DNA of 63,265 bases from positions 4,735,889 to 4,799,153 of the forward strand of contig BFEA01000017.1 in the NCBI GenBank assembly GCA_003427395.1, read 5' to 3'. A model generated the notes under the pieces. The model saw only the letters and a list, made by a program, of their open reading frames with translations. It was not told where the DNA came from and made no database searches. Below, piece by piece: positions 1-63,265 of the stretch; position 1 is the stretch's first letter, and each line of letters starts with the position of its first letter. The stretch comes from Chara braunii (Eukaryota; Plantae; Charophyceae). The position numbers and the translations under genes are program-made.

Positions 1-2876
1 TCGCTCTCTTTTGCGTGTTCTCTCTGTGGATTTGGGCTGTACTCAGCAAGCGCAGTAAGGCTGCGGAATCAGAAAAAAAAAAAAGCAGCGGATGCCTGTT
101 TACTGACTGGTCGGCACACCGCCGACCGGTTGGCCCTGATCGGTCGGGACAAAACGGTCGCGGTCGGGGTCCGGGTCGGCTGTCGGCGCCTGTGCAACCC
201 TGCAATCCACGACTCTTAGGAGTCGCAAAGCTGTTGCAACTAAACGCAACGCTGTGTAGTGGGCCGAGGCCCCAGTTGAGAAATGTACCCTACCCTCGGT
301 AGGGTAGTTTTCTCAATGGAAAATGGTTTCCCGCCCAAACCAAAAGCTTAGGGCCAAAGATACTACAAAATGGATTTCACGTCGAATAAAAAATCTACAA
401 AATGACCAAATCTAATAGGTTATTCTCCTGTGCTTCCGTATCATTAGATTCGCACTACAAAACGGANAAATCTAATAGGTTATTCTCCTGTGCTTCCGTA
501 TCATTAGATTCGCAATACATCAACCGCAGAGGTCCGTCCCACCATGCCACATGTGATAGAAAGCTCAGCGTTGAGAAAACTCAACACTGTAGGTGGGACC
601 AGACCCCTGTAGCAAATTCAACAACAAAGTTCCAAAAAAAAAGGGATCTGGAATAATAAAAAACAACAACGAAAAAAAAAAACAAAGAGAAGATCTTGCG
701 CCTCGCACAGGAAGTCATGCCCCAATACCATTATGTTCCGGGGAAGACTGTAGCAGGGGGCTAGTTTAGTTTTCAAGTATTTTTTAACATGACCACAGTC
801 ATGCCGCGAGATTTCCAGATCGCTCCTTTTTATTCTCATGGGAGGGACCTGTGCATATGTGGAAGCAAGCCTAAACCCCCATTTAATTTTGTGGGGCATG
901 AACCCCGGATGTCCACTCAGACTCCCATTGTAATCTGATAAACCACCAGTACTTATGACTTTTTCTTTGCTGTGTCTAGAAATGCCCAGGACACCAAGAA
1001 GACCAAACTGTGTGCGTTTTCTTTTCTGGCTGGCACCACCAGCCATTTAGCTCGGGTGGGCTGTGCTCTGAAAGTCACGGGGCGTGCATGGCTGTGCAGA
1101 GAAAAATGGCTGGGAAAAATACAGGTGCTTTGAACCACCAGTACGTTTCCCAGCCATTTTTCTAGGATGTGGCTGCATGCGCGCTATGTCTGGTGGGACG
1201 AAGTGGCATGCTGGTTCGTGACAGTCACATGCAGGCAACGGTTTCGCATGCAGGCCCTGTTTTACCTGGACGTACTATCTATTGGGAACCAGCATGCCGG
1301 TTAATCCCCCCTTATGTGGTGTGCATGCCGGTGTGAGGCCACTAGTCCGGTGGTGGTGAGTGAACCACCAGGATTGATCCCTCACCAGCTGGATGCTTCC
1401 TTTCTTTTTGTTTTTTTCTCTTGGCTGAAGGCTCCATCTATTGGTGGGGAGCTGCGCCTGCTGGAAACCGGGCCCAGCGTCCCAAATATTACAAGACAAT
1501 ACTGAGTTTGCTGGAAACCAGGTCCAGCGTCCCAAATATTACACTATCGTCCTGGGTGCGGTCCTTCCTACTGCTGAAGGGCCCTCTTGTTCCTGCTATA
1601 CTTGTCGCTGTGCTGCTCCTTCCTCCTCCTCTGGCTCCGTTGTTGACTTGTTGTGTTGTGTTCAGAGGACAATTAATCCGGTTACCTGATCCTAGACCCT
1701 GTATAGAGCAGGCCTTCATGTCAGACCTCTGACTCTGACCTAAATATCTGGCTGTCTTTCCTCCTCCCTCCTTCCCGCTGTGTGTTTTTGTGCGTGTTTG
1801 TCGTCCCTGGGGGGCATAGGCTCCTGCTGTTGCTGTGCTCCTGCTTCCTCGTTTCCACTTCCCCACTGGTGCAGCTCAGAGGGGACCTGGTCGTCTGATC
1901 TCAATCCCTGTATTGAGCAGCCCTCCGTGTGGCACCTCTGACTGTGTTGTGTCCAAGCACCATCGGTTGTCCTCCTTTCTCCTTGTCATCCCCCTCTCAG
2001 GTAGAGGCCACAGCATTAACTGGCCGTCCTTGTGCATGGGGCCGCTCAAGTTGTGGCAGTCTTCTGTCCTGTTCGTGGTACCTTCTTTGTCTTCATTGTC
2101 GGGGCAAACACCCTGACAAGGGTATTTGCTGGGGATTTTAAATGCCGGACACTGTCTGACTTTTTCGTTGGATTGAGGGACTTGAAGCGAATGACGTTTG
2201 CTAAACGTTCATTCAGACTTACCCACGACCGAAAAACTAAAACTTTTTTTGAACTTAAGTTCGGATGCTTGCTTCATCCGAAAAGAATCATGGCGGTAGT
2301 CGGCAGTTTTTGTGGAGGCCGCAGAGGCACACAGACATGAAAATGGTAAAGCTAGACCTATCCTAACTAAAATAATGACGCGCGGCTTTGCAGCCGTGCG
2401 ATTCAGGGCCTAGGTAGGCTAAAAAGAACGGTTGTGCCAGGTATGGGGCCGCAGCGTCGGAGGAATAGGAAGCCTATATTTTTTATTATTATTTTCTTCT
2501 TGGGCCGCAGGATTTGACTCCGCGCCGGGAGTCGCGAAGCCGGCGCCGCGGCCTGCACGGTTGGGTGGCCACTCAGGCTATCGATAGATAGCCGGCTGCA
2601 GAAAAGGGGAGGAGCAGGCAAAACCTACCTAGCCATGGGTGGGAGGCCTACTCGGCAAAACCCTTCAAATAGAAGGACTGTTGTTACAACTCTTGTAATA
2701 GGAGCTAGCTAGTAGGTATCGCATTGAACTATCACTCGACAAAGACAAGGATCGAGCCCAGGTTGAGTTAACATTGGACTAGCTCCTTTTGGAGTTGTCC
2801 TCACTTGCAGATAGCGTAGTCCATCTCGACTGTGCGATCGCAGAGATCACACGGCGGAGATAGGCCGCGCAAAACT

Positions 2877-2933
2877 GCATGGCCCCTGCGCAAGGATGAC
2901 ACGCATAAATCGGGAAATGGTCCAAATTATTTT
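2877..2933 (+). pseudogene. U6: U6 snRNA 3'-half fragment
   Basis: gcatggcccctgcgcaaggatgacacgcataaatcgggaaatggtccaaattatttt is nearly identical to the plant U6 3' half. Confidence 0.9.
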
Positions 2934-2934
2934 C

Positions 2935-3025
2935 GATCCCCGACGGGGATTGAACTCAGGTCTGCATTTCAATGATGGCGTGGGGGGGAGGTGTGTCATG
3001 ACATGACCGTTGGACAAAGCTAATG
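2935..3025 (-). pseudogene. Degenerate tRNA-like / SINE head
   Basis: Minus strand cctgagttcaatccccg (B box/T arm) with a weak A-box upstream. Confidence 0.35.
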
Positions 3026-6000
3026 GAAAAAGAAAAAAAAAGGTAAAAAAAAAAAAAAGGAGAAAAAAAAAAAAAAGTTAAAAAAACGGAACCGCCAGAT
3101 AGCGGATGTCAAAGTGATAGGGCATCTGCCCTGATGACTCGTGATGAGACAATTTTGCTGCCCGTTTTCATAGGGCGGCAGGTAAGTTGTTGTTTCATTT
3201 TTTTTAGTTAAGATTTGTTTCTTTATTTTTTTTATTTTATTCTTTTTAGATTTTTTCTAGATTTAGATTCCCCCTGCTCCTTTTATTCGTACGAGCAGTT
3301 TGACAGCCCATTCGTTTTGACGAACAGGCTGAGTCCTAGGGATAGGATATGAAAAATCGAATGAACCTACGCTGAAACATGGAACTATACACCGCTACTT
3401 GTGTGTGTGTGTGTGTGTGTGTATGAAAAAACCTTGAACTTGACTCTAGTTCACCTCTATGAGATGACTTAGCTGGGAGGGAGGCTGCTCCTAGGGAAAT
3501 GGGGGGATAGAAAAAAAAAAAAAAAAAAAAAGGAAAGAAAAATGGAAAAGGGAAACGGTCGCAAATGTGGCTGCGATTGTGCGTAGGTTCAAATGAACAG
3601 GCCCGAGTGTGACTACTCAGGCCAGAACATTTCAAATTGAACACCCATTGCTTTGGAATGGCTAAGTTCAGTTTGGATGCGACGTACCTGCACTAAAAAG
3701 TTTGTCGGGTATGTTGACTTTGAAGAGCCTTAGCTCTTCAAAGAATGGTCACTGGTCAGAAAAAAAAAAGAAAAAAGGTTTTGGAAATGTCAAGCTCTTA
3801 ACTATCTCGTGAAAATCCGAGATAGATGAGTTCATGAAAAAAAAATAGAGGCAGTTAAAAGCAACCGCCTCTCTAAATGTATGGCCCAGGATGAGCCACA
3901 CTGAGTCATCGATCTGGCTTAGATCCAGGGCTCAGCTTGAGGCCGTGAGCTCACTTGGGGTAAATGAGTGCTGAGAAGCTCCCTCCAGCCGATTTAAAAG
4001 CTAGCATCCCACCCGACAGCCTCATAAATGTGGCAGTGTTGTTAGGACATTCACTTGAGTGAATGCTGCAGGCTGCTACTGTGGGGAGATGATGCTGGAG
4101 AAGGAGGGGAGGTCTGCAGGAAGTTAAGAGTGGCGGAAAGGCAGCCATAGCCAAAGGTTGGGAACTTTGTGCCCCACCTTTGTGCTTGTGCTGCGCGTTT
4201 GTGTGTGAGCTGCAGTCGTAAGGCGACGACAGACTCGGGTCATGCGGCAAGAGGCCATGACGGGGAGATGTTGTTCGACAACCTGCGCGGTAGTAAGTGA
4301 CGTACTAAGGGAGGAAGATGCGCCACGTTGATTTTGAGGGGTGTTGTCAAAATTTTTGTGCGACACAACGAGATCTTTTATTTCACGGCAGTAGTGACGG
4401 GCTCGTGGCTTATTCAATGACATTTTGAGAGGAAGTGTTGTCGAAATTGCACGACAAGGCTGTTATTTTTTTTGCCGATGGAGTTTTGAGGCTATGGCGG
4501 TAACATTTTGCTGGCGTCACATTTAGTCGTGTGGCCGTTAGGGTGTTGACAATTGCAGCATTGGTGTCAGAGGGTTGCAATTTTTTTTTTTCATCATTTG
4601 GAAGTGTGGCAGCGACTTGGGACCACTTAGGACCACTTGGGACCCGACTTGGGACCCAACTTGGGACTAAGTGAGTTGTAATGGAGACCGAGAAAAATGT
4701 TTGGTGGACACTTGGTGATCAAGCGTGGTGATCGGAGGAGGTTGGACTTGTGATTGGGGTGAAACTATCCTTGGTGGACAAGGTACCACTGGGACTGTAA
4801 TGAGACCATGTGAGACTTGTAGGTGACAACACCATTGTTGAGGGCTATCTCGCTTCAGTCCTTGTGGGTGACCGCTTAGTGTTCTTGTGGACACTTGAGG
4901 AGGACACAGACCATCTTTACTAGACGACCACAACTTGTGAGTTGTGCGACCGATCTCTTTGCGAGTATTATCTCGGTTTTCTTGAGTGAGCCGATTCAAA
5001 CTCCACTCAAGGTCAGTTGATCAACTTAGATTTCCCTTCACACCTGTGTGAACCCACACTTTGCTTGACCCTGTTTGTTTTGAATGTTAAAAAAAAAAGG
5101 TAGAAGAAAGTTGTGTTAGTCATGCATGTGAACGGAAAGGTCTGACTGATTATGGGATTGTACCGGTTTTCTCTTGAACGTGTTGTCTTTGCGTATTGTG
5201 CAGGTAGGTAGAAGAATGCTTGCAAAGGAGATTGATTATGCCTATTTGAGAAAAGAGAAACAAATTGTCTTATTTTTACTTCTCACCTGCCTGAATGCCA
5301 AGAAGGGTTGGTTGTTTTGAAAAATGTCAATTTTGTGCGCACCGTAAAATGAGTTTGATCCAAGTAAAGCAGATAAGGTTAAATTGGATTTAGTCTTTTG
5401 TTGAGATTGATCGTTCTATCCCGAATGACCTTTTCTACCTATACCTGTCCAAATGGTTATCATTTTTTATCTCCTCTGACTTTTTTCGTCTAAGAACATG
5501 TAAGAAATGAGAATAACTGAAAGCTACTCGCAATGGACACATTTTCTTTTTCTTGGGAGCATCTGGGGCGGGGGTTCATTGCTTCAGGAGCCGGCCCTGC
5601 TATCGACCCAGAGTGGATCGTTCTTAGGGGAGGTACTCTGCTGATTCGGTGGAGACGGCCCAACTTCTAAGATCCGAGCTTTGTGCTCAGGCGAGGAGGA
5701 GGAGTGTCTCAGACCACTTTCTAGAGGGAAAGACATGCAACACTTCAAGTCGTGTACATGGCAAAAAATCATTTGCAAAATAGTCTGTCATTCAAGAAAA
5801 TTAGAAACGTATGGAGATGAGTGTGTGCGTGTCTAATCTTAAGTTCGACTCGGTAGTAGGAGGAATGAATGTCTTTGACAACACATCTCATCAAGTCAAA
5901 ACTGGGGCAGTACGACTACTTTGCCGCTGTGTTGCACAGCGTACGACGTACGGGGGGTTTATCGTACGGCAGTACGGCCGTATGTACAGCCCCGTTACCC

Positions 6001-9000
6001 CCGTATGAAAGGAAAAAAAAAAAAAAAGGAATCGTTTTGTTTTTTTATCTCAAATTTGGTAACGAATTTCAATATGACCTTGAGGCAAAAGTGTTTCAAT
6101 TTATTTTTCTTCAGAACGTATTTGTTTTTCAGATTTTTTTGAATTTTGTTTTTTGTTTTTTTTTTACGTACGTACGGTCCGTACTACCGTATGAGCCTGT
6201 ATGTACGTACGTACGGCCCATAATCGTATGGGGGTCTACACAACTTTGTCGGCTGCATCGATGTTATTGTCGGAAGTCAACTCCTCGTTGGTTGTTGTAT
6301 GATTTTTTTATTCATGGAGTTCGACCTGAGGTGGACGAGTTTCGTTTCGACTTTATGTCATTGGATGTACAGCATGATGATTCAAATTATTTTAGTTATT
6401 ATTTCATATTTGATATATTTCTATCGACTATGGTCGACTTCTTTTGATGTAATTATATGTGGTTGTTATAATTTTTTTTTGGCTATGTGTCCAAGGGACT
6501 AGGAGTAATTTGTGGTTTCACGCTTGGTTGAAACCGTCCTAGTCGACCGGCGTACGCTCCGTACTTAGGAGATCAGCGCCCTAAGGAACGAACGATGCTC
6601 AGGTTCGCTTGGCGTCAACTAAGCGTATCTATACTACAGTGAACGAGCAAACGCCCTCGGTTGATCTATCTCTGCGATTGCATTTAGAAACTTTCACACG
6701 TGGGTAAGTAACTCTGAGAATGTGGGTAAGTGAGACTTGGCCCCCTGCTCATGATTCCGATGTCCAGTATGCCACATTTCAGAGAAGGGACAGGGTCCCG
6801 CTAGCCAAGGGATAAGACGACATTTTAGACATGAGACAGAGGTGAAACTCACATTAGCCGCCATTGGCTATCATAATTTCTCATTAGAATAGAAATGTCA
6901 AAGTTTCTAGAAGTGGAAGGCGAGATTCTTAAACCATGAAAGAGATTGTTAGAATCTCTTCATGCACTTATTTTCCCCATTAACCACCAGTACCTTTCCT
7001 AGCTATTTTTTCAGAGCCGTGTTGGGTAACGCGCTGGCCTGAAACGGAAGGGCAGCCGCCGATAAATCGAATCGCCAGCCAGTCTTGATTTTCAGGCCGA
7101 CGAGCAGTGCCCGCAACCGACATATGGGAAAGGTACTGGTGGTTTAAAAATGGCTGTCTGACTTGTCCTTGCCCAACACGTTGTAAGACACTCCTCAGGG
7201 TGTCCTCAGGCACCGAAAAAGTTTGGTTTTTTAGAGGCGTCGGTCCACCAGGTCCTATCCTCGGGGAATGGCTCCAAGCATGAATCCTTGGGGCCTTCCC
7301 GTGGCCAGTTTTATACGTGTATAGGCGGGTGCGCAAGGTATGTCCGTGCTCTGGTTTGGCATGTCCTCTCATGTGACATGTTGGTCCACAGGCGAAGGGC
7401 GCGTCCTTCGTGGTCGCCCCGAGGACGCATAGAGTGTCGCCGATATGTTGGGGGCCGCAAAAAAAAAAGAAACGAAAAGGCGGGAATATCCCCATCCAAA
7501 ATTTGAAATTAGAATTACGGCGAGTGACGACGGTTAGGCGGCGCACAGGCTATCCCAGAGCGGCAGCGGGGCAGTGGATAGCTCGATTTCCTTGCCTTCC
7601 AATCTACGTGGGGGTGTGGTTGCCCCTTTCAGTCATGACATTGGCACGCAGTGTGTAGTGTTCTGTCGTGAGCTGGGCTCCTTCACTGACCGCACGTGGC
7701 AGCTTGGACCGCAAGCTTCAGTGGGCGAAGTCCTCCATTGTGTCATCGTCCTTCGTGGTCGCCCCGAGGACGCATAGAGTGCCGCCGACATGGCGCGTGA
7801 ACATGGGTGCTCGGGACGCATGTGCACGGCGAGGAGGCAGGGTTGCTGTTGACGGCGTCATTTCGAAGTTCGTCGACAATGGAGGGTGGTAGGGGAGTTG
7901 GGCGTGCTGTGCTGACATCCATGGAGAAGATGGCGGTGGGGGCGGCGGGGCTGGCCTTTTTCAACCACCGTCTCTTTTTTTTTTTTCTTTTTTTTTTTCA
8001 ATATGAACACCCCCCCGTGCTGCTAGAGGTGCTGATAAGAGCAGACACCCCTAGCACCCGGGGAGGGACTCCATCTATTGGTGGGGAGCGTCACCTGCTG
8101 GAAAACGGGTCCAGCGTCTCCCAGGAAGTTGGCCCAGGAAACACAAAGTTAAACACGACAACCACCAGGAGCAGCACGGCGATGAGCAGCAACAGCAGCA
8201 GCCTGCGGTGCAGGTCAGCCATAAACGACAGGGGACAGGACACTCTGCAGGCACGTTTTTTGTCGCATGTGCAGACAGCGATGACGGATGGCTGTCCAAA
8301 ACACTCCAAGGAGAGCACCGCCGCCTGAAGAGTGGCTGCCACCATGCCCTTTTTTTTTTTAACCACCAGTACTTGGCCCAGCTATCGATGCCAAGCCAGC
8401 CGAACCCCTGCACGCGAAGTTTTGCCGAACCGGCAGGGCGTCATTTCAATTTTTTTTTGGCTGGCGCTTCCAGCCATTGTGGTCCGGTACCCGAAGCCCT
8501 GCAGACACGGCGCGTTAACGGGGAAGCGCCACGGCCAATAGCTGGCCAAGTACTGGTGGTTTAATGACGGCTCCATCTATTGGTGGGGAGCATCACCTGC
8601 TGAAAAACGGGTCCAGTGTTCCTTATACAGAATGATTTGGAAAGCAGCCAGGAAAAACCCAAAAAAAAGACAGGAAAGTATCTGAAAAGCCTGCCAGCAT
8701 TGATTACTCTGGGCTCAGAGTATTAACTAATGTCAACCTTCTCCCTCCAGCTGTACTCGTCCACCCTATCTAACCTTACTTTTTTATGAAAAAACATCTA
8801 TCCAAAAAAGGTAATCTCCAACCACCGTTAACCATGTACAGCGTTCCTGTCTTTGGAGACACGAGGGAACCACTTGGGGCCACCAGCAGGACCACTCATC
8901 CCTCGCTCCTTCTCTAAACCAGCCTTCGGCCGGGGTGAGCTCAGTGTTCCTCCTAATGGCAAAAAATAGTAGATTTTGAAGAAAACTTTTAAGGCATGAG

Positions 9001-9531
9001 CAGAATTATTGAGAAATACTGGGAACCTTCCGTACTAGATACCGGCCTCCTAAAAAATTCAGATTCCCAATTGTTGGAGACCCCTCCGAAAAATTCAAAT
9101 TCCCAATTGTTGGAGACCCCGCGGGAACGCCACACACCACTAAAGCAGCCGGCTGAAAATGATGACACGCCCCGCCACTCTCCGCCGCTAACGGTAATGT
9201 CGGAGGCCGTCAGAGGACGTCCACGACGTTGAAGCAGACAATGCCCATCATCACCTGGCCCCTGGACCACTACTAGACCACCTTCCAACTCCAAATTTCC
9301 TTCTACGCTCCACGCCAACACCCAGAAAATTGCGGATCCTCGGGCTCCGACCTCACGAGGTCCCTTGGAGCCGAGGACAATTTGGCTGGGAAATCCTCGG
9401 AGCCCAAGGATTTTTTCTTGTAGTGTTTTCACACTTTGATTTCGAATTTCATCTTTGAGGACAGGTGTAATACGACGAAACCTTGGAGTAGCGTCCCTGA
9501 GTGTCTAACGGCGTCCTGACATTGGACCAAT

Positions 9532-9699
9532 GGGCCTAGCTCAGTTGATACACCCACGAACTGTCCAACTATAGACCCAAGTTTGGATCCCGATACAATC
9601 AGATGACCAGAATAAAATCATTCTGACTTACCTGGGGCCGGTCAGTTCAATCATAATGATCTCTCAAGGCCACGGCCCCCACATTGGAAAGTGAAAAAG
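9532..9699 (+). mobile_element. tRNA-headed SINE, copy 1
   Basis: A-box-like tagctcagttga and B-box-like gtttggatccc, then body ttacctgggg..ggtcag..ctcaaggc shared with 51560-51721. Confidence 0.65.
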
Positions 9700-9879
9700 A
9701 GGTGGCTGGGGCGTGCTGGTACTGGTGTACACATAGACCTTCCATAGCTGAGACCCTCGATGTTCATACCCAGAAGGCCAAGAGAACGATGATCATCATA
9801 TGACTTCTGACAGTCTGTTCCCTGCAAAGGACCCTGTTGCAAGAAATCGCCACCACTGCAGGGTAGAAGGGTAGCGGCG

Positions 9880-10570
9880 ATGACTAGGAAAGAACAGCCT
9901 GGCCCAGGCATCTGCACCAGGGCAGGCCGGCAACCACTTCTGGGAAGGGACCACACCACAGCTGCAGTCCAAATGGGCCGATGGAACTAAAAGGCACTGT
10001 GGGACGAAACTTGTCGAAATGTTCCCTGGAACTGCCTGGAGAGTCCCACTTGGACCACATGGATCCCAAATGGGACATGAACCTGCGCAGAGGGTTCCAC
10101 TTGGGCCCAACAACTCCACACAAGACCCGGAAACGATCCAAGAGTCCCATCTGATCAGACGAATCCAAATGGGCTCTGGAACTGGCCCACGAGTTCCACT
10201 GGGACCGAATGAGTTCAAATTGGCCCTGGCCCCTGGAACTGCCCGACTAGTCCTGCTGGGAAGACAGAAATGGAAATGGGGTCTGGAACCACCGGGTGAG
10301 TCCCTCTGAGATGGCCTGGAACTGCCCCGGTGAGTCCCACTGAGATGCCAATCGTATGACTTCCTGTGGGCCCTGGAAGTGCCTGGCGAGTCCCAGTGGT
10401 CCAGCGGGCCTCGTAGAAAAGAGAATTGCCCTGATCACGTGGTGTTCTGGTCAGGCTGTGGCCCTCTGCCCATTCCTCATCCACTTGGAGCCCGGCTTCC
10501 TCGTGGCTGCAAATGATTCATCTGGAACTTTCCAATGGCCCATTTGGAACTGCCACTGGTTCCAGTGGGG
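9880..10570. repeat. Degenerate tandem array of tggaactgccc..gagtcccactggga units
   Basis: The motifs ggaactg and gag(t/tt)cccact recur about ten times. Confidence 0.6.
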
Positions 10571-11058
10571 TTAACACTTCCACAAAGATAAGCCGCTACC
10601 CCGACCTTTTCTTTTTCCCGCAGTAGTCGTTTTGAATGATCCGTTTAATGAGGGCCTTCGCCCCCAGCAGCACCACCAGCAGCTCGCGGAGTTTCATATG
10701 TATATGTACATATGCATATAGCCTTTCTCCAATCCAGAGACATTCAGAATGTTGTCCAGTGTAGAGGCCCATTGGCACCCCGAGGAGATCTACTCGTCAT
10801 TATGTCGCTAGCTGCTCCTCTCGGTCTCCAGGTGCCAGGAGACGTTTTCCATCGCCAGAGGGTGTGTCCCATATTAAGTGGGCCCAAGCTCCATAAGTGG
10901 GATAAGGACCCCACTCCTCCTTCAAGTTATTATGTCCTCCAGACATGTACCCAGTTGTAGCTCCGCACCAATAAATGCAGCCTTCTACGCTGGGGCCTAC
11001 TTACCGGGGATGCTCTTATCACCTCGCTAAGTAGGTTTCCCATATTATACGAAGTTCG

Positions 11059-11089
<31 letters not shown>

Positions 11090-11309
11090 NNNNNNNNNNN
11101 NNNNNNNNNNNNNNNNNNNNNNNNNNNNNNNNNNNNNNNNNNNNAGAGGTCAGAGAGATCAGGAAAAAAAAAAAAAGAGGGGTAAGTAAGCCGGAGTCAC
11201 AAAAAGGAGTTATAATTGCACTACAGGGATGCTGGACCCTATTTCCAGCTGACACACATCACATCTTTTTTTTTTTTTTTTTTTTGGACACACATCATAT
11301 CATTGTACA

Positions 11310-11451
11310 GGGACGCTGGACCCAATTTCCAGCAGGTGCAGCTCCCCACCAATAGGTGGAGCCTTCGACGCTGGGGCCTACTTATCGGGGATGCTCTTAT
11401 CACCCCGTTAAGTAGGTTTCCCGTATACGAAGCTATAATTAAAAAAAAAAA
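11310..11451 (+). repeat. Representative full tail cassette (M3-M4-M5-polyA) of the dispersed hairpin repeat
   Basis: gggacgctggacccaatttccagc-aggtgca-gctccccaccaataggtggagc-cttcgacgctggggcctacttatcggggatgctcttatcaccccgttaagtaggtttcccgtatacgaag-A(n); M3/M4 recur about 25 times in the window. Confidence 0.9.
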
Positions 11452-11856
11452 TAAAAAAATCCTTTTCTCTATTAAAAAAAAAAAAACAGCCATAGCCAAC
11501 ACTGCAAAATAGATCATGAATGTTCAAGAGAAAAGAAAGGGGAAACTACGCAGGAGTCAAAAAAAAATGATTTATAATTGCACTATGAGGCTATGAGCCA
11601 AGACACAGTTTCGAATTGCAGTCCCGGCAATGTATACAACCCAGCTTTCTGGCCAGGCAGGGTGCCTGAAGTGAAATTGCAAACTGTATCTTGCCCCATA
11701 GTGCAATTATAACTCGTTTTTGTGACTCTACTGAAGTTTCCCGGAAAAGAAAAGAAAGATCATCATATCCCAATGACCCCACAGATTCAAAGACTCAAAT
11801 GAAAATTTTAAATTACAAACTTTCAAAATGTATATATCTATATATATATATATGTA

Positions 11857-11953
11857 GTCAAACAGAGATGCCCGGTAAACCACAGGCAGAGAGGGAGAAG
11901 AGGACAACAAACGAGTGGCTACGGCTACCTGTTTCGTCGGAGTTTCACCAACT

Positions 11954-11956
<3 letters not shown>
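11857..11956 (-). mobile_element. Second copy of the hammerhead-core element, flanked by (TA)n
   Basis: About 100 bp collinear with 38331-38431; truncated within CTGATGA (atga retained). Confidence 0.7.
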
Positions 11957-11990
<34 letters not shown>

Positions 11991-12483
11991 TGACGATATA
12001 TATATATATAAGTTCTTCCACAGTACTACACTGCTACAGTAACTTACCAAAAACAGGTATCCTTTTTTTTTTTTTTTTTTAATCATTGCCATCTTTGTTC
12101 CTTATCCGGAAGCCAGCTCAACAAGTANNNNNNNNNNNNNNNNNNNNNNNNNNNNNNNNNNNNNNNNNNNNNNNNNNNNNNNNNNNNNNNNNNNNNNNNN
12201 NNNNNNNNNNNNNNNNNNNNNNNNNNNNNNNNNNNNNNNNNNNNNNNNNNNNNNNNNNNNNNNNNNNNNNNNNNNNNNNNNNNNNNNNNNNNNNNNNNNN
12301 NNNNNNNNNNNNNNNNNNNNNNNNNNNNNNNNNNNNNNNNNNNNNNNNNNNNNNNNNNNNNNNNNNNNNNNNNNNNNNNNNNNNNNNNNNNNNNNNNNNN
12401 NNNNNNNNNNNNNNNNNNNNNNNNNNNNNNNNNNNNNNNNNNNNNNNNNNNNNNNNNNNNNNNNNNNNNNNNNNNNNNNNNNN

Positions 12484-12514
<31 letters not shown>

Positions 12515-12841
12515 AAACAATCTGAAAAAAAAGTATGTTGTGCAGAATAATGATACAAACAACATTTGCCTGGGAGTCATACCTGGATTGCAAACCAAGC
12601 TCGATTTAAAAATCAAAAACCTTAACAAATTAAACAAATATTTTTAAATAGTTTTTAAATTATTATGATAATATTACCTTTTTTTCAGTTTTGAATTTCT
12701 TACTCGCGTTTGGTTGGGAATTCGGGGATGACTCCCAGGCAAAAGTTGTTTGTATCATGTTTCTGCATAACATATATTTGTTATAAAAGTTTGCATTTAT
12801 TTTTGTGTGTTTTTTTCCTAGTTTTTTTTTAGAGAAAACTA

Positions 12842-13886
12842 GGGCGCGGTCAGGGTTAGAGTTCGAAAATACGTTTCAAACTGCCGTTCTGGATTCCAGT
12901 CCCCTCCGAAGTTTACACTGCAGTCGAAACTCCTCGGTCGCATGGCTGTCGCAGGGCAAAGTTTCTAACTGCAGTCTAGTCATGCACGTCGGAGGGCCAG
13001 AGCTTTTTCCAAAAAAAAAAAGAAGAAACAAGAAGAAAAAAGGAAAAGCTCGTGGCGCTGTATCTTTCCATGTTCTAGCGGAAGATTCACTCTCAGTTTG
13101 CACTATAGAAATGTGCAAAAAGAGAGTGAATCTTGGCTAGAACATGGAAAGATACAGCGCCATGATTTCATTTTTTTGGTGCAACGGGGATACAGGGGCC
13201 CAACGAGATACAAGGGCCAGACCTTTTTCCAAAAAAAAAAGAAGAAACAAGAAGAAAAAAAGAAAAGCTTGTGGCCCTGTACCTTTCCATGTTCTAGAAG
13301 AAGATTCACTCTCAGTTTCCAGAGTGAATCTTCCTTAGAACATGGAAAGATACAGCGCCATGATTTTATTTTTTTTTGTGCAACGGGGATACAGGGGCCC
13401 AACGAGATACACGGGCTGACAACAACGCAGAGGCCCTAGAGGATACACGTGCTGACAACAACACAGTTCCTTTTCTTTTTTTTTTCTTTTTTTTTTTTTC
13501 CTTCTCAGATTTCCCCACCTATGCGTGTCATCCTTGGGGCCTCGTGGCGTTGCATCTTTCCATGTTCTACTGGAAGATTCACTTTCGTTTTGCACTTTTT
13601 TTTTTTTTTTTAATATCTCAGCACCCTCGTGTGGCTGGCCGCTGCCGCGATGCCTTTGCCACATCCGAGGTAAAAATAAAAAAAAATAAAAAAAAAAAGA
13701 GAGAGAGCATCTCGTAGCGTGGCTGGGCCACGGCCGAGATAACTAGACTGCAGTTGCAAACTCGGCCTTGCGACTGTTGTGCATGTAGAGAGACTCAGTT
13801 TCGACTGCAGTTGAAACTTGGGATCGTACTGGACTCCAAAGAGGCAGTTCGAAATGCATTTACAAACTGCTTTCGTGATTGTGCCC
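12842..13886. mobile_element. Non-autonomous TIR element with about 140-bp TIRs and internal direct/inverted repeats, nested in another TIR element (about 12511-14038)
   Basis: 12842-12980 is inverted relative to 13741-13886; internal repeats of tctttccatgttcta..agattcact, also seen at 21103-21200 and 61690-62000. Confidence 0.7.
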
Positions 13887-16306
13887 TAGTTACCCCTTTT
13901 TTTAATTATTTCAATTTATTTGTTTTTTGTGTCTTTGAGTGTTAACTCGAGTTTGGTACAGAATTTCGAGATGAGTCTCAGGCAAAAGTTGTTTGAAATA
14001 TCATGTTGCATAACATACTGTTTTTTCAGATTTTTTCAATGACATTTTTTTTTTTTTTTTCCGTACAGGAATACGTGTAGGCGTGTACGCGCAACCCGCG
14101 TACACGTACGCCGTGCTACCCAGCATAGAAGTATAAAAGTTTGAGAAATCGAGGCCATGACAGCAATTTAGGCAAAGTTCAAAAAAGACTCAGAACCCCC
14201 CCATCAATCCTCTTTACCTCACTCCGGCAAGCCTTACTGCGGCAGAGCCACCATCTCCGCTGCTGCTGTACCCGAACTCCATCCTACGAGCTAGCCCCCT
14301 CACTAGTAGGACGCTTAATATCCAACCATCAACTCCTCTCACCTTTTCTTGAAAAATTAAGAAGACCTCCCCCTGCCAGCATCAATTGCCCCGGAAACCA
14401 GGGGATTAACTGAGCAGGGACGATCCTAATAGTAGGTAAACTTGGAAAATATTTTGGAAAATATGAAAACATGCAACCTCTGGAACAGTTAGTTTTGAAA
14501 ATTTGGGACTTTTTTCCTAGGTAGCATGGCATGTCCAGCCGGATTAACTGTCCAAACTATCCGGACGGAACATCCAGGGGCGAGGTCCCATTAGCAGTCG
14601 GATAGGAGTGTGGCTGATCTAGTGTGACACTGAGTGGCAGCGGGCTGACAGGTTCATTACGAATTTCTGGGCTGAGAAAACATGAGAAAGGCAAAAAAAA
14701 AAAAAAGAAACAGAGACCTACCACCGAAATCACGGCAGAGTGCTTCCCAGCCATCAGATCACAGGTGATCTGATGGTGGTGGTTGCAACAACAGTGAACA
14801 AGTAACTGCCACTTTCTTTCTGGAATAAACTCGACTTCTGTCAGCAGTGATCCTGACACCCTCCATATACTCCGTGATTGAAGGAGGGCTTCACCCGATG
14901 AGATAATTGCACAACAGCAAGTAAAATGCTGAAAATCTTCTATCCAGTGGGCTAAGGCCGACCCCAACCTCGTTTGGGGTTGGCCACACCCCCAACCGAT
15001 TGAAAAGATTCTGGCGGGAAGCTGTCTTTGCACGGGCATGCCCAGTGTTAAGGAGAGGAGGAGGGGAACGAAGATCTCCTTACTTTTTCGGGTAATACAT
15101 GTAAAATACTGACGATGGGATCATGAGTAGTGCACGGCAGGATTTGGGTCACTCAACTGCCCCACAAACTCGTTTCTATCCTATCCCGTTGCTAGTGGGA
15201 CCTCGTCCGATTGGGTCACTCAACTGCCCCACAAACTCGTTTCTATCCCATCCGGTTGCTAGTGGGACCTCGCCCAAGTGGGACCTCGCCCAAGTGGGAC
15301 CTCGCCCCAGGGCCGAGGTCCCATTAGCAAAAAGGATAGGATCGAGCTCCTGAATCTGGATGTGCTTGATGCACAAATGCAGAAAAGCAGTTCAATCCCA
15401 ATTTCCTGCGCATCTCCATAAACTCGTCCAGATTCAGGCATTCGATCCGATCCTCTTTGCTAGTGGGACCACGCCCCAGGGGTAAAAAGGTTTATCCGGA
15501 TTTTCAGGATAAATTTCGAATAATTAAAAATTAAAAATAAAATTGTGTGTGTAAAATTTCTGCAAATTGAGCAATTGATCTGTCTAAGATTGGATTAAAA
15601 AACAACCTTAAATAAGGAAGTAATTGATAACGTATTCGGTTACGATAAATCCTTATATTTAAGTTAGTAGAATCCAAGTATAATGGAATTTGGATTTGTT
15701 GAAAATTTCTACTTTAATTTTTGTTTTGAATTTCCAGATCTGCTGGGAATTCCCTCCCCCCTCCTCCTCCCCTCCTCCCCTCCAGATAATACTTTTTATT
15801 TTAGCAGGAAAATGGGTCAGGCGGCCCTCACATAAGCCCCAAAGTCATACAGGGCTGAGCGAGGCAGATCTGCTGGGAATTTTGAAATGACCTCCAGCCA
15901 AAAGTTGTTGGTATTGTTATAATCTACAACACAACATACTTTTTTTTTCAGATTTTCCAGAAAAGTTTTTTTGTTGTTTGAAGGGGGAGGGGGAGGGGGA
16001 GGGGAGGGGCGCGGCGGGGGCGAAGGGTATTTATTCTGTTTTTGCTACTCTCTTTTCATTCTGTTTCTGCATGGAGTCAGTTTGTCATTCCACTGGCAGG
16101 CCTAGGGGCTGGGGGTCCAGGGAGAAACGAAAGGAAAGAAAGGGATGCCCAAATTGATCTTGTACTGGCTGCACAACCCAAATTGAATGAGGAGAATCCC
16201 CTTCCATGAGATAGAGAGGTCCCTGAAATCAGTGGGTTTTTTTTTTTTTTTTTTTTTTTTTTTTCCGGGTCTCCATACTGCACACCCAAACCGGGCACTA
16301 TGTGGG

Positions 16307-16337
<31 letters not shown>

Positions 16338-16399
16338 CTGTCAAGTTCGATAGCATTCCAGAGAGTATTCGTTGAATCTGACCCAGATCTGACAAGAGC

Positions 16400-18585
16400 T
16401 AGTACATGGCCCAGCCAAGTTGGGAATCACGGTTGTGCCAACATCACATAGGGCCCTACAGTGGCAGATTATACGCCGCTGCCTCCCCGCACCGGACTGG
16501 ATAACCACACGCACTAACCTAGAACAAACAGCCTGAGGGGTCCTATCCCCCATAATATGCTCCCACAGTGGAAATGGAGCACAGCCTAGGCGGGCTGAGC
16601 TGGAACACTGCCTACTGGCGTGCCCCATGGCAGTGCAGGCTTGGCAATGGTGGGACGCGATGTGCCATGAGCGCACGGATTCACCATTTCAATGGAATAT
16701 TGTCCTCATCCTGCTGGGAAAACAAAGAAGCTTCCCCTCCCTCCACCTGGACACCCTTTCAAGGTAACCTTTTCAAGCACATGAGGCTTGCCCTCCTCAT
16801 GGTCATCTGGAGGATGAGGTGCTCAGCAGAGCGTCAAGAAGAGGCCAGGCCCTTTGGTTTTCACCAAGCCAAGGCTTAACTTCTTGAGGTAATCAGGGCA
16901 AACATGCAGAAAGCCAGCAAAAAGTCGGTAGAGATGGTGAAAAAAAAAAAGGGAAAAGATAAAGAAGAAGTTAGTAGAAATGGTGAGTGCAGCTCCCAAC
17001 CAAGAGAGTAGGCAAAAACTAATAATTATTGCGGCCCTCACAGCAAAGAGGATAGTAGTATGGATTCCGTATGTCTGGGCCTAAGTCCTCCTCCATGCAA
17101 GCACATATTGGAACCGGCGACTTCGGCCTCAAGAGCGAAGTCTCTTAACCACTACAGCCAGGACACGGTGTTCAAAAGTGGAATCGTACCAGTCGTGATA
17201 TCCACCCCACCCCTGCAAGGCTGTAGTGTCCAACTCAACACACACCGCACACAACACCCACGGACACAGCAATTCTCGTACACTTCGCTCTGTAGTCAGC
17301 ACGTAACCCCCGCTGGTACTCTTACCCGCTCACACAGACGGGACTTATCAATGCCCGCGGTTCACGGGCGCTTCCACAGTAGTATGGATTCCGTACGTCT
17401 GGGCCTAAATCCTCCTCCGTGCAAGCACAGATTCAAACTGGCGACTTCGGCCTCAAAGAGGATAGACCCGAATCACTTTTTTTTTTTTTTTTTGGGAACA
17501 AGGCTCCAATCTATAGGTGGGGAGCAGCGCCCGAATCACAAACTGGCTGAGGTGCAGAAAGATGGAAGGCTAAGATGGAAGAACTGGGCAGCACACTGTG
17601 AGGACCACCTGTGGACATACAGACTGGCCAAGTTCTTCCCCAGACCATCCCCGGGTCAGAGGTGCACCTGGCCCCAGGAGAGTTGGATCAATGTTTAGAG
17701 GCTGGGCCCCGCCCTCTCCGCTCCCCCCGGTCACAATCCCCCCCCTCTAGTACCATCCCAGACCCCCCCACCCATCCGGTTGCCACCCCCGTCTCTCTTC
17801 CCTTAACTCCCCCNNNNNNNNNNNNNNNNNNNNNNNNNNNNNNNNNNNNNNNNNNNNNNNNNNNNNNNNNNNNNNNNNNNNNNNNNNNNNNNNNNNNNNN
17901 NNNNNNNNNNNNNNNNNNNNNNNNNNNNNNNNNNNNNNNNNNNNNNNNNNNNNNNNNNNNNNNNNNNNNNNNNNNNNNNNNNNNNNNNNNNNNNNNNNNN
18001 NNNNNNNNNNNNNNNNNNNNNNNNNNNNNNNNNNNNNNNNNNNNNNNNNNNNNNNNNNNNNNNNNNNNNNNNCTCCACCGCTACCATCCAACCCCGCACC
18101 CCCCACTCCGACACCGCCCCCACCTATCCCCAAGTTGAACTACCCATCCCACCCCTCACTGCCCCATTCCCTGCTCAGCCAGGAGTCACCCGGAGCATCC
18201 AACATCAGCAGCTCTGTAACAGACCACTAAAAAACAGCGAACTCAGAGGGACCCCGGCGACCCCGGCGACATTCACTTCAGACAGTGAAACACGGCAGCA
18301 ACGTGCCTCCTGGTACAGGAGCCCGGAGAATCACATCATGCCTGCCATGCTATAGCTGACAGGGAAGGAGAGAGCCCCTCTTGCGGAAAAATGGCACAGA
18401 CAGGACAGTAGACTATAGGGCCGAATCTGAGGGACGCTGGGCCCGGTTCTCAGCATGTTCTGTCTGGTTACTCAGGGTAGACTGTGAGGACCCCGGCCTC
18501 AATTTTCTCAACTATCAATATCAGCCTTGGGCACTGGGCCCGTTTCCTAATTGAAAAAAAAAAGAAAAAAAGGAAAAAAAAAAAA
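16400..18585 (+). mobile_element. L1/Tx1-type 3' fragment with nested insertions, C-rich 3' UTR, hairpin tail modules and poly(A)
   Basis: ALQWQII..ICSH..ELEHCLLACPMAVQAWQWW and MRLALLMVIWRMRC at about 16450-16825; apparently resumes near 17530; tail modules at 18431-18547 followed by an A-rich tract. Confidence 0.72.
17056..17453. mobile_element. ~400-bp insertion with 75-bp terminal direct repeats and 12-bp TSD
   Basis: caaagaggatag at 17044-17055 and 17454-17465; tagtatggattccgta...gacttcggcct repeated with period 324. Confidence 0.7.
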
Positions 18586-19014
18586 GAAGAAGAAGAAGAA
18601 GAGAAGATAAGGCTGAATCTGAGAAGACAAACAAAAATGCTCACACTGTACAGGAGCAGTGTAGTTTGACAAATTAAGTATCATCACCGACACATGTCTT
18701 CGGCTCTGTTCTTCTGGGACTGCTCTGTGTCTAAAGCTGCCATAATGATAGTCAGACTGTAAAACTTTACTTTCTCAGGACAATCAGGCCTTAAAAAAAA
18801 GGCTAGTTCATCAGGTTAACCCACAGGGACACTGGACAAACATGTGAAATGGGGGCTGCATAAGATGGGAACTGAGCTCTGACAAATGAGTCATAAGATA
18901 GAAGGACACAACAGGCAAGTTCCCACCTCTACAACAACGTGGGCTTTTTTTAAAAGAAAGAACGGAAGAAAGGAAAAAAAAAAAAAAAAGAGACAAGTGC
19001 GGTAGTAGCACACT

Positions 19015-19534
19015 TTCAAACTGTAAAGGCAAAAAAAACACTAATGGGCAACGGAAAAATGGCCGCAGTTCGAAAAGGCAGTCATAACATCAGAAGGCGG
19101 TAACATCAGGCCCCGAGTTTGAAAAGGGCAGTTGTAGCACCCTTTTTTTTTTTTTTCCTTCGATCACACATGGCGCNNNNNNNNNNNNNNNNNNNNNNNN
19201 NNNNNNNNNNNNNNNNNNNNNNNNNNNNNNNNNNNNNNNNNNNNNNNNNNNNNNNNNNNNNNNNNNNNNNNNNNNNNNNNNNNNNNNNNNNNNNNNNNNN
19301 NNNNNNNNNNNNNNNNNNNNNNNNNNNNNNNNNNNNNNNNNNNNNNNNNNNNNNNNNNNNNNNNNNNNNNNNNNNNNNNNNNNNNNNNNNNNNNNNNNNN
19401 NNNNNNNNNNNNNNNNNNNNNNNNNNNNNNNNNNNNNNNNNNNNNNNGTTACCGCCTTCTGATGTTATGACTGCCTTTTCGAACTACGGCCATTTTTTCG
19501 TTGCCCATTATTGTTTTTTTTGCCCTTTTGAACT
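19015..19534. mobile_element. Inverted-repeat element spanning an N gap (relative at about 50580-50700)
   Basis: 19015-19104 is the imperfect reverse complement of 19448-19534. Confidence 0.6.
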
Positions 19535-20558
19535 TCGTTTGTGACACAAACGTACTTGCCCCCCCCCAAAAAAAAAGGCAAGTTTCTAGGTGAGCGCTTT
19601 GTTAGTAGGAGGTAGGAGCTGTAGAAGTAGGGAGGGTGAAGGAAACAGCCCAGGCCCCATGGTGCTCCAGGATAGGGACTGGGGACTGACATGGCCACAG
19701 CCGCAGCAAACACTGTACTCATAAGATGTATCCAAGGGACGCTGGACCCGGTTTCCAGCAGGTGTCGCTCCCCACCAATAAATGGAGCAACCCGGCTGGC
19801 AAAGCCTCTATTCCGGTGGTTCTCTCTTACCACCACTGGAATAGAGGCCTTGGATAAGGGCTTTAAAATTGAGGGGAAAAAAGAAAGAAAGAGAGAATCA
19901 CGATTGAGCCTCTCAGACAAAATCGGAGGCTTGGGGCAACTGGACTGAAATGGATGGCGGCACCAGGCGTAACTACAAGGAAAACGCTGCGCTGGCATTT
20001 CAGCCAAGAAAACGCTGTGCTGGCATTTCAGCCAAGAAAATGCTGCGCTGGCATTTCAGCCAAGCTTGGCGTGCACGTACGAAAGAGGGACAAATGCACT
20101 AGTCCTTGTAGGTAGGCAAGTGAAGGCAGATGATTTCCCACGAGATCAACGTTACCCAGTGTTGTTTGATGTCAAGCACCGGTTGCACTAACTGTGGAGA
20201 AGTACTCTCATCCAGGGCTTCAAGAGGGGTCAGAAACGGCCCTTGGGACGCGCTCTTGAAGCTTCCACAGTTCCCGCCTGCAGCCGCATGTTTTTCAAAC
20301 GAGGCCGACCGGACCCTTCTTGCGGTTTGCAAATTCGAGAGTTGGCCTCCAGTCTCGGTCGACAAAATCCTCGCTGCCCTGTCGTGTAGTGTCTTTTCAG
20401 TTCCGTGAACTTCTGTCCGACAGTCAAGAATGCTCACGAGTCGAGAGTTCGTTGAGGCCGATCCGGGAGTCTGACAGCGCAAGATGCACTCTTGAATATT
20501 TTCATGTGTCTAGCGTAGTGCAGCGAGGCCCAACGTCCGTGCCATGTAGAGATACATA

Positions 20559-20724
20559 GGGCCAGATCCCACTGGCAAAGAGGATTGGAAGAAATGTCTG
20601 AATCTGGACGTGTTTGTGGACAGGTGCGAAAAATTGTGATTGATCTACTTTTCTGCAACTCTGCGTAGAACACGTCCAGATTCAGACATTTCTTGCAATC
20701 CTCTTTGCCAGTGGGATCTGGCCC
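20559..20724. mobile_element. PIF/Harbinger-like palindromic MITE (relatives at 15310-15477 and 36092-36261; the same TIR bounds 14577-15308)
   Basis: TIR gggccagatcccactggcaaagaggat..., about 50-bp arms, 3-bp TSD ata. Confidence 0.78.
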
Positions 20725-20876
20725 ATAGAGTGCTACAGTAACTATTGTATGTATAGTGAGCAACAACAGGCTCCAGCGGGCTGGCTTGTCTTTACCACAG
20801 TCATCAAGATTCAAGACTACCTATTTCCCCCGAATACAACGTAGGGTCATTATCGCTGTATTTAGACTGAAAGATA

Positions 20877-20975
20877 ACCCTGGGGCCTACTTATCGGGGA
20901 TGCTCTTATCACCTCAGTAGGTTTTTCCAGCATAGAAGTTAAAAAAAAAAAAGAAAAAAAAAAAGAAAAAAAAAA
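20877..20975 (+). mobile_element. Minimal retro-insertion: single stem-loop plus A tail, with 13-bp TSD, inside a MITE
   Basis: TSD agactgaaagata at 20864-20876 and 20976-20988; insert is cctac..gctcttatca..gtagg hairpin followed by an A-rich tail. Confidence 0.88.
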
Positions 20976-21818
20976 AGACTGAAAGATATCTCACAGACAG
21001 CTATAATGACTGTAGTCACTGTACTTTGTATTGGGGGAAGAAGGTAGTGAGTCACTACACCAGTCTCCACGAAGAGACATTGGGCCTCCCTCCACTACTC
21101 TCCAAATGTGCAAAACGAGAATGAATCTTCTGCTAGAACAAGGAAAGATACACCGCCATGATTTTTGTCTTTTGTGCATGTGGAGAGTAGTGCAGCGAGG
21201 CCCATTGTCAGCATACAACCTATGCAATCCGAAAGAAGTAGAAGAGGAAAGTGAGGGCCTCGTTGCACTACTCGCCAGCCAGCCATCCGCCAACATCTTG
21301 ATTGCATGTGGACATCATCTCTGTCCAGATGCATTCGAATTCTTGGCCGATGGAGAGTAGTGCAACTAGGGCCTGAGAGGGAGAGGGAGAGGTAGAAGTA
21401 GAAGAAGAAGGTGGTCGGGCAGAATCGTGCGTCTATTGTGGGGTTATGTATTGGCGAACATGAAGAGACATGCACTCAGGAAAAAGAAGGGGGAAAAGAA
21501 AAGTCAAGGATGACTTGACAAGATAGTCATTTCAATTTGTGTCGGCCCCAAAAAAAACTGCATCCAACAGAACAAGAGAGACCGAAAACCCGACGGCCAT
21601 AAATATTTCAGTGCTTGTAGTGTCAGCGGGGCCGCCAGCCAGCACTCCTCAGGGGTTTGAAAAAGGGGTCTAATGGCCAATACCGTTGCTGCATGGCAAC
21701 CAACAAATAGTGGCCAGGCCCTGCCAATGCTCAAAGCATTTCTATGTGACCCTGGGGGAAAAAATATCCAGTTTATTTTTTCTGCACAAAGTAGTTTTTT
21801 TTTTCGGAATTCTTTTAA

Positions 21819-22164
21819 GGGATAATTTGCAAAATACCCCCTACGTTGAGATGTATGCCAAAATGCCCTGAAAGATGTGGGTAGAGCGGAATGCCCTTTT
21901 GGGCCGAAATCTGTGTTATGCCCCTATCAAGCAGGTGTGCAAATTTGCAATCTGGACCTCGCCCTTTGGGCCTTCTCCTTTTGCAACCAGGCCCCCTTGG
22001 AACAGTTGGCAAGTACCGGGGGATATTTCGCAAGCCTTAACCTACGCAAGGGGTATTGCACAATTCTTTTTTGTTTTGTCAGAAGAGCATTCCGCTCTTC
22101 CTACATCTTTCAGGGGCATTTCGGCATATATCTCAACTTATGTGGATATTTTGCAAATTATCCC
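21819..22164. mobile_element. Mutator-like MITE with about 80-bp TIRs
   Basis: gggataatttgcaaaata...gagcggaatgc versus gcattccgctc...tattttgcaaattatccc; TSD not preserved. Confidence 0.72.
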
Positions 22165-22895
22165 TGCCTACTCGTTGCCCGGCCCGGGCGGCCAGGTGGT
22201 TGGTAATGCAGTTCATTTATTTTGATTGGACTGACGGAAGACGGGCAGGGAACTCTTAGCACTAGCACTACTGAAACTGTATCTGATGGCATTTACGGCC
22301 GGACCTGGATGTCTCTGAACGAAGAGGATGGCAAAAATAAGTAGAAAAGTCGTAGTGTGAGTATGCCCTTAATCTTGCAAGTGTAATCTCTTACATAGCC
22401 AAATGCGTCCCTAGTTGAGGTCAGATACGTCCTTGAAAGCCCCACACCCCACGTGGATATCTCCCTTTTCTTTCTGCGGGCCCTAAAGGCTACCCCAAGT
22501 ATAACCCTTATTACCATAAGGCAGCATCCCGAAATAGCAAGCCCAGCTACCTGACAAAACGCAACCCCGAAAGGCGCAGCCTCCTGGCTGCGAAATTATA
22601 TACCCTCATTATACCCCAAAAAATGCACCCCAATTGTACCCCAATTGTATATTACCCTCACGCCCAACAGCACATGTGGGGACATATCTCCCTAAATTCA
22701 CCTTCTTGCAGACACACACATACGCAAACCCACCCACCCCGTACCCCTCTCCGACCTCCACAGACACACACACACCAACAGAGCACCAACTTTGTGGTAA
22801 TCTAAGCTGCGTGGAAATCTGAGATAGAACAGTTTCTTCATCATATTTTAGAATCAAGCTCAATGCACCGAACCGGGAGAAAAAGGGTGCTGTTT

Positions 22896-22999
22896 GTCCT
22901 TGGGGAGCATGCGTTTAAATTGGAACGATACAGAGGATGAATATTTGCATGGCCTCTGCGCAAGGATGACATGCATGAATTAACAAACGATCTATTTTT
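22896..22999 (+). pseudogene. U6: Diverged full-length U6 snRNA copy
   Basis: aaattggaacgatacagag...gcatggcctctgcgcaaggatgac..., ending in a T run; substitutions in and after the ACAGAGA box; no clear USE/TATA upstream. Confidence 0.85.
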
Positions 23000-23075
23000 A
23001 GGGGACCCGGTGCTGAAGTGCTCTCCGTGGGCCCGCGCAACAGATCTCACGTGGCCCGACGTCATGATCCCAAGC

Positions 23076-23128
23076 GGCCCCTCTGGGACACCGGTTAAAA
23101 TCGGAACAATATAGAGAAGATTGACATG
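23076..23128 (+). pseudogene. U6: U6 snRNA 5'-half fragment
   Basis: ggcccctctgggacaccggttaaaatcggaacaatatagagaagattgacatg resembles plant U6 nt 1-52. Confidence 0.75.
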
Positions 23129-25158
23129 AAAACAACACAATAAAGATCCCCTCTGGAGGGGTTATGTTTTTTCTTTTATTTATTATTATTATTATTATTA
23201 TTTTTTTAAAACCAAAGCTCCATCTATTGGTGGGGAGCGACACCTGCTGCAATTTGTGAGGATATGGTTGTATCTATGAGGGGTTATGTTATTACATTCT
23301 ACGTAAACGTAATGTACAGTCTAGAGATTCCACTTTCGATCTATTATATGTGTAATATATGTATAGAGTCTAATATACATAATATATAATCAGACCAAGA
23401 TAGATTTCTGATAAATAGCAAAGAACACCCAGACCAAGAGCAGTTATATATTCTTTTTTCACTTCTTCTTTTTTTCTTCTTTTTCCCCCATACCAACAGT
23501 AGTGATCAAACCATTTGAAAACTTTGGCCCTTTATGGTGGCAGCTTGATTTAGAAATTTAAAGGCCTACAACCGCGTCAACTGGTTGTTTGTCCTTGCTA
23601 CGCTGGAGCACATGAACTTCGGGGAGCATTTCCGACCGTCTATTGCAGCGATGTATTGCTCCTCAACAGCTTCCGTCCTTGTCTCACTCAATGGAAGTAG
23701 AACACAGGATTTCCAACTGTCAGGATCCCTACCTCAGGGATGTCCAATGGCGCCGCTGCTGTTTGTAATCCCTATGGAAGTGCTCTCTTGAACTCTCTCA
23801 GGGCTGCTTCGCTGGTGAAGGGACGGCAACTGAGGGAGGGAGAAGAAGTACTCAGTACTTACCGGAGCTATCGCTGATGATCTGCTACTGGTCACACTGT
23901 CAGAGGCAACAGTGGAATCAACAGGGGTGGCCAAGGGAATAGTGGACCAATATGCAGCGCTATCAGAGGCCAAAGTAAATTGTGAAAAATCATCATATTT
24001 CCTGCCCGGCCCGGCTGAATATGAGTTGCCAGATGATTGGAGAATGAAACGTATTAGAGAGGCGGACTCGGAGAGGTACTTGGGGGTGCAAATCTCACGG
24101 TCTAGCAGCTGCCCAGTACAAGATGCCATCTTAGTAGTAGGGAGGACTGAGGCGTCCATCCATAAGACTTAGTGTAAAGCGGCAACGGGTCTGTCTTTCA
24201 AGTTGTTGGGCAGAGCCACAGTAATCACAGCGGCGGTATTTTTTTTTTTTTTGGTATTTTCCTTACTGTGGCGTATTGCCGCGGTTTTCTTGATCTCCTG
24301 GACCAAACCTACGCGACAGAAGGTGAAGCACATGGCATCCAGATACCTCTGGAAGCCAAGGGCAGAGGACCAGAAGGGCTTCATCACCAAGGTGGCATGG
24401 GACAAAGTGGTGAGCCCTGGGGACCAAGGGGGCCTGGGGATTATTAACCCAGAGAGACAAAACGTGGCGCTGCTGGGGAAATGGGTAATAAAGGTAGCAA
24501 CTCAAGCAGAGCAACGAAGCTGGCTGGAGATCGTCCAATACATCCTTTAACAAGATTTCCATCTCCGAGTCGGCTCAACAGAAGAGGTGACTGTCTGGAC
24601 CTGTTTGCAATTGACCAGTTTAAATTTATAAACCGACGCCCAAAGTCGGAAATTGGGCGGGCATCATGATGGTGGATTGTGTGCAGAAAGCTAAGACCAC
24701 AAGAGAGTCCAGCCCCGCGGCTCAAAGAGGAAATCCTGATCCAGATGCTCTTCGGCAACCCAAAGACTCTGCAGGGGGAGGGCTCTAGCTTCTTGGCAGC
24801 AGCAACACCAAGAGGAAGCTTTGGGAGGAGATGGATGGAAAAAGGGGTGACGCAAACCAGGGACATCCGGTAGGAGGAGAGGAAGGTCTGGAAGTCGGAG
24901 AGAGAACTTTGAGAGCAGTTGGGCAGACTGAGAGGAGTAGGGGAGAAGCTCCGGAGGCTAATTGAAGCCAGCCCCCAAGCCTGGCAGGAGACATCAAGGG
25001 ATGAGAACAGACTGGTACTAATTGGAGCTTGGTACAAGGACATGTACGCCCCCGGGTCACGGGTACAATTCTACCAAGTGGAGGCATGTGCGGATGAAGG
25101 GGGCTGGGAGGCCTCGCGGAGGGTCTAGAGTCAGGCACAGGAACCAAAGGGAAAGTTA

Positions 25159-25310
25159 AACCACCAGTACTTGGCCCAGCTATCGGCCGCGGAAAAAAAA
25201 AGAGTAGAAACGTTTCTAGTCGGATGAATTTGGGCTCTCCTGTAGTGGCCCGTACGTTTCCTAAGATCGTGGCACGTTAACGGGCACGACTCGAGGAAGT
25301 ACTGGTGGCT
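25159..25310. mobile_element. MITE with TIR AACCACCAGTAC (other copies 941-1130, from 1133, 6982-7144, 8361-8561, 28970-29246, 38159-38642)
   Basis: Terminal aaccaccagtac / gtactggtggtt in T/A-rich targets; interrupts L1 ORF2 here; superfamily not assigned (TSD is TA or TWA, ambiguous). Confidence 0.82.
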
Positions 25311-26181
25311 TAAGCAGGGAGGGAGACACGCATCAGTTCAGAACATAACTGGACAGCTGTCAGAGTAATTATGACACCTGAGATATTAAATGGGGTGGAA
25401 GGATGGAGGGTAATACAGGGAGGAAGGGCAATCACCGAACTCCGCCTAGATCCAAGAGCAGCGGTGTGGGTAGCAGCAGGGACAACAAATAGTACGCTCC
25501 CTCATTACACAATGTCATCTAAACTGGGTCGGAAACTAAGGAAGGTCGGTGTCGTACACACATTGTCAAGAGATCTGGGACAGAACATTCAGACTGCTGA
25601 CTCAGAGGAGTACCAATCCGCCAACCGAGAGGAAGATGAAGGAGCTATGGGCGCAACTCCCTGTGCTACCAAGCCTCAAATTCTCAGGCCTGTTATGGAT
25701 GCTGTCGCACTCAGCATTCCCTTCAGCTGCCTGGTTGGTGAGCAAAGGCATGCAAATCCAGATCACATAATCAAGATGCGGAGACAGAGAGGAGGAAACA
25801 CTGCTACATCTTGTGTGGGAATGCCCCGCCTCCAAAAGAATTTGGAGATGGTGGGCAGGGCACTGGCAAAAGTTGGGCTCGGCGTTAGTTTGGGATCAGA
25901 AGTGGGTGACCACGGGCCAAATATGAGGTTGCGCCTATACGGCACAAGCCTCCATAAGATCCGCTTGGCAATCATGTGGCTGATCTGAGAGGACTGCAAT
26001 TATGTGCTGTTCAAGGGCGAATGGTCGTCAGATGACTGACGGCCATCAAAAGGAAACTCAAGTCCCTGATACGCACAATGAATGATAGCTGCAGCCTGCA
26101 GACTGGACTCGAAAGGCACATAGTGGTAGGTCGCGAGGGATGAGATGGTTCCTATTCACTTGGCCCAGGGGGAGCCAGGTA

Positions 26182-26289
26182 CCTTCTTCCCCCTAATACA
26201 ACGTAGAACGGTCATTATAGCTGTATCTAGACTGAAAGATGCCTCAAATACAGCTCTAATGACCGTACGCTGTATTCGGGGGATGAAGG
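26182..26289. mobile_element. Tc2/pogo-like palindromic MITE (relatives at 20820-21044, 44501-44613, 47238-47342, 53151-53230)
   Basis: TA-flanked, about 105-bp near-palindrome cc(g/t)tcttc.cccgaata.aacg...; shared central tagactgaaag loop in all copies. Confidence 0.8.
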
Positions 26290-26945
26290 TAGCTGGAGTT
26301 ACTGTGGAGGGGAGGTTAGTCTTATCACCTTGGTTGAGTTCGTGAAGCGGATTGTCCCCCCCACCTGACCTCTCGGTGGGTATTTTTCTGAGTATAGGGC
26401 TGCAGGAGGCCAACACCAGCCGCTTCTCAGACGGGTAGGGAGAGGCGTAGATAATAGAATGCCAGAGCCCAATTGGCTCTGTGGGGCCGACATTAGGTCC
26501 TTACTTGTGAGGTAGCAAGAAGGACAATCGGGGATATAGGCTCAGGGGAGCTGGATATGGGAGGGAATGGCAACAAGGAGAACCAATTAGTGGCAATAAT
26601 GTGGGAGTTTGACTGAGTAGAAGTAAGGGTAAAGGGTTCTTTTTGGAAAGGAGAAGTTCAGAGAAGTATTGGCTAGGAACCTAGTAGTAGGTTATGCAGT
26701 CGAACAGACACTTCGGGTCCCTCTCGGGTCCTGTAAAAAGCGAAGCTGGGTAATGCTCCTAGCACCGACGTTTATGTGGGGTGGCCGGCCCCTCCTTGCT
26801 TAATGAGTAACAAATGTGTTTTCCTCAAAAAAAGAAAAAAAACTTTGGCCGGTTTGGGCTGGTGGATCAGTGATTAGAGCACCGGCTGGAATTATTGCAC
26901 ATTGTGGTTTGAGGTTGTGGTTTCAAAACTCCATGGCCTCGTGCA

Positions 26946-27285
26946 CGCCCACTGTTACGCGCTTTCATAGCGCCCAGCCATTCGCACACCCCCCTTGGGC
27001 TGGCGCATGGTACTTAAACAGGCACTGCCTGCGCACCACCATTGGCAAGGGGTTAGGTCCATGGTTGCAGTATGCTGGTAGTGGGGTTTGGCGGAGGCTT
27101 GTTTGAGTGGTCGCGCCCGCCCGCTGTTACGTGCTTTCATAGCGCCCAGCCATTCGCATACCCCCCTTGGGCTGACACATTGTGCTATACAGACACTGCC
27201 TGTGCACCACTCAAGGGGTTAATAGGTCCATGGTTGCAGTATGCTGGCAGTGGGTTTTGGGGGGAGGCCAGTTTGAGTGGTTTGA
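26946..27285. repeat. Tandem duplication, unit about 170 bp
   Basis: ctgttacg.gctttcatagcgcccagccattcgca...ggtccatggttgcagtatgctgg occurs twice. Confidence 0.8.
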
Positions 27286-29561
27286 CCTGTAGGGATCTCA
27301 GACTGATGAGTGTTGAGTGTTTATGTGTGGGTTGTGTGTTGAGTAAGGTCCGATGATCTGTAGGTCATACCTTGTGTACTCACTATTGGGTAGATTGATA
27401 GGTGGGAGGGGGGATGGTTAGATAGGACTTTGTGTAGGGTCTGTGGGCCTGTCTGAGTGTGCCGCCTCGTTCGTATGGGCCGCTCTGTGTAAGAGACTGA
27501 GCGTGTCTGGGTACCATGGTTGTTTCCCGGCCTCATGGTCCACCCACGAGAGTTCACACCTACATTGTACGATCCTACGTCCCAGGTAGACCCCGCTCTC
27601 TCCACACACCCTTGAGTAGTGGTAGTGGTTGGGTGTTAGGCATGTACGGTTGCCACGGGCGGGCTTCAGGTTGATCTCACGGTGCTTGTGGGCTGGGGTT
27701 CATCTGGGTTGGTACCTGTCTGAGTTCCCATTGAGGGTTCGGTTGGGGCGTGAGTCTGGGAAGGGTCCCTAGGTAAGGGTGTCATCTTAGGCAGGGGAGG
27801 GAGGGTTGTCGCATTGAATGTAGAAGGGTGGCTCGCTACCCATAGAGTCTGCATGATGTGATACAGGTGCACCTAGTAGCCTGTATCCGGGTCGTCCTCG
27901 AGGATTCGGGGTGTCCCTATGGTAGCACCCGGGGTGTCTGTGGCTCCTCGCAAGGTGCTGGTTGGTGTAGGTCTAGGTCTAGATAGAGGGGTCGGGTCGC
28001 ACCACTACAGGGCTTGACTTGCAATAAGTTAGTCACGAATGATGCCACCTGGAGGAAAAAAAAGCCTGTCCCTGGGGTCGACACAAGCCATCTGATCCCC
28101 TCACTGGTTGAGTACGACGACAGGCACCTCCCGAGGCCTAGCATCCACCCTCTACTACAAACATGAAAAAAAAAAAAAAAAGCCAACAACAACAACAACA
28201 CAGATTTCAAACAGCCATCATATGTCCATCCATATACCACCTGCGCAAATACTGAAAGCACATTATTCTGTGCCTAACAAAGCAGCAAGAGAATCGCTGC
28301 AGATGCACAAGGACGAGTACAGTTATATATTGTCAGAGTCTTTGGATTTCGACATTCGCAATTGAAATCTAGAGAGAGCACAGATCTTCGCCCCAAAAGA
28401 ACAAAGAGGAAATGGAGGCAGGCCTGATGATGTCGTCTTCCCCTGAATAGAAGGCATGCTCATTATTGCTGTTCTCGGAATACGTTTCTGAGCCCGGTTC
28501 TCAGCACAAAAAAAAAAAGGAGATACGTTTCTATTTCTGGGGGGCCGCACATGCTGCGAACCGGGCCCAGCGTCCCTTTTAATAAATAGGGCCGGGGTCC
28601 TCACAGTCTGCCCGGAAGAGAAACAGTATCGAGGGCATTACTCGTCTGAGCTTCAGATCTTAAGACTGTGAACAGACCTCTCAGTAGTAGACTGATAGAC
28701 AGTAGAGGTAAGAGATACGTTTCAGGCGAGAGCCTGGCTGTATTATTCTGGGAAGAGAATGTGGTGCTCCCGTAGTCCCGTGAACATAAGGTACCCCGAT
28801 ACTGAATGTATATAAGCCATATTCCAGGTCAGGTGCAGCCAAAACGAGGGTGCATTGTGGTGAAGACCGTGGCCTTTGCCATGGCTGTGCTGAAGTCAAC
28901 ATGAACCCAGCCACAGGTGGCTACCACGTTCATGTTTGGCTGAGGGCTGCATTTTTTTAATTTTTTCTTAACCACCACTACCTTTTCCCATGTGGGCGGA
29001 GGCCCATATGCCGGAAAAATCCGTTTGACTGTCTGGAAAAAAAAAAAAACAAAAAAAAAAACACTGCTTCCAATGAGATTTATCAACGGTGGCCGTCCAG
29101 CCTCCCATGTTTTTGGGGTAGGCTACTTTCCTGTACTCCCAACAGCCGGAAAGTGAACCCCTCTGACGCGAGTGAATACAGGCCCCCGAGGTGCACCCAT
29201 TCATCCACCAAGTGAAGTCCTAAAAACACCGTAGGTACTGGTGGTTTACGGCCAGGCTCCACTACACAGTGCTTTACATAAACAAAAACAAAAAGAAACA
29301 ATACCCTACATGCATTGGCTTCCTGGCCACAGTTCATTCAGAATGTTGGACTCGTTCGAATGCACCTGGTCCTGAAAGCATCCACATACATGTACTAGAG
29401 TTATGCGTGGTGGAACCAGGCAGCTGGTACTGCTAGTTGTGGCCATACGAGCATCCACCACTAGTAGTCCGCCTGTTGACTCCAATCTATTGGTTGGGAG
29501 AGCAGCACTTGCTGGAAATAGGGTCTAGCGTCCCTTTTCTTTTTCTTTTTCTTTCTTTCTT

Positions 29562-29604
<43 letters not shown>

Positions 29605-29605
29605 N

Positions 29606-29674
<69 letters not shown>

Positions 29675-30650
29675 CCAGCGTCCCTTCTACAAAACAATCC
29701 AAGGGTAAAAAAAAAACAAATAAAAAAAATGCAAAGGCTTTTTTTTTTTTTTTTAATAATAAGAATTCATCACTTCATTGCAAAATATTGAAGAGGCCGG
29801 GGTCCTCTCCTCACAATTCTACCTGGAGATACTGGGGCCATTACCCAGTGGTTTGCTCGTCAGTGTTTCTTTTCTTCTTCTTCTCTTCTCCTCTCTCTTT
29901 CTCTTTTTCGTCTTCTTCTTTCCTCTTTTTCGCTTGTTCCCAGCCAGCGATGCACTTATCGATTTGAGTTGTCAAATTGACATTACCCAGCTTTGGCTCG
30001 TGCTGGAAAGGGGTTCCAGCGTCCCTTAAGTCCCACTTCAACCACCGCGCTTGCACAAACCCTACGGACGATCTCCTCACAAAGAATACAGGTCTGCTTT
30101 TCTGCTAAGGCTCCACCCATTGCTGACCAAGTTTTTTTCCTGTGCATCAGTTCCACTACGTACTACGAGGGCCCTATCACAAGAAGGCTTCCAAACCTTA
30201 GACCCTCAAAACTAATGTCGGATTCTCTGCTGTTCCTCAACCAGTGTACACATCTTCACACTAATCAACAAGCTTTATCGGAAAATGTTTGAAGTTTTCC
30301 AGGCTAGTCCTCAAACTAGGCGGGAAAAAGGCACCCACCAAAAGAAGAGGGTGCCAAAATTCCAAGCTAGCCTATAAGAAAAAACTTTATTTTCCTCCCG
30401 TAGCCAGTGGAAAAACTTCCAACCTTCAAAACGCATGCCCACAGTTTATCTTCCAGCATTTACCTACTCAACATAAAGATCCAACTTAACCCTAGGAAAA
30501 ATCTGAAGGCAGCCTAAATACTTCATTCAAGACAGATTGCGTTTCACATAGAACAAAAACATAATGTGCTTACCCTATTCGTGAGCAGAACACCAAGAAG
30601 CATTTCTCTCACAGATTTGTAGGTACATTTCTTCCGTTCATCAACGAGGT

Positions 30651-30716
<66 letters not shown>

Positions 30717-31134
30717 NNNNNNNNNNNNNNNNNNNNNNNNNNNNNNNNNNNNNNNNNNNNNNNNNNNNNNNNNNNNNNNNNNNNNNNNNNNNNNNNNNNN
30801 NNNNNNNNNNNNNNNNNNNNNNNNNNNNNNNNNNNNNNNNNNNNNNNNNNNNNNNNNNNNNNNNNNNNNNNNNNNNNNNNNNNNNNNNNNNNNNNNNNNN
30901 NNNNNNNNNNNNNNNNNNNNNNNNNNNNNNNNNNNNNNNNNNNNNNNNNNNNNNNNNNNNNNNNNNNNNNNNNNNNNNNNNNNNNNNNNNNNNNNNNNNN
31001 NNNNNNNNNNNNNNNNNNNNNNNNNNNNNNNNNNNNNNNNNNNNNNNNNNNNNNNNNNNNNNNNNNNNNNNNNNNNNNNNNNNNNNNNNNNNNNNNNNNN
31101 NNNNNNNNNNNNNNNNNNNNNNNNNNNNNNNNNN

Positions 31135-31206
<72 letters not shown>

Positions 31207-32408
31207 CTTCTCTTTCTCAGGCTGCTGCACTGTTTCATTTTTCGCTGATTCATTGTTGATTCGTTGTTGCTGCTCCGATGTCTGCAGCTCCATTTTCTCT
31301 GCTCTGTCAATATGATCTTCCCAAGGCCCAGTGTGTCAAAGCCCTACTGTGCTTCCCTCCAAGAACTCCACTTCTGTAGGTCTTGTTTACTTGGAAACGG
31401 TCCGTAGGAAGTTGCTAAGGTCGGCAACATTATAATCCATGAAGTTGCTCTGATTGTTCCATGGGAAGGACGCTGAGCTCGAGCGTTCTTCGGCTCGACA
31501 TGTTCGGCGTGTTCAGATAGTTCAGGGAGTTACCCCCGTCTTGAAAGCTGCCATCTGGCTCTCGTTCAGCTCCACAGCTGCTGTGTGGAAACCCCATGCT
31601 GTCTGCCTCCTCTCCTCAGAGAGCCCACCCACTCCCCCCTCTAAGCCCTGGACAAGCTCGTGTCTCTATTGCTCGAGCTATCCTGTGTAGCGCGACCGCT
31701 GCAAGACCCCCCTTCCCCGCGCTTCACGCTCCGGGGCATGGTGGTTAAGCTCCGTGCGGCTATGCACGCGGCATCACCACGCGTCTATGGCAAAACCCTA
31801 ATACTGTGCCGCTCGCGTCATGGGAGCAGAGCGCTAGGGCGCCGGCTTCCCGCTTCGTCCTCAAAATCTATTATCCCCAAAAAAAAAACAAAAAAACAAT
31901 CCAAAGGCTTTGGAACTGCTGACTCAGAGAAAAAATGAGGAAAATGAAAGTCTGGAGGCTGTATCATGGCTGCTGCCAGCCTCGTCAGCCCACCAGTGGC
32001 TGCCAGATCTTCCCTTGCCCTTTTTTATTTTTTTTATTTTTATTTTCACAAGAACATATTTTGCTATCTCATCATGATGCCCCAAATCTGTGTTGCTATG
32101 GAGGTGGTGGGACAGAGTCTGGACGTGGATAACTTGAGAGGAAAAATGGCCACGGACCTGGTAAACCATGTTCCTGGCCCACCACCCAAGGCTACAGAGG
32201 GACCAGAAGTACTGATAACTGGTTCAGGATGGGGAGGAAAGCAGTACTGGGGGGACTTCAGATGTCAAGATGCACCTATGCATGGGAAGACGTCCAACTA
32301 GACCACCAGACAAGAAAGAACATAACAACCTATGTCCAAACAGCCATTTTTTGGGAGAACGGCATCAGGTAAAAACACCTCAATGACCCGAACAAGAAAA
32401 AGATGAAA

Positions 32409-32462
32409 ATACCTTTCTCGGAATTTCTTGCCTTTTGGCTAAGATCAAGTGTAGTATCTGTT
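32409..32462 (+). pseudogene. U2: U2 snRNA 5' fragment
   Basis: atacctttctcgg(aatttcttg)ccttttggctaagatcaagtgtagtatctgtt, with a 9-nt insertion; abuts the poly(T) of a minus-strand tail cassette. Confidence 0.88.
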
Positions 32463-35400
32463 TTTTCTTTTCTTTAACTTCGTGTACGGGAAGCCTACTT
32501 AACGAGGTGATAAGAGCATCCTCATCAAGTGCCCCCTGCAGCGAAGGCTCCATCTATTGGTGGGGAGCAACACCTGCTGGAAATCGGGTCCAGTGTCCCT
32601 GTACAATTATGTGAATGTATCTGCTGGGAATCGGGTCCAGCGTCCTTATGCAGAATTGTGTTGATGGCTCCACCTACCTAGTGTATGCACGTTTTAGACA
32701 ATATATGTGAGATGATGGGAGAACCCTATCCATCTGATCTACCGTATCTCCAAAACAAACTGGGACATCGAGATCGATCTAATAAATCAGACGAAACCCT
32801 AACGTTGATGTAATGTGTATGACGTATTGAGCTGCAACTCAAAGCCAGCTTCCGTATACGATGATGAGTTGAGATGTCAAAGAGAACCTATCTATCAGAC
32901 GAGGGGGGGAATCCCACACGTTAGTGTGATGTGTGTGATGTGTGTAAGCTGGGAATCATAACCAGCTTCATTCATTTATGCAATGATAAGATATCAAAGA
33001 AGAAATACACTCCATCCTATATATATACTTACCTAACCTGTTTCTTAAAGAAGAACGGAGGCATTGATTACTCCCCTACAAAAAGGAAGGATTGACCTCC
33101 TGTTCATGAAGTATTATTCCTAATAGAGAGTTGTTAATTTCTGACTTCCCATACTTCTCAATTGACTCTGTATATGTTTTGTATATGGGACGCTGGACCC
33201 GCTTTCCAGCAGGTGATGCTCCCCACCAATAGATGGAGCCTCCCCCTGGGGTGCTAGTGGTGACGGCTCGTACCAGCAGCACTAGCACTGGCAGGGGTTG
33301 TTTAAAAAAAAAAAAAAAGATCGCCCTTCTGCTGCCAAAATTATCGTTGTCCACCCCCAGCAAGCAATCTTCAAACCCGCCAATAGCAGATCGAGCTGGC
33401 GAAGCCCTGACCTATCTCCCCCCCGATTGAAGTTGTAGAAAGCAACTCCAATTAGCAATCCATCCGAGCTCAACAAGGGGGAGAGCAGCAAACCAACTCC
33501 CACCCTATGCCACCCAAAGAAAAGGAGATGGACACAGAGTACACCATCAGTTTGTAATTATTGAGCAGAGGTATTGATCCTTGGATCCTGAATAAGAACA
33601 ACAATCAATGAAGAGGATCACCATGGATACAGTTCAAGTTTGCTTCCTAGTCGCCCTTCTGCTGACTACAAGCATATAGCGCTCCCACCACTAACGGTGG
33701 CACTCACACTGCCTCCGCAGTGCCGGTGCCTGTAGATGCTAGCTCACAAGTGGGGGACAGAGAGAGTGTTTTCCAGAAGAGGTTTGATCCAACAGACAAA
33801 CCTTAATCACGGCAGTTCTGAGAATGATGTGAAGTACTGATATGACTACTCATTGACTAACACTGTCAGATAATCCGGCCTACGGTACGGCCTGTCCTGA
33901 AGATGAGGGCAGATGCACTACCATAAATTCACTCATAAGCCAGACCCTCTGACCCAAGGCTTGAAGGAGTCAATCCAACAACGAGAGGGATGACCGGGCT
34001 ATAAGACTTGCACCTAAATACTGCCAACATCTAACTAATCAAGAGCTGCTACCTGTTATGGCACCCATCCTCGTACAAATCCTACAGGAGCAGTAGCAGA
34101 AGCTTCATGAATTTGGCCTTACTTACCGGAAACAAATAGCAAACAGTAGCGGAAGCTCAACAGGTCACAACTAAAGTTAAAAACTATCCTTGGAATTACA
34201 GTTCCATACAGATAGAGGGTCACAGCAAGAAGCGCCGAGTCAAATTCCACGGAGAGATCAAACATATGCATCAGAACGGAGGGAACAATTGATGCGGTCG
34301 GAGTTAAACTAGTCATGACTCATGAGCGCATTGAAGAAAATAATCCTGAAAGTATTACAAAAAGGAACTTCAAAAGGGCATAAATCTAACCCCAGTAATG
34401 GCTGGATGCAGTAAGTCAAAATCAACGACGACAAAGATTCTATCCTATTCCTTAGCTCTGCGAAAATGAACAGGTAGGAACGGCCAACAGGTTTTTTTTT
34501 TTTTTTTTTTTTTTGGAAAAACTTGGGAGAACGAATTTTTAGAATCAACAACTGGAAAAACCTGCCAATATTGACTGCCCTGGACTCGGGAGCTGGTTGT
34601 GGAGGCTCTTTTAACTGTAATCCACCTGTAATCACCAAACCAGCTGTCCATAATCTGCAGGCTCCATGGGCCTGGAAACAACGGCCAACAGGTATCATGG
34701 CCGAGTACAGAGCTTTCCAGCCGGACGTGGAAGCAAGTGGATCTAAGCTATTACTGTGTCTGGTTTCATACACTTAAATTCTTGCTCTTCATGACCTGTC
34801 CTGCCCTTGCTCGTATCAGCAGCAGTCCCACCGCTATTGCAAGCTCTCACACTGCTTCCGCAAGCTCTCACACTGCTTCCGCAAGTGCTGCCTTAACTGC
34901 TGGCATGCTCAAGTACTCTGTCACAACGGTGTGAAAGGATAGCAGAGAATGGAACACTCATCCATGCGTTACTCACCGATGGAAGCGCCATCATGATGAT
35001 GACGAGAGTGCAACCCACAACTAAATAGCATGAAAACCTTGGTCATGCTGTTTGCGCCCCAGTGAAAGATTAGGTCGTCATCCTCGTACTGGGAGAAGCG
35101 CCGTCAGGACACGAACGGGATTAGCGCTAACATGAGCACTAATTTGCGGCCACCGTTCTCATTCCCTTTTGTAGCTCATCAATGATTTTGGATACTATGG
35201 ATACAATAATTTGTGGTTAGGACGTTCGACCCGCTTTCCAACAGGTGCAGCTCCCCACCAATAGATTGGGAGCCATCAAACAGTGCAGACTCAAACCCAC
35301 CAGACACTCCTACAGCCTGACGGGTAGTTGTCTGTCAAAAAAAAAAAAAAAAAAAAAAAAAAANAAAAAAAAAAAAAAAAAAAAAATAATAATAATAATA

Positions 35401-36328
35401 ACAATTTTATAATTTGTATTTTTTATTAAAGAATTTTGATGTGACCCTCTGGGGTTGGGACCCACTATGTTGTGACGCTGTTTTCGCATTAAAAAAAAAG
35501 GTTATCCTGCGTTTTGCAGATTTCAAAACCTCTTTTTTCTGTGAATTAAAGAAAGCAAGAGCATTTTCTGGCTTCTCCTGTCAACCCAATGGGCAAGGAG
35601 GCAGCAAATTCGTCTCCTGTTTTTGAGGATGAGTTCTTCGGTCACCCAATGGGCTGCGTCCTCTGAAGGTCATTTTTCTGTTTTGCAGATCTCATGAAGG
35701 CTGAGAGCAGTGAGGAAGCAACTGTTACAAGGAAACGTTGCAAAATCACCCCCCACCTCAAAAATGGGCAAAAATGCAACAACGGATGAACAGTGGAATT
35801 CGAATTGAAAAGGAAAATTCACAAGAAGTGCTAATCCTCTCTAGAACGCGGATTGGATGAACAGTGGAATTCGAATTGAGAAGGAAAAAAATTAATTCAA
35901 AAGAAGTACTAATCCTCTCTAGAACGCGGATTGGTTGACACCTGGCCACGAAACTTCACCCTTTCACAAACAGGCCGCCCGTGGGCCGTGGATATCAATC
36001 TCCATCCACGGACTGTATGTGTCACGAAAGGCCGCATGTGATTGAAATCGTCAGCAAGTCGTTGTAAAACGTCTCTAGTGGGTCCTGACCTGGGCTGAGG
36101 TCCCACTAGCAAAGAGGATCGGATCGAATGCCTGAATCTGGATGTGTTTTATGCAGAGAGATGCAGAAAAGCAGTTCAATCTCGATTTCCCGCACCTCTC
36201 TACAAACACATTCAGATGCAGGCATTCGATCCGATACTCTTTGCTAGTGTGACCACGCCCCTGAGGCAAAAGTTGTCTGCATAACATACTTTGTTTTCAG
36301 AATTTTGGGATTTTTTTATCTTCTTCTT

Positions 36329-36361
<33 letters not shown>

Positions 36362-36894
36362 TTAAATAAGAAACAACCCGATTCAATGCTAGGGGTGCCG
36401 GTAGGAGCAGACACCTCTAGCACTTCCCGGTTGATCTGCTCTGTTACTTCTCAGACAGCTCCTTCTACCCAAGCACCTTCCCCAACAAGAATGCCGCGCT
36501 GCCACCATAATGCCAAAGTACTGTTCGCCGTCCTCATCTAAACATGTTATCTGTGAAGGTAGGTGCTTCCGAGTCTGACTCATTCATCGGTGACCAGAAG
36601 CCTGTCAGAATTATAGCTTGTCAAGACCACGGCCAGGGGGTGTATGGGACTCTGGGACCATCCGTCTGCCGACTCGGAGGGCCTGCATCTCACCAGTAAA
36701 TGTATATAACAGCGCCAGTCTGATTTTTTTATTTTTTTAATATTTTTTTATATTTTTTTTTTAAGCCCAGGGTGTCGGCAATCATTTTTTTAAGCGCCAG
36801 TATAGGACAGTCTTGACTCTGCATTTGGACACAAATGTGTGGACTGCACTGCAACTTCGATCAGGTGGTAGCTGTAGGATGACAATCATTATGA

Positions 36895-36927
<33 letters not shown>

Positions 36928-37681
36928 GATGACTATGATCTTTCCTCGGAAAGCATTTTGACCGACTCCTTCACAGTGACTTCTCTCTCCCAAGTCTGAC
37001 CCAGACTGAAAACGTTTTTAAGGCCTGAGTTTTCTCTCAAGCCTAACTTGAAGTTTAAGTCTTGTATGGCCAAAATACGATGCCAAGATCATTTTCACTG
37101 AGGATTGCCTCTGCTCTGTGTTGTGTGCCTTCCTTCTTTCCCTTGTGTTTGTTTCTCTGCTCTCCGTCTATTCTTCGCTATCCCTTATGATATTCTCACC
37201 CCCGTTTTTGAATTCTTATTACCTCAACAATCCTTCTTTTTTTTTAATTTATTTATTTATTTATTTATTATTTTAATAATCCAAAGCAAGCTCTTCCTTA
37301 GTACTTGGTTTACCAACACACCCTCTCTGCTGCATAGGCTCCCCTCAACCTCCCCTCTGATCACTCAGTCACACACACCTACACACCTACACACCTACAC
37401 ACCTTCACACCTTCACACCTTCACACGTACACACCTACACTCCTACACACATACACACATACACACGCATTTGATTTGAGGGCATACTCGCATGCATCGG
37501 GTCTTTTATGGCTGTATATGTCCATAGTTACGGCGAAATGGAGACCAAAGAAAAAGGTTTATGGACGGTGACTATGCCCTTGAGAACCAGGCTGAGTGCA
37601 CTTTTTCGCCTGACCGGTGCTGTAATGATTGGATGGGGATCTTGGGCCCGGGGTAATTGAATGTGCAACGTTATGCTGCAG

Positions 37682-37944
37682 GGTTTTCCTTAAACGAGAC
37701 AAAAGACGTTGACTTCAACGCGAAGCTGATCTCCATTGCTATGGCTCATGGGCTGGCCATCGGCATCATGGTGTCCGCTACAGCTGGCGTGTCCGGGGGC
37801 CATATCAATCCTGCTGTCACCTTTGGGATGCTGCTCACCGGCCGAATCAGCTTGATGAGATCCATCATGTACTGGGTTGCCCAAATTGTTGGTGCTATTT
37901 TTGGATCGGGTCTCATCGCTGGCATTTCACCCAACGCATCTGAG
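37682..37944 (+). CDS. HIP: Aquaporin (MIP family, HIP-like), internal exon encoding TM2, first NPA box and TM3
   Basis: Translates ...LISIAMAHGLAIGIMVSATAGVSGGHINPAVTFGMLLTGRISLMRSIMYWVAQIVGAIFGSG...; preceded by acceptor tgcag (phase 1) and followed by donor gtaagg (phase 0). Confidence 0.93.
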
Positions 37945-37982
37945 GTAAGGGCACTCTTATTCAAAGCCTCACCAGGTTACTA

Positions 37983-38086
37983 CCGTCGTCCCCGAACATA
38001 ACGCACCCTGATAATGAATGTATCAAAGGTATATGTCCGGTCAGATACTACCAAAATAAGGGTGCGTTGTGTTCGGGGGAAGACGG
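37983..38086. mobile_element. Tc2/pogo-like MITE in the aquaporin intron
   Basis: TA TSD; TIR ccgtc.tccccgaaca.aacgcaccct / agggtgcgttgtgttcgggggaagacgg. Confidence 0.8.
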
Positions 38087-38167
38087 TAGCTTGCTGTTAA
38101 ATTGTCCCCCTGTTTCCCATCAGCATGATTGGAGAGCGTCTCACATGTTTAAAGTTTAAACCACCTG

Positions 38168-38268
38168 TACCTTTCTCGGCCTTTTGGCTAAGATCAAGTG
38201 TAGTATCTGTTCTGATCAGTTTAATATCTGATCTGTGGTCCATCGGGCCACTACGATATTAAATTTTT
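38168..38268 (+). pseudogene. U2: U2 snRNA retrocopy (about nt 2-100) followed by poly(A)
   Basis: tacctttctcggccttttggctaagatcaagtgtagtatctgttctgatcagtttaatatctga matches the plant U2 5' end including GUAGUA; stops near the Sm site; poly(A) from 38273; lies inside a MITE. Confidence 0.92.
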
Positions 38269-38330
38269 AACCAAAAAAAAAAAAAAAAAAAAAAGTTGTG
38301 CCCGTCCCAAAATATTATATATATATATAT

Positions 38331-38439
38331 CGTCAAATAGAACTGCCCGGTAAACCGTAGGCAGAGAGGGAGAAGAGGACAACAAACGAGGGGCTGTGAC
38401 AAACTGTTTCGTCGGAGTTTCACCGACTCATCAGGAGGC

Positions 38440-38441
<2 letters not shown>
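38331..38441 (-). mobile_element. Short (TA)n-embedded element with a hammerhead ribozyme core
   Basis: Minus strand CTGATGA-GTCGG-tgaaact-CCGAC-GAA-ACA-gtt-TGT-C at 38434-38398; homologues at 11857-11956 and 59344-59385. Confidence 0.7.
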
Positions 38442-38499
<58 letters not shown>

Positions 38500-39197
38500 T
38501 AAATAGCGCCCGTACACAAGCCGCGACTTAAGGAAACGTACGGGCCACTAAAGAAGCGCCCAAATTCATCCGACTAGAGATGTTTCAGCTCTATTTTTTT
38601 TTTGCCGCCGCCCGATAGCAGCTGGGCGAAGTACTGGTGGTTTAACTTTTAGTAGAATTGTTTCCTTATTAAATTTTCTGTTCCATGGGAATTATGGTGC
38701 CATGCATGAATCAGCATCATGATCATGGTTGCAATAACTACAGCCTTAGCTTAATAATATCCTTAAGGCCATCCCATAACCATTTCGTCGAAATGGATTT
38801 TTTTCCTTCTTTTGAATATATGAAAATGGACCCCCTGTGCAACCCCAAGAAATGCCAAAAACTTTTTTCTGAGGGTATGGAGTTTTCAGAACGCTCGACC
38901 CTCTCGAACGGACCTGGACGGCATTGAGGTGCAAAGGTACAGCCCAGAGGGTCCGGGCGTTTTTTTTCAAACTCCGCACCTCCAGAAGAGAATTTTGGCC
39001 ATTTTGGGGGGCTGCACCAACTTCAAGCAGGTATCCCAATTTTGAATTTTGGGCAATTTGTGAAAATATATATATAAATGTAAAAATATAAAATCCGCAT
39101 TGTTGGCCAGCTGTCGATCCTCTGTGCATCTGTGCAATCCCATGAATGAACCCAGGCTGATGCAAAGTTCTTTTTGTACGTGTGTGGCTTTCGGCAG

Positions 39198-39647
39198 GGT
39201 TTTCTAGGAACACATCTCATAAACAAAGCCATTCAGGCTAAAGAATATTCGGTGGATCCTAAAGAATATATCCAAGTGGGAACTGGCTTTTTGACGGAGG
39301 TCATCATCACTTTCATCCTGGTGTTCGTGATTTGGGGCACGGCCGTGGACCCCCGCGGCCCGTCGGCCATCGCTCCGTTGATGATCGGGCTCACTATTCT
39401 TGCCAACCACCTGGTCGCTGTTCCAATCACGGGGGCATCCATGAACCCTGCGAGGTCCTTCGGAGCCGTCGTCTGGTCGGGCCAGTGGGCCGACCACTGG
39501 ATCTACTGGATTGGCCCGCTGCTGGGGGCTGCCATTGCCGCCTTGTTCTACGAGTACGTCCTCCTTGCTCCTCCCCCTGCACCGGAACCACAAAGGAAGC
39601 GAGCTCTTGATGCCAATATCACCGACAAGGTTGCTGCTGGGGTCTAG
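39198..39647 (+). CDS. HIP: Aquaporin (MIP family, HIP-like), last exon encoding TM4-TM6 and second NPA box
   Basis: Acceptor ggcag, phase 0, in frame with the upstream exon; translates ...EVIITFILVFVIWGTAVDPRG...ANHLVAVPITGASMNPARSFG...HWIYWIGPLLGAAIAALFYE...; TAG at 39645-39647. Confidence 0.95.
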   Translation, partial: GFLGTHLINKAIQAKEYSVDPKEYIQVGTGFLTEVIITFILVFVIWGTAVDPRGPSAIAPLMIGLTILANHLVAVPITGASMNPARSFGAVVWSGQWADHWIYWIGPLLGAAIAALFYEYVLLAPPPAPEPQRKRALDANITDKVAAGV

Positions 39648-39705
39648 CATGTTCTTCCAGAATGTTCTTTCCTGTTTTGTCCCCCCCTCCCCTCCTCCTT
39701 CCCCC

Positions 39706-39743
39706 CTGTCTCTTATACACATCTAGATGTGTATAAGAGACAG
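39706..39743. other. Nextera mate-pair junction adapter (two inverted Tn5 mosaic ends): assembly artefact
   Basis: Exact CTGTCTCTTATACACATCT + AGATGTGTATAAGAGACAG. Confidence 0.98.
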
Positions 39744-42132
39744 CTCTTGTGCGGGTGTGTTTGCGTATGCATCTCATCATCTTCTTCTTTTTGCGAGTTC
39801 ACCCAACCACAACTTGAGTGTCATGTGGGTAGCGGGCTGCTGCCCCCAAGAGAGTGTTATTTATATTAACTTAGTGCTCAGTATGGGGAACGTAGGCTAG
39901 CAAGTGGCTGCCCCTCAAGGACCATAATATCATTTATAGCTGATGCTTGTACTAGGCTTAACTCTCTAGCTGCAGGCCTATAATTAGCATCGTATTGCCT
40001 CTAACGTGCAATGTTCCGGACGTCGTGCTAAGTTATAAACTTAGAGTGGTTATTGTAGCTTGCACAAGTCCGTCGCCTCTTAACTTTACGCTCTGAGAAG
40101 AACTATCATCATGATCATCATGGTTATTACTTCTGGTATGGCTCTCGGTGTTAAGCGTACGGAAAAAAAGACATTTAAATTATTACTGAGTTACAGTCAG
40201 TAACAGTCAGTAACAGTCAGTAACAGTCAGTAAAAGTGAGTGACTGTAACTCTAGTTAAGAGAAAGAATCTGATCACTAAGTTGAAGTTAAAAAGTTTGA
40301 TGCCAAGAGTTTAATAACTAATCTCCTACCGGGCAGGATCAGATTTAGGAAGCCTAACTTAATAGAGGCTTCTGCAATTAAATGTTAGATCAGACAAGCA
40401 CTCCGAGTCTTATTAGGTTAGTTGCCCCTCTGTTATACTATTAGTATTTACCACTGTCTGATTATAGTTACTCTATTAGTTCCCCCCCGCCATTATACTA
40501 TTAGACTTAAAGAACTTATAAAAGCTAACTTAGAACGTATTCCGGCAAGAAACTAGACTAAGTTCACTTAGAGCTAACTTAGAATGTATTCCTGCAAGCA
40601 AGAAACTAGACTAAGTTAACTTAGAGACTTGCTAGATGTTAGAACATAATTCTGCAAAGTAACGGAATTTCTGTACTGAACAGTTTAGGGTGGCCTGTCT
40701 AAGGGGGTACACTTATTGAGTGCCCACTTATTGAGTGCCCACTTATTGAGGCGCTGGTGATTGTAAGGAGCTGCTCGTGGAACGTATAAAGGTAGTTGCT
40801 TGCTAACCTCCGGAGCCTCACTAGAATTCTAGTGAGTTGAATTAGGATGGGCCAATTCTAGTGCAGGGGCAGCTAGTTTACATGTGACTGAGGGGATTTT
40901 AGCTGATCTCTGTAACAATTTTGAAACCTCCACACTGTCCACAGTAAAAGTATCTCCGACGGCCCCCTGCAAACTGTTCATTTTTCTTGTCTAGTACAAG
41001 TATCAGGCCAGGATCTACAGTGCCGGGGCCCCCCGGTAGCGGTTCGGTTCGGTGGAAAAGGGTACCATAATTATTTTTCCCTCACAGCGGCACTGTAGAT
41101 TTTGGGCTCGGGCAAAGGCCGCAACTTTTCGTTTGCCAAAAAATAGGTCCGGATGGAGTGGTGGTTTGGTTTAATATTGTACAAAGCTTTCCGTGTCCAA
41201 CTCTTCCCTTTCGCTTACGTTGTAATTGGAGGGCTGAACTTGAAGACATGATGATGAGTGATACATCACAGAGAGCGTGGCACTGGCTGCCAGGCATCCG
41301 CACTGCTCTCTGTCCCCTCTGTCTCCCTCTCTCTCCTCTCCCTCTTCTCTTTTTTCTTCTCGCTCTCCTCGGCATCTTCTCTCTGTCTCTCTCCTCCCCT
41401 CCCCCCCCCCCCCTCCCCCCCCTCGCTCTCTGTGCTCGCCTTGCTCTTTTCTTCCTCTTGAACGGAGGTTGTTTATTACATGAACTAGCCCAAAAAAGAC
41501 AAGTGACCCCACTGCAGCTCGGTGGCGGCATGGCATGATGGAGTACGTCAGAACTCTGTCTGTCAGCCTGTCCGTCCGTCATGAGCTGTCTGTCTGCATG
41601 TGGCCACCATGCAGGCAGGAAAGCATGATCATGCGATCCTGTACCTGGTCGCTCTCCATTTGAACTTGAAGCGTGCCGGCATGACTTCCTTCGTGATGGC
41701 ACGCTAGATGCATTGCATGTGACCTAGGGGCTCCATAAGACACCACAAAATATAATCTAAAAATATGGACAAGTGGGACAGTAAATCAGGAGGAAAGGGG
41801 AGAGCAAAAGATATCATGGAAGGAAGGTGCAGATGCAGCTCAGGGGAGCGGCTGCGGCGGCGGACTTGGTGCTCATCATCTCACTGAGAAGGCAAGATGA
41901 AAATGTGGCGGGTGCATCTGGCCATCTTACAGCAGCCTGAGGATGTTCGTTCTCATTTTGCACACTTCGAGAGTGGTGTGGCAATGCCCATCATCTCATT
42001 GAGAGTGGTGTGTCTTAAAGAAAGATCCCTGCAGTGTGTTTGTAGCATGATTGCCCGCTGTCTTATGGCCAGCTTTCAGTCTGTCAGTGGGCCAGAGGAG
42101 AGGGGGGCGGGGGGGGTTCAGTTAGACCATAA

Positions 42133-42297
42133 GGGCCTGGCCACACCACTGTCGAAATGAAAACAGAAGGAATGCATCTGCCGCAGAAAGTGGTAAGATG
42201 CATCCATTGCTATTCATAGTAATGGATGCATCTTGTCCTCCTCCGCGGGAAGGTGCATTCGTTCGTTTTTCATTTCGACGGTGTTGTGGCGAGGCCC
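42133..42297. mobile_element. PIF/Harbinger-like palindromic MITE
   Basis: gggcc..gccacacc..gtcgaaatgaaaa / ttttcatttcgac..tgtggc..ggccc; flanks taa / tca. Confidence 0.65.
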
Positions 42298-43419
42298 TCA
42301 CAGTCTTCCCTTTTTGGGCTTATTGAGGCCAAACTTTAAGTGGCTGGTACTACCGCAAGTACATCCATTGCCCCACAGCTGCAGGCCGTCCAGTACGTTC
42401 AGCGTGCGGACTGCAGAGGTGTGGCATACCGCTGCATTCTGGATTGTAATCAATGCGTGAGGCTTCACATGTCACAGTGAACTCATTCTGTAGACAGTGT
42501 CATGCAGTAGACTAAGTGGTCTCAGAACAAATGTTATATTATAGCTTCAGGTGTACTAGATAACGAATAAATCCCTCTGGAATTGTCTTGCAGTGTGCTC
42601 CCACCTCTCTCCTCCTCCTCTTCCTCCTCCTCCTCCTCCTCCTCGTCCTCCTCCTCCTCCGACTCCTCCGACTCCTCAGACTCCTCCTCCGGCTCGTCCT
42701 CCAACTCCTCCGACTCCTCTGACTCCTACGACTCCTTGGCTGCTTCTTTATAATTGCTCCCTTAGTATTATCAGCAAACCAAATCATTAGGTGGGAGTAT
42801 AGCAGTCGACTCCAGATCAAGGGTGTCTGAGAGTGGATCGCACATCAGGACTACTGCCTATTAATCTTTCCGATGTATTCAAAAATTGTCAGACGGACGG
42901 CAGAACTGTTGCAACAGTTGCTGTTATTATACATAATGTATTGCTGGTCATGACAAATTAAATGTGCAGATAGTAGACTGAGATAGTCCTCTCAGGATGT
43001 CACACAAGTCAGTGGCAGGCTGGCAGTGGGATGTCATGTTGACACTGCAGACTTCTTGCGATTGGAGGCGACAGACTATCGAGAATGCAACCGGTGAAGA
43101 CTACTTATTAGGAATGAGAGGGACAACCTAGAACTGATGAAACTGCCAGTTGGAGGAAGTGGAACGAGTTCAAGAGGATGGCCAGAGTCACACTGCAAGC
43201 TTGGAGGAAGCGCACTGGACGTTTCCACCTGCTGCCCGTGTGAATACGTCTACACCATAGTTGTGTCCCTTTAGTGAAGGTGTTTATCTCGCCTGCTAGC
43301 ATCCAAGTGCCCTAAGTTATTCAAGATGGACTGTGTCATGCACTGCGCGATGACACCTTTCAGCAGATGATATCATATGTGGCAAGTGTGTATGTGTGCA
43401 GGTGTGCATTATTGTGTGT

Positions 43420-43498
<79 letters not shown>

Positions 43499-45299
43499 TG
43501 CATACCCAGTATAAGTCCGAGGCAATGCAAACTTTTGAAGTCCAAAGATCACCAAAATGAGGAAGAGGTACAGTGTGACAAAGTGGAAGACTGACAACAG
43601 ATAGGACTGACCTGACAATGCAGCAAAATGACAATGTGGCTCAGATCCGATCTCAAGCCAGCAGGGGATGACTTCCCCAACTCCGTTAATATCCATGTAG
43701 AATCAAAGCGAGTGCAAGGTCGGCAATCTTCATGTCGTTAAGCGCAAAGTGCACATGCACGCACCTGCGTGCCCTGAAAGGCACACTTGCACACATGAAT
43801 AAGGGGCCACTGGCAGGCAAGAAACCATACTCGCCAACTTGCATATTGCTCGTCTGCATTAATCCCATGCTCTAGCAGAGCCTGCTAGGTACCCCCACGT
43901 ACTTCGTGGTACACCCCTCTTCAGATGTCATTTACCGGACTCTCTGCAATAAAGGGCATATTAACCAGTTACTCCCTACTCAGTCTCTGTCCCCATTGAC
44001 AGCACAGGAGATATTTGCTATAATTGCACATTGGCATAGAGTCATAGACAGATGTCATTGACTGGACTATGCCTGAACTTAAGGTTCGTGCACACGTCTA
44101 GATACAATGACTGGATAATGCCCTAAGGTTCATGCAACACAGAAGGCTATTATAATTTATAATAGAAAAACAGAGAACTCAGGGGTGATGAGCGGCCGTT
44201 TCGTGAACTTATATCACTCTTTCACCGACACATGAGGAGCCTCAGGATGAACCCCTGATGGTTTGCAGAATCTCCTGACGATGCATTGATGTCATAAGTT
44301 CTCATAACCTGCTTAAAAAAAAAAANAAAAAAAAAAAAAAAAAAAACGTACTATCATGTTGTAAAGAGAGAAAAAAAAAAAAAAAAAAAAGTAGCGAAAG
44401 TGTGCAGTGCGGCATGGAGAACACAACGTATAGCGAGGCATAGCAGGTGGGTGGCGAGCGCACAGCAACACAGCGAGGCACACAGCACGGTATGCCCTGA
44501 GTCTTTTCCGTCGGGAATAGAATGCCCGGTCAGTATAGTAGCTTGTATATAGACTGAAAGTGGCCCCAAATACAGCCATAATGACTGGGCGTTCTAGTAT
44601 CTGGGTGAAGATGAGGATAGTCAGAATACGGCAAGACAAGTGGGCGGGCGGGAGGGCACAAAGATGGTCACACAACAATGAAGTATGCACCAGGCACACC
44701 TAGGCAGCACAAACCAAGGCAAGTGAGTGTGTACTAGGTGGATGGATGGGTAGGCCAGCACACAAGCCTTCAACACTGGGACCTGCTTAAGGAGGGCGCT
44801 CTTATCACCTCGCTAAGCAGGACTCCTGGAATGTGATGTTTGAAAAAAAAAAAAAAAAAAAAAAAAAAACTGTTAGACAACAAGGCAGGGAGGAAGGCAA
44901 GCAGGGCTCCATATCCGGCAAGTAGAGAGAATACAACAATTCACGCACCGCCAGGAAGGCAAACAGGGCCAACACAGCAAGGCTCCGTATCTGTTGTGGG
45001 TAGTGTCAGTCTGGTTCCTTCTTCACCGGCAAGTCAAGAGAATACAACAATTTACGCACAGTGTCATACGCTTCTTTCCGTCTGGCCGAAGGAACCCTGA
45101 GCCCCATTGATTGCCCCAAATAATGGAGGATTGACTGTCAGATCATGGCCTTTTCCCTGTAATTCCTCTCAGGCTCTCTCGTAGTGAGTGAACCTCTCAG
45201 ATATTGGACAGGGATGCAAGAAAACCAGAGAACACAAACTGCAACTGAATTCCCTTCCCTGCCCCCTGCCCGGTCGTGGGTAGGCGTCTCCTTAAGTTT

Positions 45300-47940
45300 G
45301 ATCTTGTGGCAGAACTATGTTGCTTTTCTGAGGTCTTGTGGTTCTGATGGTGAGTACCACTTGGTCCCTGGGTCCGAGCAGAGTTGTGCCAGTCCTTCCA
45401 CCGGGCGATAAAGTCCTTGAATGTCTGCTATCTTTCCTCCGGCCAGCCAGGTTCGCGTAAAATTTTGCCCCAAGTTCTTGCTCCTTGTCCAGATTGTTTT
45501 CTGCAATTCAATTTGGATCTTGACTTTTCTCCACTGACGTAGTAGAATCTCCGCCTCCATTAGTGATTTACTTGTCGCCCATCCCTTCTTACGCGGATTA
45601 CATGAGTTCTCCAGTGTTCTGCTGCAGCCTCTTTCCTTCCATATTACCCAGAGCAGAGTGTCGCCTTACGCATTTGTCCGAAGTTCCAGACCAGATGCGT
45701 TCCGTAAATTTTGCCAGAGTGAGTAGGGGCGTTAGTTGATAAGAGTAATATTTGGATTGTGTGTTCCGGCAAGGACGAGGACGAGGACAAATGATGGTCC
45801 CATAGGACGGATGCTCTAGCCCAATTATAGTCTGTTGCCTTCTTACATCTGATCAGGCAGTGTATGAAGTCTTCCTGTTCCTTGTCTGAGCATTACGAAT
45901 GACAGATTTGTGCTGTTTGGGTCATTTTTCCTTCTTCTTCTTCTGATGTGTAGCCAGTTGTTCCCTGGCAGTGCCGCGTAGGCAATGAGCCATGATAGGA
46001 GACTTGTGATTTTAACTACTTGTGATTTTAACTACTTGGTGATTTTAACTGGGCGAATCGATCTGTACTTTTGCCACCGTGGCGGTAAACTTGGTGATTT
46101 GGTCCGCTTTGGAGCCTATTCATTTGAGCCCGTCTGTGTTTGATTACAGGCTGAGCCCCTCAGGGTCCTTTGTCCTCAGCAGTATAGTGTAGCCCATTCT
46201 GACCGTGTAGTCTGTTACGTGAGTGGGAATTTTGCCGAGTTCTGTCTGTTCTTGGCAGAGGGCCAGGCCCATTCATGTGGGTCGAATTGCAACGCTTGGA
46301 TTGCAGTGTCCATTTGAAAGATTTTCTTAGGCCAGAGGCCCAAGACTCTGACATTCCGGAGCATGAATGTGTTGAGCACTGACCATTATGGGTCTGTGTT
46401 ATTGATGTGGAGGGGGAGATGAGAGGGTCAGGCCCATTCATGTGGGTCGAGCTGGAGTTGCAGCTCGACCCACATGAATGGGCCTGACCCTCTCATCTCC
46501 CCCTCCACATCTCCATTTGAAATATTGTCTTAGGCCAGAGGCCCAAGGCTCTGACATTCCGGAGCGTGAATGTGTTGAGCACTGACCAATGTGGGTCTGT
46601 GTTATGGATGTGGAGGGGGAGATGATGGGGTTGGCTAGGTTCACCGGGAACGAGGTAAATGTGCAAAGGAGGTCTAGTCCTAGCGATCTATGGGAGAAGT
46701 GGTAGACTTGGTTCAAAATGCTCCATTCTCCTGACTCTCATGTGAAATCTTCTTTTAGTAGGTCCTCCCAACTGTCCGGGGTGATATTAATTACTGTTTG
46801 AAGGTTTTCGCCGCGATGGTGACAGCCTTTTAAGTTTTAAGTGACTCATAAGAGTTTGTCCATCGATCCAGTGTCTCTTGTCTTCATCGCATATGTGACT
46901 TACCTGCCATACGCCATGTCTCACCCATGAGAGTGACAGTGGATGGATGGTCCCCAGATTCCCTCACGCATGAATTCCTAAAAAGGGGCTGGCGTAGGAC
47001 TTCTTCTTTAGATTTGGGTTTCTTTACTTTTTTCCGGCACGATTTCTCTCCATATGTAAAGTAGAGCAGTCCAGTGGGTAGTAGGGAGTCGTGTTTCATT
47101 CTGCGGAGTGCTGAGTGATCGCTTTTTGCGGCCGGTTTTGGGGCAGCTCCATTCTTTATTCATAACCCAGAACAGGCCAGACATGTTGGTCGGTCTTTGG
47201 ATATGGGCTATTAGAGATCTTATGCTGTATAGCGCTACTGTCTTCACCCGAATAGAACGCCCTGTCCTTATAGCCGTATTCGGTCCAACTTGCAGCCTAC
47301 ATACAGCGATAATGACCGGGCGTTCTATTCAGGCGAAGATGGTAGTTTATGCCATGCTAGCCTTGGTTGAGTTAGTAGCTTGACTATCCATTTGATCTGA
47401 AGGGCTTTCGTTTGAATCCTGCTTGGGATCGATAATCCCTAGTTATCCCCTTTGGAAGGTTTCCTCATCACGGTGATAAAATGCCAAGCAATCTTGGGGA
47501 TATAGTTGGTTTCATTCACTGACAGGTCACCTGACCAAAGATAGGCCCTTCCTCTTCGGTTCAGATCCTTAATGGTGTGGTCTGGTATAGTCCAGATCGA
47601 CGCAATATACCACATCATGGAGAAGATTGAGGTATTGATAGTCAAGGCTCTCCATAGTAGGTCCTGGAGTGAAGTGAACGTATTGCCCCATCGACCCAAT
47701 GGCATTCTATTGATTTGATTGGTCAGCAGAATCTGATTCCGTCAGTAAGCCATTTGAGGAGCCGGGGAGATGGGCCCTCTTTAGTTACCTGAGGCCCCAG
47801 GTGTCTTGTGGGTTCATCTGGTTTTTCTTACGTCATCCCTCCTTCTCGTCCGTCAAGCCGGCGAGGTTCTTCTTCCGACATCCACCATTCTAATACTATA
47901 CACTGATTATGTGAGATTCTGACGGCACCGGCATCTTAAG
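45300..47940 (-). mobile_element. Decayed L1/Tx1-type retrotransposon, ORF2 3' half
   Basis: Minus-strand RHLG, MMWYIASIW..RAYLWSG..KIAWHFIT, GIIDP, and a CCHC-like knuckle ICHS*CSDKEQEDFIHCLIRC near 45840-45910; ends approximate. Confidence 0.85.
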
Positions 47941-49225
47941 CATCTAGTAGCAGCTATAATACACAGAGAAAAAGCTTAAATGGTATGCGAGGCCAGAGCA
48001 TTTGGCACGAGAAAGAGGGGCACATCACATCAAAGTCAATTGTCTGTAGACGGGCACTAGCTAGACGACACTGTGCATCAAGCGTCCGTTGGCTGCAGAA
48101 TCTCAGTACTAAGCCATCGACTGGCCTCTTGTGTGACTCTGTCAGTAGCCCGGGCAACAGCGGTACGAGCACCACCACCAATGCATCGGGCTCCAGTGAT
48201 AACCTCCTGCTCCAGAGGCATCCAAACAGATACTGCGGTGGCGGATGCCGCCATAAGTTCAGACGCCATCAGAGGGCAAGGGACATCACCAGTGTGAAAG
48301 CTCTCTTCTGAGATCGATTACGATGGAGTTAGGGTCGGATCAGCACACGCCACACGGCATTGACTGTGAAATATTAAACTTGAGAATGGTACCAAAAGAG
48401 GCGCCCTCGACGGATCAGATCCGTCGGGTGTCGCCGACTCCGGGAACAGTAGGCAGGCTGAGCAAAATCTTCTTCCTCCTCTTCTCAAGTCCATGATCGA
48501 AATATAACAGCCTCAATCCCTTTCACTAAATACAGCACAAAGTTGTTTCGCCTGGCGTCTGTTGCTTTCCGGTTGTTCTATCCTCACATCAAAGTGACCA
48601 AATCGCCCACGCACTGCACGATCTGAGTTGCCGCTTTGATATAGCGCAGTCCCTTACTCTCTCTGACAGTCCACTAATGGTTAATAGGCGGTGTCATTTC
48701 GCCTGTTTTTCTTTTTATTTACATTTGTATTATGCGCCTGCATTGCTTGTTCGTGAAATTTTCGACGGCATTGCTTGTGGTGATGCGGCGAAAACCCCCG
48801 AATTTCGGGCCTTCCATTAACCATCTCTCGACTGAAGGAACACCGAGATGATGATAAGGACTGAAACAATCAATGTGTATGCAAATAGACAAGAAATTGA
48901 GCAATGTAGCAACAGCGGAAGACTGAAAGAAATGACCTGACCCATCAGACTCAGACTAGACTCACACACATACATTAGCACACATCACACAGCAAGGAGG
49001 GACTTCGAGGCATGCAGCGAAGAAAGGTCCCTCCTTCCACATGCACATGGGAAGATAACCACGGATGATAATGGGGCAGAAGAGATGTAGATGGAGAGGG
49101 GAGAGAAGACAAGAGTAGAACGTGTAATCGTCCAAAAATAGTCTCCCCATCAAATGTCCAACAAACGTCTGTCCTCAGAATGTCGAATCAGACCCAAGGC
49201 GATCAAGGCCCGATAATAGTCCCTT

Positions 49226-49228
<3 letters not shown>

Positions 49229-49307
<79 letters not shown>

Positions 49308-49308
49308 N

Positions 49309-49380
<72 letters not shown>

Positions 49381-49389
49381 CTCTCTTGT

Positions 49390-49421
<32 letters not shown>

Positions 49422-49446
49422 AAGAAGAAGAAGAAGAAGAAGAAGA
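49229..49446. repeat. Compound microsatellite (CT)n + (GAA)n; other SSRs at 30652-30716, 31135-31203, 42605-42735, 43413-43497, 51224-51291, 60480-60575
   Basis: Directly visible simple repeats, several abutting assembly gaps. Confidence 0.95.
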
Positions 49447-51223
49447 GTGACTGTGGATGGTCAGAAGAGAAGATGGAGCAGAAGAGAAGAAGAAGAAGTA
49501 TTCTCTCTCTCACCTGATCCTGATGGTGCCAAGATACTGACCAGCGAAGATGGTGGTCCTCTGATGCAGGTCGCGGGAGTGAAGGCCAGCTATGGCGCCC
49601 AGGTACCACGTGACCATCTCCTACTGCATGCCAGGCTCTCCAGCCTCCGCTCTCCTACTACCTCCTACTCCGCTATCTCTAACTCCAATCTCTGCTCAGC
49701 TGGAATCGCGCTTCTTCAGGCAGCATAACGCCCAAGAACCGTTCCACCCCGATTGTCCAGTGCTGAAGGACTGGCCCAGTGGCCCAGCTATGTGCCGCTG
49801 GGCCTGGCTAACTGGTTCACGGTCTGCGACCAGGGCCGTCTGATCTAACATCTGATTGACGCTCCTGATGGCAGGCCCAAGTCCTGGTCCTGTGAACAGG
49901 ATGAATAAACGGACTGCCCGGGTCCCTACCGGACATCCAGGCCCTCTGCAGGAACTGTGAGAAATTGTGGACTGGGCCAGCCACAAAAAGACGACCACCA
50001 GGTCCCAGTTCCGCCTAGGATGAAACTGAACCTGGCCCACCTCAGCCTCCGACATCATGGCCCATTGGTCCGAACAGGCACAGTCCCGTTCGGACTGTAG
50101 AAAGTCCGAAACAGCACAATGTCATCTGCAATAGACGGAAACGGACCAGACAAAACCCTAAAGGGCCTAAACCCAAATGACATATCTGGAACTGTTACAG
50201 ACAAAAATGGACCAGACAAAACTCGGCGAAAAGATAAACAAACAGAAGCAGGGGTCTAGTTGCACCTCTTGCCATCCGCCAAGATTTTGAATGCACCCGG
50301 ACATGAATGTGTCCAGATGTATTCAAAATCTCGGCTAATGGCGAGTGGTGCAACTAAGACCTCAGATTTGGAAATCTCACATTATCTCAGCAAAAAAGTT
50401 GAAAAAAAACAGATCAAGGCAGTAACTTCCCAGAAAGAGGCAGATTCGTCAGTCTGTATCAGATTCTGTGCAAGTCATTGCAGTCCGAAGAGTTCAGGGA
50501 CGGGCTGCACACCACATTCAAATAAACACATGTTCCATAAATAACAAATATTTGGAAACAAAGGCGGACGCGGCAGGTTCTGAGTTCGAAAAGCAAAAAC
50601 ACATGAAATGGCACTGAAGAAAAGGCGGCAGTTTGGAAAGGCAAAAAAGAGGACCAAGCGGTAATATCAGGCCCCCTGTTCGAAAAAGCGGTCATGTAAG
50701 GTCCTACACGGTCCCAGCCCCGTCCCTCGCCCTCGTCCCGGAAGAGGAAGACGAGGACAAAAGCAGAGGAACATGGAANNNNNNNNNNNNNNNNNNNNNN
50801 NNNNNNNNNNNNNNNNNNNNNNNNNNNNNNNNNNNNNNNNNNNNNNNNNNNNNNNNNNNNNNNNNNNNNNNNNNNNNNNNNNNNNNNNNNNNNNNNNNNN
50901 NNNNNNNNNNNNNNNNNNNNNNNNNNNNNNNNNNNNNNNNNNNNNNNNNNNNNNNNNNNNNNNNNNNNNNNNNNNNNNNNNNNNNNNNNNNNNNNNNNNN
51001 NNNNNNNNNNNNNNNNNNNNNNNNNNNNNNNNNNNNNNNNNNNNNNNNNNNNNNNNNNNNNNNNNNNNNNNNNNNNNNNNNNNNNNNNNNNNNNNNNNNN
51101 NNNNNNNNNNNNNNNNNNNNNNNNNNNNNNNNNNNNNNNNNNNNNNNNNNNNNNNNNNNNNNNNNNNNNNNNNNNNNNNNNNNNNNNNNNNNNNNNNNNN
51201 NNNNNNNNNNNNNNNNNNNNNNN

Positions 51224-51292
<69 letters not shown>

Positions 51293-51559
51293 ATTTTTCA
51301 TAGTGCAGAAATGTGGCTGGATTCATTCGACAAAGGCCCCTGCCCTCTCTCTCTTTCTCAAGTGAACTAATTCATTTGCGTGTGTGTTGTCATATTCGCT
51401 GTGCAGTATGCACAAAAACAAAGCATGTATTCAGTGTACTGTGGAGCCGTATATTTAAGTTTTAAATATAAATATGTCATAATTCCTGACACAGCTGGTG
51501 TGATTTCTTCATGGTAAAGTTGGGGAGTGCTCTCTCCATCTAGTCAAGACCTCCTCTTC

Positions 51560-51721
51560 TTTTTTTCCTTTCTTTCAAAAGGCTGACAGCCTTGAGGTAT
51601 AATCTTTAAGCTGACCAACCCCAGGTAAATTCACTGTACTCATCGGACTCTATCTGGATTCGAACTCAGGACTGTATTTGAACAGTTCGTCCGTGACTCG
51701 GTGTACCAACTGATCTAGACC
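51560..51721 (-). mobile_element. tRNA-headed SINE, copy 2
   Basis: Minus strand ggtctagatcagttggtacacc...gagttcgaatcc (A and B boxes), the same body as the 9532 copy, and an A-rich end. Confidence 0.7.
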
Positions 51722-51749
51722 AGTTAGTGAACCATTTTTTCATTTGTAT

Positions 51750-51795
<46 letters not shown>

Positions 51796-51940
51796 GCTAC
51801 CTCTTAGCCACTGATCCAGCAGATGTAGATCATGTACGACAGCGATATTACAGTATGAACTGTTCATCCTCTCCCTGAGACATGCCAAGAAGACAGACCC
51901 ATGCAGCAAAGATTCACTGTTGGCTGTGTAGACTCAGGCC

Positions 51941-52380
51941 TTTTTTTTTTCGTTTGTTTGAGTTAAGGCCCTTTTTGCAAGACCTCTATCCTGGTGGTGG
52001 TAAGAGAACCACCGGGATTGAGGCTTTGCCTAGCGGGCCGCTCCATCTATTGGTGGGGAGCAACACCTGCTGGAAACCGGGTCCAGTGTCCCATAAATAC
52101 ATCTTGCTGCACAGTAGCATAATGAGAGTGGCGCCCAGGTGCTGGAAACCGGGTCCAGCGTCCCATATCCCTTCTATTCTTTCATACCTAGCCTGCAGCA
52201 GGGTTGGGTGTTGGGGGGGGGACCACCGGGGGGCACCAGTGGAGTCTCCCTCCATCCCCTAGCCTCTGCTATCCACCAGCTATCCTTTTGGCGCCCATTG
52301 TACTTTACCATAGTCTGTGTTTGAAGGCCGATGCTCCAGAAAACAGGCTGTAATAATATCTGCCAAGATCGGCCAAAGTC
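51941..52380 (-). mobile_element. Second copy of the poly(A) retro-element family seen at 55834-56677
   Basis: Reverse complement aligns by eye with 56322-56650 over about 340 bp, plus ggccgatcttggca matching 55877; poly(T) at 51941-51950. Confidence 0.85.
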
Positions 52381-54146
52381 AGCACGCTCGTCTATGAGAA
52401 AGTTGCAGATAAAAAAGCAGAAAGAAAAAGAAGACAAAGAAGAAGGGGAGAACAAAACTAGAAAAGAAAAAGAAGCACAAAGGAGAAGCAGCACGAAGAA
52501 GAAGAAGCACGACGAAGAAGAAGCACGAAGAAGAAGAAGCACGAAGACGAAGAAGAAGAAGGAGAAGAAGAAACAGTTACAGATATGATCACTGTTCTAC
52601 CTCTGCGCGGTCATGGAAGAGTACACGTTTCAAATTTCAATGCACTGTGTGGCCATCCATATTCTGTGCTGGCACAGGTGTCAGGTACCGTTACTCTGTC
52701 CTCTGGGACATATATTAAAATGGGAAGATGCTTCAAGGTCTCCCTCAGAGTCTTTTTTTTTTTTTTTTTTTTTTTGCCAAATTATTGAAATTAATTAGAG
52801 GAGTCCTGCATTCCTATGTGCAGAGTTCCCTATTGGATGTATTTGCTTAATGCCCCTCCACAGCGTGTCCACTTTGCAGCCAATAACGCTACACTGACTG
52901 TGCGCATTGTTCGTTGATCCTGTCCAACCTCATTGAAATTGAAAGGGAAAAAAAAATAAATAATAATAATAAAGAAAAGAGAATCTGACACAGATTGGGT
53001 GAGATGTGGATGTTCCATCTATGTTGATGACTGCTTTTTTTTTTTTTTTTTTTTTTTTNTTTTTAATGTTTTTGGACTGAGCTATGAACAAGTGTATTGT
53101 GAAGTTCAACATAATTGTCGATGCGAGGTATGGAGGGTAACGATCCCCTATCACCTTCACCCGAATGCAATGCCTGGTCATGATGGCCGTATCTAGACTG
53201 CAATTTGGTCTAACTACGCCTATCAAGACGTTTTTTTTTTTTTTTTTTTTTTTTTTAATACTGGAATTGGTATTAATATATGAAAATTCGAGGCCAGGGA
53301 CCTCACAATTCTAGCTGGAGTTATCCTGGCAGCACCAGCCAGTTTGCTTCTGAACAAGCATTCCATTCGCCAGGTGAAGACGGATGTATCTCCTCAGCAC
53401 AGTCATTGTACCCACAATTATATCATCCTTATCTTTATAATTGCACAAAGTTGGCCCCCTCTGACTGCCAAGGGGTCTTACTTATAAGTAGCAATAAACC
53501 TTGACTGGTCCAGCTGACCCTCTTTTTGCTTTTCTTTTCGTAAAAAGAACGCTCTATTTCTTTTACACCCAGCTGGTCGGACTCCCTTTTTGTAATCATA
53601 CCGACTGACAGTGTACTACGTAGTCTGCAAGTGTGCTAAGCCTTATAATATAGGAGATTGTAGTTGCTGGTGGGTGGGTGGGCATCCCCGCTTAGCTGGT
53701 GGGTGTGTGGGCCTCCCTGCGCAACAATACATGGTACCTGAAAACAGTGAAAAGCTTCCAAAGGAAACGAAATCGAAGTGGTGCAATGACGCACACAGAA
53801 TCAGTGTGAGATATCTGGTGATTTCTGAGTATTCCTGCTTGCTGGATTAATTTTGCTCAGACTGATTCTTGAAGCTGGTGGCCCTCTCTTTTTTCTGAGT
53901 GTTGCACCCCCCCTCCGGCCTCCGGGATAAATTTGTGTGTGCGGTGTGAGTTTGCAGTGTGCTTGCATGTGTGGAAGTCCTTGTGTGATGATTGCTATGC
54001 GGATCACCAACAGTGTACTTGATCTGATGACAGTGTGTTTTCTGTGTGTTCAAGGGAGGGGTAGATCAGGAATAAGGAAACCATGGGGACAAGAGTGAAA
54101 TTGGGACTGCCGGTGGATGGACTACAGGTAGAGAGAGGGTAGGATG

Positions 54147-54455
54147 GACAGGGACCAAGTAGAGGGCAGGTAGAACCCGGCAAGGATTTTCCCTTAGCTC
54201 CGGCAGGCCCAACAAAGAGGGGGCTTACAAAAAGGTCAAGAGTAGTCAGGCCCCAATCTAGATATTATTCGGTAGGTTCTATTCACGCCCTGACGTAGAT
54301 TTGGAGCCTGGAATAATGCTCCCGCCAAAAGACAGGAGCCCCCGGTCGGCCAAGCAGGACAGGGACCAAGTAGAAGAGGGGAGGTTGTACCCGGCAGGGA
54401 TTTTCCGGTAGCTCAGGCAGGCCCAACAAAGCTGGGGCTTACAAAAAGGTCAAGA
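54147..54455. repeat. Partial tandem duplication, period about 210 bp
   Basis: ggacagggaccaagtaga...ggcaggcccaacaaag..gggggcttacaaaaaggtcaaga occurs twice. Confidence 0.75.
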
Positions 54456-54482
54456 CCTTTTTTTTTCTTTCTTTCTTTCTTT

Positions 54483-54529
<47 letters not shown>

Positions 54530-55833
54530 CCAATCTATTCGTGGGGAGCAACACGTGCTGGGAACCGGGCCCAGCGTCCCAGTTGAGAAAATATCAGAAA
54601 ACTTATGCAAAAACAGATTGAGGTACCGGGGCCATTACCCGGCTTTGGCTGAGACTCTTACAATTTAGAAAAGCTATAAGAACTGTGCCCGCCATTTTTT
54701 GAACCCCTTCTCGATACCAAGACTCTTCAAGGCCTCACACCCCCAACTGCTGGATTACGAGGTAGCACGACCTGCCTCAGAAAACTCCCATCTGTTAGGC
54801 TACTGGGTGGAACGACCCACCCCGGCTCCGACCAGCATTGTCTTCATAGGCAATTCCCTGGACCTCTTACCAGGCCTCCAGAGCCCTCGTCACACTCGAG
54901 TTACAGGGCAGCACAACCAAACCCGCAGCTCCGACCAGCATCGTTCCAGCTCGGCCATCCGAAACCAAAGGAGCGAAAGGCAGATAGCACAGCATCGACC
55001 GAACCCCCAAGCATCACCTCAACCCAGGTTTCAGATTTGCTGGCACTGGACTCTCACAGAAATTTCGTAAACAAGGACTTAACCTAGATTAGAATGTCAA
55101 ACAAGGACTTAACCCAGATTAGAATGTCACAGCAAAACAAGGTGGGATTATCCCCCCAAAATCCCCCTCTGTCCTATTTGACCCGACTCTGCCTGGACCT
55201 ACCACGCCGCAGCGCAGCCATACCATATTCTCATCCAGCTGGCTAGCCCCTTCACCAACTGGATGCGTTATGCCCACCCATGCAGCCTCACCCACCCTGG
55301 CTCTAGATCATAGATTCCGAAGTCATACAGAATATCTACCACAAACAAGGGTGTGTATTATCAGAATCATTGAGACTAAAAGACAATCGAATTCAAGAAT
55401 TCCAGTTTGAGTTTACAATTTATGATCTCAAATATACGATGAATTCAGAAAAGGAAAATTAATTCGGATTTTGAATCTTCAACATCAAGAAGCTACTCTG
55501 AAAGTTATATTTCGATTTTATTTACAGAACAAAATCGGGCAAAACAAAAGGTAGATTGCTAATCAGGATATATTTTTGCATCTTCAGATACTGGAATTAA
55601 AAGTTGCTGATTACGACTACTCCGACGAAAGTTAGCTGGAAGTTGAAATTCCAGCATCAGAATACGTCAGCGTCAGAAAAAATCCAGATCATGTTTTATG
55701 ACAAGAAAATAAGCACTCACTGGGGACTAAAAAAAAAAAAAAAAAAAAAAAAAAGGGATTTTTTGGGCTTGTAAGACTCGAGAGTAGTGAGGCCCGAATC
55801 TAGATACTTGGAACGTTAGATCCATGCCCTGAG

Positions 55834-56677
55834 AGAGGCTCTCGTCAGTCTTCTCAGTTTTCTATTACAGTAATTAGGCCGATCTTGGCAAGATCCTAAG
55901 ATAACCTGTTCGATACTGCAGCCCCCCAGTGCCCCCCCCAACTCCCGACCCCGCTGCCGATTAGAGTACATATGGANGCTGATTCAGGTTTCCAGCGCAT
56001 TGGCGCCTTTCCTATTTTTTTTTTTGGTGCAGAAAGATGTATTCATGGGACGCTGGACCCGCTCCCCACCAATAGATGGAGCGGCCCGAAAAAAAAGGGA
56101 CGCTATGAGGACAGCAGGTGGAGCACAGGACCCAGGGGAGGGGTACTGTTTTGTACAGAGGTAGTCTTGGGACGCTGGGCCCGGTTCCCAGCAGATGAGG
56201 CCTCCCACACCATTCTCAGGAATACTCAGTACTCTTCAGTATTCTTCTGTATCTCCGTATCTCTCCTAAGGATTTCAGCTAATTTCAGCCTATTTCACGG
56301 CAGCCTGGTTTTCTATTGCTTCTATGGGCGCCATGAGGATAGTGGGTGGATGGCAGAGGCTAGGGGATGGAGAGGGACTCCACCGGTGCCCCCCGGTGGC
56401 CCCCCCCCCAATACCCGACCCTGCTGCAGTTTAGATATGGAAGAGTAGAATGGAGATGGGACACTGGACCCGGTTTCCAGCACCATGGCGTCACTCTCAT
56501 TGATGTACAGTGTGGCAAAGATATATTTTTTGGGGACGCTGGACCGTGTTGCTCCCCACCAATAGATGGAGCGGCCCGCTAGGCAAAGCCTCAATTCCGG
56601 TGGTTCTCTTACCACCACCAGGATAGTGGTCTTGCACAAGGGCCTTTCAATAAAAAAAAAAAAAAAAAAAAAAAAAA
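55834..56677 (+). mobile_element. Non-coding poly(A) retro-insertion (SINE-like or LINE 3' UTR) with 16-bp TSD
   Basis: Flanked by agatccatgccctgag at 55818-55833 and 56678-56693; ends in poly(A); contains four GGGACRCTGG modules; a homologous inverted copy lies at about 51941-52380. Confidence 0.88.
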
Positions 56678-57340
56678 AGATCCATGCCCTGAGGTAGATT
56701 TGCAGACTCAGCCTGGAATAATGCTCATACCGTAAGGCAGCAACCCCCGGCATTCCTAGTACCCGGAGAGGCACTGCACGGGGTAAGACTCGTAGGAGCA
56801 GTAGTAGCACAGCGTAAGTGCATCTGTGAGACCACGTTGCGAGAGTGTAGTATCATTCGGGTGGCACCGTGGCACTGCATGTAGTGATTCGGGCGGTATC
56901 TTACCCGGCAGTCAGGTCATGCTGCTGCTCCATCCAGGGGGGGGAAGTTAGGCCGAGTGTCGGAAGAGCGCTGGAGGTGGAGGGCTAAGAAGAAGACCTC
57001 CTTGGATATGGACTCCGAGGAGAAGTAGACTATAGACTATGAGTAGTAGGACTCGGACCTGGCTATGGTAGTTCGAACTCCACTGGAAAGGAGATTAGAA
57101 AAATACTAGAATTCCTAAATACCTAGGGGCCATTCAGTTCGAAGATGATATCTCAAGGCCCCTACGGGCAGGTCGATCACGTGTAGGCAGTTCGAAGAAC
57201 AAAGAAAAAGAAGATTTCATTTTCGCCTCCTTTCCTCGAAAAAATAAGATTTCATTTTTTATTTTATTATTATTATTATTATTTTTAGATTTCATTTTCG
57301 CCTTTCCTGGAAAAAAAGAAGTTGTTGTTGTTGTTGTTGT

Positions 57341-58260
57341 TTTTTTTTTTTTTTTTTTTNNNNNNNNNNNNNNNNNNNNNNNNNNNNNNNNNNNNNNNNN
57401 NNNNNNNNNNNNNNNNNNNNNCGTGCTGGGAACTGGGCCCAACGTCCCTTATAGCAAAATAAATAATTTGAGGCCTGGGTCCTCACAGTCTGCCCGGGTT
57501 ACCTTGTCCAAAATAAAGCAGGAGGGTAAAGGAGACAGCAATAAAAAGTACCAATTGTGGAGGGGAAGCATAGTGAATGAAGTAGGTGACCATACGTGGC
57601 CCTCTCAGCTCTCGTGATGCTGTCGGATTAGACTGTGTTTCAAGGCCTGATGGATAGATGATCTCATAGAAGTTCTGAGTAAATCAATCTGTTGTCGTCG
57701 ACCAAGTCTGCCCAAGGGAAAGGGGAGGCCCATTTCTTGCCAAATTGTGTGGAGGCCACCTCCATTGATGAAAGGGTGACAAGTCCTTAAGTCTATGCCA
57801 GTCTGCTGTAATATCCAATCGCATAGTATGCTTAAGTTGGACAATAAGAGAAGGAAGGGAATCAACTGTAGCAAAGAATCTCCTGTCTCTTCTGGCTATC
57901 CATATTTGCCAGAAAACTCTCGTTCTGAAGAAATTGCTTAATTTCCCTGCCTGTTGCTTATGAAAACAGGGTTGTATTCTGCCTGTGAAGGCTAGGTCCT
58001 GGTTCCAGAAGTCTTTCACCTTGTATGCCTCCAGCCAGAGCTTGTTGAGGAAGTCCTAGAGGCTAGAACACTCTAGCAATGACACATTCCCACCAGAGGT
58101 GTAGCCCATCCTCTAGGTAGGGGTCACGACATGCCTCGCAGAGCACAGATACATCCATTCCTTTTTCTGAGCACCACAGGGCAGTGGGACCACAAGGGTG
58201 CAGGTGTAACCATTGTAATCCCCCAATCTTAACTTCTATGGTTGAAAGCGGGAGATGGAT
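57341..58260 (-). mobile_element. L1/Tx1-type 3' fragment: zinc knuckle, 3' UTR, hairpin tail modules and poly(A)
   Basis: Minus strand LCEACRDPYLEDGLHLWWEC (CxxC-x8-H-x4-C) and FWQIWIARRDRRF; then modules at 57471-57498 and 57425-57448, an N gap, and poly(T) on + at 57341-57359. Confidence 0.85.
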
Positions 58261-59474
58261 AAAGAAGGGGAGCCATTTGCGGGAATGACAATCTTAACTT
58301 CATTGGAAGATCTCATTTTCGCCATTTAGTTGGCTCTTTTTTTTACCAGGATTTAAGGCGAAAATGAAATCGTCGAACTGAATGATATCTCAAGGCCACT
58401 ACGGGCAGTTCAAAGAAAAAGAAGAGCCAACTCCTGGCTTTTATAAAGACACTGTTTGGTTTCCAAAAAAAAAAAAAAAAGCACCAACTACGTCGGTAGC
58501 CAAAATGAGTTCCGAGTGGGTAAAGAAAACACGTACGGGCAGGTCGATCACGTGCCGAGTTCGAAAAGGAAATGATTGAAAAGAGGGGTGCGGCAGTCAC
58601 TTTCCAATAAGCGCGGATGTCATAACCACAGGGGCGGGTGGGCAGTGGTGTGCAGAGGCCCCGTTCGCAATTTAATTTACGAAAAAAATACGGCTTTTAT
58701 ATTTGCTTTGTCTGCGCATTCCAAACTGCTGCCGCGACCAAACTGCATCATGGTGTTCTTTTTTTCCTAATATTCGAAGCTGAAATCTTGACTCAGACTT
58801 AGTTGCTTCGAAAACCAGATGCTATCATAATGATGTTTCCTGTCCACATCTTATGTATTCACATAGGAACCCATGACATTAATTTCATGAATTCACTACA
58901 CAATTGTGGAAAGGTGAGAAAATTTTGGCCGAGGCTGCGGAGCAGTGTGGGTGTGTAATGGGGCCCAACCTTTTCGGGTCAACTAGGCTTCGGAACATGA
59001 TCATATCGGACAACTGGGACTTCTTTTCCTCAAAGAAGAAGACTTAGTGTGGGGAGCAACAGTGTGGTCCCTAACCATCTCAACCAACACGTCAAAGATT
59101 TCACCGAAATGACATTTTCTGCAGTTGATTGCTCTTGACGGAACAGGGAGGTTCACAGCCAACCAGAGATTATCTCATTACAATGATTCTATATTGGCAG
59201 TGATTCTTGTGAGGTTGAATTTCATCCTTGTGATGAATGCTTTCTCCCTCTCTCTCCCTCTCTCCCTCTCTCGCTCTCTCCCCCCCCCTCCCCCCCCTCT
59301 CTTCCCTCCCTTTTCTCTCTCGCACCCACATACACACACACAATCTCCTGACGAGTTGGTGAAAGTCCGAAGAAACAGTCAGACTTGCTTTTCTTTGTGG
59401 AATCGTGCATAGAAAATATGACAACACACACTTGCTCACTCATGCACTCCTTCACCCAATAAAAGTGATAGGTG

Positions 59475-59546
<72 letters not shown>

Positions 59547-60504
59547 AAAACGGGCTCTAGCTGATAGGTGTCTTGATCTTCTTCATTCCATCAATGAAAA
59601 TGCATGACTTTACTGACAGTGTGTGTAATCATCATGTATGGTAATTATGGCGATGCCACATTGATGCCTATTACTACATCTTTGGTAATAAGCCACCCCT
59701 TCCTTTATTCTGGGGTCTGCTCCTGCACAAAATGGGGTCAGCCTACGGACCCCGCTAACGCTCTGAAGTGACTCAGCAGGTCTCGCTGCGTCACCAAGTC
59801 AGGGATGGATGGCAAAGGCAACTTACCTAAGACAGAAGGGATGGATGGCAAAGGCGACTTACCTAAGACAGAAGACTCCAGCAAGAAAGCACTGAGCCCC
59901 TGCTCTAGGTCCAAAAAAACTTGACGAGCCCTGAGGCTCTGCGCCGGGCCACAAAATCACAAAAAAAAACAGAAGACTCCACCAGCAAGAAAGCATCGAC
60001 CTATTCTCCCATACGTCCGAAAAAACTTGGCGAGCCCTCCGAGTCAGCCCACAAAATCACACAAAATTAATTACACAAACACGACAGCATTGGCACTGGT
60101 ATTCATTCCAAACGACGACTCACTCACGTCACCACTGTCTCTATCACTCCATGGCTAGACATCCTCCATTTCACTTTGCTATCTAGCTCTGGACTGTATA
60201 GAGTGCCATAATCCCAAACTCCACAAGCTCTTCACGCGACACCAGCTGGAGCACTACTGCTTAAAACACCCTAGAAGCCCCCATTTCTTCCATGTGCTCC
60301 GAAAAAGCAGCCCATGGGAATGACACCCACAGAAACACTCTCTCAGCCTCCTCACGATAATACTGTGGCAAAAAACTCCAAACGTACATTCCCTCCCACC
60401 AAGAAAACTGTGGCCACCCACAGACATTCCTTGTCGAAAAGACAGCCCATGCTCTAAAGCAAAGCAAAGAATTAGGCCGTGTGTGTCTTGGGTGTGTGTG
60501 TGTC

Positions 60505-60575
<71 letters not shown>

Positions 60576-61240
60576 CAGAGTACTCCATGACTAGCATCTC
60601 GAAGCGAAGTACGGAAACCGTATTGCAATCCAGCTCCGAAGTAATTCATCGGCACACCCACATTAACCTTATCAGGCGAGCACAGGACTTCTCAAGCCAG
60701 TCAACCCTTATGTGGGATCCTACAGACGAAGCATGGTCAGCACCTTTTTTCGCGGGAGTGTGTTCTGATGGCCAAGAGGTGCGTCTTTTCGGAGGATGAA
60801 CAAAATTCACATACATCACAAATCGAGGAGGAATAGATACTTCGACTTATTCTAGTTCGGACAGACGATGCACGGGGAAAACTCAGGCGACTGTCAGTGA
60901 TGACGACGAATCGACACAGCATGCCGAGGGCAGCGAAGGCAGGGAAATATTCAAAAGTATAATCATGTGCTAATAGTGTCATCGAGCATCACAAATGCAT
61001 GGTTATAGTAAATATGGCCGCACATCCAGGTAGACGAGGGCATGCCAAGGTGATATGCATTACGATCGGGTGCATGCCATATTATGGTCGCCCACGTCTA
61101 AGCAGGGGTGCTTTTTTTTTTTTTTTTTTTGAAACGGGCCCAGTTCCCAAGGCTGATGTTACCAATAAGAGGATTGAGGCCGGGGTCCTCACAGTCTACC
61201 CGGAGTGACCGAACCAAACTTGCTGAGAACTAGGCTCAGC

Positions 61241-62532
61241 CTGTGTAACCGTTTGAACGCCGTGAACGCGCGTTCTCCCAGCATGCGCGCGTCGTGCACC
61301 ACCCTGGGGCGCATGGCATTCAAAAAAAGAAGTAAAAAAAAAAACACAAAATACCCCCACCCAAACATATACACACGCACACCAATACGCACAGATATTT
61401 ACACACACACACACATGCACTCCTTTTTTTGGGGGGCGGGGGCGGGTGGGGGAATCTCCCTAACATGGCTCAGAAGGCCCATGCAGGCATTGAAGAGTTC
61501 TCGCTGTAATGTAGCGTAGACCCTTCACCAAGATTGAGGGAGGCAGTGAATATGAAGTAGAGCACGAGCTGGCCGAATATATACTAAGGATTCAAATTCA
61601 GGTCTATGTTTCAGCAGTTATGGGTTGCTCACGTAGCTAGGCCATGTTGGTCTCTGCGCGTGATTCTCAGGGCTTGGCTCCACTACTCACCAAATGTGCA
61701 AAACTAGAATAAATCTTCTGCAGAACATGGAATAATACGCCACCATATGTTTTGTCTTTTGTGCATGTGGTGAGTAGAGGCCCTTAGGGTCACTGCACGT
61801 ATTCCTTAGAAAAGAAAAACGAGAAAAAAATTTCGTTTTTCTTTTTTCTCGTTTTTATTTTTCTCGTTTTTCTTTTCTAAGGAATACGTGCAGTGGCCCT
61901 AAGGGCCTCTACTCATCACATGCACAAAAGACAAAACATATGGCGGCGTATTATTCCATGTTTTGCAGAAGATTCATCCGAGTTTTGCACATTTGGTGAG
62001 TAGTGCAGCCAAACCCTGAGAATCACGTGCAGAGACCAACACGGCCTAGCTACGTGAGCAACCCGTAACTGCTGAAACACAAACCTGAATTTGAATCCTT
62101 AGTATATATTCGGCCAGCTCGTGCTCTACTTCATATTCACTGCCTCCCTCAATCTTGGTGAAGGGTCTCCGCTATATTACTGCGAGGACCCTTCAGAATG
62201 CCTGCATGGGCCTTCTGAGCCATATTAGGGAGATTCCCCCACCCCCCACCCCCAAAAAAAAAGGAGTGCATGTGGCCACAATTTTTTTGCCGCATATGGA
62301 TGCTTCGTTTTTTTTTTTGGCCATTACTTGGTTTTTTTTTTTTTTTTTTGCAGGGCCGTTGGCCCCTCCCCTACCACCCAGTTCCCTCCACACCCCAAAC
62401 CTGCCGCCCCCAACACTACATGGCTTCTGTGCAAACGTGTCAAAAGCGTTTAGCCGCGTTCATTGAATGTGCGTTCACCGCGTTCAAAACCTGAACACGA
62501 AACGCGCGTTCAATGAACGCGTGGTAACACAA
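61241..62532. mobile_element. hAT-like non-autonomous element with 8-bp TSD, containing an ~860-bp foldback
   Basis: TSD ggctcagc at 61233-61240 and 62533-62540; TIR ctgtgtaacc / ggtaacacaa; subterminal gaacgc repeats; inverted arms 61413-61830 and 61860-62273. Confidence 0.75.
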
Positions 62533-63265
62533 GGCTCAGCATCCCTCATATGAAGATGATTATGATGATTATGATGATGGTGAACTTCTGCTGATTCTAT
62601 GTAAACTGTGAGGTAACGATACTAATGACGATAATGATGATGATGATTAGTATGTAAAAAATATAGAAAACTATGCTATATCAACAATTCTGGCCTCCTA
62701 ATTCAAGAACAACTCCTAACCCTCCCTGTACCAGGACATCACATGTTAGAGACAATTCCACCCTAACCAACGTCAACCATAGCTGACCTGTTCTCGCGAC
62801 CTAGACTATCCCTGGACCCATAGGTTATCTAGGCAGCCCCCCCCGGATTCGCCACTGGATTGTCTTCCTCCCTCAACAAATCTCCACATCTCTCTACAAG
62901 GCCTCACACTCCTGCCATTTGCAGGTTACAGGGCAACGCCCCAGCTCTGGCCAGCGTCGTTCTGGCATCGGCAAACCAGGAGCACAAAAAAAACAACTCT
63001 TTAGATATCAATCCAGATTTGACCATCTCTGACGTCCTATATCCCGAACGAGGAAGAAGACCAGGTGCTGCCAAGCATTACCGAACACCAAAAAACTTGA
63101 TATAACATTATTTGAGACTATGAAATTTTAAAGCACCTGTTCTGTGAAGATTAATCTCCCCCCTCCCCTCCTTCCCACCCTATCCCAGCGTTGTCGAGCG
63201 GGGAACCCCGAGGGCAAAGCCGGTGTTAGGCTGCGGACCCCGGACCCCCGCCGCGGGGTTCATCC

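What the first reader, a model, noticed from the sequence alone, without database searches (positions are those of the whole stretch)
1430..61206. Modular, structurally conserved RNA hairpin cassette at retroelement 3' ends (about 25 copies)
Seen: GGGACGCTGGACCCGGTTTCCAGC (M3) and GCTCCCCACCAATAGATGGAGC (M4) recur on both strands, e.g. at 1430, 8066, 8569, 11310, 17502, 18431, 19736, 23217, 28553, 29479, 30002, 32546, 33188, 35220, 52040, 54528, 56047, 56533, 57425 and 61131. Most copies point toward a nearby poly(A), although their flanks are unrelated. The M3 stem shows compensatory change: GCTGGA/TCCAGC (11310, 19736, 33188), G-U intermediate GCTGGG/TCCAGC (1460-1483), GCTGGG/CCCAGC (54560, 56169) and CTGAG/CTCAG (28488-28505). 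Two more hairpins, M1 ctgggtaatggccccag and M2 ccgggtagactgtgaggaccccgg, are mixed in varying order and number. Established: 'stringent' LINEs recognise a 3' stem-loop, whereas mammalian and seed-plant L1s mainly use poly(A). Inference: this is an exchangeable structured-RNA mobilisation or 3'-end-formation signal shared by different L1/Tx1 families and their parasites. I do not recognise it as a described motif.
Basis: partly seen in the sequence, partly recalled or inferred. Interest (0 to 1): 0.85.

Follow-up and report, generated by a model that had tools for sequence, protein, structure and literature searches.

The report
Structured RNA tail of Chara LINEs
The repeated motifs are real: they are small folded RNA modules that end the L1-type jumping genes (and their non-coding hangers-on) of the stonewort alga Chara braunii just before the poly(A) tail, most likely a tag that the elements' reverse transcriptase reads, which is a known kind of signal in an undescribed form.

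Summary
Confirmed. A covariance model of M3+linker+M4 (53 nt) finds 26 matches (E<0.01) in the window, from about 21 separate insertions, none expected by chance. Nearly all point to a poly(A) or A-rich tract within 0-90 nt. Two copies have clean target-site duplications.

Flanks are unalignable (identity 0.52-0.56, random 0.50), while the module is 0.87 identical. Variation sits at three free positions.

The M3 hairpin keeps pairing through two-sided changes at five of six pairs. The M4 hairpin also covaries. Each hairpin loop is complementary to the bases 5' of it, giving two tandem H-type pseudoknots. These are sterically plausible but weakly supported: PK1 does not vary, and PK2 has three compensations.

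In other Chara braunii DNA, eight of ten L1 ORF2 loci carry M2, M3 or M4-type modules 250-1000 nt downstream of ORF2, before the poly(A). Two ORF2 families only 25% identical share the full tail.

No Rfam family matches. Function is inferred: a stringent-type 3' recognition tail used together with poly(A). This fits Ohshima's 2012 proposal for ancestral green-plant L1s.

This scan found the same module earlier on other Chara DNA.

The parts
33187..33239 (+). complete 53-nt unit (M3, 7-nt linker, M4)
   Evidence: best model match, 85.3 bits
33240..33318 (+). terminal long hairpin (M5) with conserved apical loop, short spacer, poly(A)
   Evidence: fold; sequence
52040..52164 (-). extra M3 (52141-52164) then a complete unit (52040-52092)
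   Evidence: 83.8 and 31.4 bits
32547..32646 (-). extra M3 (32623-32646) then a complete unit (32547-32599)
   Evidence: 83.5 and 24.0 bits
19736..19880 (+). complete unit, M5 hairpin, A-rich tail
   Evidence: 83.2 bits; tail fold z -3.65
11226..11451 (+). extra M3, complete unit (11310-11362), M5, poly(A)
   Evidence: 81.0 bits; fold z -4.31
10953..11089 (+). linker+M4 without M3, M5, poly(A) that runs into a gap
   Evidence: nhmmer E 1.9e-7; sequence
1431..1533 (-). extra M3 then a complete unit with G-U in the M3 stem; A-rich tail 13 nt after M4, no M5
   Evidence: 80.5 and 28.3 bits
7975..8120 (-). complete unit, M5, poly(A)
   Evidence: 79.8 bits; fold z -4.36
8570..8622 (-). complete unit, decayed M3
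   Evidence: 77.6 bits
54485..54642 (-). M1 (54626-54642), unit with GCTGGG/CCCAGC stem and the compensated CGTG/CACG pair, poly(A) directly after M4
   Evidence: 67.4 bits; alignment
35219..35363 (+). unit with insertions, M5, poly(A); related to the first cassette of L017
   Evidence: 60.3 bits; 81.6% over 103 nt to L017
29479..29534 (-). decayed complete unit
   Evidence: 50.1 bits
23168..23278 (-). 111-nt 5'-truncated copy (linker+M4, A-rich tail) between 11-nt target-site duplications
55835..56678 (+). 844-nt non-coding dimeric element with five module matches, M5 and poly(A), between 15-nt target-site duplications
17503..17531 (-). linker+M4 alone, poly(A) 9 nt downstream
   Evidence: 22.1 bits
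18431..18585 (+). M3, M2, truncated M3-like piece, poly(A)
28527..28615 (-). M2, M3, decayed M4 of the CAGA-loop subtype
28482..28518 (+). M3 variant with GCTGAG/CTCAGC stem, then poly(A)
30002..30025 (-). M3 alone
   Evidence: 24.3 bits
29809..29848 (-). M1 followed by an M2 variant, poly(A) about 55 nt downstream
53301..53316 (-). core of an M2 variant, poly(A) about 45 nt downstream
57340..58293 (-). L1 ORF2 C-terminal remnant (zf-RVT), 3' UTR, M2, M3, assembly gap, poly(A)
   Evidence: Pfam zf-RVT E 0.00097, below cut-off
61112..61240 (-). M3 variant (GCTGAG/CTCAGC), M2, truncated M3-like piece, poly(A)

Best explanation
M1-M4, together with the loop-conserved terminal hairpin M5, are the structured 3'-terminal tail of the L1-type LINEs of Chara braunii and of non-coding elements that carry the same tail. 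Shown: the modules lie in sense orientation 250-1000 nt downstream of L1 ORF2 and just upstream of the poly(A). The copies are target-primed insertions with target-site duplications, mostly 5'-truncated. The hairpins are kept through compensatory change. The module is an island of conservation between unalignable flanks. It is shared by ORF2 lineages that are only about 25% identical. Inferred: the RNA folds into two tandem H-type pseudoknots (5' GGG with loop CCC; linker GGTG with loop CACC), followed by a long hairpin. The element's ORF2 protein, or an RNP partner, reads this fold together with the poly(A) to choose and position the template for target-primed reverse transcription. This would be a 'stringent plus poly(A)' mode. 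Modules are duplicated within a tail and appear to be swapped between lineages, plausibly by template switching.
For: Counts against shuffles. ORF2-to-tail linkage holds in 8 of 10 L1 loci: L017, L023 and L024, L026, L020, L021, L019, L027, and the window at 57340-58293. These ORF2s have RVT_1 and zf-RVT, and some have the APE domain. Target-site duplications of 15 and 11 nt. The proposed structure beats all 500 shuffles and all slid controls on covariation score. The competing nested minimum-energy fold scores at the shuffle mean. M3 stem variants across lineages are GCTGGA/TCCAGC, GCTGGG/CCCAGC, GCTGAG/CTCAGC, GCCGGA/TCCGGC and ACCGGG/CCCGGT. The 5' GGG and loop CCC stay fixed in all of them. 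Three PK2 compensations: CGTG/CACG at 54527, a U-A pair at 28527, and CTG/CAG in L020. Variation is concentrated at positions 16, 30 and 31 (p<5e-5); module identity is 0.87 against 0.52-0.56 in the flanks. The ORF2s of L017 and L023 are 25% identical, yet their modules are about 89% identical. The full tail occurs in both major ORF2 groups of a small tree. Precedents: a stringent L1 tail with a covarying hairpin in monocots and Chlamydomonas, and the proposal that ancestral green-plant L1 needed both tail and poly(A) (PMC3472496); ORF2 binding of a tail stem-loop (PMC4176376); R2 protein binding a pseudoknotted 3' UTR element to start TPRT (PMC12222951).
Against: PK1 shows no covariation, and PK2 has only three compensated cells against about six uncompensated ones in dead copies. 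In known stringent LINEs each ORF2 reads its own tail, so one tail shared by ORF2s 25% identical is unexpected for direct ORF2 recognition. A 3'-truncated U2 snRNA copy followed by 22 A with no module (38167-38294) suggests that some Chara L1 machinery accepts other RNAs. Several retroposed copies lack M5, and some carry only M3, M4 or M2, so no single module is indispensable. The ORF2-tail linkage in L023 rests on about 930 nt without an intervening poly(A), not on a delimited element.
Confidence: 0.6

Rival explanations
1. The modules serve the RNA itself rather than template choice. They would bind a host factor or ORF1p for stability, nuclear export, translation or packaging, or help 3'-end formation, much as the tandem pseudoknots ahead of the 3' end of tobamovirus RNAs recruit host factors.
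For: One near-identical module is shared by ORF2s 25% identical, which is easier to explain by a common host or conserved partner. In five copies the poly(A) starts 0-13 nt after M4, whose conserved loop AATAGAT is A/U-rich like a plant near-upstream element. The module-free U2 retrocopy shows that reverse transcription does not strictly need the module.
Against: M2-only and M3-only tails have their own A/U-rich stretch between the module and the poly(A), so the modules are not the poly(A) signal there. A role in stability or export would not explain why 5'-truncated non-coding copies keep exactly this part, although retention of 3' ends is expected under either model. There is no U-rich internal loop of the ENE triple-helix kind in the folds.
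Confidence: 0.22
2. The conservation is passive. All copies descend from one recently active tail, and the apparent structure has no function.
For: Many copies are near-consensus, and the G-C stem variant may be one inherited event counted several times.
Against: Flanks on both sides are at random identity. Host ORF2s are 25-45% identical. Substitutions avoid most unpaired positions as well as the stems. Stems of distant lineages differ at up to three pairs yet stay paired.
Confidence: 0.06
3. The module is a self-cleaving ribozyme or another catalytic RNA that processes the transcript.
For: Ribozymes are known in non-LTR elements (for example the twister variants in PMC8501958), and the fold may be pseudoknotted.
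Against: No ribozyme or other Rfam family matches, even at E up to 10 on a cassette-rich stretch. The module sits at the 3' end, not the 5' end. The delimited truncated copy starts about 31 nt upstream of the module, not at its edge. Modules are retained intact in retrocopies.
Confidence: 0.03

Closest known systems
Stringent-type L1 tails of green plants (maize LINE1-1_ZM with ZmSINE2/3; Chlamydomonas L1-1_CR with SINEX-3_CR), Ohshima 2012, PMC3472496
   Same: L1-clade elements ending in poly(A). A conserved stretch of about 45-80 nt at the 3' end sits among diverged sequence. The hairpin has compensatory changes and a conserved loop. The tail is shared with non-autonomous elements.
   Different: The Chara tail is a set of several short modules (M1-M5) that are duplicated and recombined. 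Two of them are possibly pseudoknots rather than a single hairpin, and they are shared across very distant ORF2 lineages.
L2-clade stringent LINE tails (eel UnaL2, zebrafish ZfL2), PMC4176376
   Same: A 3' stem-loop with a conserved loop is read by ORF2 protein, and the stem is free to vary. The Chara M5 hairpin has exactly this pattern.
   Different: Those elements end in short repeats, not poly(A). Each ORF2 reads only its cognate tail. They have no tandem pseudoknot-like units.
R2 3' UTR element (pseudoknotted in avian R2), PMC12222951
   Same: A small pseudoknotted RNA near the 3' end, followed by an A-rich single strand, is bound by the retrotransposon protein to start TPRT.
   Different: R2 is a site-specific, single-ORF element with a restriction-like endonuclease. 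There is no sequence similarity and no modular repetition.
Upstream pseudoknot domain of tobamovirus 3' UTRs (from my own knowledge, not tested here)
   Same: Consecutive small H-type pseudoknots with 3-6 bp stems lie just upstream of the terminal structure of an RNA that must be copied from its 3' end.
   Different: That is a viral RNA replicated by an RdRp, it ends in a tRNA-like structure rather than poly(A), and it is not homologous.

Membership tests
Stringent-type LINE/SINE shared 3' tail | The same 3'-terminal sequence is present in autonomous LINEs and in non-autonomous elements | tested here: met
   Tail found downstream of long L1 ORF2 in L017, L023 and L026, and in the 844-nt non-coding element 55835-56678 bounded by target-site duplications
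Stringent-type LINE/SINE shared 3' tail | Conserved tail among otherwise diverged sequence, with a hairpin supported by compensatory changes | tested here: met
   Module identity 0.87 against flanks 0.52-0.56; two-sided changes in the M3 and M4 stems
Stringent-type LINE/SINE shared 3' tail | The tail is required for retrotransposition and is bound by the cognate ORF2 protein | not testable with these tools
   Needs a retrotransposition or binding assay
H-type pseudoknot (two in tandem) | Hairpin loop complementary to flanking single strand, with loop lengths that can span the stems | tested here: met
   Read from alignments A5 and A9: PK1 has a 3-bp stem 1, 2-nt loop 1, 6-bp stem 2 and 4-nt loop 3; PK2 has 4 bp, 2 nt, 5 bp and 7 nt
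H-type pseudoknot (two in tandem) | Covariation in the loop-to-flank helices | tested here: inconclusive
   PK1 never covaries. PK2 has one pair with two-sided change in the alignments, plus the L020 and 28527 variants, against several unpaired cells
Any described RNA family, including ribozymes, tRNA-like and SRP-like | Match to an Rfam covariance model | tested here: not met
   Only U2 and U6 match at gathering score; nothing on a cassette even at E up to 10; no tRNA found
L1-clade LINE (the host elements) | ORF2 with APE endonuclease, RT and C-terminal zf-RVT, ending in poly(A) | tested here: met
   Pfam Exo_endo_phos, RVT_1 and zf-RVT; poly(A) tails. Tx1 affiliation was not tested
SINE (the 'parasites') | Pol III-type head derived from tRNA, 7SL or 5S | tested here: not met
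   No tRNA and no 7SL or 5S match in the window. The non-coding copies may be truncated or internally deleted LINE tails

The most novel reading that the evidence does not exclude
Chara braunii keeps the dual 'specific tail plus poly(A)' template recognition that Ohshima proposed for the ancestral green-plant L1. It does so in an unusual form: a kit of small pseudoknot-like modules that very distant L1 lineages exchange with one another. One shared RNA 'passport' would then be read by a conserved surface of ORF2 or by a common partner, rather than by lineage-specific cognate pairs.
Probability: 0.35. Interest if true: 0.7.

Novelty: new variant of a known kind. Interest (0 to 1): 0.55.

Why it matters
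Whether L1 elements of the green lineage began as 'stringent' elements and later relaxed to poly(A)-only recognition is an open proposal. It rests on one monocot lineage and one Chlamydomonas pair (PMC3472496). Chara is a streptophyte alga close to land plants, and here most L1 lineages examined end in conserved structured modules plus poly(A). This gives a directly testable case. The small size of the modules (24-53 nt) and their reuse by very different reverse transcriptases also make them candidates for defining a minimal template tag for an L1-type enzyme.

Tried and rejected
1. RNA reads. There is therefore no evidence on expression, RNA ends or gap continuity. I made no query from those places afterwards. 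Two later local model scans and my scripts took the whole window as the searched source, which includes those places as target only.

2. Other organisms. There is no exact M4 in viral contigs. The metagenome scan gave 16 loci; 14 are chance matches inside an unrelated conserved sequence. Two (L006, L016) carry the real tail, but they come from GCA_003427375.1, the accession series of the Chara project. So there is no evidence outside Chara.

3. The word-based protein search found only the query itself.

4. Pfam on ten open stretches upstream of window cassettes gave only one weak zf-RVT. Most window copies are too truncated to reach ORF2.

5. A classical pseudoknot for M2 with the full 5-bp stem leaves no loop 3, so I rejected it. 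M2 may instead be two alternative hairpins or an M3-like knot, and this is unresolved.

6. ENE triple helix, ribozyme and SINE-head readings were rejected.

7. The supplements of PMC3472496 are not held, so the maize and Chlamydomonas tails could not be compared.
Full report
**Observation.** M3 and M4 recur far above chance: 18 and 13 matches at up to 3 mismatches, against none in 100 shuffles. In the canonical arrangement, M3, a 7-nt linker and M4 form one 53-nt unit. A covariance model of that unit, run without filters, finds 26 matches at E<0.01 on both strands. Eleven are complete; the rest are M3 alone or linker+M4 alone. Several matches lie within one element, so the window holds about 21 separate insertions. 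All listed places are recovered. The one at 61131 is only a truncated M3-like piece that runs straight into poly(A). M2 (4 copies, plus 2 looser ones) and M1 (2-3 copies) are real but rarer.

**Organism and earlier findings.** According to earlier notes of this scan the genome is Chara braunii. The related loci I fetched come from its assembly GCA_003427395.1. The scan has reported this module repeatedly on other Chara DNA. One of those titles gave me the pseudoknot idea, which I then tested myself.

**Assembly gaps.** No module spans a gap. Two tails touch one: the poly(A) after 10953-10981 runs into 11090-11144, and M3 at 57425 is separated from its poly(A) by 57360-57421. For those two tails the layout beyond the gap is unknown. 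I could not test continuity. I sent no query made from those places afterwards. Two later local model scans used the whole window as the searched source.

**Anatomy of a tail.** The order is:
- unrelated upstream sequence;
- optional extra M3 copies;
- M3, linker, M4;
- a long hairpin (M5) whose stem differs between families but whose apical loop is kept (roughly CTCTTAY);
- 5-30 nt of spacer;
- poly(A).

The M5 hairpins fold well (z -3.3 to -4.4 for most tails). Five copies lack M5 and have poly(A) 0-13 nt after M4. A second tail type uses M2, sometimes preceded by M1 and sometimes combined with M3.

**The copies are retropositions.** A 15-nt duplication flanks an 844-nt non-coding, internally dimeric element at 55835-56678, which contains five module matches. 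An 11-nt duplication flanks a 111-nt truncated copy at 23168-23278.

**They are not one recent SINE.** Fifty bases upstream and downstream of complete units align at 0.52 and 0.56 identity (random 0.50), while the units are 0.87 identical (blastn of 1.5-kb flanks). Within the unit, non-consensus bases pile up at positions 16, 30 and 31. Most other positions are almost invariant, including unpaired ones such as the AC after GGG and the AATAGAT of the M4 loop (heterogeneity p<5e-5).

**Structure.**
- *M3 hairpin.* It is kept through two-sided changes. In the window the closing pair is A-U or G-C with a G-U intermediate, and two other pairs also change. In other lineages the stem reads GCCGGA/TCCGGC (L024) and ACCGGG/CCCGGT (L026). 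Five of six pairs therefore covary.
- *M4 hairpin.* It shows G-U and two-sided changes, and a CCCC/GGGG variant in L020.
- *Whole structure.* On 36 and on 30 aligned copies the four-helix structure exceeds all 500 shuffles and all slid controls on covariation score.
- *Competing fold.* The nested fold that ViennaRNA prefers for some tails scores exactly at the shuffle mean.
- *Pseudoknot helices.* They are less secure. GGG/CCC never varies, even when the stem between them is rewritten, which shows constraint but not pairing. GGTG/CACC has three compensations: CGTG/CACG at 54527, a U-A pair at 28527, and CTG/CAG in L020. Against these stand about six unpaired cells in dead copies.
- *Other points in favour.* Loop lengths are those of classical H-type knots. 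The 5' GGGAC always travels with lone M3 copies, and the linker travels with lone M4 copies. This fits knot-sized units.

I rate the two hairpins as established and the knots as plausible.

**Host elements.** Few window copies reach coding sequence. One does: a weak zf-RVT remnant at 58066-58293 lies upstream of M2-M3. I therefore fetched ten L1 ORF2 loci from the Chara assembly through a protein search seeded with an ORF from L016. The tails found downstream of ORF2 were:

| Locus | Tail downstream of ORF2 |
|---|---|
| L017 | two full M3-M4-M5 cassettes, a truncated one, poly(A) |
| L023 | M3-M4-M5 and an A-rich tail |
| L024 | M3 only, covaried stem |
| L026 | M3 only, covaried stem, then poly(A) |
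| L020 | diverged M4 |
| L019 | M2 |
| L021 | M1-like plus M2 |
| L027 | M2 |
| L018, L022 | no tail seen in the stretch held |

The proteins carry RVT_1 and zf-RVT, and some carry the APE domain. The ORF2s of L017 and L023 are 25% identical over 706 residues, yet their modules are about 89% identical while the rest of their 3' UTRs do not align. In a ten-sequence tree the full tail occurs in both major ORF2 groups, and L017 sits among M2-tailed lineages (split support 84/91). This suggests exchange of tails, but the sample is small. Differential loss from an ancestor with several modules is not excluded.

Module density is patchy. There are 26 matches (E<0.01) in this 63-kb window and 20 in the 47.5-kb L026. 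By contrast, L018 to L022 held none of the M3-M4 unit; their M2-type tails are not covered by this model.

**Comparison with what is known.** No Rfam family matches the cassette, and no tRNA is present. The kind of signal is known. Stringent LINEs are recognised through a 3' stem-loop (PMC4176376). An avian R2 protein binds a pseudoknotted 3' UTR element to start TPRT (PMC12222951). Ohshima described a stringent L1 lineage in monocots and an L1/SINE pair in Chlamydomonas, and proposed that the ancestral green-plant L1 needed both tail and poly(A) (PMC3472496). I found no paper on Chara LINE tails. The Chara case is therefore a new variant of a known kind.

**Mechanism.** The best reading is a template tag for target-primed reverse transcription, used together with poly(A) (confidence about 0.6). 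Points against direct cognate recognition:
- one tail is shared by very different ORF2s;
- a U2 snRNA retrocopy ends in 22 A without any module;
- copies exist with only one module type.

A role through a host factor or ORF1p, or in RNA stability, remains a serious rival. Passive inheritance and ribozyme readings are unlikely.

Noticed in passing
window 38167-38294: A U2 snRNA copy (108.8 bits), truncated after about 107 nt and followed directly by 22 A. It is a processed retrocopy without any tail module, and it lies in the intron of an aquaporin gene.
   Followed up: partly
window 37657-37998 and 39150-39644 (+): Two exons of a major intrinsic protein (aquaporin) gene (Pfam MIP, E 5e-27 and 3e-35). 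The retroposon-rich window is therefore genic.
   Followed up: partly
window 22889-23001 and 2875-2931 (+): One full-length and one 5'-truncated U6 snRNA-like copy (61.4 and 44.2 bits). The truncated one is followed about 100 nt later by long A-rich runs.
   Followed up: no
window about 32423-32524 (+): A U2 5' fragment (44.1 bits, just under the cut-off) abuts the A-rich end of the minus-strand tail at 32547. This looks like an insertion into, or a chimera with, a U2 copy.
   Followed up: no
L020 8740-8955: Directly after the poly(A) of an apparently intact L1 (ORF2 of 1388 aa) comes sequence that reads like the 5' part of 18S rRNA, then a gap. This could be an rDNA insertion or an rRNA retrocopy.
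   Followed up: no
window whole; L026 20000-46000: Tail modules cluster: 26 matches in this 63-kb window and 20 in 47.5 kb of L026, against none of the M3-M4 unit in L018 to L022. Insertion into the A/T-rich tails of earlier copies could explain the nests.
   Followed up: partly
window 29564-29684 (-): The first 11 bases of M3 are followed at once by more than 110 A (two runs split by one N). This is a copy polyadenylated inside the module, or a deletion.
   Followed up: no
L021 16880-17010; L019 42240-42330: The 3' UTRs of the M2-tailed L1 lineages contain further repeated GC-rich hairpin-like units upstream of M2. These may be the SRP-Alu-like folds noted elsewhere in this scan.
   Followed up: no
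L027 11470-11500; L021 17310-17330; L019 42610-42625; L026 9660-9680: A short A/U-rich motif of the form ATAATGA lies between the last module and the poly(A) in several lineages. It is a candidate polyadenylation near-upstream element.
   Followed up: no
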